Origin: a virus
Lineage: Duplodnaviria > Caudoviricetes
Strand: one strand, 5' to 3'
Virus record (IMG/VR): IMGVR_UViG_3300047560_001024
Span: 1 to 57,610 of that record
Length of the DNA: 57,610 nt
Shown: in pieces, positions 1-57,610 of the stretch
Layout of the letters: every line of letters starts with the position of its first letter
Numbering within the stretch: position 1 is the first letter of the stretch
The notes under the pieces: model-generated
What the model saw: the letters and a program-made list of their open reading frames with translations, nothing else
What the model was told of the DNA's origin: nothing
Databases searched by the model: none
Program-made: the position numbers and the translations under genes

Positions 1-2
1 AT

Positions 3-209
3 CTGGTTCTTGTGGAACCCGGAAAGAGCTTTGTTCGAGTTATCCAATCTATTGGACGAGGTATTAGAAAGGCAGAAGATAAGGACTTTGTACAAATCTG
101 GGATATTACGAGTTCCTGTAAATTCGCTAAACGACATTTAACACAACGCAAGACTTTCTATAAGGAAGCTAACTACCCGTTTGACATTGAAAAACTTACA
201 TATAAGTGA
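3..209 (+). CDS. uvsW: UvsW-like SF2 DNA helicase, C-terminal part (5' truncated by window)
   Basis: Motif VI-like IQSIGRGIRK followed by DITSS..KFAKRHLTQRKTFY; frame open from window start. Confidence 0.85.
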   Translation: MVLVEPGKSFVRVIQSIGRGIRKAEDKDFVQIWDITSSCKFAKRHLTQRKTFYKEANYPFDIEKLTYK

Positions 210-215
210 TAAAAT
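187..215 (+). promoter_or_regulatory. sigma70-type promoter, probably leaderless
   Basis: TTGAAA(187-192)-17 nt-TAAAAT(210-215) with extended TG; ATG 6 nt downstream at 222. Confidence 0.7.
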
Positions 216-221
216 ATAACT

Positions 222-722
222 ATGAGAATACTTACCTTAGACAATACTTTCTATAACTTAGAAACACTACCCGAAGAGGTAGATGATTTGCGCTTTGCTA
301 TACTTGACAACAGTAACACACAAAATGTAGACTATCATTATATCCCTCTTATCTTTTTAGAATCATTCAACAGTCCTGCATTAGTACTACGCATTGGTGA
401 TAGAACAATTAAGATGCCAGTTGATTGGCAGATACTTATCGGCGAACCTGAAATGGGTGACTTAGAAACATTACCGTTGACAAGTATCAACGACAGAGGG
501 TTCAAAGCATTTGAGTTTAATCCCTTGAGCGCATTCAGACCTAGCTTTCAAGACATTGAGATTGTAGATATCTATCACGATGTAACTTGGTATGCACCTA
601 GATTGAAGAACGGGCAGTTCTTATGTGTGCCCATTGATGACGGAGAGAAACCTAGATGTGTTTACTTTGTCAAAGAGATTAGTAGAAATTGTGAAATTGT
701 AGACTATCAACAGGCATTCTAA
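222..722 (+). CDS. hypothetical protein, possible inactive Hint-fold
   Basis: 166 aa beta-rich ORF; RILTLDN, LRIGDRTIKMPVDWQIL and WYAPRLKNGQFL echo Hint blocks without catalytic residues. Confidence 0.7.
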   Translation: MRILTLDNTFYNLETLPEEVDDLRFAILDNSNTQNVDYHYIPLIFLESFNSPALVLRIGDRTIKMPVDWQILIGEPEMGDLETLPLTSINDRGFKAFEFNPLSAFRPSFQDIEIVDIYHDVTWYAPRLKNGQFLCVPIDDGEKPRCVYFVKEISRNCEIVDYQQAF

Positions 723-1318
723 TGGCAACAAAGAAACCAGCAGTACCGACAGACGAAAAACTAGAGAAACAAGACTTTGAGTTATTCAAAGCACTTGATG
801 CTTTGGATCGTAAAGATTACAAGTACTTGGACAACTTAACAGAAGAACAACAAAAGAAGTTTGTCCCGTACATGATGACGCATTGGATGAGTACTATCAA
901 GGGCAACGGTGAGTTGGCAGCATATTATGTAATGAACACTGAGTATGCGGCAAATAAAAATCTTTTCAATGAACACGTACAAAAGCATCCCAAGCTACAG
1001 TGGATGATGCTGTGTGCAAGTAGCCCTGGTGTAGGTAAACAATTCCATCAATGGATACCTCACTTGTCTGCTAAGGTAGCAACGTTAAAAGAAACACCTA
1101 AATCAAAGGATGTTAAAGAGTACTACACAAAAATTTACCCTAAGACAGATGCAGATACTATTGATGCTCTAAGCGAAGCGTTCATTGAGGAACACAAAAA
1201 GAAAGTCTATTTGGCTAAGAAGTTCCCTGAACTAAAATTAACTGATATTGAAACCCTATCATTGCTAGTTACTGATGAAGAAATCAAACAATACGAGCGA
1301 GAACTCGGTAACAATTAA
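722..1318 (+). CDS. clamp loader small subunit (T4 gp62-like)
   Basis: 198 aa; FVPYMMTHWMS...AANKNLF...HPKLQW...KQFHQWI resembles the gp62 pattern; partner gp44-like at 49338. Confidence 0.55.
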   Translation: MATKKPAVPTDEKLEKQDFELFKALDALDRKDYKYLDNLTEEQQKKFVPYMMTHWMSTIKGNGELAAYYVMNTEYAANKNLFNEHVQKHPKLQWMMLCASSPGVGKQFHQWIPHLSAKVATLKETPKSKDVKEYYTKIYPKTDADTIDALSEAFIEEHKKKVYLAKKFPELKLTDIETLSLLVTDEEIKQYERELGNN

Positions 1319-2000
1319 TCCAGCAAAGTATAGCTGTGAGTTTTGTAATCGAGGGTTCTCCAGAGAAAAAACTATTGTCTCACATATTTGCGAGACAAAA
1401 TCACGCTGGCTAAACAGGGACAACAAAGGCAATAGACTAGGGTTTCAATCTTGGTTGCAGTTTTATCAAAAGAACTCAATGAGTAAGACTAAGAACAAGA
1501 CTGTTGAAGAATTCATTCGCAGTCCTTACTATACTGCTTTTGCAAAGTTTGGTTCTTATTGTGCAGATGCTAATGTTATAAACGTAAGCAGATATGTCGA
1601 TTGGCTACTAAAGAATCAGATTAAACTTGATGTTTGGAATACTGATTCTACCTATACCCGTTTCTTAATTGAGTACCTTAGGGTTGAGGATGCCTTTGAT
1701 GCGATACACCGTAGTGTAGAATATTGTATCTCCCAAAGTGAGAACGAAAGTATTCAACCCAAAGATGTGTTACGGTACGGCAACAGCAACCGAATCTGTC
1801 ATGCCATCACAACGGGCAAAATAAGTCCATGGATGTTGTATTGCAGTGACAGTGGTATCCATTTTCTAGAGACATTAAATGAAACCCAAGTTAAAATAGT
1901 ATCTGATTACATTAATCCAGAACAATGGGCATTGAAGTTTCACCGTGAACCAGAACTTAAAAAACAAATCAACGACACCCTCACATTGGCGGGGTACTAG
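1275..2000 (+). CDS. hypothetical protein with N-terminal zinc finger
   Basis: CEFC-x12-HIC motif; 241 aa. Confidence 0.75.
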   Translation: MKKSNNTSENSVTINPAKYSCEFCNRGFSREKTIVSHICETKSRWLNRDNKGNRLGFQSWLQFYQKNSMSKTKNKTVEEFIRSPYYTAFAKFGSYCADANVINVSRYVDWLLKNQIKLDVWNTDSTYTRFLIEYLRVEDAFDAIHRSVEYCISQSENESIQPKDVLRYGNSNRICHAITTGKISPWMLYCSDSGIHFLETLNETQVKIVSDYINPEQWALKFHREPELKKQINDTLTLAGY

Positions 2001-2184
2001 AGTTCGCCTTGATTGGCGTGATGGGCGTGACGATACAGAAGCATGGAATGAAATCTGTGCTTGGGCCATTGAACAATATGGAATGCCTGGTACAAAGTTT
2101 TCTTGGCATCCAATGATTGATTATATGGATTTTTATTTCTATGACGAAAAAGATGCTATTCATTTTAGCTTGAGGTGGTTATGA
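1945..2184 (+). CDS. FxLRW-family small protein
   Basis: AWAIEQYG; ends FYFYDEKDAIHFSLRWL; GTG start. Confidence 0.8.
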   Translation: MNQNLKNKSTTPSHWRGTRVRLDWRDGRDDTEAWNEICAWAIEQYGMPGTKFSWHPMIDYMDFYFYDEKDAIHFSLRWL

Positions 2185-2408
2185 ATTCATTACAACGCAG
2201 ACAACATAAACGAAAAACTGAACATACTATTGTCCTAAGAAACGAAACTGAAAAATACTATCAGTTCGACATGAAGATAGAAAAGGCTAAGAAGTTTTGT
2301 AAAAGAAAATGCAAGGGCTTTTGGATGCATGAAACTGACTGGAACAAAGTTACCTTTAGATTTCAAAAAGAAAGCGATGCAGTATATTTTGGATTGATGT
2401 GGCTATGA
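2181..2408 (+). CDS. FxLRW-family small protein
   Basis: ATGA overlap, GAGGTG SD; ends FRFQKESDAVYFGLMWL. Confidence 0.85.
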   Translation: MNSLQRRQHKRKTEHTIVLRNETEKYYQFDMKIEKAKKFCKRKCKGFWMHETDWNKVTFRFQKESDAVYFGLMWL

Positions 2409-2842
2409 ACTTAAATCACTTAACAGATAATGAACTTATTGACCACGTCATAAAGTATGACACTGATCCTATACGAGTACGACTTGCTACTCACATGCAA
2501 CGAGTGCATGGTGCAATCATCGATGATTTGGTATTTGCCGGCATGGATGATGTGTGGTGTACTTTTAATAGTGTTGTCAATGGTGGAGAATATCATTCAG
2601 GCGATTACATCAGACACCTTGAAAATGAGATTGAGTACCTGCAGAACGAAGTAAGTCAGAATCTCAGAGAGATTGAAAACTTAAAAGCACGAACTATCAT
2701 GGATTTGATTGGTGAACTCAAACAAGAGATTAAGACAGCAGAGTGGTGCAGGGACGAAGCAATCAGAGAACGAAACCATGCTAAAGAGCATGAAAGTATT
2801 ATGAAAAATAAACTTGACATGTGGGCAATATTGAACCGATGA
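2405..2842 (+). CDS. hypothetical coiled-coil protein (non-family insert in array)
   Basis: ATGA overlaps at both ends; heptad-like C-terminal half. Confidence 0.75.
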   Translation: MNLNHLTDNELIDHVIKYDTDPIRVRLATHMQRVHGAIIDDLVFAGMDDVWCTFNSVVNGGEYHSGDYIRHLENEIEYLQNEVSQNLREIENLKARTIMDLIGELKQEIKTAEWCRDEAIRERNHAKEHESIMKNKLDMWAILNR

Positions 2843-3060
2843 GTTACGCTGATAGTTTAATTCAAAAGTGGTATGAAGAAAAAGAGATAAATGAAACATA
2901 CTGGCCCTATCAACATCAAATTAAAGACTGGAAACATATCTATACTGTTGAAAGATTTTGCTATGATAATTTTAAGAGTAAGAACTGGCGCAACCGCGGT
3001 CGTACATTTGCATTCAAGCGCAAACAAGATTATGAATGGTTCTTGTTGAGGTGGCAATGA
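2839..3060 (+). CDS. FxLRW-family small protein
   Basis: ends FAFKRKQDYEWFLLRWQ. Confidence 0.85.
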   Translation: MSYADSLIQKWYEEKEINETYWPYQHQIKDWKHIYTVERFCYDNFKSKNWRNRGRTFAFKRKQDYEWFLLRWQ

Positions 3061-3305
3061 TAGACTTAGACCTTGTAAAAACGATAGTAGCTAGGCAGGG
3101 ACAGAATGAGTTTCTGAAAAACCCTATCGTATTACCACCCGAAGCAAAAGTTGTAACTGGTAAAATCAAAGAAGATGCTTACTTGCATTTTCTAGAAACT
3201 AAATGCGGTGTAGAGGTACTGTTGTCAGATTATCATAACGAAATAATTGGGTACAATGTTATTGATGAAAAGAAGTTTTCTTGGTTCGTATTGAGGTGGA
3301 GTTGA
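3057..3305 (+). CDS. FxLRW-family small protein (IDExK subtype)
   Basis: HFLETKCG; ends YNVIDEKKFSWFVLRWS. Confidence 0.85.
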   Translation: MIDLDLVKTIVARQGQNEFLKNPIVLPPEAKVVTGKIKEDAYLHFLETKCGVEVLLSDYHNEIIGYNVIDEKKFSWFVLRWS

Positions 3306-3583
3306 TGGAATATTTTTACGGTGGCGGCGGAAACAATCGCCCAGTTTTTATATACAGATTCAAAGTGAAAAGTTGTACTCCTACAATGTACAGCTGGGCT
3401 GAAGCCTACCCAGAGAAGGGACCCTTCAGTCGTTTTCATATTGAGTGGCAAAGTGTTTACAGTAAGATGGATAGCCCTAGAGAATATGATGTAATACAGT
3501 TTGAGCATAGTGATGCCGCTAAAGTATTCAGAATCGCATTTGCAGGTGAGTATGAAGATATATCTATGGACGGATATAGATGA
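3305..3583 (+). CDS. divergent FxLRW-family-like protein
   Basis: TGATG overlap; IQFEHSDAAKVFRIAF plus short extension. Confidence 0.7.
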   Translation: MEYFYGGGGNNRPVFIYRFKVKSCTPTMYSWAEAYPEKGPFSRFHIEWQSVYSKMDSPREYDVIQFEHSDAAKVFRIAFAGEYEDISMDGYR

Positions 3584-3894
3584 AAATAGTATGGGGCAGA
3601 AGCATAAACTTCAACATAGAGCTACACAAGGCACGTATGAGTTACAACGGCGCAAACAAATTTAATCCTAGTCCAGGAAAGCAGTACATGGAATACACAA
3701 TCATAACCGATGGTGCAGACTGCTACCCTTGGCACGAATACTTTGCTATCTTGCCACGCAAGACAATTAGTGGTACTCGCATCTTCTGGGAGAAAGCATA
3801 CAAGCGTAAAGTATGGGTAGTGTGGGGCACAGGCTTTCATATGGAACCTGAAACTCAATACGCAACAGCATTTGACTTATTGACGCACGAATGA
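3580..3894 (+). CDS. hypothetical protein (non-family insert)
   Basis: ATGA overlaps both ends; WHEYFAILPRKTISG..IFWEKAYKRK. Confidence 0.75.
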   Translation: MKIVWGRSINFNIELHKARMSYNGANKFNPSPGKQYMEYTIITDGADCYPWHEYFAILPRKTISGTRIFWEKAYKRKVWVVWGTGFHMEPETQYATAFDLLTHE

Positions 3895-4166
3895 AAACTA
3901 GAAACGAATTCACCCGAGTAGAGCACTTCTCTAAATCTAAAACATGGGTTCATTGGAAAAACATGAAAAAGATGAAAGAGATTTATGAGAAACAGTATAC
4001 TGGTTACTATGAGCCAACCACTACCGGCAAGGGCGATAGCTTTGATAAGTGGATTGAAAAGGAATGTGGTATAAAAATATTGTTTGATCCTTACGGCAAC
4101 GTACTAATGGACTTTGATATTATCGATGAAGGTAAGTACATGATGTATGTACTTAAGTACCTATGA
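3891..4166 (+). CDS. FxLRW-family small protein (IDExK subtype)
   Basis: KWIEKECG; ends FDIIDEGKYMMYVLKYL. Confidence 0.8.
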   Translation: MKTRNEFTRVEHFSKSKTWVHWKNMKKMKEIYEKQYTGYYEPTTTGKGDSFDKWIEKECGIKILFDPYGNVLMDFDIIDEGKYMMYVLKYL

Positions 4167-5344
4167 AGATACTTGTGTTAGGTAGAATACCCTCAGCACA
4201 TTTTATGTCTATGCTATTAGCTAAGTCTAATACTGTATATCATTATGGGGCAAACATATCGTATCAGGTTACAGACAACTACATCCCTATTCCTACTAAA
4301 GAAACATATGGCTACTTGATTGGATGTATTGATAAGATAGATTTCGATTTGATTGTCCCTATGCAAATTGAATATCAAATGTCGCATGAATTACGTGAAG
4401 CAATTGATAAGAAGAACATACCCTGCTTCATGCCGTCATACGAGAATACTATGCTTGAGTGGGATAGAGTTAAAACTAAAACAATGTTAGATGAACTTAA
4501 CATACCCACACCTAAGTATTCTGTTATGAATAAGGATGAGTTGTTAAGTAAGTTTACAACTTTGCCTCGCCCCTTTGTATTAAAATGTAACATGTTCTGG
4601 AATGAGGGTGCTCAAACAGTGATTGTCACTGACGATAACTACCAAGCTGAATTAGTTAAGTGCAAAGATAATAATGATGTTGATACCTACGTGATAGATG
4701 AATATATCACTGGGAACGAAATATCATACCATGCTGTATGTAATGGTTCTGAATTCGTCTATATCGGTTCTGCACGAGACTACAAGAAGTTCGAAAACGG
4801 AGATAAAGGATTCAACACAGAAGGAATAGGGTCGTATAGTAACAGTGACCGTTTCTATATCGTTGACCAGTATGCACAAAAAATTGTAGATTACTTGTCA
4901 CAGAAGGGCACGCCTTATGTTGGTATACTTTATCTAGGTATAATTATTGATAAAGACAACGTTCCGTTTGTTCTTGAAATTAATACAAGATTTGGGTGCC
5001 CAGAATCATTGGCTATTCTTTCTACCATAATTACTGATATGTCAACTGTGATGTACAATGCCGCAATTGGTAAAAAGATTCCAGAAATCACGTTCACCGA
5101 TAGTAAAGCAGTTACAGTAATGGTTGTGCCCAAAGATTATCAATATGACCCTGATGCTAATAAACCAATCTTTAATGACATACCGGTAGATATAGTGTAT
5201 AATAGACCCGGATACAGTAGTTGTCACGCATTTACCGTAACTGGTAGCACAGTAGATGAGGCTAGTAAGAAGCTATATTCTTACTTAGATTCGCAGTCTA
5301 TGGGTGACTATGTATATCGCACTGATATAGGTTTTATGAAATGA
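4163..5344 (+). CDS. divergent PurD-like (phosphoribosylamine-glycine ligase family) ATP-grasp protein
   Basis: MKILVLG start; ARDYKKFENGDKGFNTEGIGSYS; PYVGILYLG; LEINTRFGCPE; terminal YRTDIG. Confidence 0.85.
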   Translation: MKILVLGRIPSAHFMSMLLAKSNTVYHYGANISYQVTDNYIPIPTKETYGYLIGCIDKIDFDLIVPMQIEYQMSHELREAIDKKNIPCFMPSYENTMLEWDRVKTKTMLDELNIPTPKYSVMNKDELLSKFTTLPRPFVLKCNMFWNEGAQTVIVTDDNYQAELVKCKDNNDVDTYVIDEYITGNEISYHAVCNGSEFVYIGSARDYKKFENGDKGFNTEGIGSYSNSDRFYIVDQYAQKIVDYLSQKGTPYVGILYLGIIIDKDNVPFVLEINTRFGCPESLAILSTIITDMSTVMYNAAIGKKIPEITFTDSKAVTVMVVPKDYQYDPDANKPIFNDIPVDIVYNRPGYSSCHAFTVTGSTVDEASKKLYSYLDSQSMGDYVYRTDIGFMK

Positions 5345-5784
5345 AATTACGTCTTAAAGCACGTTGGCGACAATATCTTGCTCACCGCAAGTTAGCAAAG
5401 AGTGGCTATCTTTCTTGGCGTGCGTATCGTCATAACCGTGACCCTGATATTGTGCGTTACGCTGACAAAGTAAGTGACTTCTACAAAAACTACAAATATG
5501 TGTACATGTGTGAGCATGGCACAGCACATTATGCTTACAGCGTAGTACATGATTGTGGTCCAGGTGGATTAGTATTCGGTTATGAAGAAATGCGTGATTG
5601 GTGTGAAAGTAAATGTAGATTCAAGTATCGTGTAGACATTCATAGAGGGTTGAAACAAACTGGTCTAGGTATTAACGGTGAAGAATATCCTGAATGGTAC
5701 TTTAACGATATCGGTGGAAGAGACATTGTATTCTTTGCTTTCATGGATGAGCAAGATTACTTGATGTTTAGGTTGAGGTGGTGA
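5341..5784 (+). CDS. FxLRW-family protein, long form
   Basis: EMRDWCESKC; ends FFAFMDEQDYLMFRLRW. Confidence 0.85.
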   Translation: MKLRLKARWRQYLAHRKLAKSGYLSWRAYRHNRDPDIVRYADKVSDFYKNYKYVYMCEHGTAHYAYSVVHDCGPGGLVFGYEEMRDWCESKCRFKYRVDIHRGLKQTGLGINGEEYPEWYFNDIGGRDIVFFAFMDEQDYLMFRLRW

Positions 5785-6170
5785 TGACACAATATTACGA
5801 TCCTAAAATAGCCGTTAATGTAACAGCAACGGCTCAGAAAATACTCATGCCTATGATTAGGAATTTGTATCCACAAATGTTAGCCCAATCTATTCTAGGT
5901 GTACAACCTATGACAGGATCAGTGGGCGAGATTTTTACCATGCGAGCCAGCTACAAACCACAATCAAAATACAAATTCAGTCGTGCTAAATGGTACTACG
6001 CAGACCATCGCTATGAAGATTATGATGCTATCATAGCATGGTGTACTGAACAGTTTGGACCGCGCCCTAAACACCCTGATGCATGGACACGATGGGTTGA
6101 TGAACACATTGACCGTATTAAATTCCGTGACGAAAAAGATTATGCTTGGTTTATGTTGAGGTGGGGATGA
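5784..6170 (+). CDS. FxLRW-family protein fused to a major-capsid-protein (Gol-region) fragment
   Basis: ILMPMIRNLYPQMLAQSILGVQPMTGSVGEIFTMRASY then AWCTEQFG...IKFRDEKDYAWFMLRWG. Confidence 0.85.
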   Translation: MTQYYDPKIAVNVTATAQKILMPMIRNLYPQMLAQSILGVQPMTGSVGEIFTMRASYKPQSKYKFSRAKWYYADHRYEDYDAIIAWCTEQFGPRPKHPDAWTRWVDEHIDRIKFRDEKDYAWFMLRWG

Positions 6171-6430
6171 TGCAAGAACCTTATTTTGTTAGAGAAAGAT
6201 TCATCGTTCCTGTAGGCAGACTGTGGGCAGAACCTTGGCCTAAGTATTTTGACAACTTTTGGAACACTTGTTCTGTTACTGCTAGATTGAATGGTTGGGC
6301 TCCTATTACTGTTGCTAACTATGAACTTAAACCATTAGGTGGTAAACTGATTCAAACTAAAACACAAGGCTGGTACTTACGTTGGGATGATGAAAAGCAT
6401 CACGCATTTTTTGTATTGAAATGGTCATGA
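6167..6430 (+). CDS. FxLRW-family small protein
   Basis: ends YLRWDDEKHHAFFVLKWS. Confidence 0.8.
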   Translation: MMQEPYFVRERFIVPVGRLWAEPWPKYFDNFWNTCSVTARLNGWAPITVANYELKPLGGKLIQTKTQGWYLRWDDEKHHAFFVLKWS

Positions 6431-6663
6431 AAATTGAAATTAAATACGTGCCAGGCAAAAGACCATATCATATTGACGTTCAATGGCGCACAACTAATGA
6501 TTGGAGCTCGTCTCAGGCGTATACATGGTGCATGAAAACATTCGGTCATAGAAACGAGAAGTATGACAACCCTCGTTGGTATGCTAACACTAGATACTTT
6601 ACAGGTGACTTTAAGTTTCGTGACAAAAAAGATGCTGAATGGTTCTTGTTGAGGTGGGGATGA
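6427..6663 (+). CDS. FxLRW-family small protein
   Basis: TWCMKTFG...PRWY...FKFRDKKDAEWFLLRWG. Confidence 0.85.
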   Translation: MKIEIKYVPGKRPYHIDVQWRTTNDWSSSQAYTWCMKTFGHRNEKYDNPRWYANTRYFTGDFKFRDKKDAEWFLLRWG

Positions 6664-6845
6664 ATAGAAAACAAGCGAAATTCAGAGTTCCGTTTAAACG
6701 CACTAACAACTGGTGGGGCGGTGACTGGGCCGACATATCTAATTGGTGTCGCACCAATAATATAGGTCGTTGGGATTACATGAATGAAGAATTTTGGTTT
6801 ACGGAAGAACAAGATTATGTATGGTTTAAGTTGAGGTGGTTATGA
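6660..6845 (+). CDS. FxLRW-family small protein
   Basis: NWCRTNNIGRW...FWFTEEQDYVWFKLRWL. Confidence 0.85.
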   Translation: MNRKQAKFRVPFKRTNNWWGGDWADISNWCRTNNIGRWDYMNEEFWFTEEQDYVWFKLRWL

Positions 6846-7039
6846 AGCAATATGGAATAGCTATTGAGAGTTGGCCTGCTACACGTAAAGTAGATGTTAA
6901 ATGGTGGCTGCTTGAAAACTTTGGACCTGAAGACTCTCCTACACAAAAGGGGCGTTGGGGCTGTGCGTATGACTATGGTTTAGACAATATCTATATGAAT
7001 GAAGATGTTTTTATAATGTATCAATTGAGGTGGAGTTAA
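6842..7039 (+). CDS. FxLRW-family small protein
   Basis: WWLLENFG...GRW...IYMNEDVFIMYQLRWS. Confidence 0.8.
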   Translation: MKQYGIAIESWPATRKVDVKWWLLENFGPEDSPTQKGRWGCAYDYGLDNIYMNEDVFIMYQLRWS

Positions 7040-7242
7040 TGGAACATCAACGATACGGACAATATACTAGTAACTGGACTAATGTTATTGTAGACCCAGC
7101 ATGGCGCGAACCAATCAAAGGTGAACATATTGCTTGGCTAAAAGCACACGAAGGTGGGTACTATCATCTTCATCGTAATGCCACTGCTGTTAAGTTTGAG
7201 CGCAAAGAAGATGCTGAATGGTTTATACTGAGGTGGCTATGA
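7039..7242 (+). CDS. FxLRW-family small protein
   Basis: TAATG overlap; ends VKFERKEDAEWFILRWL. Confidence 0.85.
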   Translation: MEHQRYGQYTSNWTNVIVDPAWREPIKGEHIAWLKAHEGGYYHLHRNATAVKFERKEDAEWFILRWL

Positions 7243-7556
7243 TTACAAGTATTTGGTATCACATAGAAGATAATAGACCCACTAAAACAGGTTATTACCT
7301 TGCTTATAAGAAGCCGTCTCTGGGAGACGATAGTGAAGGGTACGGTGTATATTACTGGGATAATGAGTATACCGATTGGAGGGAGTCGGCGGCCCCTCAT
7401 TCTTATGGTATGAGAGTTACTCTTTGGTCAGAACTACCGGCACATGATCCATATGATTCTACTACACATGCACCCACTATCGCAGAAGTTGATGCTTGGA
7501 ATAATGTCGTAGATGCTATTGACAAATTTAATATGATAAAAGAATTGGGTAGATAA
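7239..7556 (+). CDS. hypothetical protein, DUF551-like pattern (non-family insert)
   Basis: WYHIEDNRP..TGYYL...VTLWSELP resembles WI.V..RLP...VTHW.PLP. Confidence 0.7.
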   Translation: MITSIWYHIEDNRPTKTGYYLAYKKPSLGDDSEGYGVYYWDNEYTDWRESAAPHSYGMRVTLWSELPAHDPYDSTTHAPTIAEVDAWNNVVDAIDKFNMIKELGR

Positions 7557-7903
7557 TGCTAGAAACGATAAACAGACTGTTAAAGCTATTCGGTGGCAAG
7601 GTTCAAGAACAAGCAACCGAAAAGTTTACTAAACCCGGTGACCCATTTAGCCCATTCAAAATAGAAAACGGGATGGTTGGGTTCAAGCCTTACCTAATCG
7701 TTGAGAATCAAAATGAAACCGTGTTATACTCTAATCATAATTGCATAGCGATTGATGTTAGCCCGAATGTTGAACAATGGATACTTACTCAACCTCCCCA
7801 CATGTGGAAGTATGCAGAAGAAACAGATGGTTGTCATTATGCTATGACACGAATTTTAGTGAATGAAGAATTATTAACCTGGATGACATTAAGATGGCTG
7901 TAA
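7556..7903 (+). CDS. FxLRW-family protein
   Basis: VEQWILTQP..MW; ends ILVNEELLTWMTLRWL. Confidence 0.8.
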   Translation: MLETINRLLKLFGGKVQEQATEKFTKPGDPFSPFKIENGMVGFKPYLIVENQNETVLYSNHNCIAIDVSPNVEQWILTQPPHMWKYAEETDGCHYAMTRILVNEELLTWMTLRWL

Positions 7904-8169
7904 AAACTGTTGAAGATAATTTGATGGAAGATATGATGGATGAAGTTGGCAGACAAATTGCCAAAGAGATAGACGAAGGAATCATGTCAACTATGCTAGT
8001 TCAAACTGGCTGGACACCTGTTCAATTTTATTTTAAGAATGGAGAACAAGCAGTTGATATTCAATTCTGGCTGAACGACACTTGTAAGGGTAAGTATCGT
8101 AGATTAGGTAGTGAATACTTGTTTGAACACAAACAAGAAGCAGAGTGGTTTATACTACGATGGGCATGA
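7894..8169 (+). CDS. FxLRW-family protein with acidic N-terminal helix
   Basis: EDMMDEVGRQIAKEIDEGIM; ends YLFEHKQEAEWFILRWA. Confidence 0.8.
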   Translation: MAVKTVEDNLMEDMMDEVGRQIAKEIDEGIMSTMLVQTGWTPVQFYFKNGEQAVDIQFWLNDTCKGKYRRLGSEYLFEHKQEAEWFILRWA

Positions 8170-8423
8170 ATATAAGTGAAGGTCGTGTATACGGGTCACG
8201 CTACTATACCGTCGAACCTGAAATCTCTTGGGATCCTACTAATGATTGGGGTAGTATAGACAAGTGGGCAAGAATGGAAAAATGGTGTATCGATACATAC
8301 GGTTCGACTGGAGAGATATGGGGTGACGACCCTGCCATCTTACATCGTTGGTATATGAATGGTGCTAAATTTTGGTTTAGAGAGAAAAAAGATTTAGAAT
8401 GGTTTATGTTAAGATGGCAATGA
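8166..8423 (+). CDS. FxLRW-family small protein
   Basis: KWCIDTYG...HRWY...FWFREKKDLEWFMLRWQ. Confidence 0.85.
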   Translation: MNISEGRVYGSRYYTVEPEISWDPTNDWGSIDKWARMEKWCIDTYGSTGEIWGDDPAILHRWYMNGAKFWFREKKDLEWFMLRWQ

Positions 8424-8683
8424 AAGAAATTAAAGAACTAGGTAGTTTCAGCTATTGGACTGAGCATTATTACGGTAGCCAGCGAAATATCACTACTATT
8501 AGTTGGAAAGGCAAGGGCGAAGTTGATAGTAGAGAAATTTATAAATGGTGTAAGAAAACATTTGGTAAGAGTGGCTACAGAGAAGATATCGAAGATAGTT
8601 ATTGGGTTGACAATACTGAGTTTGGAGAAATCATGCTATGCAAAGATGAATTCGTTACGGCGTTTCTATTGAGATGGACATGA
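8420..8683 (+). CDS. FxLRW-family small protein
   Basis: KWCKKTFG; ends KDEFVTAFLLRWT. Confidence 0.85.
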   Translation: MKEIKELGSFSYWTEHYYGSQRNITTISWKGKGEVDSREIYKWCKKTFGKSGYREDIEDSYWVDNTEFGEIMLCKDEFVTAFLLRWT

Positions 8684-8898
8684 GTGTCACGATTAAACTT
8701 AACGGTAGATTAGGCCCACATGAAGAACAGTGGTTAGCAAAGAACGTTGGCCCTCGTTTGCACTACCTACACAACAGCGTAGGTGGACAAGGTTGGATCG
8801 CTAGACATGACTGGACTAAAGATAATACTATGCAATGGACTCTTACGTTAGAGAATGAAAGCTATGCTAGTTTCTTTATATTACAGTTTCCGCAATGA
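8680..8898 (+). CDS. FxLRW-family small protein (divergent)
   Basis: QWLAKNVGP; ends LTLENESYASFFILQFPQ. Confidence 0.8.
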   Translation: MSVTIKLNGRLGPHEEQWLAKNVGPRLHYLHNSVGGQGWIARHDWTKDNTMQWTLTLENESYASFFILQFPQ

Positions 8899-9113
8899 TA
8901 GAAGTTAAGGCACTTGATTGGATCCCCAGTCAGGGAATAGAAGTAGTCAATGCTCTCAGAGAAAAAGGCTACGTTATGGGCAGAGACTTCGAATGGGAAT
9001 ATCATAAACCCAAATATGATGACATTACTTACGAAGCAGTGTATAATAGATATATCCTATTCCGATTCTATGAAGATGAATTAGCAACATGGTTTAGTTT
9101 AAGGTATCTATAA
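8895..9113 (+). CDS. FxLRW-family small protein
   Basis: ends FRFYEDELATWFSLRYL. Confidence 0.85.
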   Translation: MIEVKALDWIPSQGIEVVNALREKGYVMGRDFEWEYHKPKYDDITYEAVYNRYILFRFYEDELATWFSLRYL

Positions 9114-9388
9114 TGGCATTATCAACAAGTACGGGAACATTTGCACCATATACAGGTTACTCTGCGCCTGAGGATCGTAGCGGCGTTGAACAAACATCGA
9201 GAGGCCGTGTCCTTTACAAAATCGATTTGAATTATCGAAAGATTAATGAAGTAGAACATGTCAAGTGGTGCCGCAGAAACTTAGGTGATAGGGGTGACGG
9301 CTGGGACTTTTGGTTAGCAGGTGGATTGTTGTATATAGAGTGCTGGGACGATAAGGCTAAGTTCACTTATGAAATGTGGCAAAACTAA
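9113..9388 (+). CDS. divergent FxLRW-family-like protein
   Basis: KWCRRNLG.RG.GWDF; ends IECWDDKAKFTYEMWQN. Confidence 0.75.
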   Translation: MALSTSTGTFAPYTGYSAPEDRSGVEQTSRGRVLYKIDLNYRKINEVEHVKWCRRNLGDRGDGWDFWLAGGLLYIECWDDKAKFTYEMWQN

Positions 9389-9389
9389 T

Positions 9390-9683
9390 ATGACAGAGTT
9401 AGTAACAATAAACGGCATCATCCTATCAATACAACAGTATATGAAGATAGGTGATAAAATCATTTTCTACGAAGCACCTGAACTTGGATCAGGTATTTCT
9501 ATCATATCTGAGGCACAACGACTAGATTACAAAGGTGATGGGTTTACATGTACGTTTCCTTGGCCTCAAAATGACAAAGCACTGTTCAAGCAATTTATGG
9601 ATAGTGTGTACGAAAATCGCAACAATCCTACAGTGAAGGATCAGTTGGAAAAGTTAAAAATAGTAATGGAGTTAATAAGATAA
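9390..9683 (+). CDS. hypothetical protein containing a virion-repeat-like beta module
   Basis: ATG at 9390; VTING...Y...GDKIIFYEAP..G..ISI and YKGDG.T.TF. Confidence 0.7.
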   Translation: MTELVTINGIILSIQQYMKIGDKIIFYEAPELGSGISIISEAQRLDYKGDGFTCTFPWPQNDKALFKQFMDSVYENRNNPTVKDQLEKLKIVMELIR

Positions 9684-10234
9684 TGGCAGATATAATGATT
9701 GACATTGAGAGTTTAGATACAACTCCAAACTGTGTGATATTGACAATTGGTGCAGTATTGTTCGACCCTAAAGGTAACGGCATTATTGATAAACTAGAAT
9801 TGAGACCCACTATCGAAGAACAAACTGATATCTTCAACCGTTCTATTAATCCTGATACTTTGCGTTGGTGGAGTGAACAATCTGAAGCCGCCCAAGAAGA
9901 AGCATTAGGCGATAGAGACAGAGTATCATACAAAGAGTGTATGGATACACTATACAAGTGGTGCTGGAAGTATAACAATGGTAAAGTATGGAGTAACGGT
10001 GCAAGTTTCGACATTGTAGTTATGGAATCAGCATGGCGAGACCATAATCAATTAGCACCGTGGAACTTCTGGAACGTTAGAGACACACGAACTATCTATG
10101 ATATTTGTAATGTCAAACTTAAAGACGGTGGACATACAACAAGTCACAAGGCTGTAGAAGACGCAGAACGACAAGCTATTGTTGTTCAACAAGCATTTAA
10201 GAAATTGATTAAAGCAGAATTAGTTACACCATGA
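9683..10234 (+). CDS. DEDDh 3'-5' exonuclease (DexA/Rv2179c-like)
   Basis: MIDIESL (ExoI), WSNGASFD (ExoII), RDTRT, HKAVEDA (ExoIII). Confidence 0.9.
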   Translation: MADIMIDIESLDTTPNCVILTIGAVLFDPKGNGIIDKLELRPTIEEQTDIFNRSINPDTLRWWSEQSEAAQEEALGDRDRVSYKECMDTLYKWCWKYNNGKVWSNGASFDIVVMESAWRDHNQLAPWNFWNVRDTRTIYDICNVKLKDGGHTTSHKAVEDAERQAIVVQQAFKKLIKAELVTP

Positions 10235-10815
10235 AGTTTCAGTCAGACATAGATATTGACTTTGGTAACCGTGATGATATTCTAAAACATATCAAGCATA
10301 TACCTGCGGCTATGCGTAGAGTTCATCCTGTTCGTAAACATGCGACTGGTATCTATGTTACTGAGATTCCATATGACAGTGATAACGACATTGCTAACTT
10401 AGATTATACAGTAGCAGAAGAACGAGGATATGTTAAGATTGATATGCTGAATGTTCACGTGTACGAGCAAGTGCGTGACGAAGAACATTTGATTGAATTG
10501 ATGGATGAACCCGATTGGTCTATGCTTAAAGATAAAAAGATTGTGGAACAGTTGATTCACTTATCTAATCATTACGACAGCCTTCAGAAGATGCCTGAGC
10601 CAGTTGATACTATGCCCAGACTAGCTATGTTTTTAGCTGTGATTCGACCTGCAAAGAAACATCTTATCGGACAATCATGGAAGACAGTTGCTAATTCTGT
10701 GTGGGAAAAAGAATCAGACGGCTATCACTTTAAGAAAAGTCATAGTGTTGCTTATGCTCAGTTAGTGGGAGTTCATATGAATTTGTTAAGGCAGACGCTT
10801 AACAAGAGTAATTGA
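10231..10815 (+). CDS. mini DNA polymerase III alpha (DnaE)-like protein, catalytic/C-terminal half
   Basis: SDIDIDF, KHATGIY, GYVKIDMLN, AVIRP, GYHFKKSHSVAYA in DnaE order within 194 aa. Confidence 0.85.
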   Translation: MKFQSDIDIDFGNRDDILKHIKHIPAAMRRVHPVRKHATGIYVTEIPYDSDNDIANLDYTVAEERGYVKIDMLNVHVYEQVRDEEHLIELMDEPDWSMLKDKKIVEQLIHLSNHYDSLQKMPEPVDTMPRLAMFLAVIRPAKKHLIGQSWKTVANSVWEKESDGYHFKKSHSVAYAQLVGVHMNLLRQTLNKSN

Positions 10816-11166
10816 TTTGCGCTTACTCTTGCGCTTATTGAGTTCAAGCATACTACAGATTGGCCCATGAATGATGTTTAAACTCTTGTTATTGAACGTT
10901 CGTAGATAGGGTCTAAAGACAGTCCATTCTTCTTTTAAGAACATATTGATTGGGACTAATCTGTTTGATTCCCACCACCAGATATCTCCTAGTTCTAAAA
11001 ACTTCTCTCTAAGTTCGGGGCCGATGATTGCACCGTAGTCATAGATAGTGGTAACTATATCGTCCCTGTTTTGGACAATGCCAACGTAATCCTGTCCTGC
11101 ATAGGAGCAAACAGTGATAAACGGGTGGTTTTCGCTAAGGCGCTTGAAAAATTCGTTGTGTATCAT
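10786..11166 (-). CDS. hypothetical protein
   Basis: 126 aa ORF preceded by GATAAATA on minus strand (11188-11195). Confidence 0.75.
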   Translation of the reverse strand: MIHNEFFKRLSENHPFITVCSYAGQDYVGIVQNRDDIVTTIYDYGAIIGPELREKFLELGDIWWWESNRLVPINMFLKEEWTVFRPYLRTFNNKSLNIIHGPICSMLELNKRKSKRKSITLVKRLP

Positions 11167-11187
11167 TAAAAATAGACGTACTAGGAA

Positions 11188-11231
11188 TATTTATCACCTG
11201 GGCAAACCCAATATATTATTTGTCATAAATA
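11188..11231. promoter_or_regulatory. divergent pair of T4-like late promoters
   Basis: GATAAATA on minus (11188-11195) and ATAAATA on plus (11225-11231). Confidence 0.65.
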
Positions 11232-11249
11232 CAGCATAGGAGCCAATTC

Positions 11250-12002
11250 GTGTACTCAACATCAGTTTACTTTCAAATACCAAGACAAACCGTAGTGTTG
11301 TACTTTGGCGATTCAACAAGGAGATACCAAACCGTGTACGCTAAAAATCTAACATTACATAAGGGCGTTGATAACAGACTTCAATTCCAATTCATTAACC
11401 AGGAACAGAAGCCTGTGGATATCACAGACAAAGAGATTACTTGCAGAATCATCAGCCATGACGGGACAGTTGAATTAATCCGCAAAACATTGACACCATT
11501 GTTACCGCTCAAGGGTCTAGCAGAACTACAACTTCACGCAGATGATTTGCACGATATTGAGTCTCAACCTGGATACTACTCACTTGAAATCCCTGAAGGT
11601 GAGTTTGACTTACCGGTGTTTGTTGACTCTAATTCTGGTGCTAGAGGTACTATCAAAGTTGTTGATAGTGTTAAGCCAAAACATCAATCAAGTGATTTAC
11701 TAACTATCGAATCTCACCGTGAAGCAGTTCATTATGCTCCTGTAACATACTATAGCGGAGAATACTTAACTGATGGTAACCCATTGTTAACTACTCAAGT
11801 GTACTTTGAAGATTATACTGGTAACGTGCAGTTCGAAGGTACTACACTAACAGATAGTGATTGGTATGAGATTGGCGAGCCATATGTCTACGATACACAG
11901 AATGGCACTGTTTATTATACCATCGAAGGTTTTCACGCTAGAGTTCGTGTTAAGTTTGCAGACAGTGCAAACGGTAACGCAACTAAAATTTTAGTAAGAT
12001 AA
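11250..12002 (+). CDS. putative virion structural protein (two beta domains)
   Basis: GTG start with AGGAG SD and late promoter; KGVDNRLQFQFINQEQKPVDIT; C-terminal domain resembles ORF 57309. Confidence 0.7.
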   Translation: MYSTSVYFQIPRQTVVLYFGDSTRRYQTVYAKNLTLHKGVDNRLQFQFINQEQKPVDITDKEITCRIISHDGTVELIRKTLTPLLPLKGLAELQLHADDLHDIESQPGYYSLEIPEGEFDLPVFVDSNSGARGTIKVVDSVKPKHQSSDLLTIESHREAVHYAPVTYYSGEYLTDGNPLLTTQVYFEDYTGNVQFEGTTLTDSDWYEIGEPYVYDTQNGTVYYTIEGFHARVRVKFADSANGNATKILVR

Positions 12003-12015
12003 TATACCGATATCA

Positions 12016-12044
12016 TTGCAAGACGATACATACTATGCTAAAAT
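12016..12044 (+). promoter_or_regulatory. sigma70-type promoter, probably leaderless
   Basis: TTGCAA-17 nt-TAAAAT with extended TG; ATG 6 nt downstream. Confidence 0.7.
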
Positions 12045-12050
12045 AGTAGT

Positions 12051-13031
12051 ATGTTCGATATCATATCATTAATCCCGGGTAAGAAGAAACTAACGGGTAG
12101 CGGTTGGACTAGTTTCAACGCTATCTGTTGTGGTCACCGCGGACATAAACCTGACCGTAGAAGTCGAGGTGGGATTAAATTCGATGGACCCACAAATTGG
12201 GTCATGCACTGCTTCAATTGCGGCTTTAGTTGTAACTTCATACTGGGTAAAACTATCAGTCCTAAGGCTAGAGACTTCCTTAAGTGGTGTGGCGCAGATG
12301 AGGATCAAGTTCAACGATGGAACTTAGAAAGTCTACAAAACAAAGACTTGCTAGATTTTACACAACCTAGAAAGAAACGTGACCGCATCAAGTTCAAATC
12401 TAAAGATTTGCCCAGTGCAGAAATGTTAAGTGTTACTGATCCGAAACACAAACCATTTGTTGAGTATCTACAAAAACGAAATATCGATCCTACTAGTTAT
12501 CCCTTCATGGTAACTCCTAATGATAAAGATAGGTATGCGAATCGAATTGTTATTCCGTACACATATGGTAACAAGATTGTAGGACATACTAGTAGGTTCA
12601 CTGATAACAGAATACCAAAGTATATCAATGACCAGCAACCGGGTTATGTGTTCAACATTGATATTCAGAAACCAGATTGGCAAGTTTGTATTGTAACTGA
12701 AGGTATCTTTGATGCACTATCAATCGATGGTGTAGCAATCATGCACGATGATATTAGCCCAGAACAAGCACAGTTGTTAGCAACATTAAATAAACGCATT
12801 ATTGTTGTCCCAGACTTTGACAAGACTGGGATGAAGATTATAGATAGGGCACTAGAACTGGGTTACTCAGTTAGTCTACCGCAATGGGAACCCGGAGTCA
12901 AGGATGTAAACGATGCAGTAGTCAAATACGGCAAACTACCTACTTTACTTAGCATACTACAAAATGCTACAATGAGCAAGATAAAACTAGAATTACAGAG
13001 GAAGAAGATTGGCAAACAAAACGGATTCTAA
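12051..13031 (+). CDS. DNA primase (T4 gp61-like)
   Basis: Zn ribbon (ICC...HCFNC), RIVIPY, PKY, TOPRIM VTEGIFDA, PDFDKTG, KDVND. Confidence 0.92.
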   Translation: MFDIISLIPGKKKLTGSGWTSFNAICCGHRGHKPDRRSRGGIKFDGPTNWVMHCFNCGFSCNFILGKTISPKARDFLKWCGADEDQVQRWNLESLQNKDLLDFTQPRKKRDRIKFKSKDLPSAEMLSVTDPKHKPFVEYLQKRNIDPTSYPFMVTPNDKDRYANRIVIPYTYGNKIVGHTSRFTDNRIPKYINDQQPGYVFNIDIQKPDWQVCIVTEGIFDALSIDGVAIMHDDISPEQAQLLATLNKRIIVVPDFDKTGMKIIDRALELGYSVSLPQWEPGVKDVNDAVVKYGKLPTLLSILQNATMSKIKLELQRKKIGKQNGF

Positions 13032-14466
13032 ACAAATAGAATACACACCAGACGTACAGAAGTTATTTTTGCGAATGATGCTTACTAACGCCGAGTTGTA
13101 TACTCGGGTTATGAACATTATGAACAGTGAGAACTTTGACAAGAGCCTTCGCCCCGTAGCGGAGATGTTTAAAGAACACACTGACAAATATAAAGTGTTA
13201 CCTGATGTAACACAGATTCAAGCAATGACTGGGATAGAGATTGAAACTATTCCTGAATTGAATGAAGGTCATAATGATTGGTTCTTAGATGCATTCGAAG
13301 CATTTACTAAGCGCCAAGAACTTGAACGAGCAATTCTTAAAGCAGCCGACATGCTTGAGAAGGGCGACTTCGCTCCTGTTGAAAAGTTAATCAAAGACGC
13401 AGTGCAAATCAGTTTACAAAAAGACATGGGTACTGATTACTTTGCTGACCCTAAGGCACGTATCAACAAGTATTTTAACGCAGGTGGACAAGTATCTACT
13501 GGCTGGCCACAGATGGACAAGATTCTATATGGTGGTATGTCACGTGGTGAATTGAATATCTTCGCAGGTGGTTCAGGTTCGGGTAAGTCTCTTGTTATGA
13601 TGAACTTAGCATTGAACTGGTTGCAAGTAGGTATGAGTGGTGTTTACATTACACTTGAATTGTCAGAAGAACTAACCAGTTTGCGTACTGATGCGATGTT
13701 GACTGAAACCGGTACTAAGATGATTCGTAAAGATATCGATACTACTGACTTGAAAGTTAGAATGGTCGGAAAGAACTCGGGTAAGTATCGTGTTAAAGCA
13801 TTACCAGCACAATCAAACGTTAATGACATTCGTTCATACTTAAAAGAAGTACAGATTCAGACAGGTATCAAAGTTGACTTTGTGATGGTTGACTACTTAG
13901 ACTTGGTTATGCCAGTATCTGTTAAAGTTAACCCTAACGACCAGTTTATTAAAGACAAGTATGTAGCAGAAGAATTGCGTAACTTAGCTAAAGAGATGGG
14001 TATTTTGTTAGTTACAGCGTCACAGTTGAATCGCTCTGCTGTTGATGAAATCGAATTCGACCACAGTCACATTGCAGGTGGTATCTCAAAGATTAACACA
14101 GCAGATAACGTGTTTGGTATCTTCACAAGTCGCAGTATGCGTGAGCGTGGTAAGTATCAGATTCAGTGTATGAAGTCACGTAGTTCGACAGGTGTTGGTA
14201 TGAAGATTGACTTGGATTACGACATGGAAACTATGCGTATCTCAGACAGCGATCCTGACGGGTATGCTGACCAGCAAGCAAAATATCGCCCCTCACCTAG
14301 TCCCAACGATATTATGAGCCAGTTGAAACCACAATCAACACTGAATTCGTCTGAGCCGATAATTGACCAGACAACAGGGGAAGTTTTACAGCCCCTAGAG
14401 AAAAAAGTCGTAGTAGACGTTCAGGGTAGCAAGCTAAAAGCAATGCTAAACAATCTGAAAAAGTGA
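13009..14466 (+). CDS. replicative DNA helicase (DnaB/T4 gp41-like)
   Basis: Walker A GGSGSGKS, ITLEL, MVDYLDL, TASQLNR, KSR. Confidence 0.95.
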   Translation: MANKTDSKQIEYTPDVQKLFLRMMLTNAELYTRVMNIMNSENFDKSLRPVAEMFKEHTDKYKVLPDVTQIQAMTGIEIETIPELNEGHNDWFLDAFEAFTKRQELERAILKAADMLEKGDFAPVEKLIKDAVQISLQKDMGTDYFADPKARINKYFNAGGQVSTGWPQMDKILYGGMSRGELNIFAGGSGSGKSLVMMNLALNWLQVGMSGVYITLELSEELTSLRTDAMLTETGTKMIRKDIDTTDLKVRMVGKNSGKYRVKALPAQSNVNDIRSYLKEVQIQTGIKVDFVMVDYLDLVMPVSVKVNPNDQFIKDKYVAEELRNLAKEMGILLVTASQLNRSAVDEIEFDHSHIAGGISKINTADNVFGIFTSRSMRERGKYQIQCMKSRSSTGVGMKIDLDYDMETMRISDSDPDGYADQQAKYRPSPSPNDIMSQLKPQSTLNSSEPIIDQTTGEVLQPLEKKVVVDVQGSKLKAMLNNLKK

Positions 14467-14490
14467 TAAATATATAATAGGGACTTAATT

Positions 14491-14739
14491 ATGCAACGCA
14501 AAACCCGTAGTCTGCTCGAAGAATTAGAAGACCTTGGTAAAAACCGAGATACGAAGCACATTATTGAGAGCCGTGCCCACAACATCATCACTAGTGCAAT
14601 CAATTTGATTGAAATGATTAACAAGCACTATGATCCTGAAAAAGCACAGATTTTAGAGCGCAAGCTATTGAGTGCCATCAAGGCTAGGGACCAGTCTAGG
14701 TTCGCAAAGAGCCTAAAGAAAAATGATGAAGAGGCATAA
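14491..14739 (+). CDS. hypothetical late protein
   Basis: 82 aa; GATAAATA at 14465-14472. Confidence 0.75.
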   Translation: MQRKTRSLLEELEDLGKNRDTKHIIESRAHNIITSAINLIEMINKHYDPEKAQILERKLLSAIKARDQSRFAKSLKKNDEEA

Positions 14740-14786
14740 ATAAGTATATGAATCTATAGGATTCAACTTTTTAAAGGAAAAATATC

Positions 14787-15065
14787 ATGGCTTATACAAA
14801 TCGTGTACACGGCGGTTCAGCACCATTCTCAGCAGTTGGTCGTCAAGAATATTCATTGAAGTCTTTCTCTAAGACAAACATTACTCAAGCAGAATTAGAT
14901 GCTTTGGTAACTTCAGTTGCTCAATTGAACACAATTATGATGATTGGCGCATTCGAAGCTGGCGTTTCAGACGTAGTTCGTATGTTAGTTGAAGGTCAAG
15001 GCGTTGAGAACGGTAGCTTGTCTGCTGGTGGCGCATCTTTCACTGTTGCTGACGTAACATTCTAA
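14787..15065 (+). CDS. small putative virion protein
   Basis: CATAAATA at 14735, AAGGA SD, followed by terminator. Confidence 0.7.
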   Translation: MAYTNRVHGGSAPFSAVGRQEYSLKSFSKTNITQAELDALVTSVAQLNTIMMIGAFEAGVSDVVRMLVEGQGVENGSLSAGGASFTVADVTF

Positions 15066-15083
15066 TATTAACGCAAGTTAATT

Positions 15084-15113
15084 AAAAAGCCCCTAAAATC
15101 TAGGGGCTTTTTT
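15084..15113 (+). terminator. rho-independent terminator
   Basis: AAAAAGCCCCTA-aaatc-TAGGGGCTTTTTT. Confidence 0.9.
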
Positions 15114-15131
15114 ACCGCTATAAATATCTAC

Positions 15132-15581
15132 ATGACAACCAAGATTAGATGTACCACACTGTTTAACATCACTAAAACTGGGGTACCTAACCGCAGAACT
15201 CCTGCAGGAATACCCCAAGAGAAAGTAACTGAGTGGGAGAAGAATAGAAACAGTCAAAGTAACTTTGACACAATCATTCAGGTTCTCTCGTTGAGAACAC
15301 AACCTGAAGATATTTCTACTCCTGTGCAAGATATTATTGTGTTTAACGAAGCAGATAGGTTTGGGTTTCTGTTTGAGAATGAAGAAGCACAACCAATATG
15401 GACTTTTGACTTCACGGTCAACTACGATAATGTATATAGCGACGGAATCAATGATTTGGGCGCATTATACTCTGACTGTGACGGAGTACCCATGATTAAG
15501 AATCTAGGAGAGTGGAGCAAACTACCTAACTTTTTAGATTCTAGCGCAGAATTAAGGAATATTCACTTTGAAATTATCTAA
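15132..15581 (+). CDS. hypothetical late protein
   Basis: perfect TATAAATA at 15119-15126, 5 nt before ATG. Confidence 0.75.
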   Translation: MTTKIRCTTLFNITKTGVPNRRTPAGIPQEKVTEWEKNRNSQSNFDTIIQVLSLRTQPEDISTPVQDIIVFNEADRFGFLFENEEAQPIWTFDFTVNYDNVYSDGINDLGALYSDCDGVPMIKNLGEWSKLPNFLDSSAELRNIHFEII

Positions 15582-16056
15582 GTCCAAAGAAAAACGATTC
15601 TATAATGTTCTACATGACATTATTGCGGATACTGCATTCGACCAACTTGAGAGTAAGATTATCTACAAAGAGGGTAGTCAGTATAAGTTGTTTGGGCAGT
15701 ATACAATTGACAAAGTTGACACAGCATATCATGTAAGCAAGATTAACGTAGCTGGGGAAAAAGTATTCTCAGACCTACGTTATGCAGTTGCATGGTCTAC
15801 TTTAGACAAACTGAACCGTGTATGGGATGCAAATAGAATCTGTCAATTAGACAAACAGTTAGCAGATACTACGGTTCAATATAAACAGCATTCTAAGCTA
15901 CTTCAAAAAGCAAAGGATATCGATACATACGTCTTGTTCAAGACTAAAATCGGTGAAGATTTAGTAAAGCAGGAACTAGCTTCCCGCGAGATAAACGAAT
16001 ACGTGAGATTCGCTAAAAATTGGCAAAATAACGTCTTTCGTCAGGCTACTAAATAA
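15568..16056 (+). CDS. hypothetical protein
   Basis: 162 aa ORF, TTG start uncertain. Confidence 0.7.
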   Translation: MKLSKSKEKRFYNVLHDIIADTAFDQLESKIIYKEGSQYKLFGQYTIDKVDTAYHVSKINVAGEKVFSDLRYAVAWSTLDKLNRVWDANRICQLDKQLADTTVQYKQHSKLLQKAKDIDTYVLFKTKIGEDLVKQELASREINEYVRFAKNWQNNVFRQATK

Positions 16057-16099
16057 ATTGAAATTGATAAATACTATATCAGTTCTTTAGGGAAAAACT

Positions 16100-16837
16100 A
16101 TGAAACTATCAGAATTTAACAGCAATCCAACTACAGTCGCTAAGAGAGCGTTGGAAGAACACTTCAACACGAAGTTTAACGTTGACCAATTAGGCCTTTT
16201 CGAAACAAAGAAAATGCTTAACAAAGTCAAAGGTCTAATCCGCGAAAGCAAGACTGTAGAATCACAAAACAATCCAGCATACTTGAAACTAGTATTCATG
16301 GAACAAGCATTGACACATCACTATGGTGATTTGAAAGCAATGCCAATGTACAATCAACGTATCGTTGTAGAAAACGAGCAAGTTGAGAAGTCACAAGTTA
16401 TCTTGGCTGCACAAGAGATGGTTGACTCAATCCAGAAGATGGTTGAGCAAGTATCTGACATGCTAGTTAAAGAATTACCAGCAGTTGTTGACGGTGTTAA
16501 CAGCGAAGTTGGTACAAACGAAGGTCAACAATTCAATGACCAAGTTACTCAAGCATTGACTTCATTGCAAGCAGCCTTGACTGGTTCAAAGACTGGTCTA
16601 TCAGGTGCTCTAGGTGTTATCACTGGTCAAGCAGGTGGCTTTGATGCTACTGGCGCAGCAGCAGGTGCAGAGCCTGACATGGGTGCTGAACTAGGTGGTG
16701 ATGATATGGGTGCTGAACTAGGTGGTGACGACTTAGGCGGTGATGATATGGGTGCTGAACTAGGTGGTGACGAAGCTCCAGCTGATTTAGAAGAACCAGA
16801 AGAAATCGCAGGGACAGTAGGTAGAGCTACTCGTTAA
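16100..16837 (+). CDS. putative head assembly/internal protein with acidic tail
   Basis: GATAAATA at 16066; MKLSEF start; helical core; acidic repeats. Confidence 0.65.
   Translation: MKLSEFNSNPTTVAKRALEEHFNTKFNVDQLGLFETKKMLNKVKGLIRESKTVESQNNPAYLKLVFMEQALTHHYGDLKAMPMYNQRIVVENEQVEKSQVILAAQEMVDSIQKMVEQVSDMLVKELPAVVDGVNSEVGTNEGQQFNDQVTQALTSLQAALTGSKTGLSGALGVITGQAGGFDATGAAAGAEPDMGAELGGDDMGAELGGDDLGGDDMGAELGGDEAPADLEEPEEIAGTVGRATR
16679..16773 (+). repeat. in-frame tandem repeat (MGAELGGDD x3)
   Basis: ATGGGTGCTGAACTAGGTGGTGA occurs three times. Confidence 0.9.
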
Positions 16838-16838
16838 T

Positions 16839-17162
16839 ATGAGACTCTTTGAGTTTGCGGACGCAGATCCATTACGTGTAAAGTTGACTGGCGTCGCTAG
16901 TCAACTTAACCAACTTGTCCAAGGCTCAACTGAAAAGCTTCCGACAGAAGAATTCTTAAAACTATTACGTCAAAATGGCGTTAACTTAGGTAAAGAAGAC
17001 TTGTTCGACATTGTGCATAAAGATCCATTGAAAAACATCATTGCCAATGTTAATGCACACGAAGTAACATTCAAAACACAAGAACCAGACGAAGCACCCG
17101 AAGGCGATGCTGACGAAAATGCAAAGATTCGACAGCAAATGGCAAGCAAACAAGTCGGTTAA
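16839..17162 (+). CDS. hypothetical late protein
   Basis: 107 aa; MRLFEF start. Confidence 0.75.
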   Translation: MRLFEFADADPLRVKLTGVASQLNQLVQGSTEKLPTEEFLKLLRQNGVNLGKEDLFDIVHKDPLKNIIANVNAHEVTFKTQEPDEAPEGDADENAKIRQQMASKQVG

Positions 17163-17170
17163 CCAAATAG

Positions 17171-17200
17171 ATTGTACTACGAAGTAATTTGTAGTACAAT
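17171..17200 (+). promoter_or_regulatory. palindromic sigma70-type promoter, probably leaderless
   Basis: TTGTAC-17 nt-TACAAT; ATTGTACTAC/GTAGTACAAT perfect inverted repeat; ATG 6 nt downstream. Confidence 0.7.
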
Positions 17201-17206
17201 TTCCAT

Positions 17207-17893
17207 ATGTACATTCCCGATAAATTTATATACCAAGCAATCAAACGAGTAGATACCCCCGAAGGTCGCAGATATGCTACTCCTGATGGACAAAAGCTAC
17301 CATCAGTAACTACAGTTCTTTCAGCAACTACCCCCGAAGATAAAAAGCAAGCACTGCAAAACTGGCGCAATGCAGTAGGACCCAAGAAAGCGCAAGAAAT
17401 ATCAACGGAAGCCGCAAGTCGCGGGACACGTATGCACAAGTGGCTCGAAGACTATGTTAAAACAGGAGCAATAGGTGTACCAGGTTCTAATCCATATTCC
17501 ATTCAAAGTCACCAGATGGCTAATTCTATTATCCAACAGGGCCTTGCAAATTGCAGTGAGTTCTGGGGCACAGAAGTTCCGTTATACTTCCCTAGTGTGT
17601 ATGCTGGAACTACTGATTTGGTCGGCGTCCATGATGGTAGTGAATCTATCATGGATCATAAGCAGACTAATAAACCCAAGAAACGAGAGTGGATTGATGA
17701 CTACTTTATCCAACTTGCGGCTTACGCAACGGCTCATAATGAGTTACACGGAACGAAAATCCGCAAAGGGGTTATTTTTATGTGTGATCCGAACGCTGTG
17801 TACCAAGAGTTCATCATAGAAGGTACTGAATTCGACCACTATCAGAATGAATGGTATAAACGATTGGAATTGTTCTATACCCAGTTCGTATAA
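17207..17893 (+). CDS. PD-(D/E)xK exonuclease (Cas4/MGME1-like phage exonuclease)
   Basis: LPSVTTVL, RGTRMH, YAGTTD, IMDHKQ, YFIQLAAY. Confidence 0.9.
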   Translation: MYIPDKFIYQAIKRVDTPEGRRYATPDGQKLPSVTTVLSATTPEDKKQALQNWRNAVGPKKAQEISTEAASRGTRMHKWLEDYVKTGAIGVPGSNPYSIQSHQMANSIIQQGLANCSEFWGTEVPLYFPSVYAGTTDLVGVHDGSESIMDHKQTNKPKKREWIDDYFIQLAAYATAHNELHGTKIRKGVIFMCDPNAVYQEFIIEGTEFDHYQNEWYKRLELFYTQFV

Positions 17894-17898
17894 ACGAT

Positions 17899-17932
17899 GA
17901 TAAATAGTATAATCACATAAAGATTATACTAT
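17899..17932 (+). promoter_or_regulatory. late promoter overlapped by start-codon-occluding hairpin
   Basis: GATAAATA 17899-17906; ATAGTATAATC (17904-17914)/GATTATACTAT (17922-17932). Confidence 0.7.
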
Positions 17933-20198
17933 GGCTATCGTACAAATCTCAAAAATCATTCACAGAACCGGTGCAAACGTAGACTTGCCTCAATTAGATG
18001 CAGGCGAATTTGGTTATGCAACGGATCAACAACGACTATACATCGGTGACGACTATATCGCTCACCCTCCTGTATCTGAAAGTTCTACTACACAAACTGA
18101 GGTGTTAACTGAGCATAGTACGCTAAGTTTCAACAAGATAGGTGGAGTAGCGAACACATCATTAACTTTAAATGATGTTCAAACTGGACAAATTTTAGTA
18201 GCATCCGGCAACGTAAGTGTCGGTAATGCTTGGACTAACTGGGACGGAGAACTAATCGGCCCAGATGATATCAAACTACAACTAGGTGCAGCAGAGACAC
18301 TTTCAATTAACGGTGGTTTGAACGGTTACTTCCTACAAACAGATGGTCAAGGTAATTTAACTTGGACAGATTCAGTAGGTGAAGTTACTATTCAAGGTAC
18401 ACCCGGTGGTTCAAACACACAATTGCAATTTAATGACGCCGGTGACTTTGGTGGCAGCGCATATTTAACATATAACAAAGTAACACACGCACTAACAGTT
18501 GACGGTGAGTTCAATGCTACTGGTAATATCAACGGTAACATTTCAGGAACTCATTTTGGTCCTGTAGGTAACGCAACAGTACGTTCAAGTGGTGAGTTCA
18601 CTACAGTTACAACAGTTTCTACAGCTATCATCGGTGGTAATATTACTGCTGCAAATGTAAATTCTACTGGTGAAGTAGTATCTTCAGGTAATGTTACCGC
18701 ACAGAACTTAGTGACAGCCGGAGAAGCAAACGTTGCAACATTAAATGTTACTGGCAATGTTGTTACATCATTGTTACCTGACACTGATGGTACAAAAGAC
18801 TTAGGTTCTTTCTGGCAAAGCTGGGGTAACCTATATATCAAGGGTGGAAATATTACATTAGGTAGTCGTGTACTTTCAACTGACGACTTTAACTTAATTG
18901 TTGATGGTGGGTTAACCGCGTCAAACGCTACGTTTGATACTAGTGTGTCGGCAGCTACATTAACTGGTACATTGACCACACACGCACAACCAAATATTAC
19001 TAGTGTGGGTACGTTAACATCATTAGCTGTTACTGGTGTATCTAATTTGGGTAGCAATGTCGCTAACATCAAATTGGGCGGCGGTGGCAATGGCTTCTTG
19101 TTGGGTACAGATGGTTTGGCAAATCTACGTTGGGTACCTAATACTGAACTATTGCGTAAGCCTTCAGGCTCTAACACACAGATTCAATATAATGATGGCG
19201 GCGACTTCGGTGCAGACTCAGGTCTTGTATATGACAAGTCTACTAGTACACTAACAACAAGTTCAATACAACTTGCTGGTACATTAAGAACAATCGGTAA
19301 CATTACTACTGCTCAAGTTAACAGTAACGGAACAATCACCGGCACAGTTATCACAGCAAATACACGCTTTGTAGGTAACGGTGCAAACTTGTCACAACTT
19401 AACGGTGCTAACGTCACTGGTACGGTAGCTAACGCAACCACAGCCGTGTTTGCTGGTACTGTTACTACAGGTAATCAACCTAACATTACTGGAATTGGTA
19501 CTCTAAGTAGTTTAAGTGTCACTGGTACAGTGGCTGCTGGTAACGCAAGCGTTGTCAACACGTTGACTACTAACAAGATTCAAACATCTTCTATTGTTGG
19601 TAACTTAATTCCAGACGCAAGCGGTACTCAAAGTTTAGGTACAGCCGCAAAGCGTTGGAAAGAATTGTATCTTGCTGGAACAACTATTTACTTAGGAACA
19701 AGTGTTCTACAGGATACTGGTGGTGCTCTAACTACAAACATAATTGGGTCTAACTCTGCATACGTAGGCGATGCAACATTAAGCACACAGATTGATGTAA
19801 TGTCTATCGTAAGCAGCACAAACAACTTATTTGTTTCTACAGACGCTGCCGGCGTAAGTTTATTATCAAAAGCTAACCAATCTGGTTCTGGTGTTTACAT
19901 CATGGATAGCACAAATACTGTGTCTGTACTAATTGATGACGGTACGGGAGCTGCAATTGAAACAGTTAAAGTAAATAACACTGGGTTGCTACCGGCAACA
20001 GGTGATGTGTACGATTTGGGTGCCGATGACAGACCTTGGAACAAAGCAGTTATCACCACAACAAAGACTAAAACACTTGACTTGAATTTAGAAGACGATT
20101 CAGGTACATTCAGTATGTTTGCAAATGTTAATGGTATCTTTGTTCGTAACAACATGACCGATGCGGTGTTCTCTGTCAACCTAACTCCGGTGGTCTAA
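17931..20198 (+). CDS. tail fibre/virion fibre protein
   Basis: N-terminal RTG...LPQLDAGEFGYATD..RLYIG anchor; GSNTQxQxND and QPNITxxGTLxSL repeats; G/N/T-rich. Confidence 0.85.
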   Translation: MAIVQISKIIHRTGANVDLPQLDAGEFGYATDQQRLYIGDDYIAHPPVSESSTTQTEVLTEHSTLSFNKIGGVANTSLTLNDVQTGQILVASGNVSVGNAWTNWDGELIGPDDIKLQLGAAETLSINGGLNGYFLQTDGQGNLTWTDSVGEVTIQGTPGGSNTQLQFNDAGDFGGSAYLTYNKVTHALTVDGEFNATGNINGNISGTHFGPVGNATVRSSGEFTTVTTVSTAIIGGNITAANVNSTGEVVSSGNVTAQNLVTAGEANVATLNVTGNVVTSLLPDTDGTKDLGSFWQSWGNLYIKGGNITLGSRVLSTDDFNLIVDGGLTASNATFDTSVSAATLTGTLTTHAQPNITSVGTLTSLAVTGVSNLGSNVANIKLGGGGNGFLLGTDGLANLRWVPNTELLRKPSGSNTQIQYNDGGDFGADSGLVYDKSTSTLTTSSIQLAGTLRTIGNITTAQVNSNGTITGTVITANTRFVGNGANLSQLNGANVTGTVANATTAVFAGTVTTGNQPNITGIGTLSSLSVTGTVAAGNASVVNTLTTNKIQTSSIVGNLIPDASGTQSLGTAAKRWKELYLAGTTIYLGTSVLQDTGGALTTNIIGSNSAYVGDATLSTQIDVMSIVSSTNNLFVSTDAAGVSLLSKANQSGSGVYIMDSTNTVSVLIDDGTGAAIETVKVNNTGLLPATGDVYDLGADDRPWNKAVITTTKTKTLDLNLEDDSGTFSMFANVNGIFVRNNMTDAVFSVNLTPVV

Positions 20199-20200
20199 AC

Positions 20201-20276
20201 GATAAATACATTGTATGACTTACATGGGGTAAGTTTTATGCGGAAGTCCAACCGCGTAGTGGGTTAGAACCCGCAT
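20201..20276 (+). promoter_or_regulatory. late promoter plus structured 5' leader (three hairpins)
   Basis: GATAAATA 20201; stems GACTTAC/GTAAGTT, TATGCGG/CCGCGTA, GTGGGT/ACCCGC before AAGGAG SD. Confidence 0.6.
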
Positions 20277-20294
20277 TTTCAAGGAGAAAATAAA

Positions 20295-21530
20295 ATGGCA
20301 CGTCCTCTAAATAAAAAATATTTCGGTAACCGCAACGTCGGTACCGACGGCACAGCAGATAACGGCATCGGTGGTGAAGGCGTAGGTAGCGTCACAATCG
20401 GTACAGAAGGTACATACACTTCTGGTTTACCAACAGCAACATTCTCAACACCTGATATTCCAGGTGGTGTTCGTGCTACTGGCGTAGTTCATGGTCATGC
20501 ATTATCAGCAGCTACTACAAGTAACGGTACAGGATATAATGTAGGTGATGTATTAACAGTTGCTGGCGGAACAAGAACTTCAGCAGCTACTTTCCCAGTT
20601 GCAAGTATCACTACATTAGGCACACCTGGTATCACTAACGGTGGTTCATTGTACGATGTAACTGACGGTTCAGAAGGTGACAGAATTACATTCACTCACG
20701 CTAATTTGACAACAGCTTTGCGTGTTCGTGTTACTGGAGTTAGCGGTAGCACAGTAACTAGCATCGTAGTTGAACAAGCAGGTATCTGGAATGGTACTGG
20801 CGCGTTCCCAACAAGCATGGCTGATGGTGTAGGTGGCTTCACTGCAACTACAACAGCAAGAAGCGGCGGCGACAACAACGGTAACGGTTTAGTATTGAGT
20901 TTCTCTGGTTCTAACTGGGGTGTTTACTCATTCGGTACAGTAGCAGTTCAAGGTGATTACACAGTAGCTGCAAGTAACCCTGCTAGTTTCACTGGTGGTA
21001 CTGGTACTGGTGCAGCAGCGGACATCACTTACGGTGTTAGTGGTATTGTTGTTACACAAAAAGGTTCTGGCTACACAGCACCGAGCGATGCAGCAATCAC
21101 ATTCAGTGGCGGCACAGCTGCCGGAACATCAGTATTGACTACTGATTCAGGTTCTTACGGTACACCAACATCAGGTGATTTGATGAACTCTAATAACCAA
21201 GAAAATGCTATCCGCATGACAGCATACTTGACAGGTGGTTCTGCTTCTGAAGTTGATATTATCAAGCAAGTTGGCGCAAAGCGTTTCAAAGTTACTGACG
21301 GTACTCGTTCTGGTGTTGTAACATTGCAAGATTCATTGGCAAACGCTGCAGGCGAGGGTTCTATCGGTGCAGTTGACAGCGATGGTGGTACATACTTCAT
21401 CACAAAAATTGCTGCTCGTAGAGCAACAGTAACTCGTGGTACAGGTACACAATTTGCTACAGGTCAATCAGTTCCATGGAACATGACAGCCGCAGTTGCA
21501 AACGTTTCTGTTAAAATCTCTAACGCTTAA
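20295..21530 (+). CDS. virion structural protein (G/T-rich)
   Basis: MARPLNKKYFG start; GxGY repeats; IIKQVGAKRFKV; strong SD; terminator after. Confidence 0.75.
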   Translation: MARPLNKKYFGNRNVGTDGTADNGIGGEGVGSVTIGTEGTYTSGLPTATFSTPDIPGGVRATGVVHGHALSAATTSNGTGYNVGDVLTVAGGTRTSAATFPVASITTLGTPGITNGGSLYDVTDGSEGDRITFTHANLTTALRVRVTGVSGSTVTSIVVEQAGIWNGTGAFPTSMADGVGGFTATTTARSGGDNNGNGLVLSFSGSNWGVYSFGTVAVQGDYTVAASNPASFTGGTGTGAAADITYGVSGIVVTQKGSGYTAPSDAAITFSGGTAAGTSVLTTDSGSYGTPTSGDLMNSNNQENAIRMTAYLTGGSASEVDIIKQVGAKRFKVTDGTRSGVVTLQDSLANAAGEGSIGAVDSDGGTYFITKIAARRATVTRGTGTQFATGQSVPWNMTAAVANVSVKISNA

Positions 21531-21543
21531 TTTTATTAAGCCC

Positions 21544-21577
21544 AATAAAAAAGCCGCTTCATGCGGCTTTTTTTATT
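21544..21577. terminator. bidirectional rho-independent terminator
   Basis: AAAAAAGCCGC-ttcat-GCGGCTTTTTTT between convergent genes. Confidence 0.9.
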
Positions 21578-21978
21578 AGTTTCTTTAGTTTGTCTTGCAC
21601 TACGTCAAAGTTTATAGTGTTAAACAATCCAGGATGCAACGGCTTGGGATAGTGCTCGGGGTCAACCCAACAGTAACCACAATGTTCTTCATTTAGTATT
21701 GGTATAAATTCTTCTTCAACAACACAAAAGAAAGTGTGATACGTAAACAGATTGTTGATGAACTTTTGAATAGGAACAAGTTTAGCATCTAATGGAAAGA
21801 AATCAATTTCTTCCATACACTCACGTTCTATCCCCTCAAAGAGAGTTTCATCTTTCTCAATCTTGCCACCAGGTATTCCCCAGTTGCCTGCATTCTTATC
21901 ATCCGCTCTTAACAGAAATAAAAATCTATTTGTTTTCTTTGCGTAGAAAAAGACACCAGCAGATGTATTTTCAGTCAT
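21559..21978 (-). CDS. NUDIX hydrolase
   Basis: Nudix box WGIPGGKIEKDETLFEGIERECMEEI; LNEEH. Confidence 0.9.
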   Translation of the reverse strand: MTENTSAGVFFYAKKTNRFLFLLRADDKNAGNWGIPGGKIEKDETLFEGIERECMEEIDFFPLDAKLVPIQKFINNLFTYHTFFCVVEEEFIPILNEEHCGYCWVDPEHYPKPLHPGLFNTINFDVVQDKLKKLIKKAA

Positions 21979-21996
21979 ACACTAATTTATCATTAG

Positions 21997-23367
21997 TTAG
22001 ATGACGATACTAAAATCTCCCTGGTCATAGAACCCTTCATAACTCTTGACCCACATTCTATTAACATAACGATATTGAACACCAGTTGTTAAGTTAGAAA
22101 CAAACTCAACAGCAGTGTGTTCGATACTGTTAAACACTACGTACCACTTGCCTTCTGTTGCGTTATATTGAATAATGTCATTGGCATTAGCTACGATAGT
22201 TCCCCACGCATTTGACTGTGATCCTTCACTACCTAAATCTTCGACAATTAGGTATCGTTGTCCATTGCTTACTTCAGGTAAACCTGTTCCGGGTACTTTG
22301 CGATATGGGTTGATGACGCTATCTACTGGCTCAAGCGTATCTTGTGGTAATGTATCCGGGTCAACATTGAATGACAACAAACGGTCATCGTTGGGGTTAA
22401 ATGCAATAGTACCTACAATCTCTGTATCCATGTATGGGTTTTGCAACCAAATCTGTGACACTCCCGCCTTCACTGAACCATATGGTCCCAAGAATGCACT
22501 CCAGTAAATGTTTGTGTTCGGACTATCAGGCAAGTCAGTAGATGCTGAGTTCGATGGCATGGGCTGGTTTTGTGGCAATACTTGTAATGTGTTACCGATG
22601 AACAGAATCTTATAACCATACGGAGTAATCTTCTGTCTAGTACCTAACAACAAATCATCATCTTGCATATCTGTAAGAGCATTGCCTTGGAATATACTTG
22701 CAATAATTTTGTGAATCACTCCTAGCTTTCTAACTTTAGCAGGCCCGCTAATCCAGATAGGCATATAGAACTTCCATGACATAACATCAATTGGGTTGCC
22801 TGTACCTACAGGGATACTTCTGCTACTGAAAGTTAGACCGTCTTGATAAACCACACTTAAACTTGTCCAGTCGATAAAGTTATCTGTGCTTTGAATTTCT
22901 AAAGCAGGATTGAATAATGTTCCTAACTGTTCAATCAACTCAAGTTTTTGGTTGTAGTTTGTAGTCCAAAAGTCTACAGTGATTCTTAGTGTGTATGGTA
23001 CAGGCATCATACGTTCTACTGTAAATGCTTGACCTTGTGTGCTTTCAAAACTTTGTGTGTCTTGATTGTATGTCTTTTGACGCACAGATAGTTTATCAAT
23101 GAATGTAGGATCTTGTGTACGTTTCTGGTCGTATTCTAGTCCACTGATGTAATATGTAATCATCGGTGCTGATGGCAAACTGCTTGCGCTGTTGTTAGCA
23201 ACAATAGTAGAGGCTTGTCTACTTGAATCACCGTACTGAATAGGCACACGAACAAGAATGTCGTTGCCTGCAGGATCCTTACCTTTAGTTACTTGCCAGT
23301 CGCTAAAGATTCTAGCAAATTGGACTAAGAATCTGCGTATCTGTGTATCATAAAAAAATTGTGCCAT
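21997..23367 (-). CDS. tail terminator/sheath stabilizer (T4 gp15-like) with C-terminal extension
   Basis: FFYDTQIRRFLVQF, VPIQYG, MPVPYTL, QKLELIEQL..LFNP. Confidence 0.8.
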   Translation of the reverse strand: MAQFFYDTQIRRFLVQFARIFSDWQVTKGKDPAGNDILVRVPIQYGDSSRQASTIVANNSASSLPSAPMITYYISGLEYDQKRTQDPTFIDKLSVRQKTYNQDTQSFESTQGQAFTVERMMPVPYTLRITVDFWTTNYNQKLELIEQLGTLFNPALEIQSTDNFIDWTSLSVVYQDGLTFSSRSIPVGTGNPIDVMSWKFYMPIWISGPAKVRKLGVIHKIIASIFQGNALTDMQDDDLLLGTRQKITPYGYKILFIGNTLQVLPQNQPMPSNSASTDLPDSPNTNIYWSAFLGPYGSVKAGVSQIWLQNPYMDTEIVGTIAFNPNDDRLLSFNVDPDTLPQDTLEPVDSVINPYRKVPGTGLPEVSNGQRYLIVEDLGSEGSQSNAWGTIVANANDIIQYNATEGKWYVVFNSIEHTAVEFVSNLTTGVQYRYVNRMWVKSYEGFYDQGDFSIVI

Positions 23368-23375
23368 TGTTTACC

Positions 23376-24995
23376 TTAATCTGGTTGAATCTTCAAAATA
23401 GATGATAGTGACTGACGTTCTGGCATTGTAGTACCGTCACTTAATATTGTTACATTGCTGTTGTTGATGAACGAAGCACGTTGGTTACCTGCTCCGTCTT
23501 CTATACCAACACCAGTGCGTACATTCTCACTAATCTTGACCCATAACTTACCGTCCCAGCGGAACATTTGCTGTGGTAAGTAATCGATGCGTAAGAAGTA
23601 ATCACCTTGAATAGGATTACTTGGGAATGATATACCGCTATTGAATGGTTCACCGTTAGGTGCAGTACCATCTCCTGCAAGATATCCATCTGCATATCCA
23701 AATCCCTTTGGACTTACACGTGTGACATAACGGAATCTAGGGTCAGTGTCAGCACGATAGTCCATAATGTCAGGTGTTATGATACCATCGAAGTTAGGCT
23801 GAGTAGGGTCCTGGTCTGTTCTAGCAAGTACTGTATCAGCAGTACCATATGGAATAGTCTCACTAATCTTTCTTGCGGCTAGTACTAACGTACCCATAAC
23901 TTGTCCGGAGCCACTGTCAGTTTTATCTGGGGCAACTTCTGCTAGTTCTAAATTGATTTTAATAAGTTTCTCTAATGCATCTTTTGCACCACTTAACAGT
24001 GAAGCAACATTCTTACTAACTCTAACCACTGGGCTAGGTTGCGAATAACCCGGAGTTCTTACTAACTGTAATGTACCTCTTGTCGGTACAGGTCTGATAG
24101 GTGAAGTAACAATGTCAACTGGATTAGCCGGTTGTCCATTGTCTTGAATTGGTGTAACGTATAATGATGAACGGTCGTAACCACTCTTTGGAAGATTCTT
24201 TTTAGCTTCCTCAAGATTAGCGTCATTGATTACAATGTTTTGATTGTAACGACTTAATACATCACGAATATTATCTGCCAAGTCTAACTCCCAATAGTCT
24301 GGATCAGGAGGCATAATTCCTGCAGGTACATCTTGAGTTGGCACATAATTTTTACCACCATATGTAACAACGTATCCCGGTACATATGTAGATGTTCTAT
24401 TCCATTCCCCTAAGTAGTTATCTTTATCCATAGGGGTGTCAAGAATTTGACTATACTCTTGGCTATCTACTAACGGCTCACATTTGATACGCCACAGGTG
24501 AGGGTACCAAGTTGAAGTGAATCCTTCACTTGCAAAGTTTGCATCAGTAATTTGATAGTATCTACGAAGCCCTACTGGAATCTTGTCATTCAGTGGATGA
24601 TAGTCAGTTAAGTGTGGCAATTCAAATACGTCACCAACCATCAACTTACGCCCAATCAATTCAATCATATCATTGTAATGGACAGTGATGAAAATAATGT
24701 CATTGTTTAAGAACAACCCAAATTGTGATAAGTCGAAATCTAGGTTTTGTACGTTGTAGTGACCTCTGATGCGATAGATATCTGAATCATACTTGCGGTC
24801 ACGATTTTCCATGAATAGCAAATCTTGAATAGCCATTGGATCTGGAGTACCAGATTCTGAACTAGGCGGTACTGTACCCAAATACTTGTGTATATATAAA
24901 TCTGTAGCACCAACAGTAAACATTTCCTTGATGCTTCTATCTAGGAATTTGTAGTCATTGGTCTTTTCTGAGCGATAAAGTGAAAGTCTTGGCAT
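23376..24995 (-). CDS. neck/head-closure protein (T4 gp14-like), enlarged
   Basis: DLLFMENRDRKY, LSQFGLFL..D, VGDVFELPH; upstream of gp15-like gene; TAAATA on minus at 25017-25022. Confidence 0.7.
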   Translation of the reverse strand: MPRLSLYRSEKTNDYKFLDRSIKEMFTVGATDLYIHKYLGTVPPSSESGTPDPMAIQDLLFMENRDRKYDSDIYRIRGHYNVQNLDFDLSQFGLFLNNDIIFITVHYNDMIELIGRKLMVGDVFELPHLTDYHPLNDKIPVGLRRYYQITDANFASEGFTSTWYPHLWRIKCEPLVDSQEYSQILDTPMDKDNYLGEWNRTSTYVPGYVVTYGGKNYVPTQDVPAGIMPPDPDYWELDLADNIRDVLSRYNQNIVINDANLEEAKKNLPKSGYDRSSLYVTPIQDNGQPANPVDIVTSPIRPVPTRGTLQLVRTPGYSQPSPVVRVSKNVASLLSGAKDALEKLIKINLELAEVAPDKTDSGSGQVMGTLVLAARKISETIPYGTADTVLARTDQDPTQPNFDGIITPDIMDYRADTDPRFRYVTRVSPKGFGYADGYLAGDGTAPNGEPFNSGISFPSNPIQGDYFLRIDYLPQQMFRWDGKLWVKISENVRTGVGIEDGAGNQRASFINNSNVTILSDGTTMPERQSLSSILKIQPD

Positions 24996-25048
24996 TGTGT
25001 TTGTCCAATTATTATGTATTTAGTATAAAAGTTTTACCTTTATAGGAC

Positions 25049-25077
25049 TTGACTTTTAATAGAAAGTCATATATAAT
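25049..25077 (+). promoter_or_regulatory. near-consensus sigma70 promoter with internal inverted repeat
   Basis: TTGACT-17 nt-TATAAT; TGACTTT/AAAGTCA at 25050-25069. Confidence 0.8.
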
Positions 25078-25102
25078 ATCAGTATTGTTAACAGGAGCAT
25101 CT

Positions 25103-26263
25103 ATGGCGACACGCAAACCCAAGCAAACAAGTGACCATTTTATTAAAGCATTGAACCCCCGTGAGGCAGATACTAAGTATTTGGGTGACGAACCTTTCTT
25201 CCCGCTCCAACCAGATAGCGACCAACGAACTGTAGCCCTAACTCGTGGGTTTACGTGGTACAATCGTTTCTACGGTAAAAAAGACGCAAAAGACTTATTG
25301 TGTCAATATCTAGACCACAATAATCGTACAGACGAAGCTAAAAAACTACGCAAAGTAGATGAAAAAGAATTTTTAATGACATTGTGCTGGTTGGCACGTA
25401 TGACACTACGCGGTCTTGAATTGAACGAGCATGAGGGAATGACACTTGAGAATGAAATCAGTCGTTTAATTCTATGCACAGCTAAACCCGAAGTCGTTGA
25501 AAAGACTGAGGAAATTGTATCTAATCGTCCTAACATTCAGGAGATTATGAAAGAGAAAGCCCGCGATGCCGCAGGCGAACTAGAAGGTCTCTTTGATGAA
25601 TTCTACATTGATGGTAAAGTGTCAGAAAAGACAGTTGATATTGTTGCTAAGTTCAATGTCATGCCTCAACATATCCCATTGATTGTTGACATGTGGAAGC
25701 GTAAGCAAAAAGAGTTTGAGGAATTATCTGATACTGATGACAAAGAGTTGAAAGAAGCCTACGGTAACTTAGGCAAGATTCAATTGCGTAACATTCTCAA
25801 ATTCATTGAGGGTGTTCTAGGTGACTTGAATAGCTATATCTCAATTAAGAAAGCAAGCAAAGCTCCTCGTAAGCGTAAGGCTGTGCCAGTCGAGAAGATT
25901 GTGGCTAAGTTGAAGTACTTGAAGGAATTCAAAGATGCTACAAATAAACTCGAACTTATCTCAGTCCACCCGACGAAACTTCATGGAGCAAGCGAAGCGT
26001 GGGTCTATGACACAGCAAAACGAAAACTCCACCATTACATTGCAGATGAATATTCAAAGAGTTTTACCGTTAAAGGTAATGCTTTACTCGGTTTCGATAC
26101 AAATGCTTCCGAAATCAAAACTCTCAGAAAGCCTGGAGAACAGATTAAAGAAGTTATGGGGAGCAAGCCTGCGGCGCGTAAGTACTTTAAAGACATTAAA
26201 GCTGTCAGTGCTACGCCTAATGGACGATTCAATGAGAACATGATTATCTTAAAGGCATTCTAA
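25103..26263 (+). CDS. hypothetical early protein
   Basis: ATG at 25103 with AGGAG SD (track start 25049 lies in the promoter); 386 aa. Confidence 0.8.
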   Translation: MATRKPKQTSDHFIKALNPREADTKYLGDEPFFPLQPDSDQRTVALTRGFTWYNRFYGKKDAKDLLCQYLDHNNRTDEAKKLRKVDEKEFLMTLCWLARMTLRGLELNEHEGMTLENEISRLILCTAKPEVVEKTEEIVSNRPNIQEIMKEKARDAAGELEGLFDEFYIDGKVSEKTVDIVAKFNVMPQHIPLIVDMWKRKQKEFEELSDTDDKELKEAYGNLGKIQLRNILKFIEGVLGDLNSYISIKKASKAPRKRKAVPVEKIVAKLKYLKEFKDATNKLELISVHPTKLHGASEAWVYDTAKRKLHHYIADEYSKSFTVKGNALLGFDTNASEIKTLRKPGEQIKEVMGSKPAARKYFKDIKAVSATPNGRFNENMIILKAF

Positions 26264-26496
26264 TGAATGAACGTTTAACAGAGTTATATAGAGCCAGCAG
26301 ACCTAAAGAAGCACTAGCATCACAGGATGAGTTTAAATCTGCGAATGCCCTGCTCGGGTCAGACGTAGAAAAGTTCGCCGAGTTGATTGTGAAAGAATGT
26401 GCTGGCATTTATTCTAAAATTGATAATGGCAATTCGCACATGGGTACAGACGATTACCTCACTGCCTTAGTCAAACATTTCGGAGTTGAAAAATGA
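26263..26496 (+). CDS. hypothetical protein
   Basis: TAATG overlap; EKFAELIVKECA motif typical of small phage proteins. Confidence 0.75.
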   Translation: MNERLTELYRASRPKEALASQDEFKSANALLGSDVEKFAELIVKECAGIYSKIDNGNSHMGTDDYLTALVKHFGVEK

Positions 26497-26735
26497 AAAT
26501 CTTAGGAGTACGCTGGTTTGCAGGTAGAAACTGCATCGGCATTGTTCAGTACATTGAGGATGAGGAAGTGTCACTATATCGTCAGACAGGTGACGCCGAC
26601 TACAAATACTACATTGGTGTAGGTAATGGTCGTGACGAAAAAGAGGATATGCAAACCATCGCCGATTGGGGCAGTACTTTTGACAAGGCTGCCGGTGATG
26701 TGTTATTCAAAGTTTATAAAGGAGAACCCATTTGA
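26493..26735 (+). CDS. hypothetical protein
   Basis: ATGA overlap, GGAG SD. Confidence 0.75.
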   Translation: MKILGVRWFAGRNCIGIVQYIEDEEVSLYRQTGDADYKYYIGVGNGRDEKEDMQTIADWGSTFDKAAGDVLFKVYKGEPI

Positions 26736-27145
26736 GCAATATTGATTTAAACAAATACAAAGATTTTGTAGAGGCTGTAACAAGCCGCCCTAGTAACGAC
26801 TTGACTGATTTTATTAATCGGGTAGATAACTTAGACGCAAATGAGTTGAATATCAACGTTCCATTGTTGATGACAGCTTGTATGGGACTTGCCGCAGAGG
26901 CAGGAGAGTTTATCGAAGTGCCCAAGAAAATCATTTTTCAGGGTAAGCCACTGGACGCAGACAATGTGTTTCATATGAAGCGTGAACTAGGTGACGTTAT
27001 GTGGTACTGGATTAATGCTTGTCGTGCATTGAATCTTGACCCTAACGAAGTCATTGACGAGAACGTGCGTAAATTAGAATCACGTTATCCAGGTGGTTCT
27101 TTTGACGCACACTATAGCGAAAATCGTAAAGCAGGAGACCTTTAA
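26732..27145 (+). CDS. mazG: MazG-like nucleotide pyrophosphohydrolase
   Basis: GLAAEAGEFIEVPKK, KRELGDVMWY, NVRKLESRYP; AAGGAG SD and TTG start. Confidence 0.9.
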   Translation: MSNIDLNKYKDFVEAVTSRPSNDLTDFINRVDNLDANELNINVPLLMTACMGLAAEAGEFIEVPKKIIFQGKPLDADNVFHMKRELGDVMWYWINACRALNLDPNEVIDENVRKLESRYPGGSFDAHYSENRKAGDL

Positions 27146-27152
27146 GGTGCTA

Positions 27153-27183
27153 ATACTCCAGATAAATAATATATCTGGAGTAT
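27153..27183 (+). promoter_or_regulatory. late promoter inside an SD-occluding hairpin
   Basis: ATACTCCAGATA/TATCTGGAGTAT perfect 12 bp stem; GATAAATA 27161-27168; GGAG in 3' arm. Confidence 0.8.
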
Positions 27184-27186
27184 ATA

Positions 27187-27948
27187 ATGGCAGGCCAATC
27201 ATTAGAAGAAATTAAAGAAGAACTATTTCAAGGTTTACGCTATCGTTTAGGTGACGGTATCATTGATTTAGAAGTAGACCCTGAGCATTTTGAGGCTGCA
27301 TACAAGTATGCACTTAAAATTTATCGCCAAAGAGCGCAAAATGCTACCGAAGAATCATACACATTGATGACGTTAGATGCTCATCAAAACACCTACGTTT
27401 TACCAAACCAATTTGTGAATGTACGACAAGTGTTCCGTAGAACAGTTGGTATGGAGACTGGACCTGCAGCGTCTAGTTTCGATCCCTTTTCTAGTGCTAT
27501 TCTAAACACATATTTGTTGAATTATAACTATGCAGGTGGTTTAGCAACATATGATATGTATGCTGGATATGTTGAATTGGCTGCACGTATGTTCGGTGGA
27601 TACATCATTTACACATTCAACCCGGTATCAAAAGAATTGAAACTAGTTAGAGATATCAAAGGCTCAGGTGAGCAGATTCTTATTTGGGGTGATTTGCAAA
27701 AGTCAGAAGTAGACCTATTATTGAATCCGGGCTCAGGTGTTTGGATTGGTGATTGGATCTTAGCATCATTAAAAATGACGATAGGTGAAGCACGTGAAAA
27801 GTTCGGCACTATTGCAGGCCCAGGTGGCGGTACTAGTTTGAACGGTGCCCAAATGAAATCAGAGGGACAAGCAATGCAGACACAATTATTAGAAGACCTA
27901 AAGAATTATGTTGATTACAGTCAACCATTGACATGGATTCAAGGCTAA
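27187..27948 (+). CDS. neck protein (T4 gp13-like)
   Basis: RLGDGIIDLEV; KMTIGEAREKF..IAGPGGGTSLNG. Confidence 0.85.
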   Translation: MAGQSLEEIKEELFQGLRYRLGDGIIDLEVDPEHFEAAYKYALKIYRQRAQNATEESYTLMTLDAHQNTYVLPNQFVNVRQVFRRTVGMETGPAASSFDPFSSAILNTYLLNYNYAGGLATYDMYAGYVELAARMFGGYIIYTFNPVSKELKLVRDIKGSGEQILIWGDLQKSEVDLLLNPGSGVWIGDWILASLKMTIGEAREKFGTIAGPGGGTSLNGAQMKSEGQAMQTQLLEDLKNYVDYSQPLTWIQG

Positions 27949-27968
27949 CCTAACAGCTTTATTTATGG

Positions 27969-28003
27969 AAGCTCTTACAGTATAATAAGTACTGTAGGAG
28001 CTT
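27969..28003 (+). promoter_or_regulatory. SD-occluding hairpin containing a TATAAT box
   Basis: AAGCTCTTACAGTA/TACTGTAGGAGCTT; TATAAT 27981-27986; AGGAG in 3' arm. Confidence 0.65.
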
Positions 28004-28008
28004 TTTAC

Positions 28009-28644
28009 ATGATACTTGGTGTTACAGGATTAATTGGAAGCGGTAAAGATACTATCGCTGATTACTTGGTTACGACTCATGGATTCAAACGTATTTCGTT
28101 TGCCTCGAGTTTGAAAGATGCAGTCTCATCAGTCTTCGGATGGGACAGAGAAATGCTAGAAGGAACAACTAAAGCTAGCCGAGCATGGCGAGAAGAAGTT
28201 GATGAATGGTGGGCAGAACGATTAGCAATGCCTAACTTAACGCCCCGCTGGGTTCTCCAATATTGGGGCACAGATGTGTTAAGAAATCACTTTCACACTG
28301 ATATCTGGGTCGCCGCAGTAGAGAACAAATTGCGTCAGACTACAGACAATGTTGTTATCACTGACTGTAGGTTTAGTAATGAAGTAAGTGCTATTAAAGC
28401 AGCTGGCGGCATAACTTGTCGTGTGTTCAGGGGCGAAAACCCCGTATGGTATCAGTCAGCAGTAGACTACAATCGTGGCCCAAATGGTAACTCAGGCTGG
28501 GCAGTGGGCAAGAGGGTACTAGACAAGTACAATATTCATCCTAGCGAATATAGCTCAGTCGGATTAAAGTACGACCACTATCTACAGAATGACGGGTCTA
28601 TATTAGACCTCCATACAGAGATTGAAAAGTTAATCAACCTCTAA
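28009..28644 (+). CDS. deoxynucleoside monophosphate kinase (T4 gp1-like)
   Basis: GLIGSGKDT P-loop, LQYWGTD, ITDCRFSNE, HPSE. Confidence 0.92.
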   Translation: MILGVTGLIGSGKDTIADYLVTTHGFKRISFASSLKDAVSSVFGWDREMLEGTTKASRAWREEVDEWWAERLAMPNLTPRWVLQYWGTDVLRNHFHTDIWVAAVENKLRQTTDNVVITDCRFSNEVSAIKAAGGITCRVFRGENPVWYQSAVDYNRGPNGNSGWAVGKRVLDKYNIHPSEYSSVGLKYDHYLQNDGSILDLHTEIEKLINL

Positions 28645-28971
28645 ATCACCCCGACGCCAGTTAACTTCTTTCTTCTTCACAACCTCAACACAATTGAGAC
28701 AGATAGAGCGTAGATTAGTTAGCTGGGTGTTCTCTAAGTCCCCGTCAATGTGAAACACAGTCATTTGACTAGAGAACAAACTCTTAAAGCCACATAAGTC
28801 ACATGTGGCTTTTTTCTTGTAGCCTGATTTATGCCATGATGGTTTTCTGGGCTTCTCTTTGTGCTTCTTCCTCCCACACTCATCACACATACTGCGATAG
28901 TGTGTCACCCCGTTCTTGACATAGTTCACTGCACACGGATTCTTGTTGCAGTGCTTACATATTGGTCTCAT
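28630..28971 (-). CDS. zinc-binding HNH-like protein
   Basis: four CxxC pairs; FHIDGDLENTQLTNLRSICLNC; TAAATA 4 nt before ATG 28971. Confidence 0.75.
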   Translation of the reverse strand: MRPICKHCNKNPCAVNYVKNGVTHYRSMCDECGRKKHKEKPRKPSWHKSGYKKKATCDLCGFKSLFSSQMTVFHIDGDLENTQLTNLRSICLNCVEVVKKKEVNWRRGDLEVD

Positions 28972-29094
28972 ACTGTATTTAATCAAAAACAGCCTTCGAA
29001 GGTACGGTTATTGGGTGTTTTTATAAATTTTCGCTAAATATAATTACGAACTAGGGCGTTAACCCTCACAATCATAACATAAAGGAAATTTAAC

Positions 29095-32000
29095 ATGGCA
29101 TTAGTATCACCAGGTATTGAAGTTAATATCATTGACCAAAGTCAATATTTACCTTCAGCCTCAAATTCAGTTCCACTAGTTGTATTAGCGACAGCACAAA
29201 ACAAAGCTAATCCTTCGGGAACAGGTGTAGCAACAGCTACTACCGCAGTAAATGCAAACAAACTATATCAAGTAACTAGCCAACGTGATTTGGTAACATT
29301 ATTTGGTAACCCATTCTTCTACAAGACAACTAACGGTACTCCAATTCATGGTTACGAGTTGAACGAATACGGTCTAATGGCTGCGTATTCTTTGTTGGGT
29401 ACGACAAACAGTTGCTACGTTCTACGTGCAGACGTTGACTTGGCAAGTTTAGTAGGTAAAGTAAGTCGTCCAGTTGGTGAGCCAGCAGACGGTACTTACT
29501 GGTTAGACACATCTAACAGTTCATGGGGCATCTATGAATTCAACGCTACTACAGGTAAATTCACAGGAAAGACTCCTATCGTTATCACTAAGGATACTGA
29601 CATCGACGGTTTAATGCCAGCAGATAGTATCGGTAACAAAGGTGACTATGCTGTTATCCCAACTGCAATCACAGAAACTCCATTAGAAAAATCAACATTC
29701 TTCTTTAAGAACAAGTTCAACCGTTGGGTTGCATTAGGTTCTACTGAGTGGAAAGATATCGTTCCTACAGTGGTTGCAACACAATCACCAACAACATTGA
29801 CAGCTGGCGACATGTTCACTATCAACGTTTCTGGTCAATTTACTCGTGAAATCACAGTCCCAGCAAGCCCAAACAACACTGTTGACGGCATCGTATCAAT
29901 CATCAATGATGATTTGAAGATTGGTGACTTACGTGCTGAGAACATCGGTGGCGTATTGACATTCTATTACAAGCAATATGGTGCTAACAAGTACCTAACA
30001 TTTGCATCTAGTGATGATGTTTTAAGTGCATTGGGTATTCCAGAAGCAACATACTATGCACCAGAAGTTACATTCGGTACTTCTGCTCAAATGCCATTAT
30101 GGACAGCAAGTCAAGCTAAGCCTCACCCAACAGGTTCTGTATGGGTTAAGACTAGCCTTGCAGGTTCAGGTTTTGACATTGCATTGGCAAAATTCTCAGC
30201 TACATCTGGTGCTTGGGTAAACAAGACAGTTAACGTTTATTTCAGTGACGTTGCTGCTTCTACATACCTAGATGCATCTGGTGGTAAAGCAATTCCAGCA
30301 GGAACAATCTATGCTACAGTAAACTCACGTGGTATCAACCCTGAGTCAGCTTTAGTTCTAAATGAAAGAATCGCTACTGGTCCTACAGTAGTTACTGGTT
30401 CTATCACTGATCCATCATATCAATCAGGTCTATCGTTGACTGTTGGTATCACTATCCCAGGATCAACTACTACTAACACATATACATTTGTTACTCAAGG
30501 CACAACTGCTGCTAGTTTCGTAACTGACTGGTCAGCTGCTGGTATTCCTTACACAACTGCTGTTGTTACAGACGCGGGTGCAGTTCAATTGACTCACACA
30601 TTAGGTGGTGAAATCTTCTTGAACGACCGTGATGAATCAAATACCCCTACTGGTCTAGTTCAAGCATTGGGCTTTATCGCCGGTACAACACTAGGTGTTA
30701 AGAAAGGTATCAACTCACTATTCACTGCTACTGGTTTAGTGCAAAGTGATGTAGAACATGCTGATGGTTCTCCATCAACAGCTTCTGGTGCAACATTCAG
30801 TGTATCAGTTTCTGGTAACGAGTACATTGTTAACTCTGGTTCAGGTGGTGCAAACTATGCAGTAGGTGATATCATCACTATCGCAGGTGAAAACTTCGGT
30901 GGCACAAGCCCAACAAACGATGTTAAACTATCTGTCCAAGCTATCAGTGGTTCTGGCACAGGTCCAATATCAAGAGTTAGTTTGTTTTCAGGTATCGTAA
31001 GCGAAACATCAGTATACACAGTTCAATTAAGTAACTGGGAAATTATTGATTATGTTCCTAGCTCAAGTGCTCCGGCTACTAACCCAGTAGCAGACACACG
31101 TTGGTTCTACAGTGTTATCGACCAAGTTGATATCATGGTAAACAAGGGTGGCGTATGGAAAGGTTATCGTACAGTAGCATTCGACTCAAATGGTCATCCA
31201 GCAAGCGCAGGTGTTCCATCAACAGACCCAACAGGTCCAATCATCAGTGCAAGCACACCAACAACTCAAGTTGACGGTTCTCCATTGTCTTATGGTGATT
31301 TATGGGTTGATACAAGCGACTTAGAGAACTATCCTAAGATTAGTCGTTGGGAACAAGTTGAAGCTGTGGATCAATGGGTATTGATTGACAATACAGACCA
31401 AACATCTTCAAGCGGTATCTTGTTTGCTGACGCTCGTTGGGGTACAGGTTCTAACATTGACCCTGTTTCAGATGAAATCCCATCAATCCCTAGCTTGTTA
31501 GTAAACAGCTATTTGGACTTAGATGCTCCATTAGCAACTGCTTACCCACAAGGTATGTTGTTGTTTAACACACGCCGTTCAGGTTACAACGTTAAACAAT
31601 TCAAGGCTAACTATTTCAATGGTTTAGACTTTGCAGGTCAATCTCTACCATCAGTTCCATATACATGGGTTTCTGAATCTGGTTTGAAGTCAAACGGCGC
31701 AGCTTATATGGGTCGTAAGGCACAACGTGCTCTAGTTGTAAAAGCATTGAAAGAAGCAGTAGCAACTAACATGAGTATCCGTGAAGAAGATACATTCTTC
31801 AACTTGATTGCAACTCCAGGATATCCTGAATTGCAACCAGATATGATTACGTTGAACAATGACCGCAACAACACAGCGTTCATCGTTGGTGATACACCAT
31901 TACGTTTACCAGACCAAGCAACAGACTTGACAAACTGGGCTAACAACGTTAACGGTGCAACAGCAACTGGTGAAGACGGTTGGGTTACACGTGACACTTA

Positions 32001-32649
32001 CTTGGGTGTATTCTATCCAAGCGGTATCACAACAGATTTGACAGGTACAGAGATTGTTGTTCCAGCATCACATATGATGTTGCGTACATTCTTGCGTAAC
32101 GACCAAATCGCTTATCCTTGGTTAGCGGCAGCTGGTACACGCCGTGGTAATATTGACAATGCTACAAACATTGGTTATATCAATAGCACAACAGGTGAGT
32201 TCCAGACAATTAAGAATCGTATGTCAATTCGTGACGTATTGTATTCACACCAAATCAACCCACTAGCATTCTTCACTGGAATCGGTTTGTTGAACTATGG
32301 TAACAAGACAAGTTATGATTCACAATCTTCATTGGATCGTGTAAACGTTGCTCGTCTAGTCTGCTACATCCGTGAGCGTCTACAAGTCGCGGCTCGTCCG
32401 TTCGTATTCGAACCAAACGACAACTTAACACGTGCTCAATTGACAGGTGTTGTACAATCATTGTTTATTGACTTGGTCTCTAAGCGTGGTTTGTATGACT
32501 ATCTAGTTGTATGTGACACAAGCAATAACACTCCTGCTCGTATCGATAGAAACGAACTTTGGATTGATATCGCTATCGAGCCTGTGAAGGCAGCTGAATT
32601 TATCTACATCCCAGTTCGCTTGATGAACACAGGGGCATTGTCAGCTTAA
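29095..32649 (+). CDS. contractile tail sheath protein (gp18-like), enlarged
   Basis: MALVSPGIEV; PWLAAAGTRRG; INP; GNKT; LDRVNVARL; FEPND; IEPVKAAEFIYI. Confidence 0.95.
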   Translation: MALVSPGIEVNIIDQSQYLPSASNSVPLVVLATAQNKANPSGTGVATATTAVNANKLYQVTSQRDLVTLFGNPFFYKTTNGTPIHGYELNEYGLMAAYSLLGTTNSCYVLRADVDLASLVGKVSRPVGEPADGTYWLDTSNSSWGIYEFNATTGKFTGKTPIVITKDTDIDGLMPADSIGNKGDYAVIPTAITETPLEKSTFFFKNKFNRWVALGSTEWKDIVPTVVATQSPTTLTAGDMFTINVSGQFTREITVPASPNNTVDGIVSIINDDLKIGDLRAENIGGVLTFYYKQYGANKYLTFASSDDVLSALGIPEATYYAPEVTFGTSAQMPLWTASQAKPHPTGSVWVKTSLAGSGFDIALAKFSATSGAWVNKTVNVYFSDVAASTYLDASGGKAIPAGTIYATVNSRGINPESALVLNERIATGPTVVTGSITDPSYQSGLSLTVGITIPGSTTTNTYTFVTQGTTAASFVTDWSAAGIPYTTAVVTDAGAVQLTHTLGGEIFLNDRDESNTPTGLVQALGFIAGTTLGVKKGINSLFTATGLVQSDVEHADGSPSTASGATFSVSVSGNEYIVNSGSGGANYAVGDIITIAGENFGGTSPTNDVKLSVQAISGSGTGPISRVSLFSGIVSETSVYTVQLSNWEIIDYVPSSSAPATNPVADTRWFYSVIDQVDIMVNKGGVWKGYRTVAFDSNGHPASAGVPSTDPTGPIISASTPTTQVDGSPLSYGDLWVDTSDLENYPKISRWEQVEAVDQWVLIDNTDQTSSSGILFADARWGTGSNIDPVSDEIPSIPSLLVNSYLDLDAPLATAYPQGMLLFNTRRSGYNVKQFKANYFNGLDFAGQSLPSVPYTWVSESGLKSNGAAYMGRKAQRALVVKALKEAVATNMSIREEDTFFNLIATPGYPELQPDMITLNNDRNNTAFIVGDTPLRLPDQATDLTNWANNVNGATATGEDGWVTRDTYLGVFYPSGITTDLTGTEIVVPASHMMLRTFLRNDQIAYPWLAAAGTRRGNIDNATNIGYINSTTGEFQTIKNRMSIRDVLYSHQINPLAFFTGIGLLNYGNKTSYDSQSSLDRVNVARLVCYIRERLQVAARPFVFEPNDNLTRAQLTGVVQSLFIDLVSKRGLYDYLVVCDTSNNTPARIDRNELWIDIAIEPVKAAEFIYIPVRLMNTGALSA

Positions 32650-32651
32650 TG

Positions 32652-32680
32652 AATAGTCCCCCGGAGACGGGGGATTATTT
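32652..32680 (+). terminator. stem-loop/terminator after sheath gene
   Basis: AATAGTCCCCCG-GAGA-CGGGGGATTATTT; new GATAAATA at 32683. Confidence 0.75.
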
Positions 32681-32709
32681 AAGATAAATATTATTAAGGA
32701 GATACAAAA

Positions 32710-33339
32710 ATGGCAATAGCCTCACAATCACTGTTTAATATGACTGTAGGATCAGACAATACACCTAGTTCGCAAGGTCTATTGATGCCTAAGTTACAAT
32801 TCCGTTTCAGAGCTTTGTTCTTGAACTTCGGCGTTGGCGGTGCTACACAAGAGTTGACAAAGCAAGTCGTTGACATTGCTCGTCCTAACGTTTCTTTCAC
32901 TGAAATTCCAATCGATATCTATAACAGCAAGATTTATCTAGCTGGTAAGCACGAGTGGCAAACAACAACTGTCAACTTACGTGACGATGCCGCTGGTAAC
33001 GTTTCTAAGTTAGTTGGTGAACAACTACAGAAACAAATGGACTTTGTTGAACAAGCATCTGCTGCTACCGGTCAAGACTACAAGTTCCAAATCAACTATG
33101 AAGTTCTTGATGGTGGTAACGGTACATTAACACCTAACGTATTAGAAACATGGGAATTGTATGGTTGCTTCATCCAAGCAGCTAACTACAACAACATGAA
33201 CTACGGAACAAACGAAGCGGCAACAATCAGCTTGACAATTCGTTTTGATAACGCTGTTCAATCACCATTGGCTTCTGGTCTAGGTACAAGTGTTGGTCGT
33301 GCATTCGGCGGCACAGCAGTTACTGGTATCGGTCGCTAA
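32710..33339 (+). CDS. tail tube protein (gp19-like)
   Basis: follows sheath; PKLQFRFR, ARPNVSF, YLAGKHEW, WELYGCF, LTIRFD. Confidence 0.9.
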   Translation: MAIASQSLFNMTVGSDNTPSSQGLLMPKLQFRFRALFLNFGVGGATQELTKQVVDIARPNVSFTEIPIDIYNSKIYLAGKHEWQTTTVNLRDDAAGNVSKLVGEQLQKQMDFVEQASAATGQDYKFQINYEVLDGGNGTLTPNVLETWELYGCFIQAANYNNMNYGTNEAATISLTIRFDNAVQSPLASGLGTSVGRAFGGTAVTGIGR

Positions 33340-33346
33340 TTAAAAG

Positions 33347-34426
33347 ATGGGATTTTTTCAAGACCAACTTAAAGCTGCTGGAGACTCGTTCTTCAGCAGT
33401 GAATACCTTCGTGATTATCAACACGCAAGTAAGACGTTTCAGACTAACGGGTATGCATATGCCCCTAAGTTTAAGTTCTTATTTCACGTATACTTTGATA
33501 TAAACAAAACTGGTATAGGTCAGTTTGGAAACTTCCCAGCTGATAGTAATTTTGGGTTAGCTGTAAAATCAATACAGCTACCTAAGTTCAATATTGACAC
33601 ACACGTTTTGAATCAATACAATCGTAAACGTATTGTTCAATCAAAGATTAAATATGATCCAGTTAATATTACGTTCCATGACGATAACAATAACTTGATT
33701 AGAAAATTATGGTACGCATACTACACGTACTATTACAAAGATTCCACTCACCCAGATCCTAACGCACCATTGAATGGTCCTCCCAAACCTGGAGCAGGTA
33801 ACACTCCGTCAGCGATGGATAGAAACATTTACACACCTAGTATAGCAGGTAACGATGACTGGGGTTACGTCGGTGAGACTGCTGGAACACAATCATTAAC
33901 TGGCGGTGATACTAAAGCTCCATTCTTTAATGCTATCAACATCTATGGTTTCAACCAACATAATTTTGCATTGTACAGATTGATGAACCCTATCATTGAA
34001 AGTTTTGGTCACGATACTTATAACTATTCTGACGCTAGTTCAACGATGGAAAATCAAATGACTTTACAGTTTGAAACAGTTAAGTACTTTGAAGGTGCAT
34101 TGAATGGTAAGAATCCTGGACAACTGGTTAAAGAATTCGGCGATGCATCACATTATGATACTATGTTAAGTCCTATCGCTCGTCCTGGAAGTCAAGCAAC
34201 TATCATGGGTCCTGGCGGTTTAGTAGATGCAGGAGAAGGCATCTTAGATGACTTAGCTAGTGGCAATTGGCTTGGTGCTATTCAGAAAGCTGGAACTACT
34301 GTTAAGACGTTCAAGGGCAAAGACTTAGTTGCAATGGGTAAGCAAGAAGCCATTAATGCTGCTAGAAATACAGCACAGAACACACCCAATCGAAACGTAT
34401 ACAATTTCCCATCGGGTAAATTGTAA
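33347..34426 (+). CDS. tube-like baseplate protein (gp48/gp54-like)
   Basis: tube-fold motifs PKFKFLFHV, VKSIQLPKF, NQYNRKR, YDPVNITFHDD, LQFE. Confidence 0.7.
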   Translation: MGFFQDQLKAAGDSFFSSEYLRDYQHASKTFQTNGYAYAPKFKFLFHVYFDINKTGIGQFGNFPADSNFGLAVKSIQLPKFNIDTHVLNQYNRKRIVQSKIKYDPVNITFHDDNNNLIRKLWYAYYTYYYKDSTHPDPNAPLNGPPKPGAGNTPSAMDRNIYTPSIAGNDDWGYVGETAGTQSLTGGDTKAPFFNAINIYGFNQHNFALYRLMNPIIESFGHDTYNYSDASSTMENQMTLQFETVKYFEGALNGKNPGQLVKEFGDASHYDTMLSPIARPGSQATIMGPGGLVDAGEGILDDLASGNWLGAIQKAGTTVKTFKGKDLVAMGKQEAINAARNTAQNTPNRNVYNFPSGKL

Positions 34427-34444
34427 TAAACTATAAATAGTATT

Positions 34445-34807
34445 ATGGCAAATACTATTGACGCACCCAGCTCCACATTAGACGCTTCTGTTAGAGTCTT
34501 TGATAAGTTTTATGACTTTGATATGGTTGTTAACGGCAGTGAGTATGATATCGTCTATTCATACTTTTACTCTGTTTCTAAAAGCACCGACGTTGCTAAG
34601 AATTTCACAGTTATGGTGTTTAGAATCGCATCAATAACTAGCACATACTCACTTGAAATTTTAGATTATGTCAAAGGTTCATCAAAGAATGAAGTAAACG
34701 CTTTGATGGCATACTACTTGAATGGTTTAAAGTCTAAAACTACACTCTACGGTGTAAGCGTCATTCCACAACCCAATCAAAACGTTCAACGCAACGTAGT
34801 AATATAA
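34445..34807 (+). CDS. hypothetical late protein
   Basis: TATAAATA at 34432-34439, 5 nt before ATG. Confidence 0.75.
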   Translation: MANTIDAPSSTLDASVRVFDKFYDFDMVVNGSEYDIVYSYFYSVSKSTDVAKNFTVMVFRIASITSTYSLEILDYVKGSSKNEVNALMAYYLNGLKSKTTLYGVSVIPQPNQNVQRNVVI

Positions 34808-35244
34808 TGTCTAAATGGGCACAAGGTATATTCGTTCCCAAGAACGCTGAAAAATACATTGGCAATCACAAACCAAAATATCGTTCTGGTTGGGAACTAA
34901 CATTCATGCAATTTTGTGACACCAATAACAATGTGTTGAAATGGGCTAGTGAAGCTATAAAGATTCCATATAGGAGCCCGCTAGACGGGAAGATGCATAC
35001 ATACATCCCTGACTTCTTTGTAGTTTATCAAAACAAACACGGTAAGCAACTTGCTGAAATCGTTGAAATAAAACCAAAGAAACAAAGTTTAATTGAAAGC
35101 AAAGTCGCAAGTGCAAGAGATAGAGTAGTAGTTGCAGTCAACCATGCTAAGTGGCAGGCAGCTATGGCATATTGTAAACATGCTGGGTTTACGTTCAGAG
35201 TCATCACAGAGGATGACCTTTTTCATAACGGTAGACGCAAGTAA
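34807..35244 (+). CDS. head completion nuclease (T4 gp4-like)
   Basis: PKNAEKYIG, YRSGWE, WASE..KIPY, YIPDF, EIKP, NHAKWQAA, ITEDDL. Confidence 0.92.
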   Translation: MSKWAQGIFVPKNAEKYIGNHKPKYRSGWELTFMQFCDTNNNVLKWASEAIKIPYRSPLDGKMHTYIPDFFVVYQNKHGKQLAEIVEIKPKKQSLIESKVASARDRVVVAVNHAKWQAAMAYCKHAGFTFRVITEDDLFHNGRRK

Positions 35245-35271
35245 TAAATACTACTATTATAGGATAGTAGA

Positions 35272-35751
35272 ATGACAAAAAAACTTAGTGAATTATTTGA
35301 ATTGCCTGAAGACGATTCTACCAATGCACAAGAATTCCAAGAACATGCACTAGAAGTAACAGAAGATGCAGCCGATGCATTGGATAAGATTGAAGCTGCA
35401 TTGCCTCAAGTACGAGGCCTAGAAGCAAGTGACGGTGAGATGGATGAACTAGCTGAGTTAGCAACATCTAGCTATAAAGACTTGATGGACTTGGGTATGC
35501 AAGTTGATAGCCGCTTTGCTAGTGAGATTTTCAATAGTGCAAGTTCGTTTTTGGGACATGCTATCACATCAAAGACGGCTAAAATCAATAAGAAGCTCAA
35601 AATGCTTGACTTACAGATGAAGAAAGCCGCTTTAGACCAGAAGAATCAAGCAAAAACAGAAGAAATCGACAACACTCCAATCGGCGAGGGCAGTCTAGTA
35701 GATAGAAACGAACTTCTCAAGCAGATCCTGGCAAACAAAAAAACAAATTAA
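35272..35751 (+). CDS. putative terminase small subunit-like helical protein
   Basis: 159 aa, two long helices, terminal DRNELLKQIL; late promoter 35243-35250; function is inference. Confidence 0.45.
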   Translation: MTKKLSELFELPEDDSTNAQEFQEHALEVTEDAADALDKIEAALPQVRGLEASDGEMDELAELATSSYKDLMDLGMQVDSRFASEIFNSASSFLGHAITSKTAKINKKLKMLDLQMKKAALDQKNQAKTEEIDNTPIGEGSLVDRNELLKQILANKKTN

Positions 35752-35779
35752 GAATAAATAATATAATAGGAATAACAAA

Positions 35780-36382
35780 ATGAAAAGCCTTCGTCATTAT
35801 CTCATGGAAAGTGTACACACATACAAGTACACAATTAAAATCGCCGGTGATGTGGACAGCAAGTTCATCACCTTGTTTAAGACTAACTTAAGCAAGTTTG
35901 ACCCAGTCAAAATTGAAGAACCAAAGACTACACCTATTCAGAAGAACCCAGTGGGTTTCCCTGATGTAGAGAACGAGTCAGTCACAATCATCAAAGCAGA
36001 ATTCAAGTATCCAGCTACTGAACCAATGATTCAGCAAGTTGCTCAGATGCTAGGCAAACAAGTCAATATGGTTCGTGTAACAACAACTGATTTTGACGAT
36101 AGCATAAATGCTGATAACGGCAGGTATGCAAATGATAGAGATGAAGCATTGTTGCTACAACCTGAACTTCCAGATGATGGTAAAGAAGCAAGCAAAGATT
36201 ACGCAAATCAATACTTAGACAAAGTTGTTCCTAAGAAACCAAGTATTGATATCCCTTACGCAGGTAAAGAAACCCCAACAGCACCTAACAAGAGTAAAGA
36301 AGGCATTCAAACTAAGAGCCCTATGAGCACTGTTAAGCGTCCTGAGTTACCAACAACCGGCGGCAAAGGATTCAGCAAATGA
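35780..36382 (+). CDS. hypothetical late protein (possible head-internal)
   Basis: AATAAATA 35753; MKSLRHYLMES N-terminus. Confidence 0.75.
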   Translation: MKSLRHYLMESVHTYKYTIKIAGDVDSKFITLFKTNLSKFDPVKIEEPKTTPIQKNPVGFPDVENESVTIIKAEFKYPATEPMIQQVAQMLGKQVNMVRVTTTDFDDSINADNGRYANDRDEALLLQPELPDDGKEASKDYANQYLDKVVPKKPSIDIPYAGKETPTAPNKSKEGIQTKSPMSTVKRPELPTTGGKGFSK

Positions 36383-36597
36383 TTGACTTTACAGCTAAAC
36401 AACTTAGCTGGATAGTTATCAGTGCATGTGGCATTGGTGGAACTGGCTATTTGACAATGGATAGTAAGATTAAAGAAGTCGATAACAAATTAACTGTTAA
36501 CGCAGTTCGCCAAGAAGCGATGAACGACAAAATTGCTGAAGTTGCAAAACAACTCAGTAGAATAGAAGATAAATTAGATAAACGAGGATCACGATAA
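36379..36597 (+). CDS. small membrane-anchored coiled-coil protein
   Basis: hydrophobic LSWIVISACGIGGTGYL then heptads to LSRIEDKLD. Confidence 0.7.
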   Translation: MIDFTAKQLSWIVISACGIGGTGYLTMDSKIKEVDNKLTVNAVRQEAMNDKIAEVAKQLSRIEDKLDKRGSR

Positions 36598-38765
36598 TGG
36601 ATTTTAGAAGCCTATTACAATCAATGACTGAACTTTCTGAGTCAGAAGGTAGTCGAGTACACAAAGGTACTTACGGTACTAGTCACGGTAAAGAAGACGT
36701 TCGTGACCAATATGGACATAGAGTTGGCAAAGTAGACAAAGAAGCCGGCGCAAAAAAAGACGCACCTAAAAAGGGTCGCGGTCGTCCAAAGAAGGGCGCT
36801 GACGATTCAGGTGAAGTCAAACAATATGATACTAAAACATTGGGTTCAGTATTCGGCGGTGGACAAAAACCAAAAGGTGAAGTTGGTAAGAAGTCTGTTA
36901 AGCATTCTTTAAAAGAATACATTGAAGAAGTGCAAGACCAAACTCAACTAGATGAAGCGTTCGGTGCTCAACAACCTATTCAAGTTAAACCAGCAAGTCA
37001 AACAAATACTCAAGTTATCCAACGAGGTAACCAGACATTGGGTACAGTTAACAACCCACAATTGGCTGCTCAAATCAAGCAATCAATCGGTAAGGGTGAA
37101 ATGACGTTGAATCCTGATGAACAAATGGCTGAAGAAGACGAAGGCAAACCAGGAAAGAATTTCGCTAAGATTGCTAAATCAGCAGGTGCACATTATGGTT
37201 CTAAAGCTGCCGGTGAACGTGTAGCAGGTGCTGTTCGTAACAAATTGGCTGCTCAAGGTAAACTTGAAGAATCTGAAGGCCAAAAGTACTCTGTTGTTAA
37301 GAACGGTAAAGTTACAAAGAGTTTTGACTCAGTAGCAAAGGCTAAAGACTATGCTGCTAAGTTTGGTGGCACAATCAAAGACAACAATAAAAAGATTGAA
37401 GAAGCAGCTAAGCCAGACTTTTTAGACGTTGATAAAGACGACAACAAGAAAGAATCTTGGAAGAAAGCCGAAAAAGATAAAGCTAAGAAGAAAGTAGCTG
37501 AAGGTCGTGTACACGAAGATTCAGATTACACTTACGAAACAGTAGGTAGAATTCTAGCACGTGAGAAGCCAGGTATGGACTCTAGTTCAGATGACTTCTA
37601 TAGCGCAGTTTACCATGAACTAATTCAATTAGGCATGACTCCAAAGTCAGCTAACTCTTTGTTGAATTACAATGAAGATTTCATGGGTGATACTGCAACT
37701 GCATACGAGCACTATCAATCTAAACCAGGTTTAGATGAAGGTTCAATCGAAGACCACACACAACATGGTTTAGATGCAACTCCAAGTAAGTATGTTGCTG
37801 TTCCTGCAAAGCAAGAACCAACTCCATTCAGCGTTGATCCTATCCAAGCTACAACAGATAGAGCAATCAACTTTATCTCTGGCTTACGTAAGCCATCTAA
37901 TCCATTCTCAGAAAGTACAGATATGAAAGATATTCAATTAGAAAGCTGGGAGAACCAGTTAAACAGTTTATTAACAGAAGGTATCACTGTATCTTCTAGT
38001 ACAGGTCAACAAGGTTCACCTGATTCAGTTACAATCAGCGCAACTGATGCTGACGCAGGACAATTGTTAGGCGTATTGCGTAATGCAGGTATCGGTGTTT
38101 TCGGCGGTGACGAGAAGCCACAAATCGGTTACGGTGTAGCCCAAGGTGGCGAAGAAGAATTTGACGGTACAGGTACTGAGCCTCAAGCTGCTCCTGAAGT
38201 AGTAGGCGATGGTGATGATATGTTAGCTTTGATGAAGAAAATGGCTGGCATTGAAGACGGTGGTCAAGAACAAGGTGGTCAAGAACAAGGTGGTCAAGAG
38301 CAACCAGGTACTTTAGAGCCAACTCAAGGTGGTGACGAAGAAGGTCAAGACTATGAAGACGAAGAAACTTCAGGTGACACATCTTCTGACGAAGAAAGCG
38401 CCGACGAAGGCGATGACGAAGAAGAAGTAGATGAAGCAAATGACGGTAATTTAGCTAATAACGCTAAGCCATATGACAAAGTTACTCAAGGTGACGTAGT
38501 TGCTGGTCGTTTAGGCAAAGACGAAGAAGGTGGACATTCTGAGCATGACCACGAAGATACATGCGAATCATGTGGTCAAGCATCATGTGAGTGTGATGAG
38601 GGAAAAGTCGAAGAATCATTTGCTAATGAACCTCACGATGAAATCGCTCAACTAAAAGCCCTTTTGAGCATGGGTAATGACTTGAATAGACAAAAAAATA
38701 GTCAGGCAGTAGGCAATCCTGTACGTGCTGAAATCAGTGACTGGAAGAAGTTAAGCGGTATCTAA
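36597..38765 (+). CDS. large low-complexity acidic/basic protein, probable head core/internal protein
   Basis: 722 aa, recurrent hydrophobic-x-E followed by small residue; ends WKKLSGI; AT-hook-like KGRGRPKK. Confidence 0.65.
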   Translation: MDFRSLLQSMTELSESEGSRVHKGTYGTSHGKEDVRDQYGHRVGKVDKEAGAKKDAPKKGRGRPKKGADDSGEVKQYDTKTLGSVFGGGQKPKGEVGKKSVKHSLKEYIEEVQDQTQLDEAFGAQQPIQVKPASQTNTQVIQRGNQTLGTVNNPQLAAQIKQSIGKGEMTLNPDEQMAEEDEGKPGKNFAKIAKSAGAHYGSKAAGERVAGAVRNKLAAQGKLEESEGQKYSVVKNGKVTKSFDSVAKAKDYAAKFGGTIKDNNKKIEEAAKPDFLDVDKDDNKKESWKKAEKDKAKKKVAEGRVHEDSDYTYETVGRILAREKPGMDSSSDDFYSAVYHELIQLGMTPKSANSLLNYNEDFMGDTATAYEHYQSKPGLDEGSIEDHTQHGLDATPSKYVAVPAKQEPTPFSVDPIQATTDRAINFISGLRKPSNPFSESTDMKDIQLESWENQLNSLLTEGITVSSSTGQQGSPDSVTISATDADAGQLLGVLRNAGIGVFGGDEKPQIGYGVAQGGEEEFDGTGTEPQAAPEVVGDGDDMLALMKKMAGIEDGGQEQGGQEQGGQEQPGTLEPTQGGDEEGQDYEDEETSGDTSSDEESADEGDDEEEVDEANDGNLANNAKPYDKVTQGDVVAGRLGKDEEGGHSEHDHEDTCESCGQASCECDEGKVEESFANEPHDEIAQLKALLSMGNDLNRQKNSQAVGNPVRAEISDWKKLSGI
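38259..38303 (+). repeat. 15-nt in-frame tandem repeat (GGQEQ x3)
   Basis: GGTGGTCAAGA(A/G)CAA three times. Confidence 0.9.
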
Positions 38766-38782
38766 TAACAAAACCGTACTTG

Positions 38783-38812
38783 AAATAGCTCACTTCGGTG
38801 AGCTATTTTTTT
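38783..38812 (+). terminator. rho-independent terminator with cUUCGg loop
   Basis: AAATAGCTCAC-TTCG-GTGAGCTATTTTTTT. Confidence 0.92.
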
Positions 38813-38862
38813 GGGTTCCCGTATTTTACTCAACGATAAATACATAATAAGGTGTACTAGAA

Positions 38863-41800
38863 ATGTCTCAACAAAATATTAACACAGGTGCTTTTCCGAA
38901 TGACTCAGATGCGGATTCAATTCGTTCAGCGTTTGGTAAGGTTCAAAATAACTTCACAGAATTATACGGTGTAACACTATCAACTGGTGTTGTTAGTGCT
39001 TCTGCGGGTGCAGGTATCTCTGTTAACCGTACTACTGGTAACGTAACTATTAGTTCGTTAATGCCATCTATTACGATTCAGACTACGAACAACATGCAAG
39101 TTGGTGTAGGTACTGCTTCTGGAAGCACGGCTACTGTTAACGATACTAGAGCAAACGTTACCCCATTCGTTATCGGTCTAAAAGATTCAATTACATTGAC
39201 TAGTGTTGCCGCAACAAACTTGTCAGGTAGATTAACTGCAAACTCAGGCCAGCAGCCCAACATTACTAGTGTCGGTACATTATCTAGCTTAACTAGTTCA
39301 GGTAACATCACAGCACCATATTTCATCGGTAACATCGTAACTCCATCTATTACTGCTGTAACATATTCAGCACCAGGTTCAAACACACAAATAGTGTTTA
39401 ACAACCAGGGTAACATGTCAGCAAGTCAGAACTTGACATTTACTGGTAACGCACTAAACTTAACTGGAGCATTTACTGGTACTGGTAATATTACAACAAC
39501 TGCTAACGTTAACTCCGGTAACGCTCGTTTAGGTAACCGCGTTGATGCAAACTACTATTATGGTAACTTCATGGGCCCAGCTTTAACTGCAGGTCAAGTT
39601 ACAAGTTCAGCACAACCTAACATTACACAACTAGGTACACTAACATCACTTGATGTTCAGGGTACTATTACTGTACAGCAAATGACAGTTTTACAAGAAT
39701 TCGTTGCTGGTAACATTACTGGTAACTTGGTCGGTGGTAATATTACACCGCCTGGTGAAGATACTCAGATTCTTTTCAACGACGGCGGCGTGGCACAAGC
39801 TGTTGCGGGCTTTACTTTTAGTAAGTCAAGTAACTTATTGTCTATCTCAGGTAACGTTCAAGGTGCTAACTTAGTTTCACAAGGTGTTCTATCAGTTACT
39901 GGTAACGGTAACGTTGGTAACTTAGGAACATTGAACGTTGTTGCTACTGGTAACGTCAACGCTGGTAACATCGTATCACCTGGTTTACTAAACGTTCAAG
40001 GTAATGCTAACGTTGGTAACATTGGTACTGATGGTATCTTGTATGTAGGTGGTAACGCTAACTTAGGTAACGTAGGTACAACTAACATTCTTGCATCAGG
40101 AGATGTTCAGGGTGCTAACCTTATTGCTACTGGTAACTTACAAGGTGCTAACTTAATCACTCAAGGTATTCTCTCAGTTTTAGGTAATGCTAACGCTGGT
40201 AACATTGGTACTAGACATATAGAAGCAAGTGGTAACGCAAACATCAGCGGTATACTAAGAGTAACTGGTAACGCTAACGTCGGTAACATCGGTATTCGTC
40301 ACGTAGAAGCAACCGGAAATGCTAACGTTGCGGGTAGATTAAGTGTAACCGGTAACGCTAACGTAGGTAACATTGGTACTGGTGTCGTTTCTGCGACAGG
40401 TAATATCTCTGGTGCAAACTTATCTACTGGTGGAGTGTTATCAGTTTCTGGTAATGCAAACACTGGTAACGTGGGCACTCAACACATTGAAGCAACCGGT
40501 AATGCTAACATTGCTGGTGTAATTGTAGTAACTGGTAACGCCAACACAGGTAACTTAGGCACTACCCATATTGATGCAACCGGCAATGCTAATATTGCAG
40601 GTAGAATCGCAGTAACCGGTAACGCTAACACAGGTAACTTAGGTACTCAGCATATTGTTGCAACCGGCAATGCTAACATCAACGGCGCAGCTACTATTAC
40701 AGGTAACGCTAACATCGGTAACGTTGGTGTAACACACTTTGTTGCAACAGGAACCGCTAACGCAACACATTTTAACGCTAGTGGTAACATTGTTGCAGGT
40801 AACGTAACATCTAACGGTGCAATGAATATTGGTGGCAATCATAACGTCACATCTAACACCGCAGTCGGTGGTGCAGTTTCAATTGGTTCTAACTTAGTAA
40901 CAATCACCGCAACTAGTACAGGTGGTAATTCAACTATTACTTTTGCGGATCAAGGATACACTCCATTCGCTGTGGGCGCAACAATTACTGTTACTGGTGT
41001 CACACCATCAGGGTTCAACGGTACTAAAACTGTTCTTGCTGCAAATGCAACCTCAGTAACATTCGCAGGTTCAACATCAGGTCCTCAGGCAGTTGCAGGC
41101 AGAGTAGCCGGCGGCGGCAGCTTGACATTAGCCGGTGACCATTCTGTCGGTGGAAATGCAACTATCACTGGCGCAGCAACTATTTCTGGTAATGCTAATA
41201 CAGGTAACTTGGGTACTACGCATTTTGTAGCTAGTGGTAATGCTAACATTAGCGGTGTAATGTCAGTTACTGGTAATGCTAATACAGGTAACTTGGGTAC
41301 TACGCATTTTGTAGCTAGTGGTAACGCAAACATTTCTGGTGCAGCTACTATCACAGGCAATGCCAATACAGGTAACTTAGGTACAACTCATTTTGTCGCA
41401 ACTGGTAACGCAAACATTTCTGGTGCAGCTACTATTACAGGCAATGCCAATACAGGTAACTTAGGTACAACTCATTTTGTCGCAACTGGTAACGCAAACA
41501 TTTCTGGTGCAGCTACTATTACAGGCAACGCTAACGTCGGTAACGTAGGTACTACACATTTTGAAGCGTCAGGTAATGCTAACATTAGCGGTGTGATGAA
41601 AGTTACTGGTAATGCTAATACAGGTAACTTGGGTACTACGCACTTTGTCGCATCGGGTTCAGCACTTGTTTCAGGTAATCACACTGTTGGTTCAAATCAT
41701 TTTGTGACATCAAACACTGCGGTAGGTGGAGACCACTCAGTTGGTGCTAACCTATCTATTGTGACTGCTACCTCTAGTGCTACATCCGCAACATTAACAT

Positions 41801-43218
41801 ATACGGATCCTGGATTCGTTCCATTCACTGTAGGACAACGTATTACTATCAGCGGTGCAACCCCGTCTGCATGGAACGGTATTAACAAAGTAGTTACTGC
41901 GGCTAGTAACACATCAGTCACATATACTATCACCGGTGGCCCAATAGCATCAATGACTGTGTATGGCAAGATTATCGGTGGAGGTAACCTAACTATTGCA
42001 GGCGACCATGCTGTAGGTGGAAATCATACAGTAGGCGGAACACTATCAGTATCATCAAATGCAAATACAGGTAACTTAGGTACGCTTCATGTTGTGGCTA
42101 CTGGTAATATTTCAAGTGGAAATATTTCTACTGGTGGTGTGTTGAACGTTACAGGTAATGCTAACATTGGTAACGTAGGCATTCAACATATCGTTGCAAC
42201 TGGTTCTGCAAACATTTCAGGTAACGCAGCTATCGCCGGTAATCATAACGTAACTACAAATACTAACATTGGTGGATTGTTGAATATTGGTTCGAACATA
42301 GCAGTGACTACAGTTTCTTCTAATGCAACCGCAGCAATAATTAACTATCTTGACCAAGGTTACACACCGTTCACTGTTGGACAATCTGTTACTACCGCAG
42401 GATTTACTACATCAGCTTGGAACATGTCGGGTAAAACTGTTGCTAGTGCTAACTCAACACAAGTTGTTCTAACTATCACAGGTGGTCCACTAGCAACTGC
42501 ATCTGGTACTATTGGTAGAGTTACTGGCGGTGGTAACGTAAACGTGTTAGGTGACCACTCTGTTGGTGGCAATCATGTTGTTACTGCTAACGCAAACATC
42601 GGTGGTATCTTAAGTGTCGTTGGTAATATCAGTGGTGCAAACGTAACAGGTAATCATTATGGCAGCGGTGCAGCATTGACATCAATGAATGCAAGTAATA
42701 TTACATCAGGTACTATTTCTGCTAGTGTTATCCCTACACTAAACCAAAGCACAACTGGATATGCGGCTACTATTACTGCATCAGCACAACCTAACTTAAC
42801 GTCAGCAACTAACTTGACAAGTGTTGGTACATTAACTGCATTGAACGTTAATGGTAATATCTCGCACACTGGTTCTGAACTTAGTGTCGGTGGATATTTG
42901 TTGAGAAGTATCGGTGGTGGAATTGCTGCCGCAGGTACAACACTTGCGGCTGCTACTCAGTTAACTAAGGATATTAACATCGTTACTTCTGCAACGGCAA
43001 GTTCAGCAGACGGTGTTAAGTTGCCGGCAAGTGTAGGTATGACAGTTATCATCGTTAACACAACAGCGGCTACTATCAGAGTTTGGCCAAGTTCAGGCAC
43101 AGTCGCTATTGAAAACGTTACTGCTGGATCATCATATCCATTAGCCCCTGGTGCAAGACTAATGTTTATTTCAGCATCAACAACACAGTGGTATGCAATG
43201 ACAGGCGTGTACGCATAA
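38863..43218 (+). CDS. long tail fibre/adhesin protein
   Basis: INTGAFPND..ADSIRSAF.KV.NNFTELY anchor; many GNAN repeats; three repeated globular domains; GATAAATA 38835. Confidence 0.88.
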   Translation: MSQQNINTGAFPNDSDADSIRSAFGKVQNNFTELYGVTLSTGVVSASAGAGISVNRTTGNVTISSLMPSITIQTTNNMQVGVGTASGSTATVNDTRANVTPFVIGLKDSITLTSVAATNLSGRLTANSGQQPNITSVGTLSSLTSSGNITAPYFIGNIVTPSITAVTYSAPGSNTQIVFNNQGNMSASQNLTFTGNALNLTGAFTGTGNITTTANVNSGNARLGNRVDANYYYGNFMGPALTAGQVTSSAQPNITQLGTLTSLDVQGTITVQQMTVLQEFVAGNITGNLVGGNITPPGEDTQILFNDGGVAQAVAGFTFSKSSNLLSISGNVQGANLVSQGVLSVTGNGNVGNLGTLNVVATGNVNAGNIVSPGLLNVQGNANVGNIGTDGILYVGGNANLGNVGTTNILASGDVQGANLIATGNLQGANLITQGILSVLGNANAGNIGTRHIEASGNANISGILRVTGNANVGNIGIRHVEATGNANVAGRLSVTGNANVGNIGTGVVSATGNISGANLSTGGVLSVSGNANTGNVGTQHIEATGNANIAGVIVVTGNANTGNLGTTHIDATGNANIAGRIAVTGNANTGNLGTQHIVATGNANINGAATITGNANIGNVGVTHFVATGTANATHFNASGNIVAGNVTSNGAMNIGGNHNVTSNTAVGGAVSIGSNLVTITATSTGGNSTITFADQGYTPFAVGATITVTGVTPSGFNGTKTVLAANATSVTFAGSTSGPQAVAGRVAGGGSLTLAGDHSVGGNATITGAATISGNANTGNLGTTHFVASGNANISGVMSVTGNANTGNLGTTHFVASGNANISGAATITGNANTGNLGTTHFVATGNANISGAATITGNANTGNLGTTHFVATGNANISGAATITGNANVGNVGTTHFEASGNANISGVMKVTGNANTGNLGTTHFVASGSALVSGNHTVGSNHFVTSNTAVGGDHSVGANLSIVTATSSATSATLTYTDPGFVPFTVGQRITISGATPSAWNGINKVVTAASNTSVTYTITGGPIASMTVYGKIIGGGNLTIAGDHAVGGNHTVGGTLSVSSNANTGNLGTLHVVATGNISSGNISTGGVLNVTGNANIGNVGIQHIVATGSANISGNAAIAGNHNVTTNTNIGGLLNIGSNIAVTTVSSNATAAIINYLDQGYTPFTVGQSVTTAGFTTSAWNMSGKTVASANSTQVVLTITGGPLATASGTIGRVTGGGNVNVLGDHSVGGNHVVTANANIGGILSVVGNISGANVTGNHYGSGAALTSMNASNITSGTISASVIPTLNQSTTGYAATITASAQPNLTSATNLTSVGTLTALNVNGNISHTGSELSVGGYLLRSIGGGIAAAGTTLAAATQLTKDINIVTSATASSADGVKLPASVGMTVIIVNTTAATIRVWPSSGTVAIENVTAGSSYPLAPGARLMFISASTTQWYAMTGVYA
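41188..41660 (+). repeat. 84-nt (28 aa) tandem repeats in fibre gene
   Basis: 41320-41403 and 41404-41487 differ at one base; unit GNANISGAATITGNANTGNLGTTHFVAT. Confidence 0.9.
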
Positions 43219-43233
43219 TATTAAGGAGAAGTT

Positions 43234-43863
43234 ATGAGAGTAACAGTAGAATTATTACAGGCTTTATGCCCAAAGACAAAGCGTTCAGTATTAGAGTTAT
43301 ATGCTGAACCGCTACACGAAGTAGCAGAATACTACGACATGTATGATAATCCACATCGTATCGCTGGGTTCTTAGCGCAAGTTGCACACGAATCAGGTGG
43401 CTTTAACTTTGTTAAAGAAAACTTAAACTATGGTGCTAAAGGCTTGATGGGAACTTTTAAAAAGTATTTCCCAGATGAAGCAACTGCAAAAGCATACGAA
43501 CGTCAACCTGAGAAGATTGCTAATCGTGTTTATGCTAATCGTATGAATAACGGTGATGAAGCATCGGGTGATGGTTATCGTTTCTGCGGACGTGGTTTAA
43601 TTCAATTGACTGGACGTGCTAACTATACTAAGTTTGCAGAAGACTTGGGTATTTCTATTGAAGAAACTGTAGCATATTTAGAAACCCCTGCAGGGGCTGT
43701 TAGCTCTGCTGGTTGGTTCTGGGACAACAACAACTTGAATCAATATTGTGACAAGGATGATTTTGTAACATTGACAAAACGCATCAACGGCGGAACAATT
43801 GGTTTAGAAGATAGAAAACATCACTATCACTTAGTTTTAGATTTGCTACAACATCAAGGATAA
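43234..43863 (+). CDS. glycoside hydrolase family 19 endolysin
   Basis: FLAQVAHESGGF, ENLNY, GRGLIQLTGRANY, SAGWFW, TKRINGG. Confidence 0.93.
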   Translation: MRVTVELLQALCPKTKRSVLELYAEPLHEVAEYYDMYDNPHRIAGFLAQVAHESGGFNFVKENLNYGAKGLMGTFKKYFPDEATAKAYERQPEKIANRVYANRMNNGDEASGDGYRFCGRGLIQLTGRANYTKFAEDLGISIEETVAYLETPAGAVSSAGWFWDNNNLNQYCDKDDFVTLTKRINGGTIGLEDRKHHYHLVLDLLQHQG

Positions 43864-43865
43864 AC

Positions 43866-46019
43866 ATGGCTCAACCAGTTTGGTTAACTGATGCAGGTGA
43901 CTTAGGTTCTTACCCATCAAATAGTAGTATTAGCATTCAGTTACAGTCTGAGGCAGTAGCACCTGCAACTAATATAACATATACGTTAATTAGCGGTAGT
44001 TTACCTACTGGTCAGCTAAATGCATTATCATTGTCAACTAGTGGTCTTATATCAGGTTTACCTGCAATCTTGAACGTTGATACTAAGTTCGACTTCACGG
44101 TTAGAATCACAGATGAATTCAGTAACTTTAGAGATAGAACATTCTCAATCACTGTTGCGGGCATTCAAAAGCCTACGTTCACTACACCTAAGGGTCAGAT
44201 TCTAAACATTTTAGATAGTAAGTGGACTGAGTTCCAATTACAATATTCTAATCCATTGCATGAACAAGTCGAAGTCGTATTGACTTCAGGTATTTTGCCA
44301 CCGGGACTAGACATAACTTCATCGGGTGTGATTAGAGGATATGCTGAACCGCCTCTCAACGGTCGCATTCCTGTAATCAAGACATATGATTTTACAGTCG
44401 CAGTTAAGAGTTCTTTAGGCATCCATACATCTACCTATTCTATTACTGTTAGAAACCATAGATTTACACATCCGTTAAACACTAGACCACCTGTAATCTT
44501 AAATAGTAGACCATTAAAATTGCCTTTAGATGCGGCCGATCCTTACTTTGATTATTACTTGATTAATGAAGACACTATCTATGTAGATAGCGGAGCGTTC
44601 ATCACATTTAAGATTATTGGTAAGGACTTTGACGGTGGCGATTTTGTTTATGAATTCAACGAACTACCACTGGGGCTTGTGGGAGATACTAAAACAGGAT
44701 GGATTAGTGGAAGACCTATTCTATCATCAAAGGGTATCAGTAAGTACAAGTTCAATGTAAGAGTTACAAAAGCAGATAACCCTACTATATTCAGCGAATT
44801 CTCAGAATACTTCTTTGCAGTTCGTAAAGAAGTTGTTCAAGACATTGAATGGATTTCACCTAGTGATTTAGGTATTATTTATAACGGTACAATAAGCGAC
44901 TTATCCGTTACAGCTACGTCATCGTTGCCATTGCAATATCGTATAGTCGGTGGTGCATTGCCACCAAACTTATCATTATCAGACACTGGCCACATTATAG
45001 GAAGAACTCCATTTCAACCCAATGAAGCACTAACGAAGAACGGTGATAAGACTGAGTTTACTTTTGCAATTCAAGCATACAACACTGACTATAACATGTT
45101 GAATGGGACTAAGACATTTACTCTTACAATTCAACAGTATTACGACAAGCCATTAGAGAATGTTTACATCAAGGCAGCTCCTGGAGTCCCCCAACGTAAA
45201 TTATTAAAAGCATTCTTAAATGATGAAACTATCTTCCCTACTGAAATGTTATTCAGACCTGAAGATCCTTACTTTGGTAAGTCATCGGTAGTTTCGTTTG
45301 TTCATGTATACGGTTCTGTGGCAGCTAGTCTAGAAACATACTTGTCTGCTATGGGCAAGAATCATTCTGATTTAAACTTGTTGATCGGTGATGTTAAGAC
45401 TGCTATTGCTAAAGACAAAGACGGCAACATCTTGTATGAAGTTGTTTATTGTGATATCATAGATGATGCTGACACCTCTGACAAGAGTATCTTCTGGGAA
45501 GTACCTATCAGTAGAAACTTAGGTCCATATGATACAGGCGCAGGTGAAATTTTTACTAGTGATGTATTTGGTAACAAGTTTCACACTAGTTTATCACCTG
45601 GTACAGTTAGAACGTTATACCCACCAGGGTTAAAGAATATGAGAGCACAAGTTGCATCGGTGCTAGGTCAAAACTTAGACAGCAATGTTCTACCTAAATG
45701 GATGACTAGTCAACAAGTTGATGGATCAATTATCGGATACATCCCTGCTTGGGTTATTTGTTATACAATAGCAGGCGCATCTGAAACTATTAGAGATAAC
45801 ATTATAAACAACATTGCATTCCCATTGAATACGGTTGAATTCACTGTTGATAGATATATCATTGACAAGAGTGGTACATTCAATTGGAATCCATACATGA
45901 CTGCAATGCCAGGATGGACTGAATTGCCTAGTGCAAGTCCAACTCCTAGCCCACTAGACACTGATGATTTGGTAGTCGTGTTTCCTGAGAAAACGATTCT
46001 ACCCAAGAACACATACTAA
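43866..46019 (+). CDS. putative Ig-domain virion/baseplate protein
   Basis: repeated SGxLPxGLxLxxSGxIxG and FTVR/FTVA strands. Confidence 0.8.
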   Translation: MAQPVWLTDAGDLGSYPSNSSISIQLQSEAVAPATNITYTLISGSLPTGQLNALSLSTSGLISGLPAILNVDTKFDFTVRITDEFSNFRDRTFSITVAGIQKPTFTTPKGQILNILDSKWTEFQLQYSNPLHEQVEVVLTSGILPPGLDITSSGVIRGYAEPPLNGRIPVIKTYDFTVAVKSSLGIHTSTYSITVRNHRFTHPLNTRPPVILNSRPLKLPLDAADPYFDYYLINEDTIYVDSGAFITFKIIGKDFDGGDFVYEFNELPLGLVGDTKTGWISGRPILSSKGISKYKFNVRVTKADNPTIFSEFSEYFFAVRKEVVQDIEWISPSDLGIIYNGTISDLSVTATSSLPLQYRIVGGALPPNLSLSDTGHIIGRTPFQPNEALTKNGDKTEFTFAIQAYNTDYNMLNGTKTFTLTIQQYYDKPLENVYIKAAPGVPQRKLLKAFLNDETIFPTEMLFRPEDPYFGKSSVVSFVHVYGSVAASLETYLSAMGKNHSDLNLLIGDVKTAIAKDKDGNILYEVVYCDIIDDADTSDKSIFWEVPISRNLGPYDTGAGEIFTSDVFGNKFHTSLSPGTVRTLYPPGLKNMRAQVASVLGQNLDSNVLPKWMTSQQVDGSIIGYIPAWVICYTIAGASETIRDNIINNIAFPLNTVEFTVDRYIIDKSGTFNWNPYMTAMPGWTELPSASPTPSPLDTDDLVVVFPEKTILPKNTY

Positions 46020-46039
46020 ATACTTCACGGAAAAATACT

Positions 46040-46852
46040 ATGAGTGACATTAATACAAACGGCATGAACATCAATTACCCTGTTCCAGGAATTAACAATT
46101 CTTCACAGGGTTTCAGAGATAACTTTGGTTCAATAAAAAACAACCTAGACATTACTAAAGATGAACTTTCAGACTTACAATCCAAAGTCTTAGTTAAGAG
46201 CGCATTAAACGGTACTACACTTAACAACGATATGGCAGGTGGTCAAATCTCTAATGTTGAGACTAAAACGTATAGAAAAAGTTCATATCATTTGGGTAGC
46301 GCATTAGAAGGCGTTATTGTTATTGATGTGACTAAAGGTGATGTACAGTATGGAACAGTTTCTGGCCCAGTAACTATTTACTTTGACAATTGGCCAGCGA
46401 CAACTGGTAACAAAGTAGTTCAAACTGAAATTCAAATCAGACTAATTGTTGAAGAAGGCTCAGTTATTACATTCCCTCCATCAACACATGATACTGATAC
46501 TGGAGAGTTGTTAAGTGGCCCAACAGCAAGCACACAGCAACTAGAAAACTTCGGCTCACAATACCTTGCCCCGGGTGTATTTAGTAACCAAGTAGGTGTC
46601 CCCAACGGTGTATCATTGCTAGTTTATAATATCAGTTCTATTGATTGCGGAACTACACTTGATATCTACCCAGTTAACAGAAACCAAAAAGCAGGTGGAT
46701 TGCAATTACGCACAATTACTGATGCTGTGGGATTACCCGGTGATGGTCCAGGTACCATCTGCTCAGACGGACAATACTTGTATCTATGTGTAGGTAATTA
46801 TGACGGGGAATCTCCTATCTGGGGTAGAATGCCGTTATACGTCATTTCTTAA
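46040..46852 (+). CDS. virion structural protein
   Basis: YPVPGINNSSQGFRDNF coiled-coil anchor; terminal G..G.I..D..YLYLC....W motif; TAAATA 46017. Confidence 0.75.
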   Translation: MSDINTNGMNINYPVPGINNSSQGFRDNFGSIKNNLDITKDELSDLQSKVLVKSALNGTTLNNDMAGGQISNVETKTYRKSSYHLGSALEGVIVIDVTKGDVQYGTVSGPVTIYFDNWPATTGNKVVQTEIQIRLIVEEGSVITFPPSTHDTDTGELLSGPTASTQQLENFGSQYLAPGVFSNQVGVPNGVSLLVYNISSIDCGTTLDIYPVNRNQKAGGLQLRTITDAVGLPGDGPGTICSDGQYLYLCVGNYDGESPIWGRMPLYVIS

Positions 46853-46888
46853 AAAGTTTCCACTCGTTGCTGACTACTAAATATTTTC

Positions 46889-47128
46889 ATGCAACATCCC
46901 TTCATTGACAACACAGAACTAGCAAAGTTGAGTATAGACGAAATCGGTAAGAAGATTACCGATTTAACCGACAAATTAAACTTTGCATCCCGTAGCCGTA
47001 ACGCACCTATGGTCTATCAATTGCAGATGGTTTTAGAAAACTATCGTGCAGTATACTCTAGCAAAATGGATGAACTGTTTAAAAAGCAGAATTCTCAAAA
47101 TCAAATCAACATCGAAGGTTCAAAATGA
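46889..47128 (+). CDS. hypothetical late protein
   Basis: TAAATA 46878-46883, 5 nt before ATG. Confidence 0.75.
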   Translation: MQHPFIDNTELAKLSIDEIGKKITDLTDKLNFASRSRNAPMVYQLQMVLENYRAVYSSKMDELFKKQNSQNQINIEGSK

Positions 47129-47739
47129 CCGCTAGAGTAAGTACAAACTTAAACTTTTTAGCTGGCGCATACTTCGGCGGCTCTTTCTTTATGAATTCAT
47201 ATGATATTGATTTGACAATGAATATCGGTACTGAATCAGTCGAAGAACAAAATATTGCGTTAGAGCGAATCAAACACTTAGTTCACGAGGTATTAACAGA
47301 TGCAATCTTTGTTAATCAAGCCGAAACACAAGTAATTGAGAAGTATGTTAATGCAGATTTGAAGGTATGCACTTTACCAGAAGATCCATATGACCAAGTG
47401 ATTGGTATCATGCTTATGTTAAAAATAAACGCAATTGCCGAAGGTAGATTGCTACTGACTGACATCTCAATCTGTTCTGACCTAAGCGACAATGTAAGTT
47501 GTATGATTGAAGTCGAAGACAACATTGGCCCTTTTATGTCAGCCGGGTGGTGGAACGAATGCTCATGCAAAATCAATGATGTTAAGATTAAGAACGCATC
47601 AAAGAAAGTTGTCAAACTGGTTAAACATAAAACAGATTGGTCAGACATTTATTTGGCATGGGATAACAGTAAAGCCAAAGTACAAACGCCCAATTCTGAA
47701 GTACTGTTTGCTAGTTTCGACAACAAAACGGAAACATAA
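47125..47739 (+). CDS. hypothetical protein
   Basis: ATGA overlap; 204 aa. Confidence 0.75.
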   Translation: MTARVSTNLNFLAGAYFGGSFFMNSYDIDLTMNIGTESVEEQNIALERIKHLVHEVLTDAIFVNQAETQVIEKYVNADLKVCTLPEDPYDQVIGIMLMLKINAIAEGRLLLTDISICSDLSDNVSCMIEVEDNIGPFMSAGWWNECSCKINDVKIKNASKKVVKLVKHKTDWSDIYLAWDNSKAKVQTPNSEVLFASFDNKTET

Positions 47740-47742
47740 CTC

Positions 47743-47771
47743 TTGTGTTCCTAGTATAAATCTGTTATACT
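47743..47771 (+). promoter_or_regulatory. sigma70-type promoter, probably leaderless
   Basis: TTGTGT-17 nt-TATACT with extended TG; ATG 6 nt downstream. Confidence 0.65.
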
Positions 47772-47777
47772 AACTAA

Positions 47778-48284
47778 ATGCGTAATGATAACTATGGTCA
47801 ACAAGTGTTGACCGAAAACGACCTATGTGACTTCTATCTTAAGAACCCAGATAGAACGGTTAAACGTGCATTGGTTGAAACAGCATTAAACATACCTGCT
47901 ATATTAGATTTGGACAACAAGCCCCAATTCACTATCTACCAAAAACCCTCAGGGTCAGTTGAGAACTTTGATAAGAAAAATCAAAGTCTTTGGTTCATCC
48001 CAGCAGAATACGCAGATTTTGATATTGCCAAATATGTATTAGACTTATGTGAGTCTGAAGCAGAGTTACAGCGAGTGGGAGATGAATTACTCAAGTTCCA
48101 AGAGCGTGACTTGTTCATGCTACTACGCTATTTGAAGTATTTGGTAGACACAATGAGACAAAACAAAGTAGTCTGGGGTGTAGGTAGAGGGTCTAGCGTT
48201 TCTAGCTATGTATTGTATCTACTAGGGGTACACCGTATAAATAGTCTACACTATGACTTGTCTATAGACGAGTTTCTTAAATAA
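47778..48284 (+). CDS. mini DNA polymerase III alpha (DnaE)-like protein, N-terminal half
   Basis: RVGDEL...YLVD...VWGVGRGSSVSSYVLYLLGVHRINSLHYDLSIDEFLK matches DnaE GPGRGS...LGIT.IDP..Y.L.FERFLN. Confidence 0.85.
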   Translation: MRNDNYGQQVLTENDLCDFYLKNPDRTVKRALVETALNIPAILDLDNKPQFTIYQKPSGSVENFDKKNQSLWFIPAEYADFDIAKYVLDLCESEAELQRVGDELLKFQERDLFMLLRYLKYLVDTMRQNKVVWGVGRGSSVSSYVLYLLGVHRINSLHYDLSIDEFLK

Positions 48285-48294
48285 GGAGAAAATA

Positions 48295-48564
48295 ATGAGT
48301 GTATCACGTTCAGCAATGGGTAAATCAGTCGATATGTCGGCATTAGTTGCCCGTAATGAAAAAGTCCGAGCAGTCGGCAACATGAATGTCAACGCACGTG
48401 GAGATATCTTAGATAGCAATAACAAGATTATCCAAGACAACAACCAACGTGTTAAGAAAGCGTACAACCAAGCAGTACGCAATCAAGCACAGCCAGTACA
48501 AGCTGATGAATTGTCACCAGAAGAAAAGAAATTTTTCGATGATGACGAAGATGTACGTAAGTAA
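48295..48564 (+). CDS. hypothetical protein
   Basis: TAAGGAG SD; AVGNMNVNARGD. Confidence 0.8.
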   Translation: MSVSRSAMGKSVDMSALVARNEKVRAVGNMNVNARGDILDSNNKIIQDNNQRVKKAYNQAVRNQAQPVQADELSPEEKKFFDDDEDVRK

Positions 48565-48573
48565 CCATTTCTA

Positions 48574-48602
48574 TTGAAAACAGCATTAAAATACTTTATA
48601 AT
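48574..48602 (+). promoter_or_regulatory. sigma70-type promoter, probably leaderless
   Basis: TTGAAA-17 nt-TATAAT; ATG 6 nt downstream. Confidence 0.75.
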
Positions 48603-48608
48603 CATAGC

Positions 48609-48977
48609 ATGAAAGCATCATTCGAACCACACAAATTTAACAAAGAACAGTTCAAAGCTATTGGTGAACATATTATCGTATGCGACATGGCATTCGATGT
48701 GCGTATTACAAATGGTGGTATCATCTTACCAAATGATGATATGAAGTCAGCAGGTATTCGCCCAAGATGGGCTAAAATCTATGCACTGGGCCCTGACCAA
48801 AACGATCCACAACTAGAAGTAGGTAAATGGATTTGTATCAGTCACGGTCGTTGGACTCGAGGTGTGGACATTGAAGATGAAGAGGGTAAGAAAACTATTC
48901 GTAGAGTTGATCCAAATGATATTCTATTGATTAGTGACGAACCCGTTAACGACTTAACTATGAGTGATAAGGTATAA
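48609..48977 (+). CDS. GroES-like co-chaperonin
   Basis: AIGEHIIV, mobile loop TNGGIILP, IYALGP, LEVG, NDIL. Confidence 0.8.
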   Translation: MKASFEPHKFNKEQFKAIGEHIIVCDMAFDVRITNGGIILPNDDMKSAGIRPRWAKIYALGPDQNDPQLEVGKWICISHGRWTRGVDIEDEEGKKTIRRVDPNDILLISDEPVNDLTMSDKV

Positions 48978-48978
48978 T

Positions 48979-49341
48979 ATGAAATGGTTTTTTAGATGGT
49001 TATATAATGGTATCAAAGAGGTTGAGGCACAGGATCGTGATGACCGAGAAGAAGCAAGTTTCGCTACCCAAGCAGGCTTGGTTGCCCGTAGACCTAGAGG
49101 TTCGAATAGTATGAGAATCGGCTTAGCAAAAACTGCTACAGAAGACGGTCATTCTGTTAATTTAAATCAGTCCCCGTTAGTTTTTAGATTGTATCCAGCA
49201 ACAGGTGGACACATTGTAGAATATGCGTATTACGATGAGAAGACAGACCGAAATCAGCAAGCACTACACTTAATTGCAAGTGACCAAGACTTAGGTGACG
49301 CACTTAGTAAAATTATGACTTTGGAAGCATTGAAACGATGA
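48979..49341 (+). CDS. hypothetical protein
   Basis: ATG 1 nt after groES stop; ATGA overlap with next gene. Confidence 0.75.
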   Translation: MKWFFRWLYNGIKEVEAQDRDDREEASFATQAGLVARRPRGSNSMRIGLAKTATEDGHSVNLNQSPLVFRLYPATGGHIVEYAYYDEKTDRNQQALHLIASDQDLGDALSKIMTLEALKR

Positions 49342-50264
49342 AGAATAATCTCTGGGTAGAAAAGTATCGTCCAACGAGTATTAAAGACTATGTGTTTGTG
49401 GATGAGCGTCAGAAGCAACAAGTAGAAGGTTGGGTTAAAGAGGGTACTATCCCTCACTTGTTATTGAGCGGTGACCCTGGTACTGGTAAGACAACACTTG
49501 CTAAAGTTCTTATCAAAGAACTAGGTGTAGATGACTTTGACGTATTGGAAATCAATGCAAGTCGTGAAAACTCCGTTGAAAACGTTCGTACAAAGATTAA
49601 TGGTTTCGTTGAAACAATGCCCTTTGGTAAGTTCAAAGTCGTATTGCTAGACGAGGCTGACTATCTATCACGTGATGCACAGGCTGCATTGCGTAACGAT
49701 ATGGAAGCATACTCAGCAACTACACGATATATCTTAACTTGTAACTATGAACACAGAGTTATTCCAGCGTTAAGAGAAAGTCGTTGCCATAAGTTTCACA
49801 TTGCCAAACCAGATAAGAATGAGTTTACAGCACGTGCCGCAACAGTTTTAGTAACTGAGGGTGTTGAATTCGATTTGGATGTACTTGACAGTTATGTAGG
49901 CGTTAGCTACCCTGACTTGCGTAAGTGCTTGAATCAACTACAAGTAAATAGCAGTACAGGTAAGTTGTTGCCACCGACAACACAAACTTCAGGTGAGGAT
50001 GAATTGCTAGTAGAAGCTACTCAGCTTTTCAAGAAAGGTAAGATTACTGACGGTCGTCAGCAATTGTTACAATATCTAGCATTGTATCCAAGCCGCATCG
50101 AAGATGTATATCGTTGGATGTACAATAACATTGACTTGTGGGGCAATACACAAGAGAAGAAGGATGCAAGTATCATTATCATTCGTAATGGTCTAGCTAA
50201 CTTAAGCCTAGTTGGTATTCCTGAAATCAACTTGGCAGCTACATTAATTGAGTTAACAACATGA
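49338..50264 (+). CDS. clamp loader large subunit (gp44/RFC-like)
   Basis: WVEKYRP, GDPGTGKTT, INASRE, LLDEAD, SRC, DLRK. Confidence 0.95.
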   Translation: MKNNLWVEKYRPTSIKDYVFVDERQKQQVEGWVKEGTIPHLLLSGDPGTGKTTLAKVLIKELGVDDFDVLEINASRENSVENVRTKINGFVETMPFGKFKVVLLDEADYLSRDAQAALRNDMEAYSATTRYILTCNYEHRVIPALRESRCHKFHIAKPDKNEFTARAATVLVTEGVEFDLDVLDSYVGVSYPDLRKCLNQLQVNSSTGKLLPPTTQTSGEDELLVEATQLFKKGKITDGRQQLLQYLALYPSRIEDVYRWMYNNIDLWGNTQEKKDASIIIIRNGLANLSLVGIPEINLAATLIELTT

Positions 50265-50515
50265 GATATCTAATTATTACATACGTTCGTAAACCTGACG
50301 GAAAGATTGACGAACAAGTTCAAGTCGCAAAGAAAGTTAAGGACAGTGACATTCAAATGGCGAATGTTATTATGGACTTTAAGGAAAAGAAGTTGATGAA
50401 ATGCTTGGTCGAAAGCCAAGTTATTCAATCTGACTTTGACAAAATGCTTGCATACTATATTCAGGTCTATCCTGCTATTATAGAACGATTGACTAACGAA
50501 GCGAACGAAGAATAA
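50261..50515 (+). CDS. hypothetical protein
   Basis: ATGA overlap; 84 aa. Confidence 0.75.
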   Translation: MRYLIITYVRKPDGKIDEQVQVAKKVKDSDIQMANVIMDFKEKKLMKCLVESQVIQSDFDKMLAYYIQVYPAIIERLTNEANEE

Positions 50516-50538
50516 GAAAGGGGCTAAGGCCCCTTTCT
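50515..50538. terminator. bidirectional terminator-like hairpin
   Basis: AGAAAGGGGC-taag-GCCCCTTTCT between convergent genes. Confidence 0.8.
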
Positions 50539-50540
50539 CT

Positions 50541-51323
50541 TTAACCGTACAATCTAAGTACGTGCTCAATAATTTTGTGTCGTTGAACATCTTTCAGTTC
50601 AAAGTTACACATCTGCAACCCTGGAATCACCCCCTTCCCCAATCGATTTTGTAAGTCTAGCAGCCCATTGTCGGCTGTTTTTCTATCGGCTTGTTCAATG
50701 TCACCAGTAATTACAATCTTACTGCCGACTCCGATTCTAGTCATAATCATTTTGAGTTGACCAGGGGTTGCGTTTTGAGCTTCATCAAGTATAACGTAGC
50801 TGTGCTTAAAGTTCCGACCTCGACAAAATGCTAGGGGTGCAATTTCCACTATCTGTTCTTCTAGCATGTGGGCGATTTCACGGGCTGTGTAATACTCACG
50901 TAAAACGTCTAGCAAGGGTCTAGTCCAAGGTTCCATCTTTTGATTGATATCACCAGGCAAGAATCCATGCTTCTCATCTTCAACACCAACTGCAGGGCGT
51001 GTCAGAATAATACGGTCTACTTCACCTGCTTTCAATGATTTGATAGCGGCTTGCATAGCTAAGTAAGTTTTACCTGTACCCGCTGGACCACCAACAACAA
51101 CAATATCTACGTGTTCGTTAAGTAGTGCGAGAATGTATTTTTCCTGATTGACGGACTTGGGCACGAGTTGAATCGGCTTAGTATTCAGCTTGATTCGTGC
51201 TTGGTCGAAGTTGATTGTTTTAGATTCTTTCGTATAAAATGTCTGTGTATCTTGTTTCTTACTGTGTGCGTAGCGTGTGTCTTGTTCCTGATTGCGTAAT
51301 GCGCCTGTTTTGCGTTTGCTCAA
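50541..51323 (-). CDS. phoH: PhoH-family ATPase
   Basis: GPAGTGKT, LTRP, GFLPG, RGRNF, LDEAQN, TRIG, GDIEQAD; AAGGAG SD before TTG at 51323. Confidence 0.95.
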   Translation of the reverse strand: MSKRKTGALRNQEQDTRYAHSKKQDTQTFYTKESKTINFDQARIKLNTKPIQLVPKSVNQEKYILALLNEHVDIVVVGGPAGTGKTYLAMQAAIKSLKAGEVDRIILTRPAVGVEDEKHGFLPGDINQKMEPWTRPLLDVLREYYTAREIAHMLEEQIVEIAPLAFCRGRNFKHSYVILDEAQNATPGQLKMIMTRIGVGSKIVITGDIEQADRKTADNGLLDLQNRLGKGVIPGLQMCNFELKDVQRHKIIEHVLRLYG

Positions 51324-51367
51324 AATTATCTCCTTTGTCGAGCGTGAGTTCTCATAACACTCAAGTT

Positions 51368-51486
51368 TATTTAAGGTCAAACGAAATCTCTAATGTAGCG
51401 TACTTTTTTCACAAAGTTTTAGCATAAATATTAGGCTACCCCCGAACTTTTCTTTCTGCTCAAAGTCATTGCAATAATGATAAATA
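51368..51486. promoter_or_regulatory. cluster of divergent late promoters
   Basis: TAAATA on minus (51368-51373); CATAAATA 51423 and GATAAATA 51479 on plus. Confidence 0.6.
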
Positions 51487-51493
51487 CTAAACT

Positions 51494-52114
51494 ATGAGCA
51501 ATCCTTCAGACGACTTTTTCAACGATATCGACTATACAAGCATCATTAATACTATTAAGGGTGTCTACTTTAGTGACGGTATGATTAACAGCTTACTAGA
51601 CTTTGAACGAGTCCTAGACGAAGCTGACCTCTATGCATACAAACACTGGGACTTGGGTGAGTTAGTCCGTGGTCCTAACGTAGAGAAATATTCAGTTTCT
51701 TGTGTATTCATGTACCCAGAGAAACTTATGCCCGATCCAAGAGGTGGCAAGCGATTACTAAGACTGGGATGTACAATCAAGTTTAAGAAAACTACAATTG
51801 AAGTCCCTGTTAAAATTGACGCTCCGGACGACTTTAAACCCGGAACTAGATATCCTAAGATGGTTGAGCGTGAAGTGTGGCTAGTCTACATCGACATGCC
51901 TAAAGAACTAATGAACGATATCCGTGAAGGTTCAATTGACTTAGCAGACCAAACAATTGATTTGGGTGAACTAGACAATGCGTATGAAGATGATTTGGAT
52001 AAAGCAGGAACCGAAGAGGGAGAAGAAAATCAACCTCAACAAGACCAGGGTGTAGGAATGGCTCCTGCTATGGGAATGGGTGGTCCTCAAGCAGCTCCTG
52101 GGGGAATGATGTAA
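51494..52114 (+). CDS. hypothetical late protein
   Basis: LLDFERVLD..DLYAYKHW, MPDPRGG; acidic G/M-rich tail. Confidence 0.8.
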   Translation: MSNPSDDFFNDIDYTSIINTIKGVYFSDGMINSLLDFERVLDEADLYAYKHWDLGELVRGPNVEKYSVSCVFMYPEKLMPDPRGGKRLLRLGCTIKFKKTTIEVPVKIDAPDDFKPGTRYPKMVEREVWLVYIDMPKELMNDIREGSIDLADQTIDLGELDNAYEDDLDKAGTEEGEENQPQQDQGVGMAPAMGMGGPQAAPGGMM

Positions 52115-52653
52115 TGAACAAGATTCTGTTAGAGGGTATGGATCATTTAGACTTGCAGGGACAAATCGTCCCTAGAGTTTCAATCGATGAATATGAAGCA
52201 AAAATGGGAACTGATGATGAAATCGTCACGGTATCATTTGTTGTTAGGGGCAACCAAGCTAGTGAAGATTTAGTTGACTGGTTTGAGCGTGGCTACGACT
52301 GGGTTTTAGATGCTAAAACTAGTGACGGTGAACTAGTGTCTGGGCGTTATGTTGTATTCGTTGAACTTGACCGTAGAACAACAGTTCCTGATAGAATCAT
52401 TGAGTTAGTGGAAGATTTAGAAACATTGACTGGTCTTACAGTTGAAGACTGGGAGATGAAAATTGATGGGACTAACTATCCATTAGATGCTGGACGTATC
52501 AAAGATATGATTACACTAAGCCCGCATCAATATAGACAAGAAAAAGAGACAGACTTGAATGAGATGCGTAATCGTGCTGGGTTAGAACCACATAAGATTT
52601 TCAAGGAACAAGATAGTTTACTCAAAGACTTTTTATCAAAGGCAGGATTATAA
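52114..52653 (+). CDS. hypothetical late protein
   Basis: TAATG overlap; 179 aa. Confidence 0.8.
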   Translation: MNKILLEGMDHLDLQGQIVPRVSIDEYEAKMGTDDEIVTVSFVVRGNQASEDLVDWFERGYDWVLDAKTSDGELVSGRYVVFVELDRRTTVPDRIIELVEDLETLTGLTVEDWEMKIDGTNYPLDAGRIKDMITLSPHQYRQEKETDLNEMRNRAGLEPHKIFKEQDSLLKDFLSKAGL

Positions 52654-52654
52654 T

Positions 52655-53272
52655 ATGGCAACATTATTAGCAAAAAAAGCAGGGGGTGAAACTCCTATCG
52701 CAACAGATGACGACCACCACGAAGCATTAGCAAGTGATCCGGCAGTCTCTGCTTTCCCAGCAGGAAGCTCATTCGGAGGAGGATTCGGAAATGCAACAGC
52801 AAGCACAGCAGCACCTAGCGCACCTCAAGCAGGAGGATTCGGCGCAGCCGGCGGCTTTAGTTCTACAACTACAACATCGTCAACAACTAGCAGTTTCGGA
52901 GCAAGTCCGTCAGTTTCAGGAGCAGGATCAATGGCCCAACAACACAACCCAGCAGATACGCTAAAATCAGGTGGCGGCGCCATGTCAGAAGGTGGTGAAT
53001 CTACAGTAGCATTAGACAAAGACGCAACAGATTGGATTAACAAGAAGATGCGCCCAATGATGGGTTGGATTTATATGTTGACATGTACCGCTGACTTTGT
53101 TATCTTCCCGGTATTATGGTCATTGTTACAAGCATTAAGTCACGGACAAGTTACAAGTCAGTGGCAACCATTAACATTGCAAGGCGCTGGTCTTTACCAC
53201 ATTGCAATGGGTGCGGTTCTAGGTATCGCAGCATACGGCAGAACAAAAGAAAAGGTTGCCGGAGTCGCTTAA
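52655..53272 (+). CDS. holin-like membrane protein (GTA 3TM-holin-like C-terminus)
   Basis: WINKKMRPMMGWIY, two hydrophobic segments, LGIAAYGRTKEK. Confidence 0.65.
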   Translation: MATLLAKKAGGETPIATDDDHHEALASDPAVSAFPAGSSFGGGFGNATASTAAPSAPQAGGFGAAGGFSSTTTTSSTTSSFGASPSVSGAGSMAQQHNPADTLKSGGGAMSEGGESTVALDKDATDWINKKMRPMMGWIYMLTCTADFVIFPVLWSLLQALSHGQVTSQWQPLTLQGAGLYHIAMGAVLGIAAYGRTKEKVAGVA

Positions 53273-53278
53273 TAAATA

Positions 53279-53307
53279 TTGACTTAACGCACAAACTGCG
53301 TTATAAT
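53279..53307 (+). promoter_or_regulatory. near-consensus sigma70 promoter with inverted repeat
   Basis: TTGACT-17 nt-TATAAT; TAACGCA/TGCGTTA 53285-53303; ATG 7 nt downstream. Confidence 0.8.
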
Positions 53308-53314
53308 TAATATT

Positions 53315-54121
53315 ATGAGTGACCACTATCAAACTCTCGGGGTAGACAGAAATGCCTCCCCCGACGAAATCAAAAAAGCATACAGAAAAATGGCAGCGAT
53401 TCATCACCCAGACAAGGGTGGTGATACTGCCACATTCCAGAAGGTTCAAGAAGCCTACGACAATTTATCCAACCCAGAAAAGAAAGCACAATATGACAAT
53501 CCAAACCCATTCGGTCAACATGGCGGCAGTCCTTTCGGATTCCAATTCAGCCACGGAGGATCCGTTAACGACATTTTCGCCCAAATGTTCGGAGGTGGAA
53601 ACCACAACTTCTTCGGACATGGATTTCAGCGACAGAACGTATTCAGGACTATTGTATGGGTTACGCTGGAACAGGTTTGTTCTGGTGGAGAACAGTTACT
53701 CTCAATACAGTTACCATCTGGAAAAGTTGAAGCAATCAAAATCGATGTTCCAGTCGGTGTTGACAACGGCACACAACTCAAATACGAAAACATAATCCCA
53801 GACGCAGTATTAATTGCAGAGTTCAGAGTTCAACCTCACCCTAAGTATGAACGTAACGGACCTGACTTGATTAGTACTGTAGAAATTTCAGTCTTAGACT
53901 TGATTGTGGGAACTACCATTAAATTCACTACAATTAAGGGCAAAGACCTTGAAGTAAATGTACCCGAAAGAACACAACCGGGTACTATGTTGAAGGTTAA
54001 GGGAGAGGGCATACCGTATCATCAAGGTGCGGGTGACCAATATCTCTTGCTTAAACCATTCATTCCTGCTAACATTGATTCATCTGTGGTAAACAGCATT
54101 CGTCAATCTCAAACAAATTAA
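53315..54121 (+). CDS. dnaJ: DnaJ-class (class B, no zinc finger) co-chaperone
   Basis: J domain with HPD, G/F region, C-terminal substrate-binding domains. Confidence 0.92.
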   Translation: MSDHYQTLGVDRNASPDEIKKAYRKMAAIHHPDKGGDTATFQKVQEAYDNLSNPEKKAQYDNPNPFGQHGGSPFGFQFSHGGSVNDIFAQMFGGGNHNFFGHGFQRQNVFRTIVWVTLEQVCSGGEQLLSIQLPSGKVEAIKIDVPVGVDNGTQLKYENIIPDAVLIAEFRVQPHPKYERNGPDLISTVEISVLDLIVGTTIKFTTIKGKDLEVNVPERTQPGTMLKVKGEGIPYHQGAGDQYLLLKPFIPANIDSSVVNSIRQSQTN

Positions 54122-54132
54122 AGGAACAGTTA

Positions 54133-56412
54133 GTGACTAATTCACCAGAAATCGAATCCATCATTGAATCATCAGTTGGATTCGCAAAAGAGCGCAACCA
54201 CGAATATTGCACCATTGAACACTTGTTACTCGCATTGGTAACATTCACCCCATTCAAGAAATGTCTAGACCAATTTGGTACTGACACAGACTTGATGATT
54301 AAAGAAATCACATCATACATTGACAACTTACACGCTATCAAAGTAGATGTAAGTCAGGGACAAGATGTACAGCCTCGTAAAACACATAGCCTAGAGCGTG
54401 TGATGAATCGTGCAGTGACACAAGTATTGTTCACAGGTCGTAAGAACGTAACTAGCATTGATTTGTTCCTAAGTATTTTGAACGAATCTAACAGTCACGC
54501 CCATTACTTCTTGTTGAAGTATGGTGTAGAAAAGAATCAATTTGTTCCTTTCTGGCAAAAGAACTATAAGAACAATGACAGTGCTTTCGCATTGACAGAA
54601 TCACAAGCAAATGAAATCCTAGAAGAATACACTATCAACTTAAGCGAACTAGCATTGACTGGTAAACTTGAGCCAATGATTGGTCGTACAACAGAAGTTA
54701 ACGAGATTGTTAACGTACTTGCTAAACGATTCAAAAGCAACGTGTTGATGGTGGGTGACCCGGGCGTAGGTAAAACTGCTATTGCTGAAGGTCTAGCACA
54801 ACAGATTGTAGATGGTAATGTTCCTGAGTTCTTAAAGGGTCATACCTTGTACAGTCTTGAAATCGGCTCATTACTTGCAGGATCTAAGTATCGCGGTGAC
54901 TTTGAAGAAAAGATTAAAGCAGTTATCGAAGCATTGAGTGCCAAAAAGAAAGCTATTTTGTTCATTGATGAAGCACACACTATGAAGGGTGCCGGTGGCA
55001 ATAGCTCAAATGGTTCTGTTGACTTTGCTAACATGATTAAGCCCGCTATCACTAAGGGTACATTGAAAGTTATCGCTAGTACAACTTGGGAAGAATACTA
55101 CGAAAGTTTCGAGAAAGACCGTGCATTGATGCGCCGTTTCTATCGTGTATCAGTTGACGAACCAAATCGTGAATCAACTATTCGCATTCTCGGTGGCTTG
55201 AGCAAGCGATTGAATGACTTCCACAACGTAGAAATTGAAGACGAAGCTATTGTTGCGGCAGTTGATAGTGCAACTCGTTACATGCATGACCGTAAGAACC
55301 CAGACAAATCAATTGACTTGATTGATGCGGCAGCGGCTAAGCAAAAGGTCTTGGGCAACGATGGGGCTAAGATTACAAAAGAATTGATTTATGAACAAGT
55401 TGAACGCATGGCAAAGGTTCCTGCTGACAAGTTGAGTAATGATTCAAATGCACGTGTATTGACATTGGCTGACAATGTTAAGCATAAGTTGTATGGACAA
55501 GAGAAAACGGTTGATGAAGTATTGGATCGTTTGTATGTCTCATTCGCTGGTATCAGTCCAGAAACAAAGCCAATGGCAAGTTTCTTGTTCTTGGGCCCAA
55601 CTGGTACAGGTAAGACAGAACTAGCACGACTACTATCTAAGAACCTTGACATGCCGTTACTCAAGTACGATATGTCAGAATACTCAGAAAAGTTCAACGT
55701 GTCAGCATTGCTTGGTGCCCCTCCCGGTTACGTAGGCTTCGGTGAAGGTAACTTGGGCGGCGGACGACTTATCAATGACTTGAGCAAGAATCCTCATGCT
55801 ATATTGTTGTTTGACGAAGTTGAAAAGGCTCATCCTGATATCTTTAACGTGTTCTTGCAATTGCTTGACGAGGGCAGAGTTACAGGTACGAACGGTAAAG
55901 AAGTCAATGCTAAGAACTGTATCATTATTATGACCAGTAACTTAGGCTCAGCAGACAGCGAGAAGTCAGTCATTGGCTTTGGTTCTACTGAACGTCAAGG
56001 TGAAGATGACAAAGCATTGAAAGAGTTCTTTAAACCAGAGTTCCGCAATCGTATTGACTTGATTTGTAAGTTTGATAAACTTGACACATTGGCTATTAAG
56101 AAGATTGTGGTTAAGTTTACTGAGGACTTGCGTAAGACGTTGAACGACACATATCAAATTCAATTGAACTTGAGTGAGCCAGTCATTGAATATCTAGCTG
56201 AGAAGGGCTATGACAAGAAGATGGGTGCTCGTCCATTAAGTCGCAAGATTGACGAATTGATTCGGGTGCCTCTATCTAAGAAAATCTTGTTTGAACGCAT
56301 CAAAAATAGTACAATCAATGCTGTGTTGAACGGTGAAGATATTGAGTTTGAAGTCACACAAAAACTAGTAGCGAAAGTAGGAGAAGATGGGGTTATTGAA
56401 GTCAGTCAATGA
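54133..56412 (+). CDS. clpA: ClpA-like AAA+ unfoldase
   Basis: Clp N domain IEHLLLAL; GDPGVGKT and GPTGTGKT; GSKYRG and PPGYVG pore loops; IGF loop; no long middle domain. Confidence 0.9.
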   Translation: MTNSPEIESIIESSVGFAKERNHEYCTIEHLLLALVTFTPFKKCLDQFGTDTDLMIKEITSYIDNLHAIKVDVSQGQDVQPRKTHSLERVMNRAVTQVLFTGRKNVTSIDLFLSILNESNSHAHYFLLKYGVEKNQFVPFWQKNYKNNDSAFALTESQANEILEEYTINLSELALTGKLEPMIGRTTEVNEIVNVLAKRFKSNVLMVGDPGVGKTAIAEGLAQQIVDGNVPEFLKGHTLYSLEIGSLLAGSKYRGDFEEKIKAVIEALSAKKKAILFIDEAHTMKGAGGNSSNGSVDFANMIKPAITKGTLKVIASTTWEEYYESFEKDRALMRRFYRVSVDEPNRESTIRILGGLSKRLNDFHNVEIEDEAIVAAVDSATRYMHDRKNPDKSIDLIDAAAAKQKVLGNDGAKITKELIYEQVERMAKVPADKLSNDSNARVLTLADNVKHKLYGQEKTVDEVLDRLYVSFAGISPETKPMASFLFLGPTGTGKTELARLLSKNLDMPLLKYDMSEYSEKFNVSALLGAPPGYVGFGEGNLGGGRLINDLSKNPHAILLFDEVEKAHPDIFNVFLQLLDEGRVTGTNGKEVNAKNCIIIMTSNLGSADSEKSVIGFGSTERQGEDDKALKEFFKPEFRNRIDLICKFDKLDTLAIKKIVVKFTEDLRKTLNDTYQIQLNLSEPVIEYLAEKGYDKKMGARPLSRKIDELIRVPLSKKILFERIKNSTINAVLNGEDIEFEVTQKLVAKVGEDGVIEVSQ

Positions 56413-57109
56413 TGTTCCCGGTATCGATTATCACGATTACCGAGACGATACTTATTACGGCAAATATCAGTATAGATTACGGGTCACTGTACCCGGAATC
56501 AGATATGCTTGGTATTCAGATATCGAGAAATTGAAAAAACGACTAACCGATAAGGGACAGAAGTTTTTTAGATTACGAGCTGATGAAAAGCAAGATATTA
56601 TCGACAATTTACCTAAGATTGAGGCAGTGATTAATTTCAAGGATAGTAACAAAAAGGTAAAAGACTTTACGTTACGCTGTGAGGGTGACACTGCCGCAGT
56701 ATTCGGTAATGACCCTCAGAAATTGAGAGACCTCGTAACTCAGTTCGGTGGCGATATTCAGCACGATTTAACCGAAGTAGTTACTAGCAGTATAACTGGG
56801 ACAAAGTATTTCGTCAACGAGCCTAAATATGGATACAGAGTTTACTTAAAGAGTAAACGTGCTCCGGAAGGGTTTAAAGAAGAACTTAAAAAGTTTCTGA
56901 AAACCAATAGTAAACTATTGACACCTAGCCCAGCAATGCGTAACTGGATCTCGGAGAAATACGTGAACAGTTACTGGTGGAATAACTACATGTCTAGTTA
57001 TTTCTTTATTGACTACAATGATGAGTCTACTTTAAGCTATCTAGCGTTGATGTACGGCGAAATGCTCGGCAAACGCTATAAATTAGAAAAGCGACCAGAT
57101 CCTGTCTGA
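56387..57109 (+). CDS. hypothetical protein
   Basis: AGGAG SD; 240 aa with possible internal duplication. Confidence 0.75.
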   Translation: MGLLKSVNDVPGIDYHDYRDDTYYGKYQYRLRVTVPGIRYAWYSDIEKLKKRLTDKGQKFFRLRADEKQDIIDNLPKIEAVINFKDSNKKVKDFTLRCEGDTAAVFGNDPQKLRDLVTQFGGDIQHDLTEVVTSSITGTKYFVNEPKYGYRVYLKSKRAPEGFKEELKKFLKTNSKLLTPSPAMRNWISEKYVNSYWWNNYMSSYFFIDYNDESTLSYLALMYGEMLGKRYKLEKRPDPV

Positions 57110-57112
57110 CAT

Positions 57113-57139
57113 GATAAATACTCTATTAATGGAGTATTT
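57113..57139 (+). promoter_or_regulatory. late promoter inside an SD-occluding hairpin
   Basis: GATAAATA 57113-57120; AAATACTCT/GGAGTATTT stem. Confidence 0.7.
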
Positions 57140-57141
57140 TC

Positions 57142-57309
57142 ATGGCAAAGATTGTAGAAGATGTATTAGTCATCAAATTCAGTAAAATCGTCAAGGACAG
57201 TGAATCAGAAGTTTCTGGCATCGCTGGTTCCGACGTTCAACAAGCATTAGAGCAAGTAGCACAAGAACTAGTCGGTGACGCAGTTGTTGTCGAAGTAGTG
57301 AGAGCATAA
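57142..57309 (+). CDS. small hypothetical late protein (55 aa, not in ORF track)
   Basis: MAKIVEDVLVIKFSK...VVEVVRA; GGAG SD; TAATG overlap with next ORF. Confidence 0.8.
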   Translation: MAKIVEDVLVIKFSKIVKDSESEVSGIAGSDVQQALEQVAQELVGDAVVVEVVRA

Positions 57310-57610
57310 TGAGCCAAACGATTACTACACTAATGCTAGGACAAACCGCTTTTGCAGGCAACAACACCACGGTTATCAGCGACCATTTCCCTGCAGCAGG
57401 ATACTACCTAAGCAAAAAGAACCTACAGACCCTAGCATGGAAACTAACTTCAGTTTCTGGGTATGTTTCATTTCAAGCAACATTGTCAGAAGTGCCAACT
57501 GACGGTGATTGGTTTGAAGTTCATTCTATTGACGCTGACGGATTAACTCAAATCAGTTATCAAAACGTTACTGGTAATTTCGTCTGGATCCGTGTCGTCA
57601 TCAGCAATTT
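57309..57610 (+). CDS. putative virion beta-sandwich protein (3' truncated)
   Basis: open to window end; SGYVSFQATL...DWFEV...GNFVWIRV. Confidence 0.75.
   Translation, partial: MSQTITTLMLGQTAFAGNNTTVISDHFPAAGYYLSKKNLQTLAWKLTSVSGYVSFQATLSEVPTDGDWFEVHSIDADGLTQISYQNVTGNFVWIRVVISN

Follow-up and report, generated by a model that had tools for sequence, protein, structure and literature searches.

Layout of the gene array

We analysed a window of 57,610 nucleotides, the whole stretch of DNA available to us. This fragment of an uncultured jumbo (giant) myovirus from freshwater holds an array of cassettes within the accessory region. ORF calling over the window gave 24 plus-strand ORFs chained at 1945-9388 (Table 1). 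All 23 internal junctions overlapped, by 1, 4 or 10 nt, confirming the claim of the initial annotation that this chain contains no intergenic base. The overlap was ATGA (4 nt) at 17 junctions and TGATG or TAATG (1 nt) at five. At the remaining junction, the sole nearby ATG of the downstream gene lies 10 nt within the upstream gene. The gap-free run was wider than first annotated and extended from 222 to 10815, with a single free base at 9389.

Conserved genes (222-2000) lie to the left of the array. Replication genes lie to the right, namely an exonuclease (9683), a DNA-polymerase piece (10231) and a DnaB-like helicase (13009), and the structural module starts past ~17 kb, apart from the array. 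The first member has no start other than GTG and shares 56 nt with the upstream gene; inspection of two relatives, L014 and L002, showed the GTG to be conserved in each. The candidate promoter, taken as early in the initial annotation, matches 10 of 12 consensus positions and has a TG before the -10 element. It was kept in L014 and L002 and partly in L009 (the L005 row was unaligned). Such sites numbered 56 in the promoter scan versus 40.4 ± 6.3 in shuffles.

Thirteen ORFs end in LRW or LRW plus one residue, and five more end in LMW, LKY, LKW, LQF or LRY, in agreement with the earlier counts of 13 and, for the wider motif, 18. When a repeat finder was run over positions 1-12000, no direct-repeat family was larger than that of the junction (nine copies of 59 nt). 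Trp made up 5.8% of the residues of members versus 0.98% in 19 long non-array ORFs. The pI of members ranged from 4.7 to 9.8.

Table 1 Candidate promoter and ORFs of the array (L numbers denote loci of relatives).
Feature	Position	Strand	Support	Remarks
Candidate sigma-70-like promoter	187..215	+	TTGAAA-17-TAAAAT	Directly before first gene of gap-free run (ATG 222)
Member 1, 79 aa, LRWL end, GTG start	1945..2184	+	HMM E 9e-19	
Member, 75 aa, LMWL end, basic	2181..2408	+	HMM E 3.7e-4 (ORF not in that HMM)	pI 9.8; orthologues P0007-P0012
Non-member cassette, 145 aa, acidic	2405..2842	+	hhalign probability 0.2%	Orthologues in 6/7 distinct relatives tabled, at other positions
Member, 73 aa, LRWQ	2839..3060	+	HMM E 2.4e-20	22-nt exact tail string in common with 6421
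Member, 82 aa, LRWS, alpha-beta-beta-alpha subgroup	3057..3305	+	HMM E 1.3e-15	Orthologues 82-87% identical in L002, L006, L011
Borderline member, 92 aa, C-terminal extension, no LRW	3305..3583	+	hhalign 10%, E 0.003, 53 columns	
Non-member cassette, 104 aa	3580..3894	+	hhalign 0.3%	
Divergent member, 91 aa, LKYL	3891..4166	+	HMM E 0.0067; leave-out hhalign 71%, 46 columns	
Cargo gene, PurD-like ATP-grasp enzyme, 393 aa	4163..5344	+	Pfam GARS_A 2.8e-28	Only in L014 among relatives compared
Member, 147 aa, ~95-aa basic N-terminal extension, LRW end	5341..5784	+	HMM E 9e-13	Orthologues include P0083
Member with capsid-like N-terminus (about 5826-5954)	5784..6170	+	Pfam Gp23 2.2e-12	
Tail-only member, 87 aa, LKWS	6167..6430	+	Leave-out hhalign 88.5%, last 21 columns only	
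Member, 80 aa, LRWG	6421..6663	+	HMM E 2.2e-14	Orthologues at 65-92% in 10 loci
Minimal member, 61 aa, 13% Trp, LRWL	6660..6845	+	HMM E 9.8e-20	
Member, 65 aa, LRWS	6842..7039	+	HMM E 0.019	
Member, 67 aa, LRWL	7039..7242	+	HMM E 1.9e-17	
Non-member cassette, 105 aa, acidic	7239..7556	+	hhalign 0.3%	Weak match to phrog_27290
Tail-only or borderline member, 115 aa, LRWL	7556..7903	+	Leave-out hhalign 28.7%, last 21 columns	Arg-Trp codons contain next gene's sole nearby ATG
Member, N-terminal ~50 aa weakly capsid-like	7894..8169	+	HMM E 5e-20	
Archetypal member, 85-87 aa, LRWQ, modelled	8160..8423	+	AlphaFold2 pLDDT 82.9, pTM 0.73	
Member, 89 aa, LRWT	8414..8683	+	HMM E 0.0074	Orthologues 82% identical in L014 and L002
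Divergent member, 74 aa, LQFPQ	8674..8898	+	Leave-out hhalign 88.6%, 51 columns	
Divergent member, 72 aa, LRYL	8895..9113	+	HMM E 0.015; leave-out hhalign 93%, last 21 columns	
Borderline last member, 91 aa, EMWQN end	9113..9388	+	Leave-out hhalign 35%, first helix only	

A small domain family of phages

The C-terminal 45 aa of 10 members were used to build an HMM, which was searched against every one of the 479 six-frame ORFs in the window. It recovered its 10 members and five more array ORFs at E ≤ 0.02, and no ORF outside the array at this threshold (best E 0.21). About 15-17 ORFs were clearly homologous, three to four were tail-only or borderline, and four showed no homology. By hhalign, 2405, 3580 and 7239 had no similarity to the family, 9113 and 3305 were borderline, and the similarity of 6167 and 7556 was limited to the last ~21 residues. 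As only these last ~21 residues align, 6167, 7556 and 8895 may be unrelated ORFs with an acquired tail. The model of 6167 (pLDDT 74.9) contains the alpha-beta-beta-alpha core with a different N-terminus. Longer relatives of cassette 7239 were sought and none were found.

These results identify about 15-19 of the 24 ORFs as old paralogues that share a single small domain, undescribed so far and confined to phages. Of the "about 20" paralogues first proposed, 15-17 were well supported; the count was generous, as the rest were tail-only, borderline or non-members. Identity between paralogues within the window was 45% at most (median 24%). Among 1.84 billion cluster representatives, 4329 matched the profile at E ≤ 1e-3, and 138 of the best 150 of these end in [LIMVF][RK][WF] plus one to three residues. 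In each of five distinct relatives, a 19-member profile detected 15-22 copies per 20-kb locus, with every copy on the same strand. Two complete genomes carried 28 (17, 10, 1) and 31 (18, 12, 1) copies.

The typical member (8160) was confidently modelled as a beta-beta-alpha-beta-beta-alpha domain. The domain core is a helix, a beta-hairpin and a helix; an N-terminal hairpin usually completes a four-stranded sheet, and the last helix terminates in Leu-Arg-Trp plus one residue. The HMM hits, leave-out hhalign comparisons, this model and the relatives bear out the proposal that one small domain has expanded into a repertoire. Apart from the Gp23 piece on one, none of the 19 members had a match above cut-off in Pfam or PHROGs, and PDB sequence and fold searches gave nothing specific, in line with the initial view that this is no characterised family. 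No published description of an LRW mini-gene array was found in the literature.

The best fold neighbours were two-layer alpha/beta sandwiches, including DCoH, ACT, translation-factor and ribosomal domains (Z 4.3-5.4). For DCoH/ACT-type folds, VIA-align gave rmsd 2.2-3.7 over 52-70 residues within this Z range. DCoH (pterin dehydratase) and ACT folds have the same order of secondary structure as the modelled domain and a similar size, but they have no sequence relation to it, no common ligand or catalytic residues, and chance-range scores. The matches appear generic, since a Z of at most 5.4 is in a range common for unrelated folds according to the tool. These neighbours, together with strongly basic members such as 2181, would fit a nucleic-acid-binding regulator fold, with the array encoding a group of small proteins that regulate transcription or translation. 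However, half of the members are acidic (pI 4.7-5.8), and no known DNA- or RNA-binding family was matched in Pfam or PHROGs. We consider this regulator reading improbable.

Cassette shuffling and selection

We compared the array with its counterparts in relatives. The flanks were colinear, and inside them whole cassettes were reordered, gained and lost, so the array is not invariant across relatives. In L002, for example, the block 6167-6845 comes after the orthologue of 1945. Ends of blastn blocks lay within 25 nt of a junction in 69 of 95 cases versus 15.7 ± 3.5 at random; an accumulation there is to some extent expected, as alignments break off where N-termini diverge. Tails of non-adjacent paralogues had exact strings of 22, 17, 16, 16 and 14 nt in common. 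Strings of at least 9 nt were found in 42/171 tail pairs versus 2/171 interior controls. Synonymous divergence formed a mosaic, with dS of 0.23-0.5 in some cassettes and above 1-2.7 in their flanks. Cassette 3580 is 98% identical in amino acid sequence to that of L005 (dS 0.23; flanks there above 2.4), and 6842 is 97% identical to its L006 counterpart, whose neighbours are 49-83% identical.

All 50 computable pairs of array orthologues, including those with unsaturated dS, gave dN/dS of 0.01-0.44, many of these values being rough because dS was saturated (above 1) in most pairs. The orthologues are thus under purifying selection, and reading frames were intact in all relatives. Since cassette content differs between relatives, no single member is essential, and most ORFs could be decaying or selfish filler riding in a coupled operon. 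The low dN/dS, the intact frames and the size and conservation of the family make this very improbable. The array was initially called hypervariable. This description did not hold, as the paralogues are old and have constrained orthologues in related phages; the window yielded neither a reverse transcriptase nor a template/variable repeat pair. Because of the purifying selection on orthologues, we regard the array as an old, maintained repertoire and not as a product of fast diversification.

The Leu-Arg-Trp codons as a predicted Shine-Dalgarno site

Codon usage was examined in 140 unique tails from the window and the loci, which contain 85 Arg codons. The Arg of LRW was encoded by the rare codon AGG in 62/85 tails, compared with 8/300 Arg codons in long ORFs and 3/89 inside array genes (odds ratio 98, p 5e-43). 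In the window alone, AGG accounted for 10 of the 14 Arg codons of L-R-[WY] tails. Exactly one residue followed the Trp in 111/118 tails. With the spelling TTG AGG TGG, which occurs far more often than expected from codon usage, GAGGTGG comes to lie 5 nt ahead of the next, stop-overlapping ATG. This sequence matches the anti-Shine-Dalgarno complement over 6-7 nt, and its distance from the ATG is the textbook Shine-Dalgarno spacing. Only two LR[WYF] tails had no adjacent downstream start, and their codons were CGT and CGA. Sites of the AGGA/GGAG type stand 6-10 nt upstream of other genes in the window, indicating that the host reads Shine-Dalgarno sites. The LRW motif is therefore predicted, from codon bias and spacing, to double as the Shine-Dalgarno site of the next gene. 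Four of the 14 window tails use AGA or CGA and have no such site, as do junctions after non-members, so the embedded site would be helpful and not required.

Recombination or gene conversion between tails might instead have spread one ancestral TTG AGG TGG string, with LRW being purely structural and not affecting how the next gene is translated. Exact strings of up to 22 nt in paralogues whose bodies are ~24% identical fit such concerted evolution, as do the junctions of the same chain that have no Shine-Dalgarno site. However, AGG was kept across phages with saturated synonymous sites, the spacing to the next start is fixed, the complement match stands at the expected distance, and the two tails with no adjacent start are not AGG. 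We give little credence to concerted evolution as the sole cause. It is compatible with a Shine-Dalgarno role, and gene conversion via the common strings could also preserve AGG.

In overlapping gene pairs of E. coli, removal of the intragenic Shine-Dalgarno sequence reduced reinitiation substantially in four of five cases (Huber et al. 2019, PMC6728339). The array resembles these pairs in its co-directed genes, its 4-nt or 1-nt overlaps and a Shine-Dalgarno sequence at usual spacing inside the upstream coding sequence. Coupling was measured in the E. coli pairs and is predicted from sequence in the array. Compared with these pairs, the array differs in that the putative site is locked into the conserved Leu-Arg-Trp motif of a multigene family and is repeated at more than 10 consecutive junctions, and in that the same string marks cassette exchange.

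T4-type phages have promoter-early stem-loop (PeSL) cassettes, which mediate modular shuffling in hyperplastic regions, according to Arbiol et al. (2010, PMC2839356). In both systems, small non-essential genes of a variable region are flanked by a short regulatory repeat, and related phages differ by whole-gene insertion, deletion or replacement at the repeat. PeSLs are described there as intergenic promoter-plus-terminator units giving each gene its own transcription signals. In contrast, the array has no intergenic DNA, its repeat is coding sequence plus translation signal, and its units are mostly paralogues.

Capsid-protein pieces in one member and probably a second

The N-terminal segment of at least one member, and probably of two, appears from alignment to have been copied from part of the major capsid protein of the phage itself. 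The 5784 segment corresponds to the most conserved stretch of T4-type major capsid proteins. Its residues 15-57 matched residues 59-101 of a relative's true capsid protein (20/43 identical, 47%), and residues 21-57 matched T4 gp23 residues 95-131 (16/37 identical, 43%). A profile of the N-termini of the orthologues of member 7894 matched residues 195-218 of a relative's capsid protein (E 0.0034). In this search of 3929 ORFs, no other non-self match ranked higher, and the orthologues gave Pfam Gp23 matches below cut-off. The capsid motif GVQxM was present in 15 of the best 150 of the 4329 representatives. One complete genome has the capsid piece fused to two different subfamily domains.

The 5784 piece was compared with the Gol region of gp23, at the residue range which we presume Gol to occupy, and the aligned sequences suggest a likeness. 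The array's piece sits on a small separate protein, whereas that of gp23 lies within the capsid protein. In two papers, the Gol region of T4 gp23 is described as acting through EF-Tu as a cofactor of the Lit protease of e14 (PMC3014915, PMC9712102). The aligned stretch belongs to the first quarter of gp23 and to the part that the review (PMC3014915) describes as most conserved.

These capsid pieces, on one and probably two window members and across the family, would suit small morphogenesis accessories in place of a host-interaction role. Such factors could hold or escort new capsid protein or be carried into the prohead, and the capsid segments of some members could dock onto capsomers, scaffold or chaperonin. 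However, the pieces are found in only one to two of ~19 window members, and the array adjoins the replication genes and not the structural module. A role in head assembly is thus unlikely, though less so than the regulator reading.

Proposed function of the array

We propose that the genes would be transcribed as one polycistronic RNA. The terminating ribosome would be passed to the next gene by termination-reinitiation, aided by the Shine-Dalgarno sequence within the protein motif. As every unit carries its successor's start signals, units would be exchangeable without breaking expression, and short-homology recombination at the common 15-25-nt junction could insert, delete or swap them. We hold this architecture and junction logic with high confidence, and judge the explanation as a whole, including protein function, to be rather probable.

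The function itself is a tentative assignment, which we consider possible and somewhat doubtful. Putative binder, anti-defence or host-takeover roles were suggested in the initial annotation. In our reading, the proteins would be small, Trp-rich modules that serve as adaptors or binders and are made ahead of virion assembly, with a constant scaffold bearing variable N-terminal segments and loops. Their putative targets may be host or phage proteins, different for each paralogue.

Architecture of the array

The array comprises 24 plus-strand ORFs, named here by their start positions, and neighbouring ORFs overlap at all 23 internal junctions. Seventeen of these stop-start junctions are ATGA and five are TGATG or TAATG, and at the last one the sole nearby ATG lies 10 nt within the upstream gene; the overlap is 1 or 4 nt at 22 junctions and 10 nt at the other. 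The initial annotation had described a gap-free array. The overlaps were confirmed, but the true chain is longer than was described and contains a single free base (Table). The ending counts also held: LRW is the exact ending of 13 of the 24 ORFs, and the wider F/Y/M-x-L-[RKMQ]-[WYF] motif covers 18.

Two unusual genes were found in this region. The first member lacks an ATG and can start only at a GTG, which gives a 56-nt overlap with the upstream gene. This GTG is kept in two relatives, and both frames are conserved across the overlap. Inside the array, a PurD-like ATP-grasp gene (GARS_A, 2.8e-28) overlaps each of its two neighbours by ATGA. Of the relatives compared, only locus L014 has this gene, and a contig from metagenome run X8 seems to link 3879 to 5353, skipping the ATP-grasp gene and 3891.

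Coordinates of features in the window
Feature	Start	End	Strand	Remark
Promoter-like site	187	215		ahead of gene 222
-10 box to ATG of gene 222	207	224		6 nt between box and ATG
Overlapping gene chain	222	10815		includes the array
Array of 24 ORFs	1945	9388	+	
GTG-started overlap of first member	1945	2000		56 nt
PurD-like ATP-grasp gene	4163	5344		inside the array
47-nt element, first copy	5160	5206		within ATP-grasp gene
47-nt element, second copy	9004	9050		within member 8895
Free base in chain	9389	9389		
755-aa ORF with Mtd_N domain	17931	20198		
Tail-sheath homologue	29095	32649		1184 aa

Codon use at the junctions

We analyzed the codons of the tail, the C-terminal end of a member. Of 140 unique tails, collected from the window plus 17 loci, 118 had the tail motif, and in 111 of these 118 exactly one residue followed the Trp. 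The Arg codon was AGG in 10 of the 14 L-R-[WY] tails of the window and in 62 of 85 Arg codons of the larger set. Elsewhere, AGG was rare: among the Arg codons of 20 long non-array ORFs it numbered 8 of 300, and among those inside array genes 3 of 89 (odds ratio 98, p 5e-43). The Leu codon was TTG in 69 of the 118 tails versus 35% elsewhere.

At 10 window junctions, GAGGTGG is located 5 nt ahead of ATG, and the resulting junction string is TTGAGGTGG-NN-ATGA. Over 6-7 bases this string is complementary to the 3' end of 16S rRNA, and its spacing puts a Shine-Dalgarno-like sequence 5 nt ahead of a start codon overlapping the stop. Sites of the AGGA/GGAG type lie upstream of other window genes, indicating that the host uses Shine-Dalgarno sites. 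In tails whose Arg codon is AGA or CGA, the Arg-Trp codons hold an ATG in the downstream frame. AGG use did not differ between tails with and without an overlapping ATG (55/76 vs 7/9), and most of the latter are in fact followed by a GTG start or have an ATG at a distance of 1-3 nt. Just two tails have no adjacent start, with the Arg codons CGT and CGA, and two cases prove little.

From this codon use and spacing we conclude that the LRW motif is dual-coded, serving both as a protein ending and as the Shine-Dalgarno site of the next gene, and we infer translational coupling of the array genes. Reporter work describes intragenic Shine-Dalgarno sites as often, not always, raising reinitiation at such overlaps (PMC6728339).

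Members of the family in the array and in other phages

An HMM trained on the C-terminal 45 residues of 10 members was searched against all 479 six-frame ORFs of the window. It retrieved 15 array ORFs at E ≤ 0.02, adding 2181, 3891, 8414, 8895, and 6842 to its input, and the top match outside the array had an E-value of 0.21. In leave-out comparisons by hhalign, 8674 and 3891 scored 88.6% and 71%, both over about 50 columns. On the last 21 columns only, 6167, 8895, and 7556 gave 88.5%, 93%, and 28.7%, respectively. The values of 9113 (35%) and 3305 (10%) were borderline, and 2405, 3580, 7239, and 9390 showed no family similarity in profile comparisons; no longer relatives of 7239 were found. 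A fair count by these comparisons would be 15-17 clear members, three or four doubtful ones, three unrelated small cassettes (gene units of the array), and one enzyme. A foreign ORF can gain the tail without homology if units recombine at the tail.

A family profile recovered members well beyond the window: 4329 cluster representatives were detected at E ≤ 1e-3 among 1.84 billion proteins. Among the best 150 of these, 138 end in the tail motif plus 1-3 residues. Because the window record is only 57.6 kb, genome-wide copy numbers were taken from two complete relatives, which carry 28 and 31 family copies, mostly in two arrays each. The external proteins P0022, P0050, and P0160 are tandem two-domain fusions of the family domain.

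A further external protein, P0068 (1176 aa, helicase-like), has seven matches to the family profile (E 2.3e-9). Its best listed stretch corresponds only to profile positions 27-51, the first-helix part, and the protein contains a repeated unit of about 90 aa. This match may reflect either distant kinship or chance likeness of the Trp-Cys...Phe-Gly helix.

Predicted fold and searches for known families

The structure of member 8160, an archetypal member, was modeled with confidence from an 89-sequence alignment (pLDDT 82.9, pTM 0.73). The model consists of a hairpin, a helix, a second hairpin, and a second helix (beta-beta-alpha-beta-beta-alpha). The model of 6167, which resembles the family only in its tail, retained the alpha-beta-beta-alpha core with a different N-terminal part (pLDDT 74.9); the two models represent 2 of 19 members, and the family alignment was used for both, which favours likeness. 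For a homodimer of 8160, both prediction runs were under the mark, giving no evidence either way.

That the family matches no characterised one was borne out by Pfam, PHROGs, and the PDB, which gave no family-level match. Against Pfam-A and PHROGs, nothing was above the cut-off for any of the 19 members except Gp23 on the N-terminus of 5784, and 10 external members likewise had no curated-family match except Gp23. The lowest E-value in the PDB sequence search was 0.45, and Foldseek against the PDB with the 8160 model and the fold search with the 6167 model returned no match at E ≤ 1e-3. BFVD yielded uncharacterised proteins alone, all from uncultured phages and with a lowest E-value of 1.7e-4, and the Atlas look-up gave only viral hypothetical clusters, none sharing a common Pfam family. 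The structural neighbours proposed by exhaustive alignment with VIA-align (top Z 5.4) were generic alpha/beta sandwiches within the chance range. Word searches, which cannot detect a motif, found no literature describing the LRW family.

Source of the DNA

The 57,610 bases are the entire assembly of this DNA, with a completeness rating of about 15%. The window encodes a DnaB-like helicase, a 3'-5' exonuclease, a DNA-polymerase piece, and a protein with a tail-sheath C-terminal domain. Megablast of positions 1-12000 and tblastn of the 755-aa ORF found no cultured-phage relatives, nor did tblastn of member 8160 and of the external protein P0014. For 5784, only the capsid-like piece was matched, in 807 records, none of which reached 80% query coverage. 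The related sequences are contigs of uncultured viruses, the longest 364 kb; two of them are complete, one with terminal repeats and the second by rating. The DNA runs containing the stretch are labelled freshwater metagenomes, and no RNA run was among those listed. Because of these relatives, the freshwater runs, the encoded genes, and the lack of a close cultured match, the window is regarded as part of the genome of an uncultured, jumbo myovirus-like phage.

Rfam gave no match on 1-12000, and no tRNA genes were found in the window. The tail-sheath homologue is unusually long, with similarity to the sheath C-terminal domain confined to the final ~100 residues. The 755-aa ORF begins with a Major-tropism-determinant N-terminal domain (Mtd_N, 3.4e-6), which is known from a retroelement-diversified receptor-binding protein.

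Rearrangement of the array among relatives

We compared the array with the related loci L014, L002, L005, L006, and L008/L009. Where these loci extend far enough, the flanks are colinear (222, 722, and 1275 on the left; 9683, 10231, 11250, and 12051 on the right). The array itself is not invariant, as its inner order and content differ among relatives. In L002, the block 6167-6845 comes after the 1945 orthologue, and 7556 and 3580 are at other places. Levels of identity form a mosaic: 3580 shares 98% of its residues with L005 and 6842 shares 97% with L006, with neighbours at 40-80%, and synonymous divergence is likewise uneven across the array.

The ends of matching blocks were concentrated at the junctions. 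In blastn comparisons of 13 non-duplicate loci, 69 of 95 ends inside the array were within 25 nt of a junction versus 15.7 ± 3.5 at random placement, which is partly expected because gene starts are divergent. Exact strings of up to 22 nt are common to the tails of non-adjacent paralogues, compared with a maximum of 11 nt in interior controls, and in an independent run of a mechanical repeat finder the repeat family of the junction came out as the region's largest. Contigs from four freshwater DNA runs, compared with 1-11000, show joints between different junctions (e.g., 2184 to 6175, 6164 to 6825, and 3879 to 5353). They were not counted as support, because their matching sides are only 21-43 nt at a likeness setting of 90% and may be the junction motif of other phages.

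The closest published parallel is the promoter-early stem-loop (PeSL) cassette of T4-type phages, described as shuffling via a repeat that is an intergenic promoter-terminator unit (PMC2839356). As with PeSL, the differences between array relatives are whole-gene events bounded by a repeat. Unlike PeSL, the array has no intergenic DNA, and plus-strand terminator-like sites within it are few and weak.

Age and selection

The initial annotation had called the genes hypervariable, which proved to be the wrong word. Identity between paralogues of the window reaches 45% at most, with a median of 24%, which means that the duplications are old. Array orthologues compared in pairs had dN/dS values of 0.01-0.44, compared with 0.02-0.16 for flanking genes and 0.36 for the small neighbour ORF 9390. 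Pairs with unsaturated dS, such as 6421, 6167, 3057, and 7556 against L002, gave 0.13-0.19. By this measure, the array ORFs are real genes, faster-evolving than the core yet maintained. As for a diversity-generating retroelement, no reverse transcriptase (RVT_1 match) was found within the window, a record of about 15% of the genome. The window likewise contains no template/variable repeat pair and no long near-identical repeats, just the junction repeats.

A capsid-protein piece on one member and a probable one on a second

Residues 15-70 of 5784 match Pfam Gp23 (2.2e-12). Within this part, the stretch 15-57 shows 47% identity with the true capsid protein (residues 59-101) encoded by a complete relative, and residues 21-57 are 43% identical to residues 95-131 of T4 gp23, a stretch that would cover the Gol region. 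One complete relative has the same piece of capsid protein attached to two distinct subfamily domains. Gol is described as a 29-residue region of gp23 that binds EF-Tu and activates the Lit protease (PMC3014915; see also PMC9712102), and as the most conserved part of gp23 (PMC3014915).

A second capsid piece, on 7894, is modestly supported by profile similarity. The N-terminal parts of the orthologues of 7894 were combined into a profile, which matched residues 195-218 of the relative's capsid protein (E 0.0034), the first non-self match among 3929 ORFs, and Pfam Gp23 touched three 7894 orthologues below the cut-off.

Expression and possible roles

The position of the array beside replication genes, together with the promoter-like site, suggests that it is expressed before the virion genes. 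Gene 222 has no Shine-Dalgarno site, and because the -10 box of the candidate promoter is so close to its ATG, the RNA from which this first operon gene is translated may have little or no leader. Of the sigma-70-like matches in the region, the two best (ATGACA-17-TATAAT, 11/12 positions) are held by two copies of a 47-nt element, 70% identical, which lie inside coding sequences. They may be internal promoters for downstream cassettes.

Members are Trp-rich (5.8% vs 0.98% in long non-array ORFs), with pI values from 4.7 to 9.8, and conservation is restricted to the core, the N-termini and loops being variable. These properties fit a constant scaffold with variable binding parts, and the members would act on different partners. 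Less probable roles would be in head assembly, as regulators, or as decoys. The capsid pieces bear on the last of these, for which a specific but rather unlikely scheme can be drawn: a constant small domain would display capsid-derived peptides, and the array would be a repertoire of phage decoys against capsid-sensing immunity. The N-terminal peptides would be copied from conserved phage late proteins (a Gol-like stretch and a second helix of the major capsid protein), and the proteins, made ahead of the real capsid protein, would occupy host factors or abortive-infection sensors of capsid epitopes (EF-Tu/Lit-like, CapRel-like). The self-coupling junction would let phages trade such decoys as plug-in units.

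The expression and evolution logic of the array is well supported. One short string would have three uses, as protein motif, ribosome-binding site, and recombination joint, and this triple use would make the array rearrangeable without loss of expression. In this respect the junction corresponds to the PeSL cassettes, except that it lies in coding sequence and they are intergenic. A phage-only family with thousands of sequence clusters, about 30 copies per genome, and no name represents a sizeable blind spot in the biology of giant phages, and the members carrying capsid pieces offer a concrete way in to its function.

What the first reader, a model, noticed from the sequence alone, without database searches (positions are those of the whole stretch)
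2170..7236. The conserved LRW codons are the next gene's ribosome-binding site: self-coupling cassettes
Seen: in nine genes Leu-Arg-Trp is written (T/C)TG AGG TGG (2170, 3046, 3291, 5773, 6156, 6649, 6831, 7025, 7228), producing GAGGTG a few bases before the downstream ATG, which overlaps the stop (ATGA, TGATG, TAATG). GAGGTG complements the 16S anti-SD, and AGG appears uncommon elsewhere in the window. Inference: each cassette supplies the RBS for whatever lands behind it, so cassettes could be inserted or shuffled in any order and stay translated. The four distal LRW genes use AGA/CGA instead, hinting at a polarity or age gradient.
Basis: partly seen in the sequence, partly recalled or inferred. 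Interest (0 to 1): 0.85.

Follow-up and report, generated by a model that had tools for sequence, protein, structure and literature searches.

The report
Ribosome-binding site written into Leu-Arg-Trp codons
In a tandem array of small phage genes, the codons for a conserved protein ending (Leu-Arg-Trp) are chosen so that they also spell a strong ribosome-binding site for the next, overlapping gene; this is a clear and widespread case of a textbook mechanism, not a new one.

Summary
All nine (T/C)TGAGGTGG sites lie at the stated coordinates, all on the + strand. Each encodes Leu-Arg-Trp zero or one residue before a stop that overlaps the next ATG. AGG is 69% of Arg codons at this position (9 of 13) against 4% elsewhere in the window.

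In 121 related viral contigs the same unannotated family (382 ORFs) uses AGG at this Arg in 59%, against a 7-8% background. The preceding Leu codon ends in G, completing GAGG, only when Arg is AGG. AGG goes with an ATG at a fixed 5 or 8 nt spacing. Predicted pairing to the 16S tail is the strongest in the window.

The ribosome-binding-site reading is therefore well supported, though no experiment has tested it. The "age or polarity gradient" is not supported. AGA/CGA variants make an ATG at the Arg/Trp junction (AG-ATG-G), which serves as the next gene's start.

Cassette order and content differ among relatives, and homology breaks exactly at the stop/start overlaps. The RBS therefore travels with the upstream cassette. 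Boundaries after non-family genes are shuffled as well, and those genes carry no RBS.

The mechanism (intragenic Shine-Dalgarno plus ATGA coupling) is known. The family and its modular use are a new variant. Other notes from this scan on the same window touch this array.

The parts
1945..9388 (+). Tandem array of about 25 tightly overlapping small genes. Nineteen are paralogs of one unannotated family with the C-terminal pattern F.F..e.Da.wF.LRW. Embedded non-family genes start at 2405, 3305, 3580, 4163 (PurD-like) and 7239.
   Evidence: the HMM built from A1 finds 19 ORFs in the window. No Pfam or PHROG match. The start of the first gene is uncertain: GTG at 1945 is inferred from 75-79 aa orthologs.
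2170..2184 (+). Junction 1: TTG AGG TGG TTA TGA. GAGG at 2172-2175; next ATG at 2181 (ATGA overlap).
   Evidence: Predicted pairing with a generic 16S tail is -12.5 kcal/mol.
3046..3060 (+). Junction 2: TTG AGG TGG CAA TGA. Next ATG at 3057 (ATGA overlap).
3291..3307 (+). Junction 3: TTG AGG TGG AGT TGA TG. Next ATG at 3305 (TGATG overlap, 8 nt spacing).
5773..5786 (+). Junction 4: TTG AGG TGG TGA TG, with no tail residue. Next ATG at 5784 (TGATG overlap, 5 nt spacing).
6156..6172 (+). Junction 5: TTG AGG TGG GGA TGA TG. Next ATG at 6167 (or 6170).
6649..6663 (+). Junction 6: TTG AGG TGG GGA TGA. Next ATG at 6660.
6831..6845 (+). Junction 7: TTG AGG TGG TTA TGA. Next ATG at 6842.
7025..7041 (+). 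Junction 8: TTG AGG TGG AGT TAA TG. Next ATG at 7039 (TAATG overlap, 8 nt spacing).
7228..7242 (+). Junction 9: CTG AGG TGG CTA TGA. Next ATG at 7239, the start of a non-family gene.
   Evidence: In relative L034 the ortholog of this downstream gene follows a non-family gene and has no GAGG upstream.
7889..7903 (+). Alternative junction: TTA AGA TGG CTG TAA. The next gene's only ATG (7894) is made of the last base of AGA plus the TG of TGG. No SD.
   Evidence: Orthologs called by other sources start MAVK at the same place. Predicted pairing for the four AGA/CGA junctions averages -3.6 kcal/mol.
8155..8169 (+). Alternative junction: CTA CGA TGG GCA TGA. It has a junction ATG at 8160 and an overlap ATG at 8166, in the same frame. 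No SD.
8409..8423 (+). Alternative junction: TTA AGA TGG CAA TGA. Junction ATG at 8414 and overlap ATG at 8420. No SD.
8669..8683 (+). Alternative junction: TTG AGA TGG ACA TGA. Junction ATG at 8674 and overlap ATG at 8680. No SD.
9099..9115 (+). LRY variant: TTA AGG TAT CTA TAA TG. AGG is used again, giving AAGG 8 nt before the ATG at 9113.
3..2000 (+). Conserved left flank of the array: a helicase-like C-terminus followed by three genes starting at 222, 722 and 1275.
   Evidence: The first two genes (window 3-209 and 222-722) are 87-97% identical in protein in the relatives listed; the genes at 722 and 1275 are 57-78% identical.
9683..10815 (+). Conserved right flank of the array: an Rv2179c-like 3'-5' exoribonuclease gene and the next gene.

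Best explanation
The window is part of an uncultured T4-like phage, probably of jumbo size. Between conserved genes it holds a hyperplastic array of single-gene cassettes, most of them from one large unannotated family of ~60-130 aa proteins. The family has a predicted beta-beta-alpha-beta-beta-alpha fold and ends in ...W-F-x-L-R-W-x-stop.

The protein needs Leu, Arg (or Lys) and Trp at these positions. Among the synonymous spellings, selection has fixed (T/C)TG AGG TGG, because it places a strong Shine-Dalgarno sequence (GAGGTG) 5 nt, sometimes 8 nt, before the next gene's ATG, which overlaps the stop (ATGA, TGATG or TAATG). Ribosomes that finish the upstream cassette, or free 30S subunits, are held by this SD and start the next cassette.

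The translation-initiation region of each gene therefore lies physically inside the preceding cassette. When cassettes are exchanged at the stop/start overlap, whatever comes next inherits it.

A second design uses AGA, CGA or AAA. The last A plus the TG of TGG forms the next gene's ATG itself. There is no SD, so initiation presumably relies on termination-reinitiation.

What is shown: the codon statistics, the covariation, the spacing, and the cassette exchange among relatives. What is inferred: that the SD raises downstream translation, that the array is one polycistronic early transcript, and that SD-less junctions reinitiate.
For: 1. Enrichment.
- Window: AGG at 9 of 13 LRW positions against 29 of 697 other Arg codons.
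- Relatives: 382 family ORFs lie in 79 of the 121 fetched viral loci. At the Arg position the 264 members that have Arg there use AGG 156, AGA 81, CGA 18, CGG 4, CGT 3, CGC 2.
- Background: AGG is 384 of 5158 (7.4%) Arg codons in non-family ORFs and 83 of 1003 (8.3%) elsewhere in the same family ORFs.
- Counting each 50%-identity cluster once, AGG is the majority codon in 51 of the 71 clusters that have Arg there.

2. Local covariation.
- The Leu codon ends in G, completing GAGG, in 105 of 123 members with AGG against 18 of 71 with AGA/CGA (p = 6e-17). Over all Leu codons in the window, 465 of 1385 end in G (TTG or CTG).
- Control: the Phe codon three codons before the Arg codon, outside the SD, is TTT:TTC 95:11 with AGG and 59:7 with AGA/CGA (p = 1.0).

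3. Fixed geometry.
- The tail after the aromatic residue is exactly one residue in 302 of 349 members.
- AGG goes with a stop-overlapping ATG in 102 of 126, against 31 of 74 for AGA/CGA.
- The 13 junctions whose only overlapping start is GTG or TTG include 8 with AGG and 0 with AGA/CGA.

4. Strength.
- Predicted pairing with a generic 16S tail is -10.3 to -12.9 kcal/mol at the nine junctions (9 of 9 at or below -8).
- The comparison groups reach -8 or below as follows: 6 of 54 genes beyond 9400, 0 of 14 other array genes, and 5.3% of random 18-mers.
- In relatives, 94 of 102 AGG junctions are at or below -8, against 0 of 47 junction-ATG-only junctions.

5. The host reads SDs. A 4-nt SD core lies at -16..-5 before 25 of 54 genes beyond 9400, against 6.3% at random positions.

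6. The SD travels with the upstream cassette.
- Orthologs of the genes starting at 7239, 7556, 3305 and 6427 are preceded by GAGG in some relatives and not in others, according to which cassette lies upstream.
- Nucleotide homology to the window ends or begins exactly at the stop/start overlap.

7. Established knowledge. Intragenic SDs before overlapping starts are common, and removing them lowered reinitiation in 4 of 5 E. coli gene pairs (passages read in PMC6728339; abstract of PMC2784483).
Against: - No expression or translation data exist. No RNA run could be listed.
- The host and its 16S tail are unknown, so the pairing energies use a recalled generic tail.
- SD-less junctions are about as frequent as SD junctions in the array, so the SD is not required for a cassette to be kept.
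- Non-family overlapping junctions in the related loci also carry an SD core in 87 of 259, against 69 of 143 for family junctions. The family is therefore only moderately special in this respect.
- A few members that look terminal, with no start within 12 nt, still use AGG. About seven or eight cases remain after discounting classification artefacts.
- Family members are related, so counts of ORFs are not independent events. The cluster-level count and the 13 mixed clusters reduce this concern but do not remove it.
- My gene calls and start choices are rule-based.
Confidence: 0.78

Rival explanations
1. The selected feature is a start codon, not an SD. A purine at the third position of the Arg codon makes an NTG (GTG in AGG-TGG, ATG in AGA/CGA-TGG) in the downstream frame, and that is where every downstream gene starts.
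For: 259 of 264 Arg codons at this position end in A or G, against 56% in the background. The NTG is always in the downstream frame. For AGA/CGA/AAA this reading is very probably right: the gene at 7894 has no other ATG, and 47 relatives have only the junction ATG.
Against: For the AGG class it does not explain three things. The Leu codon ends in G in 105 of 123. An ATG follows at a fixed 5 or 8 nt in 102 of 126. G is preferred over A although ATG is the better start. A GTG directly abutting GAG would have no spacer. The gene models shown from other sources start several orthologs at the overlap ATG.
Confidence: 0.07
2. The shared nucleotides reflect DNA-level processes: gene conversion among cassette 3' ends, or selection for a recombination linker like the PeSL elements. 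AGG is carried along and has no role in translation.
For: Some paralogs share 21 identical bases at their 3' ends (2839-3060 and 6427-6663). One crossover between relatives maps inside the shared GAATGGTT...TTGAGGTGG stretch. T4-type recombination needs only short patches of homology (passage read in PMC2839356).
Against: Codons next to the motif vary freely: the x codon varies, Phe is TTT or TTC, and the tail codon varies. AGG and AGA/CGA alternate within 13 ortholog clusters, in step with the type of start. Gene adjacency is lost after non-family genes (0 of 20 kept) as much as after LRW-AGG genes (2 of 21 kept). The motif is therefore not a privileged breakpoint. A second crossover maps to the bare stop/start overlap, where the window's upstream gene is non-family and shares no 3' homology.
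Confidence: 0.08
3. AGG is kept as a rare, SD-like codon that slows the ribosome just before the stop, or as a target for an mRNA-processing enzyme. On this reading it acts on the upstream protein or on mRNA life, not on downstream initiation.
For: AGG is rare here, at 4-8% of Arg codons. The motif lies 1-2 codons from the stop in every case. From recall, T4 RegB cuts early mRNAs within SD sequences; that was not tested here.
Against: A pause would not need the G of the Leu codon or a fixed distance to an ATG. No conserved RNA structure surrounds the sites. No nuclease gene was sought, and none could be, since only 57.6 kb of the genome is held.
Confidence: 0.04
4. Chance, or general codon bias of early genes.
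For: Early-region codon usage differs a little from that of late genes. AGG is 18 of 165 Arg codons at 1-9400 against 20 of 545 beyond.
Against: Ten of those 18 AGG codons are the motif positions themselves. Shuffles give 0.70 sites against 9 observed. The cluster-level binomial gives p = 3e-39.
Confidence: 0.01

Closest known systems
Translational coupling at overlapping stop/start codons with an intragenic Shine-Dalgarno (termination-reinitiation; Huber et al. 2019, PMC6728339; Palleja et al. 2009, PMC2784483)
   Same: Co-directional genes overlap as ATGA or TGATG, and the SD lies in the last codons of the upstream gene, 4-11 nt before the start. That constrains the upstream gene's codons and stop. 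This is the mechanism I propose.
   Different: Here the SD coincides with a conserved protein motif of a multi-copy family. The same 9-nt solution therefore recurs in hundreds of paralogs and moves with the cassette. Junctions are sharply bimodal, with either a very strong SD or none. Coupling itself is untested.
PeSL elements of T4-type phages (promoter-early stem-loop cassettes; Arbiol et al. 2010, PMC2839356; Comeau et al. 2014, PMC4122927)
   Same: Both are conserved short sequences at the borders of ORFan cassettes in hyperplastic regions of T4-like phages. Both end with an SD and a start codon. In both, cassettes are gained, lost and swapped between relatives while expression signals are kept (here).
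   Different: PeSLs are intergenic elements of roughly 100 bp with a sigma70-type promoter and a stem-loop terminator, so each cassette is transcriptionally autonomous. Here there is no intergenic DNA at all. The signal is translational only, lies inside coding sequence, and belongs to the upstream cassette. No consistent hairpin was found. Breakpoints are not confined to the motif.
Distant relatives of the protein family in cultured jumbo phages PA5oct and Atu_ph07
   Same: The A2 profile finds 3 ORFs in PA5oct and 5 in Atu_ph07 at E <= 0.01, with a best E of 1.7e-6. The six inspected share the ...WC.EN...F.F...(D/E)A..F.L.(F/Y) pattern. The two PA5oct ORFs whose annotation I looked up (181548-181805 and 181966-182187) are annotated as hypothetical proteins.
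   Different: None of the six ORFs inspected ends in LRW-x-stop, and none shows a stop-overlapping ATG or a GAGG at its end. The coupled-cassette design was seen only in the uncultured clade.
PCD/DCoH-like two-layer beta-beta-alpha-beta-beta-alpha fold
   Same: The AlphaFold2 model of the 78-aa member (mean pLDDT 76.1) has strands at 2-7, 16-21, 51-53 and 60-64 and helices at 25-39 and 67-77. The best structural matches are pterin-4a-carbinolamine dehydratases: 2ebb_A with Z 6.8, rmsd 2.6 over 67 residues, and 1uso_B with Z 6.5.
   Different: The tool states that Z below 8 is common for unrelated chains. Foldseek gave nothing at E <= 0.001. Sequence identity is 6-13%. No function can be drawn from this.

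Membership tests
Overlapping-gene translational coupling with intragenic SD | Co-directional genes whose stop and start codons overlap (ATGA, TGATG or TAATG) | tested here: met
   All 9 junctions. In my rough gene calls, 23 of the + strand neighbour pairs in the window overlap by 4 nt and 11 by 1 nt.
Overlapping-gene translational coupling with intragenic SD | Sequence complementary to the 16S 3' tail within about 4-11 nt upstream of the downstream start, inside the upstream gene | tested here: met
   GAGGTG with GAGG ending 5 or 8 nt before the ATG. Predicted pairing is -10.3 to -12.9 kcal/mol with a recalled generic tail. The host's 16S is unknown.
Overlapping-gene translational coupling with intragenic SD | Downstream translation depends on upstream translation and/or on the SD | not testable with these tools
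   Needs reporters or ribosome profiling. No RNA run was listed.
PeSL mobile regulatory cassettes (T4-type phages) | Intergenic element of roughly 100 bp with sigma70-like -35 and -10 boxes | tested here: not met
   No intergenic DNA between 2181 and 10815: all neighbouring genes overlap. The promoter scan found only in-gene consensus matches, 56 against 40.4 expected.
PeSL mobile regulatory cassettes (T4-type phages) | Stable stem-loop acting as terminator or attenuator | tested here: not met
   Folding 100 nt around each of 13 junctions gave no shared hairpin. The probability that the SD is unpaired ranged from 0.23 to 0.74 at the nine AGG junctions.
PeSL mobile regulatory cassettes (T4-type phages) | Lies at the borders of cassettes that are inserted, deleted or swapped between related phages | tested here: met
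   Cassette content and order differ among relatives between conserved flanks. Homology blocks end at gene borders.
PCD/DCoH-like fold (protein family of the cassettes) | Structural similarity clearly above background | tested here: inconclusive
   Best Z is 6.8. Foldseek's best E is 0.22. The profile against PDB sequences gives a best E of 0.73.
Any Pfam or PHROG family (protein family of the cassettes) | Profile match above threshold | tested here: not met
   0 of 98 members match a PHROG at E <= 0.001. In Pfam there are only scattered single hits, plus Gp23 in 2 members that carry an N-terminal capsid-like piece.

The most novel reading that the evidence does not exclude
The W-F-x-L-R-W-x-stop ending is a portable, coding 'translational coupler'. 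In this reading a very large family of early proteins from uncultured, probably jumbo-sized T4-like phages has evolved a C-terminus whose codons double as a very strong ribosome-binding site. It also offers a short patch of homology. Any gene recombined in behind a family member is then expressed at once, and the choice among the AGG, AGA and Lys spellings sets the level of the downstream gene. That would make it a translational, intragenic counterpart of PeSLs or integron cassettes, and one driver of the array's plasticity.
Probability: 0.35. Interest if true: 0.7.

Novelty: new variant of a known kind. Interest (0 to 1): 0.5.

Why it matters
- Codon evidence. This is an unusually clean natural case of a nucleotide-level signal (an SD) shaping synonymous codon choice inside a conserved protein motif. 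It has hundreds of replicates and a built-in control: the AGA/CGA spelling makes a start codon instead.
- Annotation. The finding helps predict starts in these arrays. After AGG the start is the overlap ATG. After AGA/CGA/AAA it can be the junction ATG.
- A family to study. The cassettes belong to a large unannotated family of phage proteins: 5509 cluster representatives at E <= 0.001 in 1.84 billion. Its function is unknown.
- Phage genome evolution. It adds a translational variant to the known ways in which hyperplastic regions of T4-like phages keep shuffled cassettes expressed.
- What it does not do. It reveals no new mechanism of translation.

Tried and rejected
- Near and protein-level searches of the cultured-phage collection with the first 12 kb, a 411-aa protein and a 78-aa family member gave no match. 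Only the helicase placed the phage, about 50% identical to PA5oct-type jumbo phages.
I used a single protein and a DNA pattern that leaves the Leu and Arg codons free.
- RNA evidence: no RNA holder was listed.
- mRNA folding around the 13 junctions showed no shared structure masking the SD. The idea of coupling by unmasking was dropped for lack of support.
- The promoter and terminator scan gave only consensus noise inside genes.
- Structure and function: the PDB sequence profile, Foldseek, VIA-align and the protein atlas gave no usable function. The PCD/DCoH resemblance is generic.
- I first counted 'terminal' family genes to test whether AGG persists without a downstream gene. Most of the 'no ATG' cases proved to be artefacts of my rule: the ATG lay 3-4 nt after the stop, or the downstream ORF was under 40 codons. 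The test is therefore underpowered and I do not lean on it.
- The adjacency test is noisy. Many 'no ortholog' outcomes come from the 60% identity and 15-nt gap thresholds. I use it only to say that breakage is not confined to LRW borders.
- In one search, 1 of the 382 ORFs was dropped because it lay too close to a locus end, and 32 of the 381 kept had no recognisable [LIMVFA]-x-[WYF] ending. Dereplication by the last 40 residues left 277.
- In one search only 14 nt upstream were available for the junction-ATG class.
- Literature: searches found no description of this family or of an LRW-encoded SD. Supplementary files were not opened. Subscription journals are not covered.

Full report
**What is there.** The window is one 57.6 kb contig, and it is all that is held of the genome. 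It carries T4-type genes: a gp15-like sheath stabiliser, a primase, a DnaB/gp41-like helicase and a PurD-like ATP-grasp enzyme. The helicase is about 50% identical to those of the jumbo phages PA5oct and Atu_ph07. From about 1945 to 9388 on the + strand lies an uninterrupted run of small genes whose stops and starts overlap. Nineteen of them are paralogs of one family. They share little beyond a W..C....G segment and the ending F.F..e.Da.wF.LRW. Neither Pfam nor PHROGs knows the family. A profile search of 1.84 billion cluster representatives finds 5509 at E <= 0.001. The 81 homologs that carried source information are unnamed or 'hypothetical' in all but one case, a single 'D-aminopeptidase' label. 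An AlphaFold2 model (mean pLDDT 76.1) is beta-beta-alpha-beta-beta-alpha. Its best structural matches are generic (PCD/DCoH, Z 6.8) and say nothing about function.

**The observation.** Dinucleotide-preserving shuffles give 0.70 on average and at most 4. Each site is Leu-Arg-Trp followed by one residue (or none, at 5773) and a stop. The next ATG overlaps the stop as ATGA six times, TGATG twice and TAATG once. GAGG thus ends 5 nt, or at two sites 8 nt, before the ATG. AGG is 38 of 710 Arg codons in my ORF calls. Nine of those are at the 13 LRW positions and one is at the same position of an LRY variant (p = 8e-10). The four distal LRW genes use AGA three times and CGA once, as stated.

**Is AGG selected, and for what?** I fetched relatives with a DNA pattern that fixes only the Glu-Trp-Phe and Trp codons and leaves the Leu and Arg codons free, plus one protein-based scan. 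That gave 121 loci. A family HMM finds 382 ORFs in 79 of them.

- Among the 264 with Arg at the motif position, the codons are AGG 156, AGA 81, CGA 18, CGG 4, CGT 3 and CGC 2.
- AGG is 7.4% of Arg codons in non-family ORFs of the same loci and 8.3% elsewhere in the same family ORFs. CGT, the commonest codon there, almost vanishes at the motif.
- Counting each 50%-identity cluster once, AGG is the majority codon in 51 of 71 clusters.

Three further patterns point to a Shine-Dalgarno role and away from other causes.

- *Leu covariation.* The Leu codon just before ends in G, which completes GAGG, in 105 of 123 AGG members but only 18 of 71 AGA/CGA members. The Phe codon three codons before the Arg codon shows no such link: 95:11 against 59:7.
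- *Fixed spacing.* The tail is exactly one residue in 302 of 349 members. AGG goes with a stop-overlapping ATG in 102 of 126, against 31 of 74 for AGA/CGA. Junctions whose only overlapping start is the weaker GTG or TTG include 8 AGG and no AGA/CGA.
- *Strength.* Predicted pairing to a generic 16S tail is -10.3 to -12.9 kcal/mol at the nine sites, the strongest set in the window. In relatives it averages -10.7 for AGG junctions and -2.7 for junction-ATG-only junctions.

The phage's other genes show that its host reads SDs. An SD core lies before 25 of 54 genes beyond 9400, against 6.3% at random positions.

**The AGA/CGA genes.** AGA, CGA or AAA followed by TGG spells an ATG in the downstream frame.

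- At 7894 this is the only ATG for the next gene. Two of the four orthologs displayed are called from the same Met-Ala-Val-Lys start; the other two were called five residues further upstream.
- In relatives the junction ATG opens an ORF of at least 40 codons in 62 of 74 AGA/CGA cases. In 33 of these it is the only ATG available.
- The two designs alternate within 13 ortholog clusters.
- These junctions have no SD. Initiation there is presumably by reinitiation of terminating ribosomes. That is an inference.

**Cassettes.** In relatives the array sits between the same conserved genes. On the left are the helicase end and the genes starting at 222, 722 and 1275. On the right are the exoribonuclease gene at 9683 and the gene at 10231. 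The array holds from three or four to more than twenty cassettes, in different orders.

- Nucleotide homology blocks correspond to single genes.
- At two junctions examined base by base, similarity to the window stops or starts exactly at the stop/start overlap. One crossover lies within the shared GAATGGTT...TTGAGGTGG stretch. The other lies at a bare TAATG.
- The same downstream gene (orthologs of the genes starting at 7239, 7556, 3305 and 6427) is preceded by GAGG in some phages and not in others, according to what lies upstream.

Two limits apply.

- Non-family cassettes and the Lys/AGA/CGA variants supply no SD, yet they are kept.
- Adjacency is lost after non-family genes (0 of 20 kept) as after LRW-AGG genes (2 of 21 kept). 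The motif is therefore not shown to be the recombination site. Also, SD cores before overlapping starts are common behind non-family genes in these phages: 87 of 259, against 69 of 143 for family junctions.

**Comparison with what is known.** Intragenic SDs before overlapping starts, and their effect on reinitiation, are established (passages read in PMC6728339; abstract of PMC2784483). PeSL elements are the nearest cassette system in T4-type phages. They are intergenic promoter plus stem-loop plus SD units at the borders of shuffled ORFans (abstract of PMC4122927; passages of PMC2839356). The present array shares the border position and the SD-plus-start. It has no intergenic DNA, no promoter and no hairpin, so it is not a PeSL. 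Cultured relatives PA5oct and Atu_ph07 hold only distant family members that lack the LRW-x-stop design. Five literature searches found no description of the family or of this arrangement. Supplements and subscription journals were not seen.

**Verdict.** The RBS interpretation is well supported by independent codon-level evidence but has not been tested experimentally. The portability claim is supported for AGG-type family cassettes only. The gradient idea is replaced by an alternative start design. The mechanism is ordinary. Its systematic embedding in a conserved protein motif of a very large phage family, within a shuffled array, is a new variant of a known kind and is of moderate interest.

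Noticed in passing
window 5784-6170: One array member carries an N-terminal piece that matches the start of the T4 major capsid protein. Pfam Gp23 (PF07068) matches profile positions 2-57 at E 2.2e-12, and PHROG 138 'major head protein' at E 6.5e-12. This piece is fused to the family domain. Two further family members in relatives match Gp23 weakly, and an atlas cluster of 113 similar proteins has Gp23 on 13% of its members. The fusion may be a capsid-targeting or decoy device; I did not pursue this.
   Followed up: partly
window 4163-5344: A 393-aa PurD-like ATP-grasp protein is embedded in the cassette array and overlaps its neighbours like the small genes. It matches GARS_A at E 2.8e-28, with a weak GARS_C match. 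At the thresholds used, none of the relatives listed showed it at this place.
   Followed up: no
window 2396-2408, 4152-4166, 6416-6430: Family members with Met or Lys in place of Arg (LMW, LKY, LKW) still end one residue before an ATGA overlap but give no SD. In relative L118 the ortholog of the LKW gene has LRW spelled AGG, and the next gene then starts with GTG instead of ATG.
   Followed up: partly
window 3036-3056 and 6639-6659: Two paralogs that are otherwise only 27% identical in protein share 21 identical bases, GAA TGG TTC TTG TTG AGG TGG, at their 3' ends.
   Followed up: partly
window 1945-2000: The first family gene has no ATG. Orthologs of 75-79 aa suggest a GTG start at 1945, which would overlap the preceding gene by 56 nt.
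   Followed up: no
window 15110-15131 and 34423-34444: TATAAATA-type sequences, like the T4 late-promoter motif as I recall it, lie just upstream of several genes beyond 9400. I saw them only in the upstream strings printed.
   Followed up: no
L122-L130 (PA5oct, Atu_ph07): The cultured jumbo phages PA5oct (3 ORFs) and Atu_ph07 (5 ORFs) carry distant members of the same protein family at E <= 0.01. The two PA5oct ORFs whose annotation was checked are annotated as hypothetical proteins.
   Followed up: partly

What the first reader, a model, noticed from the sequence alone, without database searches (positions are those of the whole stretch)
5841..5954. Major-capsid (Gol-peptide-like) fragment fused to an array member: candidate capsid decoy
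Seen: ILMPMIRNLYPQMLAQSILGVQPMTGSVGEIFTMRASY at the N-terminus of a 128 aa FxLRW protein. From memory, the T4 gp23 Gol peptide is AVMGMVRRAIPNLIAFDICGVQPMNSPTG followed by QVFALRAVY; ungapped alignment gives 12 of 29 identities including GVQPM. Gol binds EF-Tu and activates the Lit abortive-infection protease. Inference: an early-expressed copy of this capsid segment may decoy capsid-sensing defences or target EF-Tu.
Basis: partly seen in the sequence, partly recalled or inferred. Interest (0 to 1): 0.88.

Follow-up and report, generated by a model that had tools for sequence, protein, structure and literature searches.

The report
Capsid Gol-segment copy on phage mini-protein
An uncultured freshwater jumbo phage keeps, under selection, a 128-residue gene that joins a loose copy of the most conserved stretch of its T4-type capsid protein (the stretch that in T4 binds host EF-Tu) to a small undescribed domain shared by a tandem gene array; its function is untested.

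Summary
Window 5784-6170 (+) encodes a 128-aa protein. Its residues 15-70 match Pfam Gp23 (E 2.2e-12, above the curated cut-off).

It is not a one-off relic. More than 60 relatives keep the segment, and its dN/dS is 0.06-0.16. AlphaFold2 models it as flexible, attached to a confidently folded C-terminal domain. That domain belongs to a large, unannotated family of small phage proteins (1,791 cluster representatives).

New here:
- The same ~26-residue core sits on at least three different subfamilies of the array domain.
- The same C-domain subfamily carries alternative N-terminal modules. One resembles the catalytic loop of the phage's own ribonucleotide reductase.

So this is a portable peptide module.

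The decoy/EF-Tu reading remains untested. Early expression is inferred only. I found no paper describing the family.

This scan found the same family twice before on other DNA (e1-6066550, e1-5358976).

Best guess (0.35): a mimic of nascent capsid protein that engages whatever reads that motif.

The parts
5784..6170 (+). Whole gene: 128 codons plus stop. It encodes a Gol-like N-terminal segment followed by an array-type C-terminal domain.
   Evidence: ORF and translation. (homologues of about 128 aa, 40-96% identical). Homologues start MTQ/MTH, which places the start at ATG 5784.
5826..5954 (+). Residues 15-57: the segment homologous to the N-arm/Gol region of T4-type major capsid protein.
   Evidence: Pfam Gp23 E 2.2e-12. 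47% identity over 43 aa to residues 55-97 of the capsid protein of relative G001. dN/dS 0.06-0.16. pLDDT 50-63.
5841..5927 (+). Residues 20-48: the core that aligns to T4 gp23 residues 94-122. This is the unit shared by the different fusion types.
   Evidence: ungapped alignment to T4 gp23. (types 2 and 3 share only this core).
5967..6167 (+). Residues 62-128: folded C-terminal domain of the 'KYKFSRAKW...WFxLRW' subfamily of the array domain.
   Evidence: AlphaFold2 pLDDT 86-93, strand-helix-strand-strand-helix. Array profile E 2.7e-16. No Pfam or PHROG family. No convincing fold match.
5773..5786 (+). Junction with the upstream array gene. Its last codons TTG AGG TGG TGA (L R W stop) contain a GAGGTGG Shine-Dalgarno-like string, and the stop overlaps the ATG (TGATG).
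   Evidence: Read directly. Translational coupling is inferred.
1945..9113 (+). Tandem array of 17 small genes ending in a [FWY]x[LIV][RK][WFY] motif. It is interrupted by a few unrelated genes, including the ATP-grasp gene at 4163-5344.
   Evidence: 17 stop-to-stop ORFs with the motif. (profile hits).
7556..7903 (+). Window orthologue of the 'type 2' Gol fusion. Here the Gol-like N-terminus has degenerated and there is no GVQPM.
   Evidence: Alignment A3: 16 of 16 non-window members keep IPILRK..P..IA.DIVGVQPM and the window member does not. No Pfam hit.

Best explanation
The gene encodes an accessory protein, probably expressed early or in the middle period. It displays a free, flexible copy of the capsid protein's Gol/N-arm core on a small stable carrier domain.

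The peptide is a portable module. It has been placed on several different carrier subfamilies, and it keeps the residues that are conserved in real capsid proteins even though the rest of the capsid fold is absent. The simplest reading is that it works in trans as a mimic of newly made capsid protein. It would bind the same cellular reader as that stretch of gp23 before the capsid protein itself is made.

The most likely purpose is to occupy or jam a host sensor that reads this short motif. The carrier domain would keep the complex from being productive.

Shown: homology, conservation, selection, modularity, and predicted disorder of the peptide.
Inferred: trans-binding, the partner, the timing and the purpose.
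For: (1) Homology to gp23 residues 85-133 / 94-132 is significant.

(2) Purifying selection acts on the segment itself. dN/dS is 0.058, 0.157 and 0.108 in the three pairs where dS is not saturated, against 0.13-0.21 for the C-domain.

(3) The segment is only 41-47% identical to the capsid protein of the closest complete relative. The copy is therefore old and maintained, not a recent accident.

(4) In the AlphaFold2 model the segment has pLDDT 50-63 and the C-domain 86-93. That fits a displayed peptide.

(5) The same core sits on at least three array-domain subfamilies:
- type 1: 70 of the 121 proteins examined;
- type 2: 21 proteins, 16 of 16 aligned non-window members;
- type 3: P0173, Pfam Gp23 E 6.2e-8, 32.9 bits.
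What the types share is only the ~26-residue core that aligns to T4 gp23 94-122.

(6) It is accessory, not core. G002 (81% complete) has a capsid gene but no second Gp23 match, and the window's own type 2 copy has lost the motif.

(7) According to a T4 review (PMC3014915, passages read), a 29-residue region of gp23 defines Gol, binds EF-Tu domains II-III, and is the most conserved part of gp23. A 2026 Nature paper (PMC13581612, passages read) says Lit and CapRel detect the capsid protein through short sequence motifs.

(8) None of the window's 4 TATAAATA sites lies in the array.
Against: No binding, expression or phenotype data exist for any member.

In T4, Gol bound to EF-Tu activates Lit. 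A mimic would be harmful in a Lit-type host unless its carrier blocks cleavage, and that is pure inference.

EF-Tu is very abundant (6-10% of the proteome according to the bioRxiv version of the 2026 Nature paper, 10.64898/2026.01.04.697583). Titrating EF-Tu itself is therefore implausible.

The same stretch of gp23 also has assembly roles. In T4 it is disordered in the prohead and thought to contact the scaffold, and later it forms the N-arm, with Met98 near the portal (PMC9546572, passages read). Conservation could therefore reflect an assembly partner.

The host is unknown and no cultured phage carries the gene.

The alternative N-terminal modules, such as the RNR-loop-like one, are not explained by EF-Tu binding.
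Confidence: 0.35

Rival explanations
1. Head-assembly modulator. The N-arm mimic binds the scaffold, portal or capsomers of the phage's own head, or of a competing related phage. It would tune or poison assembly, or it would get the carrier packaged as an internal protein.
For: In T4 the corresponding gp23 stretch is disordered and faces the scaffolding core in the unexpanded head. It then forms the N-arm with intra- and inter-capsomer contacts, and Met98 lies near the portal whiskers (PMC9546572, passages read). The conserved positions in the fusion are the ones conserved in capsid proteins.
Against: The gene lies in an array that runs the same way as replication genes, far from head genes. 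In G001 the head genes are at 283-286 kb and the fusions at 13.5 and 201 kb. None of the window's TATAAATA sites lies in the array. The gene is dispensable in relatives. The same carrier takes modules that have nothing to do with heads.
Confidence: 0.17
2. EF-Tu docking for translation take-over, not defence. The Gol core tethers the carrier domain to EF-Tu or the ribosome to modulate host translation early in infection.
For: According to the T4 review, Gol binding inhibits the GTPase of EF-Tu domain I. The Gol core is the only unit shared by the fusion types.
Against: EF-Tu is very abundant. The carrier domain has no recognisable RNA- or ribosome-related fold: best Z 5.5, generic alpha/beta sandwiches. 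There are no data.
Confidence: 0.13
3. By-product of cassette shuffling. Recombination within the array and with core genes pasted a capsid fragment in front of an array gene. The fragment has no function of its own.
For: The array is highly recombinogenic. Window versus L007: the C-domain has dS 0.30 while the Gol segment is saturated (pS 0.75). P0024 joins a near-native capsid N-terminus, 90% identical to real capsid genes, to the same C-domain. Contigs of other runs join 5765 to 6149 and 5781 to 6168, skipping exactly this gene (weak evidence, since likeness was set at 85% and gene ends are repeated).
Against: dN/dS is 0.06-0.16 on the fragment itself. 70 of the 121 relatives examined keep the motif, down to about 50% overall identity. 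The same core is kept on three carrier subfamilies.
Confidence: 0.06

Closest known systems
Gol region of T4 gp23: a 29-residue peptide inside the major capsid protein that acts as cofactor of the e14 Lit protease through EF-Tu
   Same: Homologous sequence. Window residues 20-58 align without gaps to gp23 94-132, including GVQPM. According to the T4 review it is the most conserved stretch of gp23.
   Different: In T4 the peptide is an internal part of the late capsid protein. Here it is a separate gene product fused to an unrelated small domain, in an array with replication-type neighbours. EF-Tu binding and Lit activation are not tested. The residue numbers 93-122 usually quoted for Gol are recalled, not taken from a call.
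Pfam PF07068 Gp23 (T4-type HK97-fold major capsid proteins)
   Same: The match scores above the curated cut-off (47.5 bits against 24.4).
   Different: Only profile positions 2-57 of 376 are present. There is no P or A domain, so this is not a capsid protein. The real capsid gene of relative G001 is a 398-aa ORF elsewhere in that genome.
Phage mimic or decoy anti-defence proteins, such as the DNA mimic Ocr (recalled) and TifA of T4 (named in PMC13728456)
   Same: Small accessory proteins that could act by occupying a host factor. They are variable in presence or absence between relatives.
   Different: I found no known case that copies a piece of the phage's own capsid protein. No inhibitory activity is shown here.
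Stand-alone 'spare part' copies of a conserved enzyme segment: GrcA/YfiD and T4 Y06I, the autonomous glycyl-radical domains. The names come from scan note e1-1901840 and from recall.
   Same: A short, highly conserved segment of a large protein is encoded as a separate small gene.
   Different: Those replace a damaged domain of the parent enzyme. A capsid N-arm or an RNR active-site loop cannot obviously be replaced in trans. Not tested.
Small-gene cassettes of the hyperplastic regions of T4-type genomes (recalled)
   Same: Tandem, same-strand, overlapping small early-type ORFs. Cassette-level gain and loss occurs between relatives.
   Different: Here 17 or more members share one C-terminal domain. 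tblastn with this protein and with one array member (window 6421-6660) found that domain in none of the 50,697 phage records.

Membership tests
Pfam PF07068 Gp23 / T4-type major capsid protein | Sequence match above the curated gathering score | tested here: met
   47.5 bits against 24.4, E 2.2e-12. Same region found in the genome search.
Pfam PF07068 Gp23 / T4-type major capsid protein | Full HK97-type body, with most of the 376 profile positions and a length of about 400-520 aa | tested here: not met
   Only profile positions 2-57 are matched and the protein is 128 aa. Residues 62-128 are an unrelated small alpha/beta domain. It is a fragment, not a capsid protein.
Gol peptide (functional element of T4 gp23) | Homology to the 29-residue Gol stretch of gp23 | tested here: met
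   Ungapped alignment of residues 20-58 to gp23 94-132, with 12 of the first 29 identical. Profile alignment to gp23 85-133.
Gol peptide (functional element of T4 gp23) | Binds EF-Tu domains II-III | not testable with these tools
   This needs a binding assay. See Tried and rejected for the one computational attempt.
Gol peptide (functional element of T4 gp23) | Makes EF-Tu cleavable by a Lit-type protease | not testable with these tools
   This needs an in vivo or in vitro cleavage assay. The host and its defence genes are unknown.
'...WFxLRW' array domain (undescribed family) | C-terminal domain matches the array profile and ends at the protein's C-terminus | tested here: met
   E 2.7e-16 to a profile of 34 array C-termini. 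The family has 1,791 representatives at E<=1e-3. The 150 listed are 54-156 aa and nearly all matches end at the C-terminus.
'...WFxLRW' array domain (undescribed family) | Sits in a same-strand tandem array with overlapping stop and start codons | tested here: met
   17 members lie at 1945-9113. There is a TGATG overlap at 5782-5786.
Phage anti-defence decoy | Expressed before the trigger it mimics | not tested
   Indirect evidence only: none of the window's TATAAATA sites lies in the array, sigma-70-like sites are present, and the neighbours are replication genes.
Phage anti-defence decoy | Binds or blocks a defined host sensor | not testable with these tools
   The host and the sensor are unknown.

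The most novel reading that the evidence does not exclude
The array may be a motif-display repertoire. Its members would use one family of small carrier domains to present, as free N-terminal peptides, copies of the most conserved linear motifs of the phage's own core proteins. The Gol core of the capsid protein is firmly supported. The Cys-loop of ribonucleotide reductase NrdA has moderate support. DNA polymerase B motifs A and B and a helicase-type P-loop are only suggestive. Such peptides could jam host sensors or proteases that read those motifs in nascent phage proteins. That would be a polyvalent anti-sensor decoy system with no described precedent.
Probability: 0.15. Interest if true: 0.92.

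Novelty: categorically new. Interest (0 to 1): 0.72.

Why it matters
Bacterial immunity often senses conserved phage proteins. According to the papers read, Lit and CapRel read short motifs of the capsid protein. A phage gene family that keeps a free copy of exactly such a motif on a carrier would be a new class of counter-measure, or a new way of engaging EF-Tu.

It would also bear on a question left open in the T4 literature: why the Gol stretch is the most conserved part of gp23. In the fusion the capsid body is absent yet the same residues stay conserved. That separates constraints from a trans-acting partner from constraints of the capsid fold.

The modular N-termini also offer a natural library of peptides for finding what host factors read in phage proteins.

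Tried and rejected
**EF-Tu co-fold.** I sent E. coli EF-Tu (a stand-in host) with residues 1-62 of the family alignment. The verdict was 'no answer': score 0.01 against a mark of 0.32, and the controls were not run. This is no evidence either way.

**Expression.** The only RNA run (X24) held 5% of the sampled words. Its single contig (402 nt, under 90% alike) lies on 5247-5645, not on the fusion gene. Nothing can be said about transcription. The small-share DNA runs are fragments of relatives and I draw no habitat claim from them beyond the runs' own labels.

**Fold of the C-domain.** Foldseek against the PDB gave 0 matches at E<=1e-3. VIA-align wide gave best Z 5.5, 5.2, 5.2 to unrelated alpha/beta domains, below the tool's stated noise level. 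The ESM Atlas returned only the family's own cluster, score 0.78.

**Longer fused forms of the C-domain.** None were found among proteins of 225-2000 aa. The tool itself calls this weak evidence.

**Idea that every array N-terminus is a piece of a core protein.** Not supported as a general rule.
- blastp of 54 array members of the window and G001 against 303 large ORFs gave significant hits only for the three Gol fusions.
- In the array-wide sample, 16 of 63 N-extensions had a hit at E<0.05: 7 to the capsid protein, 1 to NrdA, and the rest singletons at noise level. The control rate was 6 of 193.

**RNR-loop module.** A profile of 24 N-termini found G001 NrdA residues 437-454 as top hit, E 6.3e-6 among 303 ORFs. 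P0158 alone gave E 3.1e-6. Against the whole PDB, however, the same family profile reached only E 1.2 for an RNR chain. I call the support moderate.

**Other modules.**
- Helicase Walker-A and prohead-protease N-terminus hits had E about 0.007 each and are ambiguous. Pfam DnaB_C scored E 0.0034 for P0105, below the cut-off.
- The polymerase-B motif B module scored E 7.8e-4, but I had selected those segments with a regex containing part of the motif, so the test is partly circular.
- The motif A-like module gave no profile hit at E<0.05.
- The 'second capsid helix' at 7894-7998 (scan note e1-6296858) had no Pfam Gp23 hit at E<=1 and a profile domain E of 25 on the capsid helix. Only the G003 relative matched, at E 7.4e-4. 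This is inconclusive.

**RiPP or ligase link to the ATP-grasp gene at 4163-5344.** G001 has the syntenic array but no homologue of that gene. I dropped the idea.

**Single-linkage clustering of N-extensions.** It merged 158 of 225 sequences into one cluster and was uninformative.

**Literature.** Searches and passages read turned up no description of a stand-alone Gol-like gene. The primary Gol papers were not held, so the 13 critical Gol residues could not be compared.

Full report
**What is there.** The window is a 57,610-base IMG/VR virus record that CheckV rates 15% complete. Bases 5784-6170 (+) encode a 128-aa protein. Its ATG overlaps the stop of the upstream gene: TTG AGG TGG TGA TG, that is L R W stop plus Met. 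The last codons of the upstream gene contain a GAGGTGG Shine-Dalgarno-like string.

**Is the capsid similarity real?** Yes.
- Pfam Gp23 matches residues 15-70 to profile positions 2-57 of 376, at E 2.2e-12 and 47.5 bits (cut-off 24.4).
- PHROG 138 (major head protein) gives E 6.5e-12.
- Against all PDB sequences, the single protein aligns residues 20-58 without gaps to T4 gp23 94-132 (E 7.7e-4).
- The family profile aligns to gp23 85-133.
- tblastn against 50,697 phage records found 807 records. All hits fell on the N-terminal part of ordinary capsid genes, and none covered 80% of the query. The fusion is therefore absent from sequenced cultured phages.

**Is it a one-off?** No. A search of 5.8 billion proteins returned 128 relatives (120 listed). 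Many are about 128 aa, 40-96% identical over the full length, carry a precomputed PF07068 hit, and come from contigs of up to 364 kb. In an alignment of 37 of them the stretch ILMPxIRxxxPxxLAQxILGVQPMTGxVGxIFT is conserved.

Nei-Gojobori estimates on six coding sequences give these dN/dS values for the Gol-like codons, in the three pairs where dS is not saturated:
- 0.058 (window versus L006),
- 0.157 (window versus G001),
- 0.108 (L006 versus G001).

The C-domain gives 0.13-0.21.

**The phage.** The complete relative G001 (364,247 bp, with terminal repeats) has one full capsid gene, a 398-aa ORF next to a 365-aa ORF that I take to be the scaffold gene from its position and composition. Its capsid protein is 66% identical to those of Vibrio phage 2.275.O and Pseudomonas phage PA5oct. 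The window's segment is 47% identical over 43 residues to residues 55-97 of that capsid protein. G001's own fusion is 41% identical to it. The copy is therefore old and evolves on its own.

**Structure.** AlphaFold2 with the 37-row alignment gives a confident C-terminal domain: residues about 65-128, pLDDT 86-93, with the order strand-helix-strand-strand-helix. The N-terminal part has low confidence (pLDDT 50-63). Fold searches find only generic small alpha/beta domains: 0 Foldseek matches at E<=1e-3 and best VIA-align Z 5.5. Ten array members have no Pfam or PHROG family.

**The array and its family.** The window holds 17 small same-strand ORFs at 1945-9113 that end in the WFxLRW-type motif. 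G001 holds about 35 in several arrays. A profile of 28 members finds 1,791 cluster representatives at E<=1e-3 among 1.84 billion. The 150 listed are 54-156 aa, and nearly all carry the match at the C-terminal end. One typical member finds nothing in cultured phages.

**New point 1: the Gol core is a portable module.**
- G001 carries a second fusion at 13,507-13,854 on a different array subfamily (Pfam Gp23 E 6.4e-7, 29.5 bits).
- That 'type 2' family has 21 members. 16 of the 16 aligned non-window members keep IPILRK..P..IA.DIVGVQPM. The window's orthologue at 7556-7903 has lost it.
- A third subfamily, related to window ORF 2821-3060, carries the core in P0173 (E 6.2e-8, 32.9 bits). P0200 (23.1 bits) and P0238 (19.1 bits, a further subfamily) fall just under the cut-off. 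Of the 10 proteins scanned, 8 showed Gp23 at E<=1 and 2 showed nothing.
- What the types share is only the ~26-residue core that aligns to T4 gp23 94-122.

**New point 2: the same C-domain takes other N-terminal modules.** Of the 121 proteins sharing the KYKFSRAKW subfamily, by regex:
- 68 carry the GVQPM-type module,
- 32 carry an NLCxEI module,
- 2 carry both,
- 19 carry neither.

The sample was seeded with a Gol-type query, so these shares are biased.

The NLCxEI..LP.KP module resembles the catalytic-cysteine loop of G001's own class I ribonucleotide reductase: IYQSNLCCEILLPTKS at residues 437-454 of a 774-aa ORF. I identified that ORF as NrdA by its sequence and by recall. A profile of 24 such N-termini ranks that site first among 303 large ORFs (E 6.3e-6), and P0158 alone gives E 3.1e-6. 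A whole-PDB search reaches only E 1.2. I call the support moderate.

Other modules resemble a helicase-type P-loop and DNA polymerase B motifs A and B. G001's polymerase has DINSLYP and KILLNSAYG. These similarities are statistically weak or partly circular. The polymerase motif names are recalled.

In G001, four nearby genes at 200.8-202.4 kb carry, in order, polymerase-A-like, P-loop-like, RNR-loop-like and Gol-like N-termini; one gene with no recognised module separates the last two.

The general claim that all array N-termini are copies of core proteins is not supported.

**Recombination.**
- Window versus L007: the C-domain is close (dS 0.30, pN 0.024) while the Gol segment is saturated (pS 0.75, pN 0.22). 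The module has been exchanged.
- P0024 (167 aa, one contig) joins a capsid N-terminus, propeptide included and 90% identical to real capsid genes, to the same C-domain just after GVQPMTG. It is either a recent recombinant or an assembly chimera.
- Contigs from two other runs join 5765 to 6149 and 5781 to 6168, skipping exactly this gene. This is weak evidence, because likeness was set at 85% and the gene ends are repeated.

**Timing.** The window's 4 TATAAATA sites (about the number expected by chance) are at 15119, 34432, 44876 and 48236, and none is in the array. Sigma-70-like sites are somewhat more frequent than in shuffled sequence (58 against 41.3, sd 5.8). One 11-of-12 match lies at 5175-5203. 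The array's flanks are replication-type genes. Early or middle expression is inferred, not shown.

**What is known about the parent stretch.**
- The T4 review PMC3014915 (passages read) says a 29-residue region of gp23 defines Gol. It binds EF-Tu domains II-III, prefers EF-Tu-GDP, inhibits the GTPase, and makes EF-Tu cleavable by Lit. It is the most conserved part of gp23.
- PMC9546572 (passages read) says the gp23 N-terminus up to L106 is disordered in the unexpanded head and probably contacts the scaffold. After expansion it forms the N-arm and N-fist.
- PMC13581612 (passages read) says Lit and CapRel detect the capsid protein through short motifs. It also says STAND sensors exist for capsid protein, DNA polymerase and helicase/RecA-type ATPases.

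**Reading.** The capsid body is absent, yet the same residues stay conserved. The peptide is predicted to be flexible. It is portable between carriers and dispensable in some relatives (G002, 81% complete, has only its capsid gene).

The best-supported view is a trans-acting mimic of nascent capsid protein. Its partner is most likely the one known for T4 (EF-Tu, and through it a motif-reading sensor). I put this at 0.35. The rivals are an assembly modulator at 0.17, EF-Tu docking for translation control at 0.13, and a functionless by-product at 0.06. The remainder is unknown.

The boldest reading not excluded is that the array is a repertoire of displayed core-protein motifs acting as polyvalent decoys (0.15).

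**Novelty.** I found no paper describing such a gene (searches; a November 2026 editorial on phage counter-measures, passages read). The scan had noted the same family twice on other genomes, with similar verdicts. The multi-carrier distribution and the alternative modules had not been noted before: the word NLCKEI was found in no earlier finding.

Noticed in passing
Relatives P0045-P0121 and P0143-P0285; G001 200,333-202,390 (L023/L036): N-termini of the KYKFSRAKW subfamily are mosaics of short modules. One is Y..NLCxEI.LP.KP, which resembles the catalytic-cysteine loop of the phage's own NrdA (top hit, E 6.3e-6 among 303 ORFs). Others resemble a helicase-type P-loop and DNA polymerase B motifs A and B, with weak support. 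Four nearby array genes of G001 each carry a different such module.
   Followed up: partly
P0024 (167 aa, single 4.5-kb contig): A near-native capsid N-terminus, propeptide included and 90% identical to real capsid genes, is joined just after GVQPMTG to the array C-domain. It is either a recent recombinant between gene 23 and the fusion gene or an assembly chimera.
   Followed up: partly
window 5784-6170 versus L007 5998-6333: The C-domain is nearly identical (dS 0.30, pN 0.024) but the Gol segment is saturated (pS 0.75, pN 0.22). The N-terminal module has been swapped by recombination between otherwise close alleles.
   Followed up: yes
window 5765-6168: Contigs of two other metagenome runs join 5765 to 6149 and 5781 to 6168, skipping exactly the fusion gene. 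This suggests cassette-level presence or absence at this slot. The evidence is weak: likeness was set at 85% and the gene ends are repeated.
   Followed up: partly
window 5773-5786 and the other array junctions (e.g. 6161-6172): The conserved last codons L-R-W (TTG AGG TGG) contain a GAGGTGG Shine-Dalgarno-like string for the next gene, and stop and start codons overlap. Part of the nucleotide conservation at gene ends may serve translational coupling.
   Followed up: no
window 7556-7903: This is the orthologue of the 'type 2' Gol fusion. In this phage the Gol-like N-terminus has decayed, while 16 of 16 aligned relatives keep it.
   Followed up: yes
window 7894-7998: The helix ...QIAKEIDEGIMSTM resembles the capsid-protein helix LAQEITAEIDQEILLSL of G001, and similar N-termini recur in other family members. 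Statistical support is lacking: no Pfam hit, and only a G003 relative matches Gp23 positions 171-198 at E 7.4e-4.
   Followed up: partly
window 4163-5344: The PurD-like ATP-grasp gene embedded in the array has no homologue in the complete relative G001, whose array is otherwise syntenic. It is probably a separate insertion and not a partner of the array proteins.
   Followed up: partly
G001 283,387-286,357 (L019): The head module of the clade consists of a 398-aa T4-type capsid gene, a 365-aa ORF that I take to be the scaffold gene, and an ORF that I take to be the prohead protease (by position and sequence; no family scan was run). Only one full Gp23-family gene was found, so no separate gp24-like vertex paralogue was detected by the Pfam model.
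   Followed up: no

What the first reader, a model, noticed from the sequence alone, without database searches (positions are those of the whole stretch)
10231..48284. Miniature family-C (DnaE-like) polymerase split into two intein-free genes 37 kb apart
Seen: 47778-48284 (168 aa) carries the GRGS motif and ends ...YDLSIDEFLK; 10231-10815 (194 aa) begins MKFQSDIDIDF and continues KH.TG, KIDML, IRP, F.KSH..AY. In DnaE these segments are contiguous (FERFLNPER..PD.D.DF), so the two genes are exact complements, and all three catalytic Asp positions appear retained. Together only 362 aa: no PHP, most thumb/fingers, HhH or OB domains; no intein halves. Both lie in sigma70-type transcription units. 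Inference: a heterodimeric stripped-down nucleotidyltransferase, unlikely to be the replicase; could be a primer-extending, repair or signalling enzyme, possibly with the adjacent DEDDh exonuclease.
Basis: partly seen in the sequence, partly recalled or inferred. Interest (0 to 1): 0.85.

Follow-up and report, generated by a model that had tools for sequence, protein, structure and literature searches.

The report
Split mini polymerase III, jumbo phage

Summary
ORF 47778-48284 (168 aa) carries the GRGS nucleotide-binding motif of DNA Pol III alpha. ORF 10231-10815 (194 aa) carries the three catalytic Asp (D6, D8, D71 = E. coli D401, D403, D555) and the KSH steric-gate helix. The two are exact complements: in three natural single-chain proteins (375-376 aa) the N-half maps to residues 12-180 and the C-half to 183-375. 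Both halves are present, once each, in 13 of 13 complete cultured relatives (11 same-strand gaps of 15-116 kb; 182 and 224 kb in two circular records). Both are under purifying selection (dN/dS about 0.06). They co-fold with ipSAE 0.90 against 0.00 for the best control. Relatives hold a separate family B polymerase and no other Pol III domain, so this is an accessory enzyme and not the replicase. The adjacent exonuclease is a changeable neighbour, not a fixed partner. The promoter claim does not exceed chance.

The feature is not new. Iyer et al. 2021 (Viruses 13:63) described this minimal, split Pol III alpha of group 2.2 jumbo phages, and this scan has met it on other DNA several times. Activity and role remain untested.

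The parts
47778..48284 (+). N-half (168 aa) of the split minimal Pol III alpha-like polymerase. It has an N-terminal region of about 95 aa, then the helix-turn with GRGS (G136-S139 = E. coli 361-364), and ends at ...DEFLK (= E. coli about 393).
   Evidence: ORF. Pfam PF07733 E 2.9e-8. PHROG 11127 E 2.7e-41. Gap-free alignment of residues 122-167 with E. coli alpha 347-392. 22 invariant columns in 32 sequences. dN/dS 0.069 against L083.
10231..10815 (+). C-half (194 aa). It has the DxDxD strand (D6, D8, D10 = E. coli D401, D403, D405), K69 and D71 (= K553, D555), R139-P140, and K169-S170-H171 (= K758-S759-H760, the steric-gate helix). It is a compressed equivalent of E. coli alpha 397-781.
   Evidence: ORF. 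PHROG 11778 E 4.5e-52. PDB profile hits. AF2 pLDDT 96.2. VIA Z 8.6-9.3 to Pol III alpha. Column counts. dN/dS 0.059 against L008.
9683..10234 (+). Rv2179c-like DEDDh 3'-5' exonuclease, overlapping the start of the C-half by ATGA. It is context only: a neighbour specific to this clade, not a conserved partner.
   Evidence: Pfam PF16473 E 1.2e-34. ATGA overlap read. Present within 3 kb upstream in 23 of 72 loci, all with a C-half of 63% identity or more. The family is found in 1 of 5 complete relatives, 39 kb from the C-half there.
10786..11166 (-). Convergent 126-aa gene of unknown function (PHROG 11637) that overlaps the 3' end of the C-half by 30 nt. It is the most constant neighbour of the C-half. 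A functional link is not shown.
   Evidence: PHROG 11637 E 8e-30. Present in 67 of 67 related loci with at least 450 bp downstream. Annotated in the same place in 11 cultured phages (XacN1 has one extra ORF between). 35 invariant columns in 25 sequences. No Pfam, NCBIfam or PDB sequence match.
12051..14466 (+). Context: DnaG-type primase (12051-13031) and DnaB-like helicase (13009-14466), downstream of the C-half.
   Evidence: PHROG 47 E 1.9e-41 and PHROG 19 E 2.1e-67. The same order is annotated in PA5oct, Atu_ph07 and Vibrio phage 2.275.O.
48609..50264 (+). Context: gp31/GroES-like gene (48609-48977), a 125-aa ORF, and a gp44-like clamp-loader subunit (49338-50264), downstream of the N-half.
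   Evidence: PHROG 931 E 1.5e-14 and PHROG 168 E 7.9e-72. The same order is annotated in 121Q and SCTP-2, and the chaperonin in PA5oct.

Best explanation
The two genes encode the two subunits of one small enzyme, the 'minimal split DNA polymerase III alpha' of group 2.2 jumbo phages. The N-half supplies the Gly-Ser (GRGS) loop that holds the triphosphate of the incoming nucleotide. The C-half supplies the three metal-binding Asp, the conserved Lys, and a shortened fingers helix with the Ser-His steric gate. The cut runs through the Pol-beta-like catalytic core, between the GS motif and the DxD strand, so an active site exists only when the two chains associate.

Shown here (computationally): homology to DnaE, complementarity of the halves, co-occurrence, natural fusions, purifying selection, a confident co-fold, and a separate PolB in relatives.

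Inferred: the dimer adds dNMPs to a primer on a template with two Mg2+. Because it lacks a thumb, clamp-binding, HhH and OB modules, it would be poorly processive. It would then act as an accessory DNA polymerase of the T4-type replisome, in primer extension, lagging-strand or gap filling, or repair, beside the PolB replicase.
For: 1. Homology and active site. Pfam and PHROG hits. PDB profile hits to E. coli, Taq and M. tuberculosis Pol III alpha at E 6e-6 and 1.5e-5. C-half model at Z 8.6-9.3 to Pol III alpha only. D6, D8, K69 and D71 kept in 82 of 82 rows, H171 in 81 of 82, GRGS in 32 of 32. E. coli D401, D403 and D555 are the catalytic Asp and D405 is an additional conserved Asp (PMC3919608, passage). 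H760 is the steric gate against rNTPs (PMC8485763, abstract and passages). Retention of the gate favours dNTP use.

2. One enzyme from two genes. Three natural 375-376 aa proteins carry N-half and C-half in one ORF, joined with 2-4 residues between them. Both halves are present once each in 13 of 13 complete phage genomes. The co-fold scored 0.90, with the best of 3 controls at 0.00. That mark was reached by 58 of 80 solved complexes and 2 of 110 mismatched pairs. The runs agree in at least 96% of contacts and the partner's pLDDT is at least 90. The interface brings N-half W133-G134, just before GRGS, against C-half I9-F11, the DxD strand. It also includes the N-half C-terminus (165-168) and the C-half N-terminus (1-12).

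3. Selection. dN/dS is 0.059 (C-half) and 0.069 (N-half) against the nearest relatives.

4. Not the replicase. PolB is present in 5 of 5 complete relatives and in the nearest large relative G001, as a 910-aa frame. PHP is found in 0 of 5 and HhH_6 in 0 of 5. The fingers family gives only sub-threshold hits inside the C-half genes, in 2 of 5.

5. Replication context. The C-half lies before the primase and DnaB genes and the N-half before the clamp loader, here and in cultured relatives.

6. The same reading is published (PMC7824862; passages).
Against: No biochemical or genetic test was found in the papers searched.

The enzyme lacks a thumb, most of the fingers and any known clamp- or DNA-binding module, so templated synthesis is an inference from motifs.

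The co-fold pass may rest on likeness to solved one-chain DnaE structures, and it used my own alignments.

The AF2 model of the natural fusion was poor (mean pLDDT 64.4). Its Foldseek hits to Pol III alpha were weak, with a best E of 6.6e-3.

The position aligned with E. coli R390 is an invariant Glu (E165). I cannot say what that means.

The window itself holds only about 15% of its genome and no PolB, so the presence of a separate replicase rests on relatives.

Conserved synteny of whole blocks means that neighbouring replication genes are weak evidence of function.
Confidence: 0.8

Rival explanations
1. The dimer is an active Pol-beta-fold nucleotidyltransferase but not a templated DNA polymerase. 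It might be a terminal transferase, a maker of a nucleotide signal, or a nucleotide or DNA-modifying enzyme.
For: Only the catalytic core and a stump of the fingers remain. There is no thumb and no clamp-, HhH- or OB-type DNA-binding module. An earlier first-stage note of this scan (e1-5667662; untested) saw a C-half inside a sugar-nucleotide operon in another genome.
Against: The fingers helix with the steric-gate His, which reads the sugar of an incoming dNTP in Pol III alpha (PMC8485763), is kept in 81 of 82 C-halves. The C-half model matches the palm plus fingers of Pol III alpha over 185-191 residues. The genes sit in replication-gene blocks in all relatives examined.
Confidence: 0.12
2. 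The pair is a catalytically dead remnant that serves as a structural or regulatory part of the replisome.
For: Extreme reduction, and no bench evidence of activity.
Against: All three catalytic Asp and the Lys are invariant in 82 of 82 rows, and GRGS in 32 of 32. dN/dS is about 0.06. Dead enzymes usually lose these positions.
Confidence: 0.04
3. Further DnaE pieces elsewhere in the genome (PHP, thumb, fingers, clamp-binding, OB) join these two to rebuild a full replicase.
For: The window is only about 15% of its genome, so most of it is unseen.
Against: In five complete relatives there is one PF07733 hit over the cut-off each; Vibrio phage 2.275.O also has a second, sub-threshold one (10.6 bits, E 0.06) in a 618-aa frame, which I did not look at. 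No PHP or HhH_6 hit appears, and fingers hits appear only inside the C-half genes. All five hold a PolB. Iyer et al. state the same. Very divergent pieces could escape Pfam models.
Confidence: 0.03

Closest known systems
Minimal, split DNA polymerase III alpha of group 2.2 jumbo phages (Iyer, Anantharaman, Krishnan, Burroughs, Aravind 2021, Viruses 13:63, PMC7824862; passages seen; supplements not seen)
   Same: It has two stand-alone proteins from distant genes: an N-terminal NTP-binding part and a C-terminal Mg2+- and template-binding part. No other Pol III domain is present. A family B polymerase occurs in the same genomes, which are T4-like jumbo phages with clamp loader, DnaB and primase. 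The window's proteins are 48% and 52% identical to those of PA5oct, and fall in PHROGs 11778 and 11127.
   Different: Nothing essential differs: this is one more member, from an uncultured phage. The passages I read speak only of split forms. Single-chain natural forms and the constant antisense neighbour are not mentioned there. I did not read the whole text or the supplements.
Bacterial DnaE / Pol III alpha (E. coli 2HNH, 2HQA; Taq 2HPI, 3E0D; M. tuberculosis DnaE1 5LEW, 7PU7)
   Same: Same GS motif, DxD plus third Asp, Lys 553 equivalent, RP motif and KSH steric-gate helix, in the same order. The C-half model superposes on the palm and fingers.
   Different: It has 362 aa in two chains against about 1160 in one. 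There is no PHP, clamp-binding, HhH or OB domain. About 190 residues stand for E. coli 397-781, so the thumb and much of the fingers are gone. It is not the replicase of its genome.
Split-intein DnaE of cyanobacteria (recalled; only a search listing of papers seen)
   Same: A family C polymerase encoded by two distant genes.
   Different: There the halves carry intein pieces and are spliced into one full-length replicase, at another site. Here there is no intein, the cut lies between the GS motif and the DxD strand, and the halves must work as a non-covalent dimer.
Giant-virus SF2 helicase fused to a minimal DnaE core
   Same: A PHP-less minimal family C core outside bacteria.
   Different: Those are single chains fused to a helicase in eukaryotic giant viruses. 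I did not compare the sequences.

Membership tests
Minimal split Pol III alpha of group 2.2 jumbo phages (Iyer et al. 2021) | [quoted passage not shown] | tested here: met
   The genes lie 36.96 kb apart on the + strand. The gaps are 15-224 kb in 13 complete relatives.
Minimal split Pol III alpha of group 2.2 jumbo phages (Iyer et al. 2021) | N-terminal protein with the NTP-binding (GS) subdomain | tested here: met
   GRGS at 136-139 aligns with E. coli 361-364. It is invariant in 32 of 32. PF07733 E 2.9e-8.
Minimal split Pol III alpha of group 2.2 jumbo phages (Iyer et al. 2021) | C-terminal protein with the Mg2+-binding Asp and the template-binding part | tested here: met
   D6, D8 and D71 correspond to D401, D403 and D555 and are kept in 82 of 82. 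The model aligns with alpha 397-781.
Minimal split Pol III alpha of group 2.2 jumbo phages (Iyer et al. 2021) | No other Pol III alpha domain in the genome | tested here: inconclusive
   The window has one PF07733 hit only, but it is about 15% of the genome. In complete relatives PHP is found in 0 of 5, HhH_6 in 0 of 5, and no fingers hit lies outside the C-half.
Minimal split Pol III alpha of group 2.2 jumbo phages (Iyer et al. 2021) | Accompanied by a family B DNA polymerase | tested here: inconclusive
   None is found in the 57.6-kb window. PolB is present in the nearest large relative G001 and in G005 and G013, and in 5 of 5 complete relatives.
Minimal split Pol III alpha of group 2.2 jumbo phages (Iyer et al. 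2021) | T4-like jumbo phage replication set (RFC-type clamp loader, DnaB, primase) | tested here: met
   PHROG 168, 19 and 47. CheckV completeness of 15% for 57.6 kb implies a genome of several hundred kb.
Canonical C-family replicase (DnaE/PolC) | Catalytic triad and GS motif of the Pol-beta-like palm | tested here: met
Canonical C-family replicase (DnaE/PolC) | N-terminal PHP domain | tested here: not met
   No PHP was found in either protein or in 5 complete relatives.
Canonical C-family replicase (DnaE/PolC) | Full fingers (PF17657), HhH_6, and OB or clamp-binding C-terminus in one chain of about 1000 aa or more | tested here: not met
   The two chains total 362 aa. There is no Pfam fingers or HhH hit at threshold.
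Split-intein DnaE | Intein N- and C-pieces at the split ends | tested here: not met
   The halves abut within 2-4 residues on the natural single-chain form. No intein family was found in Pfam.

The most novel reading that the evidence does not exclude
The mini Pol III is a dedicated hand-off polymerase. It would take the RNA primer from the bacterial-type DnaG primase encoded just downstream of the C-half, add a short DNA stretch, and pass it to the T4-type PolB. That would make it a two-polymerase fork like DnaE/PolC in Bacillus or Pol alpha/delta in eukaryotes (both recalled), run by the smallest family C core known. The naturally re-fused 375-aa form would then be the smallest single-chain C-family polymerase and a ready test object. 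The constant 126-aa antisense neighbour could be a third, DNA-binding subunit.
Probability: 0.2. Interest if true: 0.6.

Novelty: already known. Interest (0 to 1): 0.3.

Why it matters
If active, this would be by far the smallest family C polymerase, with an active site assembled from two chains, working beside an archaeo-eukaryotic-type PolB in one replisome. Iyer et al. proposed it as a model of the ancestral bacterial replicase core.

It is also very common. N-halves fill at least 7977 clusters at 90% identity, and C-halves fill 368 clusters at 50% identity.

None of this is new with this window. The value of the present check is confirmation, plus two handles for experiments. One is the natural single-chain forms, which a tree places inside split lineages and which therefore look like a secondary fusion. 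The other is the invariant antisense neighbour.

Tried and rejected
- The exonuclease as partner is rejected. It is adjacent or near in 23 of 72 loci only, all in the window's own clade, and its family is in 1 of 5 complete relatives.

- Sigma70-type promoters are not supported. Promoter-like sites number 10 against 10.5 expected, and 8 against 10.1 expected. A TTGTGT-17-TATACT element sits directly before the N-half start. The generalised pattern has 4 matches against 1.55 expected, a count reached in 5 of 100 shuffles.

- Single-sequence PDB searches were weak. The C-half gave no DnaE hit and the N-half gave E 0.25. Profiles were needed.

- Megablast against phages found nothing.

- Alignment A3 put the N-halves onto the C-terminal part and was discarded. 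A4 was used instead.

- The fold of the natural fusion was poor (pLDDT 64.4). Its Foldseek rows 1-13 are all Pol III alpha, but at E 6.6e-3 or worse. Foldseek on the good C-half model also stayed above E 1e-3 (best 3.3e-3, probability 0.99). VIA-align gave the clear result.

The viral-contig scan found none. The metagenome scan gave one stand-alone C-half (L090) and two loci, L091 and L092; I read L091 only, and it holds an ordinary 1160-aa bacterial DnaE.

- IMG/VR co-occurrence: 7 of 15 contigs of at least 43 kb that hold a C-half also hold the N-half, with gaps of 34-44 kb and one of 125 kb. From the coordinates, the 8 without it have only 2.5-41.9 kb of contig on the side where the N-half is expected. 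The one with 41.9 kb has the same identity and E-value to the window's C-half as the 125-kb case. These absences fit truncation, but that is not proven.

- Expression: the one RNA run laid (contigs, freshwater metatranscriptome) covers the neighbouring 89-aa gene (48291-48556) and parts further downstream, and gives no contig on the N-half. This is no evidence either way.

- The antisense ORF has no Pfam, NCBIfam or PDB sequence match, and its Atlas scores are 0.83 or lower.

- Literature: searches found no bench study of the split enzyme. They cover only the held library. Of one search's 149 papers only 20 were listed, all on inteins or genome announcements. Supplements of Iyer et al. were not seen and may list members or fused forms.

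Full report
WHAT THE WINDOW IS. The window is a whole IMG/VR virus record of 57,610 bases, classed as linear, with a CheckV completeness of 15%. It is therefore a fragment of a genome of several hundred kb. Its genes are almost all on the + strand (73 of 82 chosen ORFs). They include DnaG-type primase, DnaB-like helicase, gp44-like clamp loader, tail sheath and tube, PhoH and a Lon-like AAA+ protein. By tblastn, the nearest cultured relatives of the two genes in question are jumbo phages: PA5oct and kin, Atu_ph07, Phosso, Vibrio phage 2.275.O, the 121Q/GAP32/BF group, XacN1 and SCTP-2. Identities are 34-52%. Megablast finds nothing.

THE OBSERVATION. Both ORFs are as described.
- N-half (47778-48284, 168 aa): it matches Pfam DNA_pol3_alpha over the cut-off (E 2.9e-8, profile positions 42-94 of 260) and PHROG 11127. 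Its residues 122-167 align without a gap with E. coli Pol III alpha 347-392, so G136-R137-G138-S139 correspond to 361-364.
- C-half (10231-10815, 194 aa): it has no Pfam hit but matches PHROG 11778 at E 4.5e-52.
- A profile of 82 diverse C-halves hits only Pol III alpha chains of E. coli, Thermus and M. tuberculosis below E 1e-3. It aligns K69-I-D71 with E. coli K553-F-D555 and K169-S170-H171 with K758-S759-H760.
- A profile that includes natural single-chain forms aligns across the split point with E. coli 318-419. This puts the first two Asp of the DxDxD strand (window D6, D8) on D401 and D403, and D10 on D405.
- D401, D403 and D555 are the catalytic Asp of the C family, and D405 is a further conserved Asp (PMC3919608, passage). 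H760 is the steric gate (PMC8485763, abstract and passages).
- Column counts: D6, D8, K69, D71 and P140 in 82 of 82; H171 and H37 in 81 of 82; D10, R139 and G40 in 80 of 82; GRGS, W72, H152 and E165 in 32 of 32.

STRUCTURE. With the 82-row alignment, AlphaFold2 gives the C-half a mean pLDDT of 96.2 and a pTM of 0.89.
- Foldseek ranks 13 Pol III alpha chains first (best E 3.3e-3, probability 0.99).
- VIA-align gives Z 9.3 (rmsd 3.8 A, 191 aligned) to Taq alpha 458-840, and Z 8.6 (rmsd 3.9 A, 185 aligned) to E. coli alpha 397-781.
- The first 12 rows are all family C polymerases, and the next row has Z 3.9.
- So about 190 residues stand for about 385 of E. coli alpha. The second half of the palm and a core of the fingers are kept. 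By the sequence alignments, E. coli 405-538 shrinks to about 44 residues and 641-738 to about 10.

ONE ENZYME FROM TWO GENES. Four lines of evidence agree.

(a) Natural fusions.
- Among the 150 best of 368 representatives (50%-identity clusters) that match the C-half, one (P0141, 375 aa) matches at its residues 190-372. Its first half matches the N-half (37% identity over 105 residues).
- A search with P0141 found two more single-chain proteins of 376 aa (81% and 78% identical). The other hits were 11 stand-alone C-halves and 2 weak PHP-bearing proteins, 16 hits in all among 4262 candidates.
- In alignment A4, 21 of 21 N-halves map to P0141 within residues 1-180 (20 of them to 12-180), all ending at 180, and 7 of 7 C-halves map to 183/185-375. 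The halves are exact complements with a junction of 2-4 residues.
- A quick maximum-likelihood tree had 96 rows: the window, 81 near-full-length representatives, 11 C-halves and the 3 fused C-parts. The other 69 listed representatives, almost all of them shorter pieces, were left out.
- The tree places the three fused forms as one clade (SH-aLRT 100) inside a 12-row clade (98) whose other 9 members are stand-alone C-halves (midpoint root only).
- The fusion therefore looks secondary, not ancestral, unless the root lies on that branch.

(b) Co-occurrence.
- All five complete genomes first examined have one N-half over the Pfam cut-off and one C-half.
- Eight further complete genomes, chosen through their C-half, all have exactly one N-half (8 of 8).
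- Taking the C-half places of these eight, eleven records have the two genes on one strand, 15 to 116 kb apart. In the circular records of Atu_ph07 and Phosso the distances are 182 and 224 kb.
- In the window and in ten of the eleven linear-order cases the C-half gene comes first. In XacN1 the N-half comes first.
- In IMG/VR fragments, 7 of 15 contigs with a C-half also hold the N-half. The 8 without it are short on the relevant side (see Tried and rejected).

(c) Co-fold.
- With alignments A1 and A2 the score was 0.90 (three runs, 0.90-0.91), and the best of 3 controls scored 0.00.
- That mark was reached by 58 of 80 solved complexes and 2 of 110 mismatched pairs.
- The runs agree in at least 96% of contacts, and the partner's pLDDT is at least 90.
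- The model supports binding but does not show it. It used my own alignments, and the pass may reflect likeness to solved one-chain DnaE.
- The interface is what a cut through one fold predicts. The loop before GRGS (W133, G134) lies on the DxD strand (I9-F11). An N-half strand (residues 65-74, with the invariant W72) lies on C-half 43-45. The two cut ends are both in the interface.

(d) Selection. Nei-Gojobori dN/dS is 0.059 for the C-half against L008 (87% identical, dS 1.39), and 0.069 for the N-half against L083 (88% identical, dS 0.98). More distant pairs are saturated.

NOT THE REPLICASE, AND NO HIDDEN PIECES.
- Family B polymerase frames of 900-1100 aa, or two adjacent frames in PA5oct and Atu_ph07, occur in 5 of 5 complete relatives. 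They also occur in 3 of the 4 larger IMG/VR relatives tested, including the nearest one, G001. The window itself has none.
- In the five complete relatives, PHP gives 0 of 5, HhH_6 gives 0 of 5, and the fingers family gives only two sub-threshold hits, both inside the C-half genes.

NEIGHBOURS.
- The Rv2179c-like DEDDh exonuclease (PF16473, E 1.2e-34) overlaps the C-half start by ATGA. It is found upstream in only 23 of 72 related loci, all with a C-half at least 63% identical to the window's. Its family occurs in 1 of 5 complete relatives, far from the C-half. It is not a fixed partner.
- In contrast, a convergent 126-aa gene (10786-11166, minus strand, PHROG 11637, function unknown) is present in 67 of 67 loci with enough downstream sequence. 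It is annotated in the same place in the 11 cultured phages whose C-half region I looked at. It is more conserved than the C-half (97% against 87% in L008; 35 invariant columns in 25 sequences).
- Because the whole block (structural gene, primase, helicase) is syntenic, this adjacency alone does not show a functional link.

WHAT IS KNOWN.
[quoted passage not shown] - They suggest it might cooperate with PolB in synthesis of one strand or in repair, and they offer it as a model of the ancestral enzyme (passages of sections 3.4.1 and 3.5 and the legend of Figure 3).
- I found this paper before opening the scan's notes. Those notes show that the scan has met the same thing on other DNA at least seven times, with the same verdict.
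- Database and phage annotations already call the pieces 'DNA polymerase III alpha'.
- I found no bench study.

VERDICT. The feature is already known, and its activity and role are open. The natural single-chain forms and the invariant antisense neighbour are small additions that make the published hypothesis easier to test.

Noticed in passing
window 10786-11166 (-): A 126-aa gene of unknown function (PHROG 11637) lies convergent to the C-half and overlaps its 3' end by 30 nt. It has a WWWESNR motif and a basic tail. It is present in 67 of 67 related loci and is more conserved than the C-half. It has no Pfam, NCBIfam or PDB sequence match.
   Followed up: partly
proteins P0141, P0271, P0272 (metagenome proteins, contigs of 2.4-5.9 kb): These are natural single-chain forms of the mini Pol III (375-376 aa). 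In a tree they nest among stand-alone C-halves, which suggests a secondary re-fusion. Their genomic context could not be fetched.
   Followed up: partly
NC_071039.1 about 217.6-221.4 kb; NC_042013.1 about 212.3-213.7 kb: The family B polymerase of PA5oct and of Atu_ph07 matches Pfam DNA_pol_B in two separate open frames (825 + 379 aa; 578 + 418 aa). The replicase itself may therefore be split in these phages.
   Followed up: no
AP018399.1 (XacN1) 121.7 and 137.1 kb, minus strand: The order of the halves is reversed here, with the N-half gene first and a gap of only 15 kb. In the window and ten other genomes the C-half gene comes first.
   Followed up: no
window 47743-47777: A TTGTGT-17-TATACT element ends 6 nt before the ATG of the N-half, and there is no Shine-Dalgarno sequence in between. 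This would fit a leaderless transcript. The generalised pattern is not clearly enriched (4 matches against 1.55 expected).
   Followed up: partly
window 48291-48556: A contig of a freshwater metatranscriptome run (coded X1) matches the 89-aa gene just after the N-half, with 6 differences in 266 bases. No contig lies on the N-half.
   Followed up: partly
window 54133-56412 (+) and 50541-51380 (-): A 759-aa protein with two AAA+ modules matches PHROG 4871 'ATP-dependent protease' at E 1.9e-230. A PhoH-like gene lies on the minus strand.
   Followed up: no
window 165 (N-half residue E165): The position aligned with E. coli Pol III alpha R390 is a Glu, invariant in 32 of 32 rows of A1 (N-halves and natural fusions). 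Its meaning is unknown.
   Followed up: no
proteins P0284, P0285: These are short (540-551 aa) proteins with PHP plus DNA_pol3_alpha domains that weakly match the single-chain mini form (E 6e-6 and 8.6e-4). They could be fragments or another reduced DnaE type.
   Followed up: no
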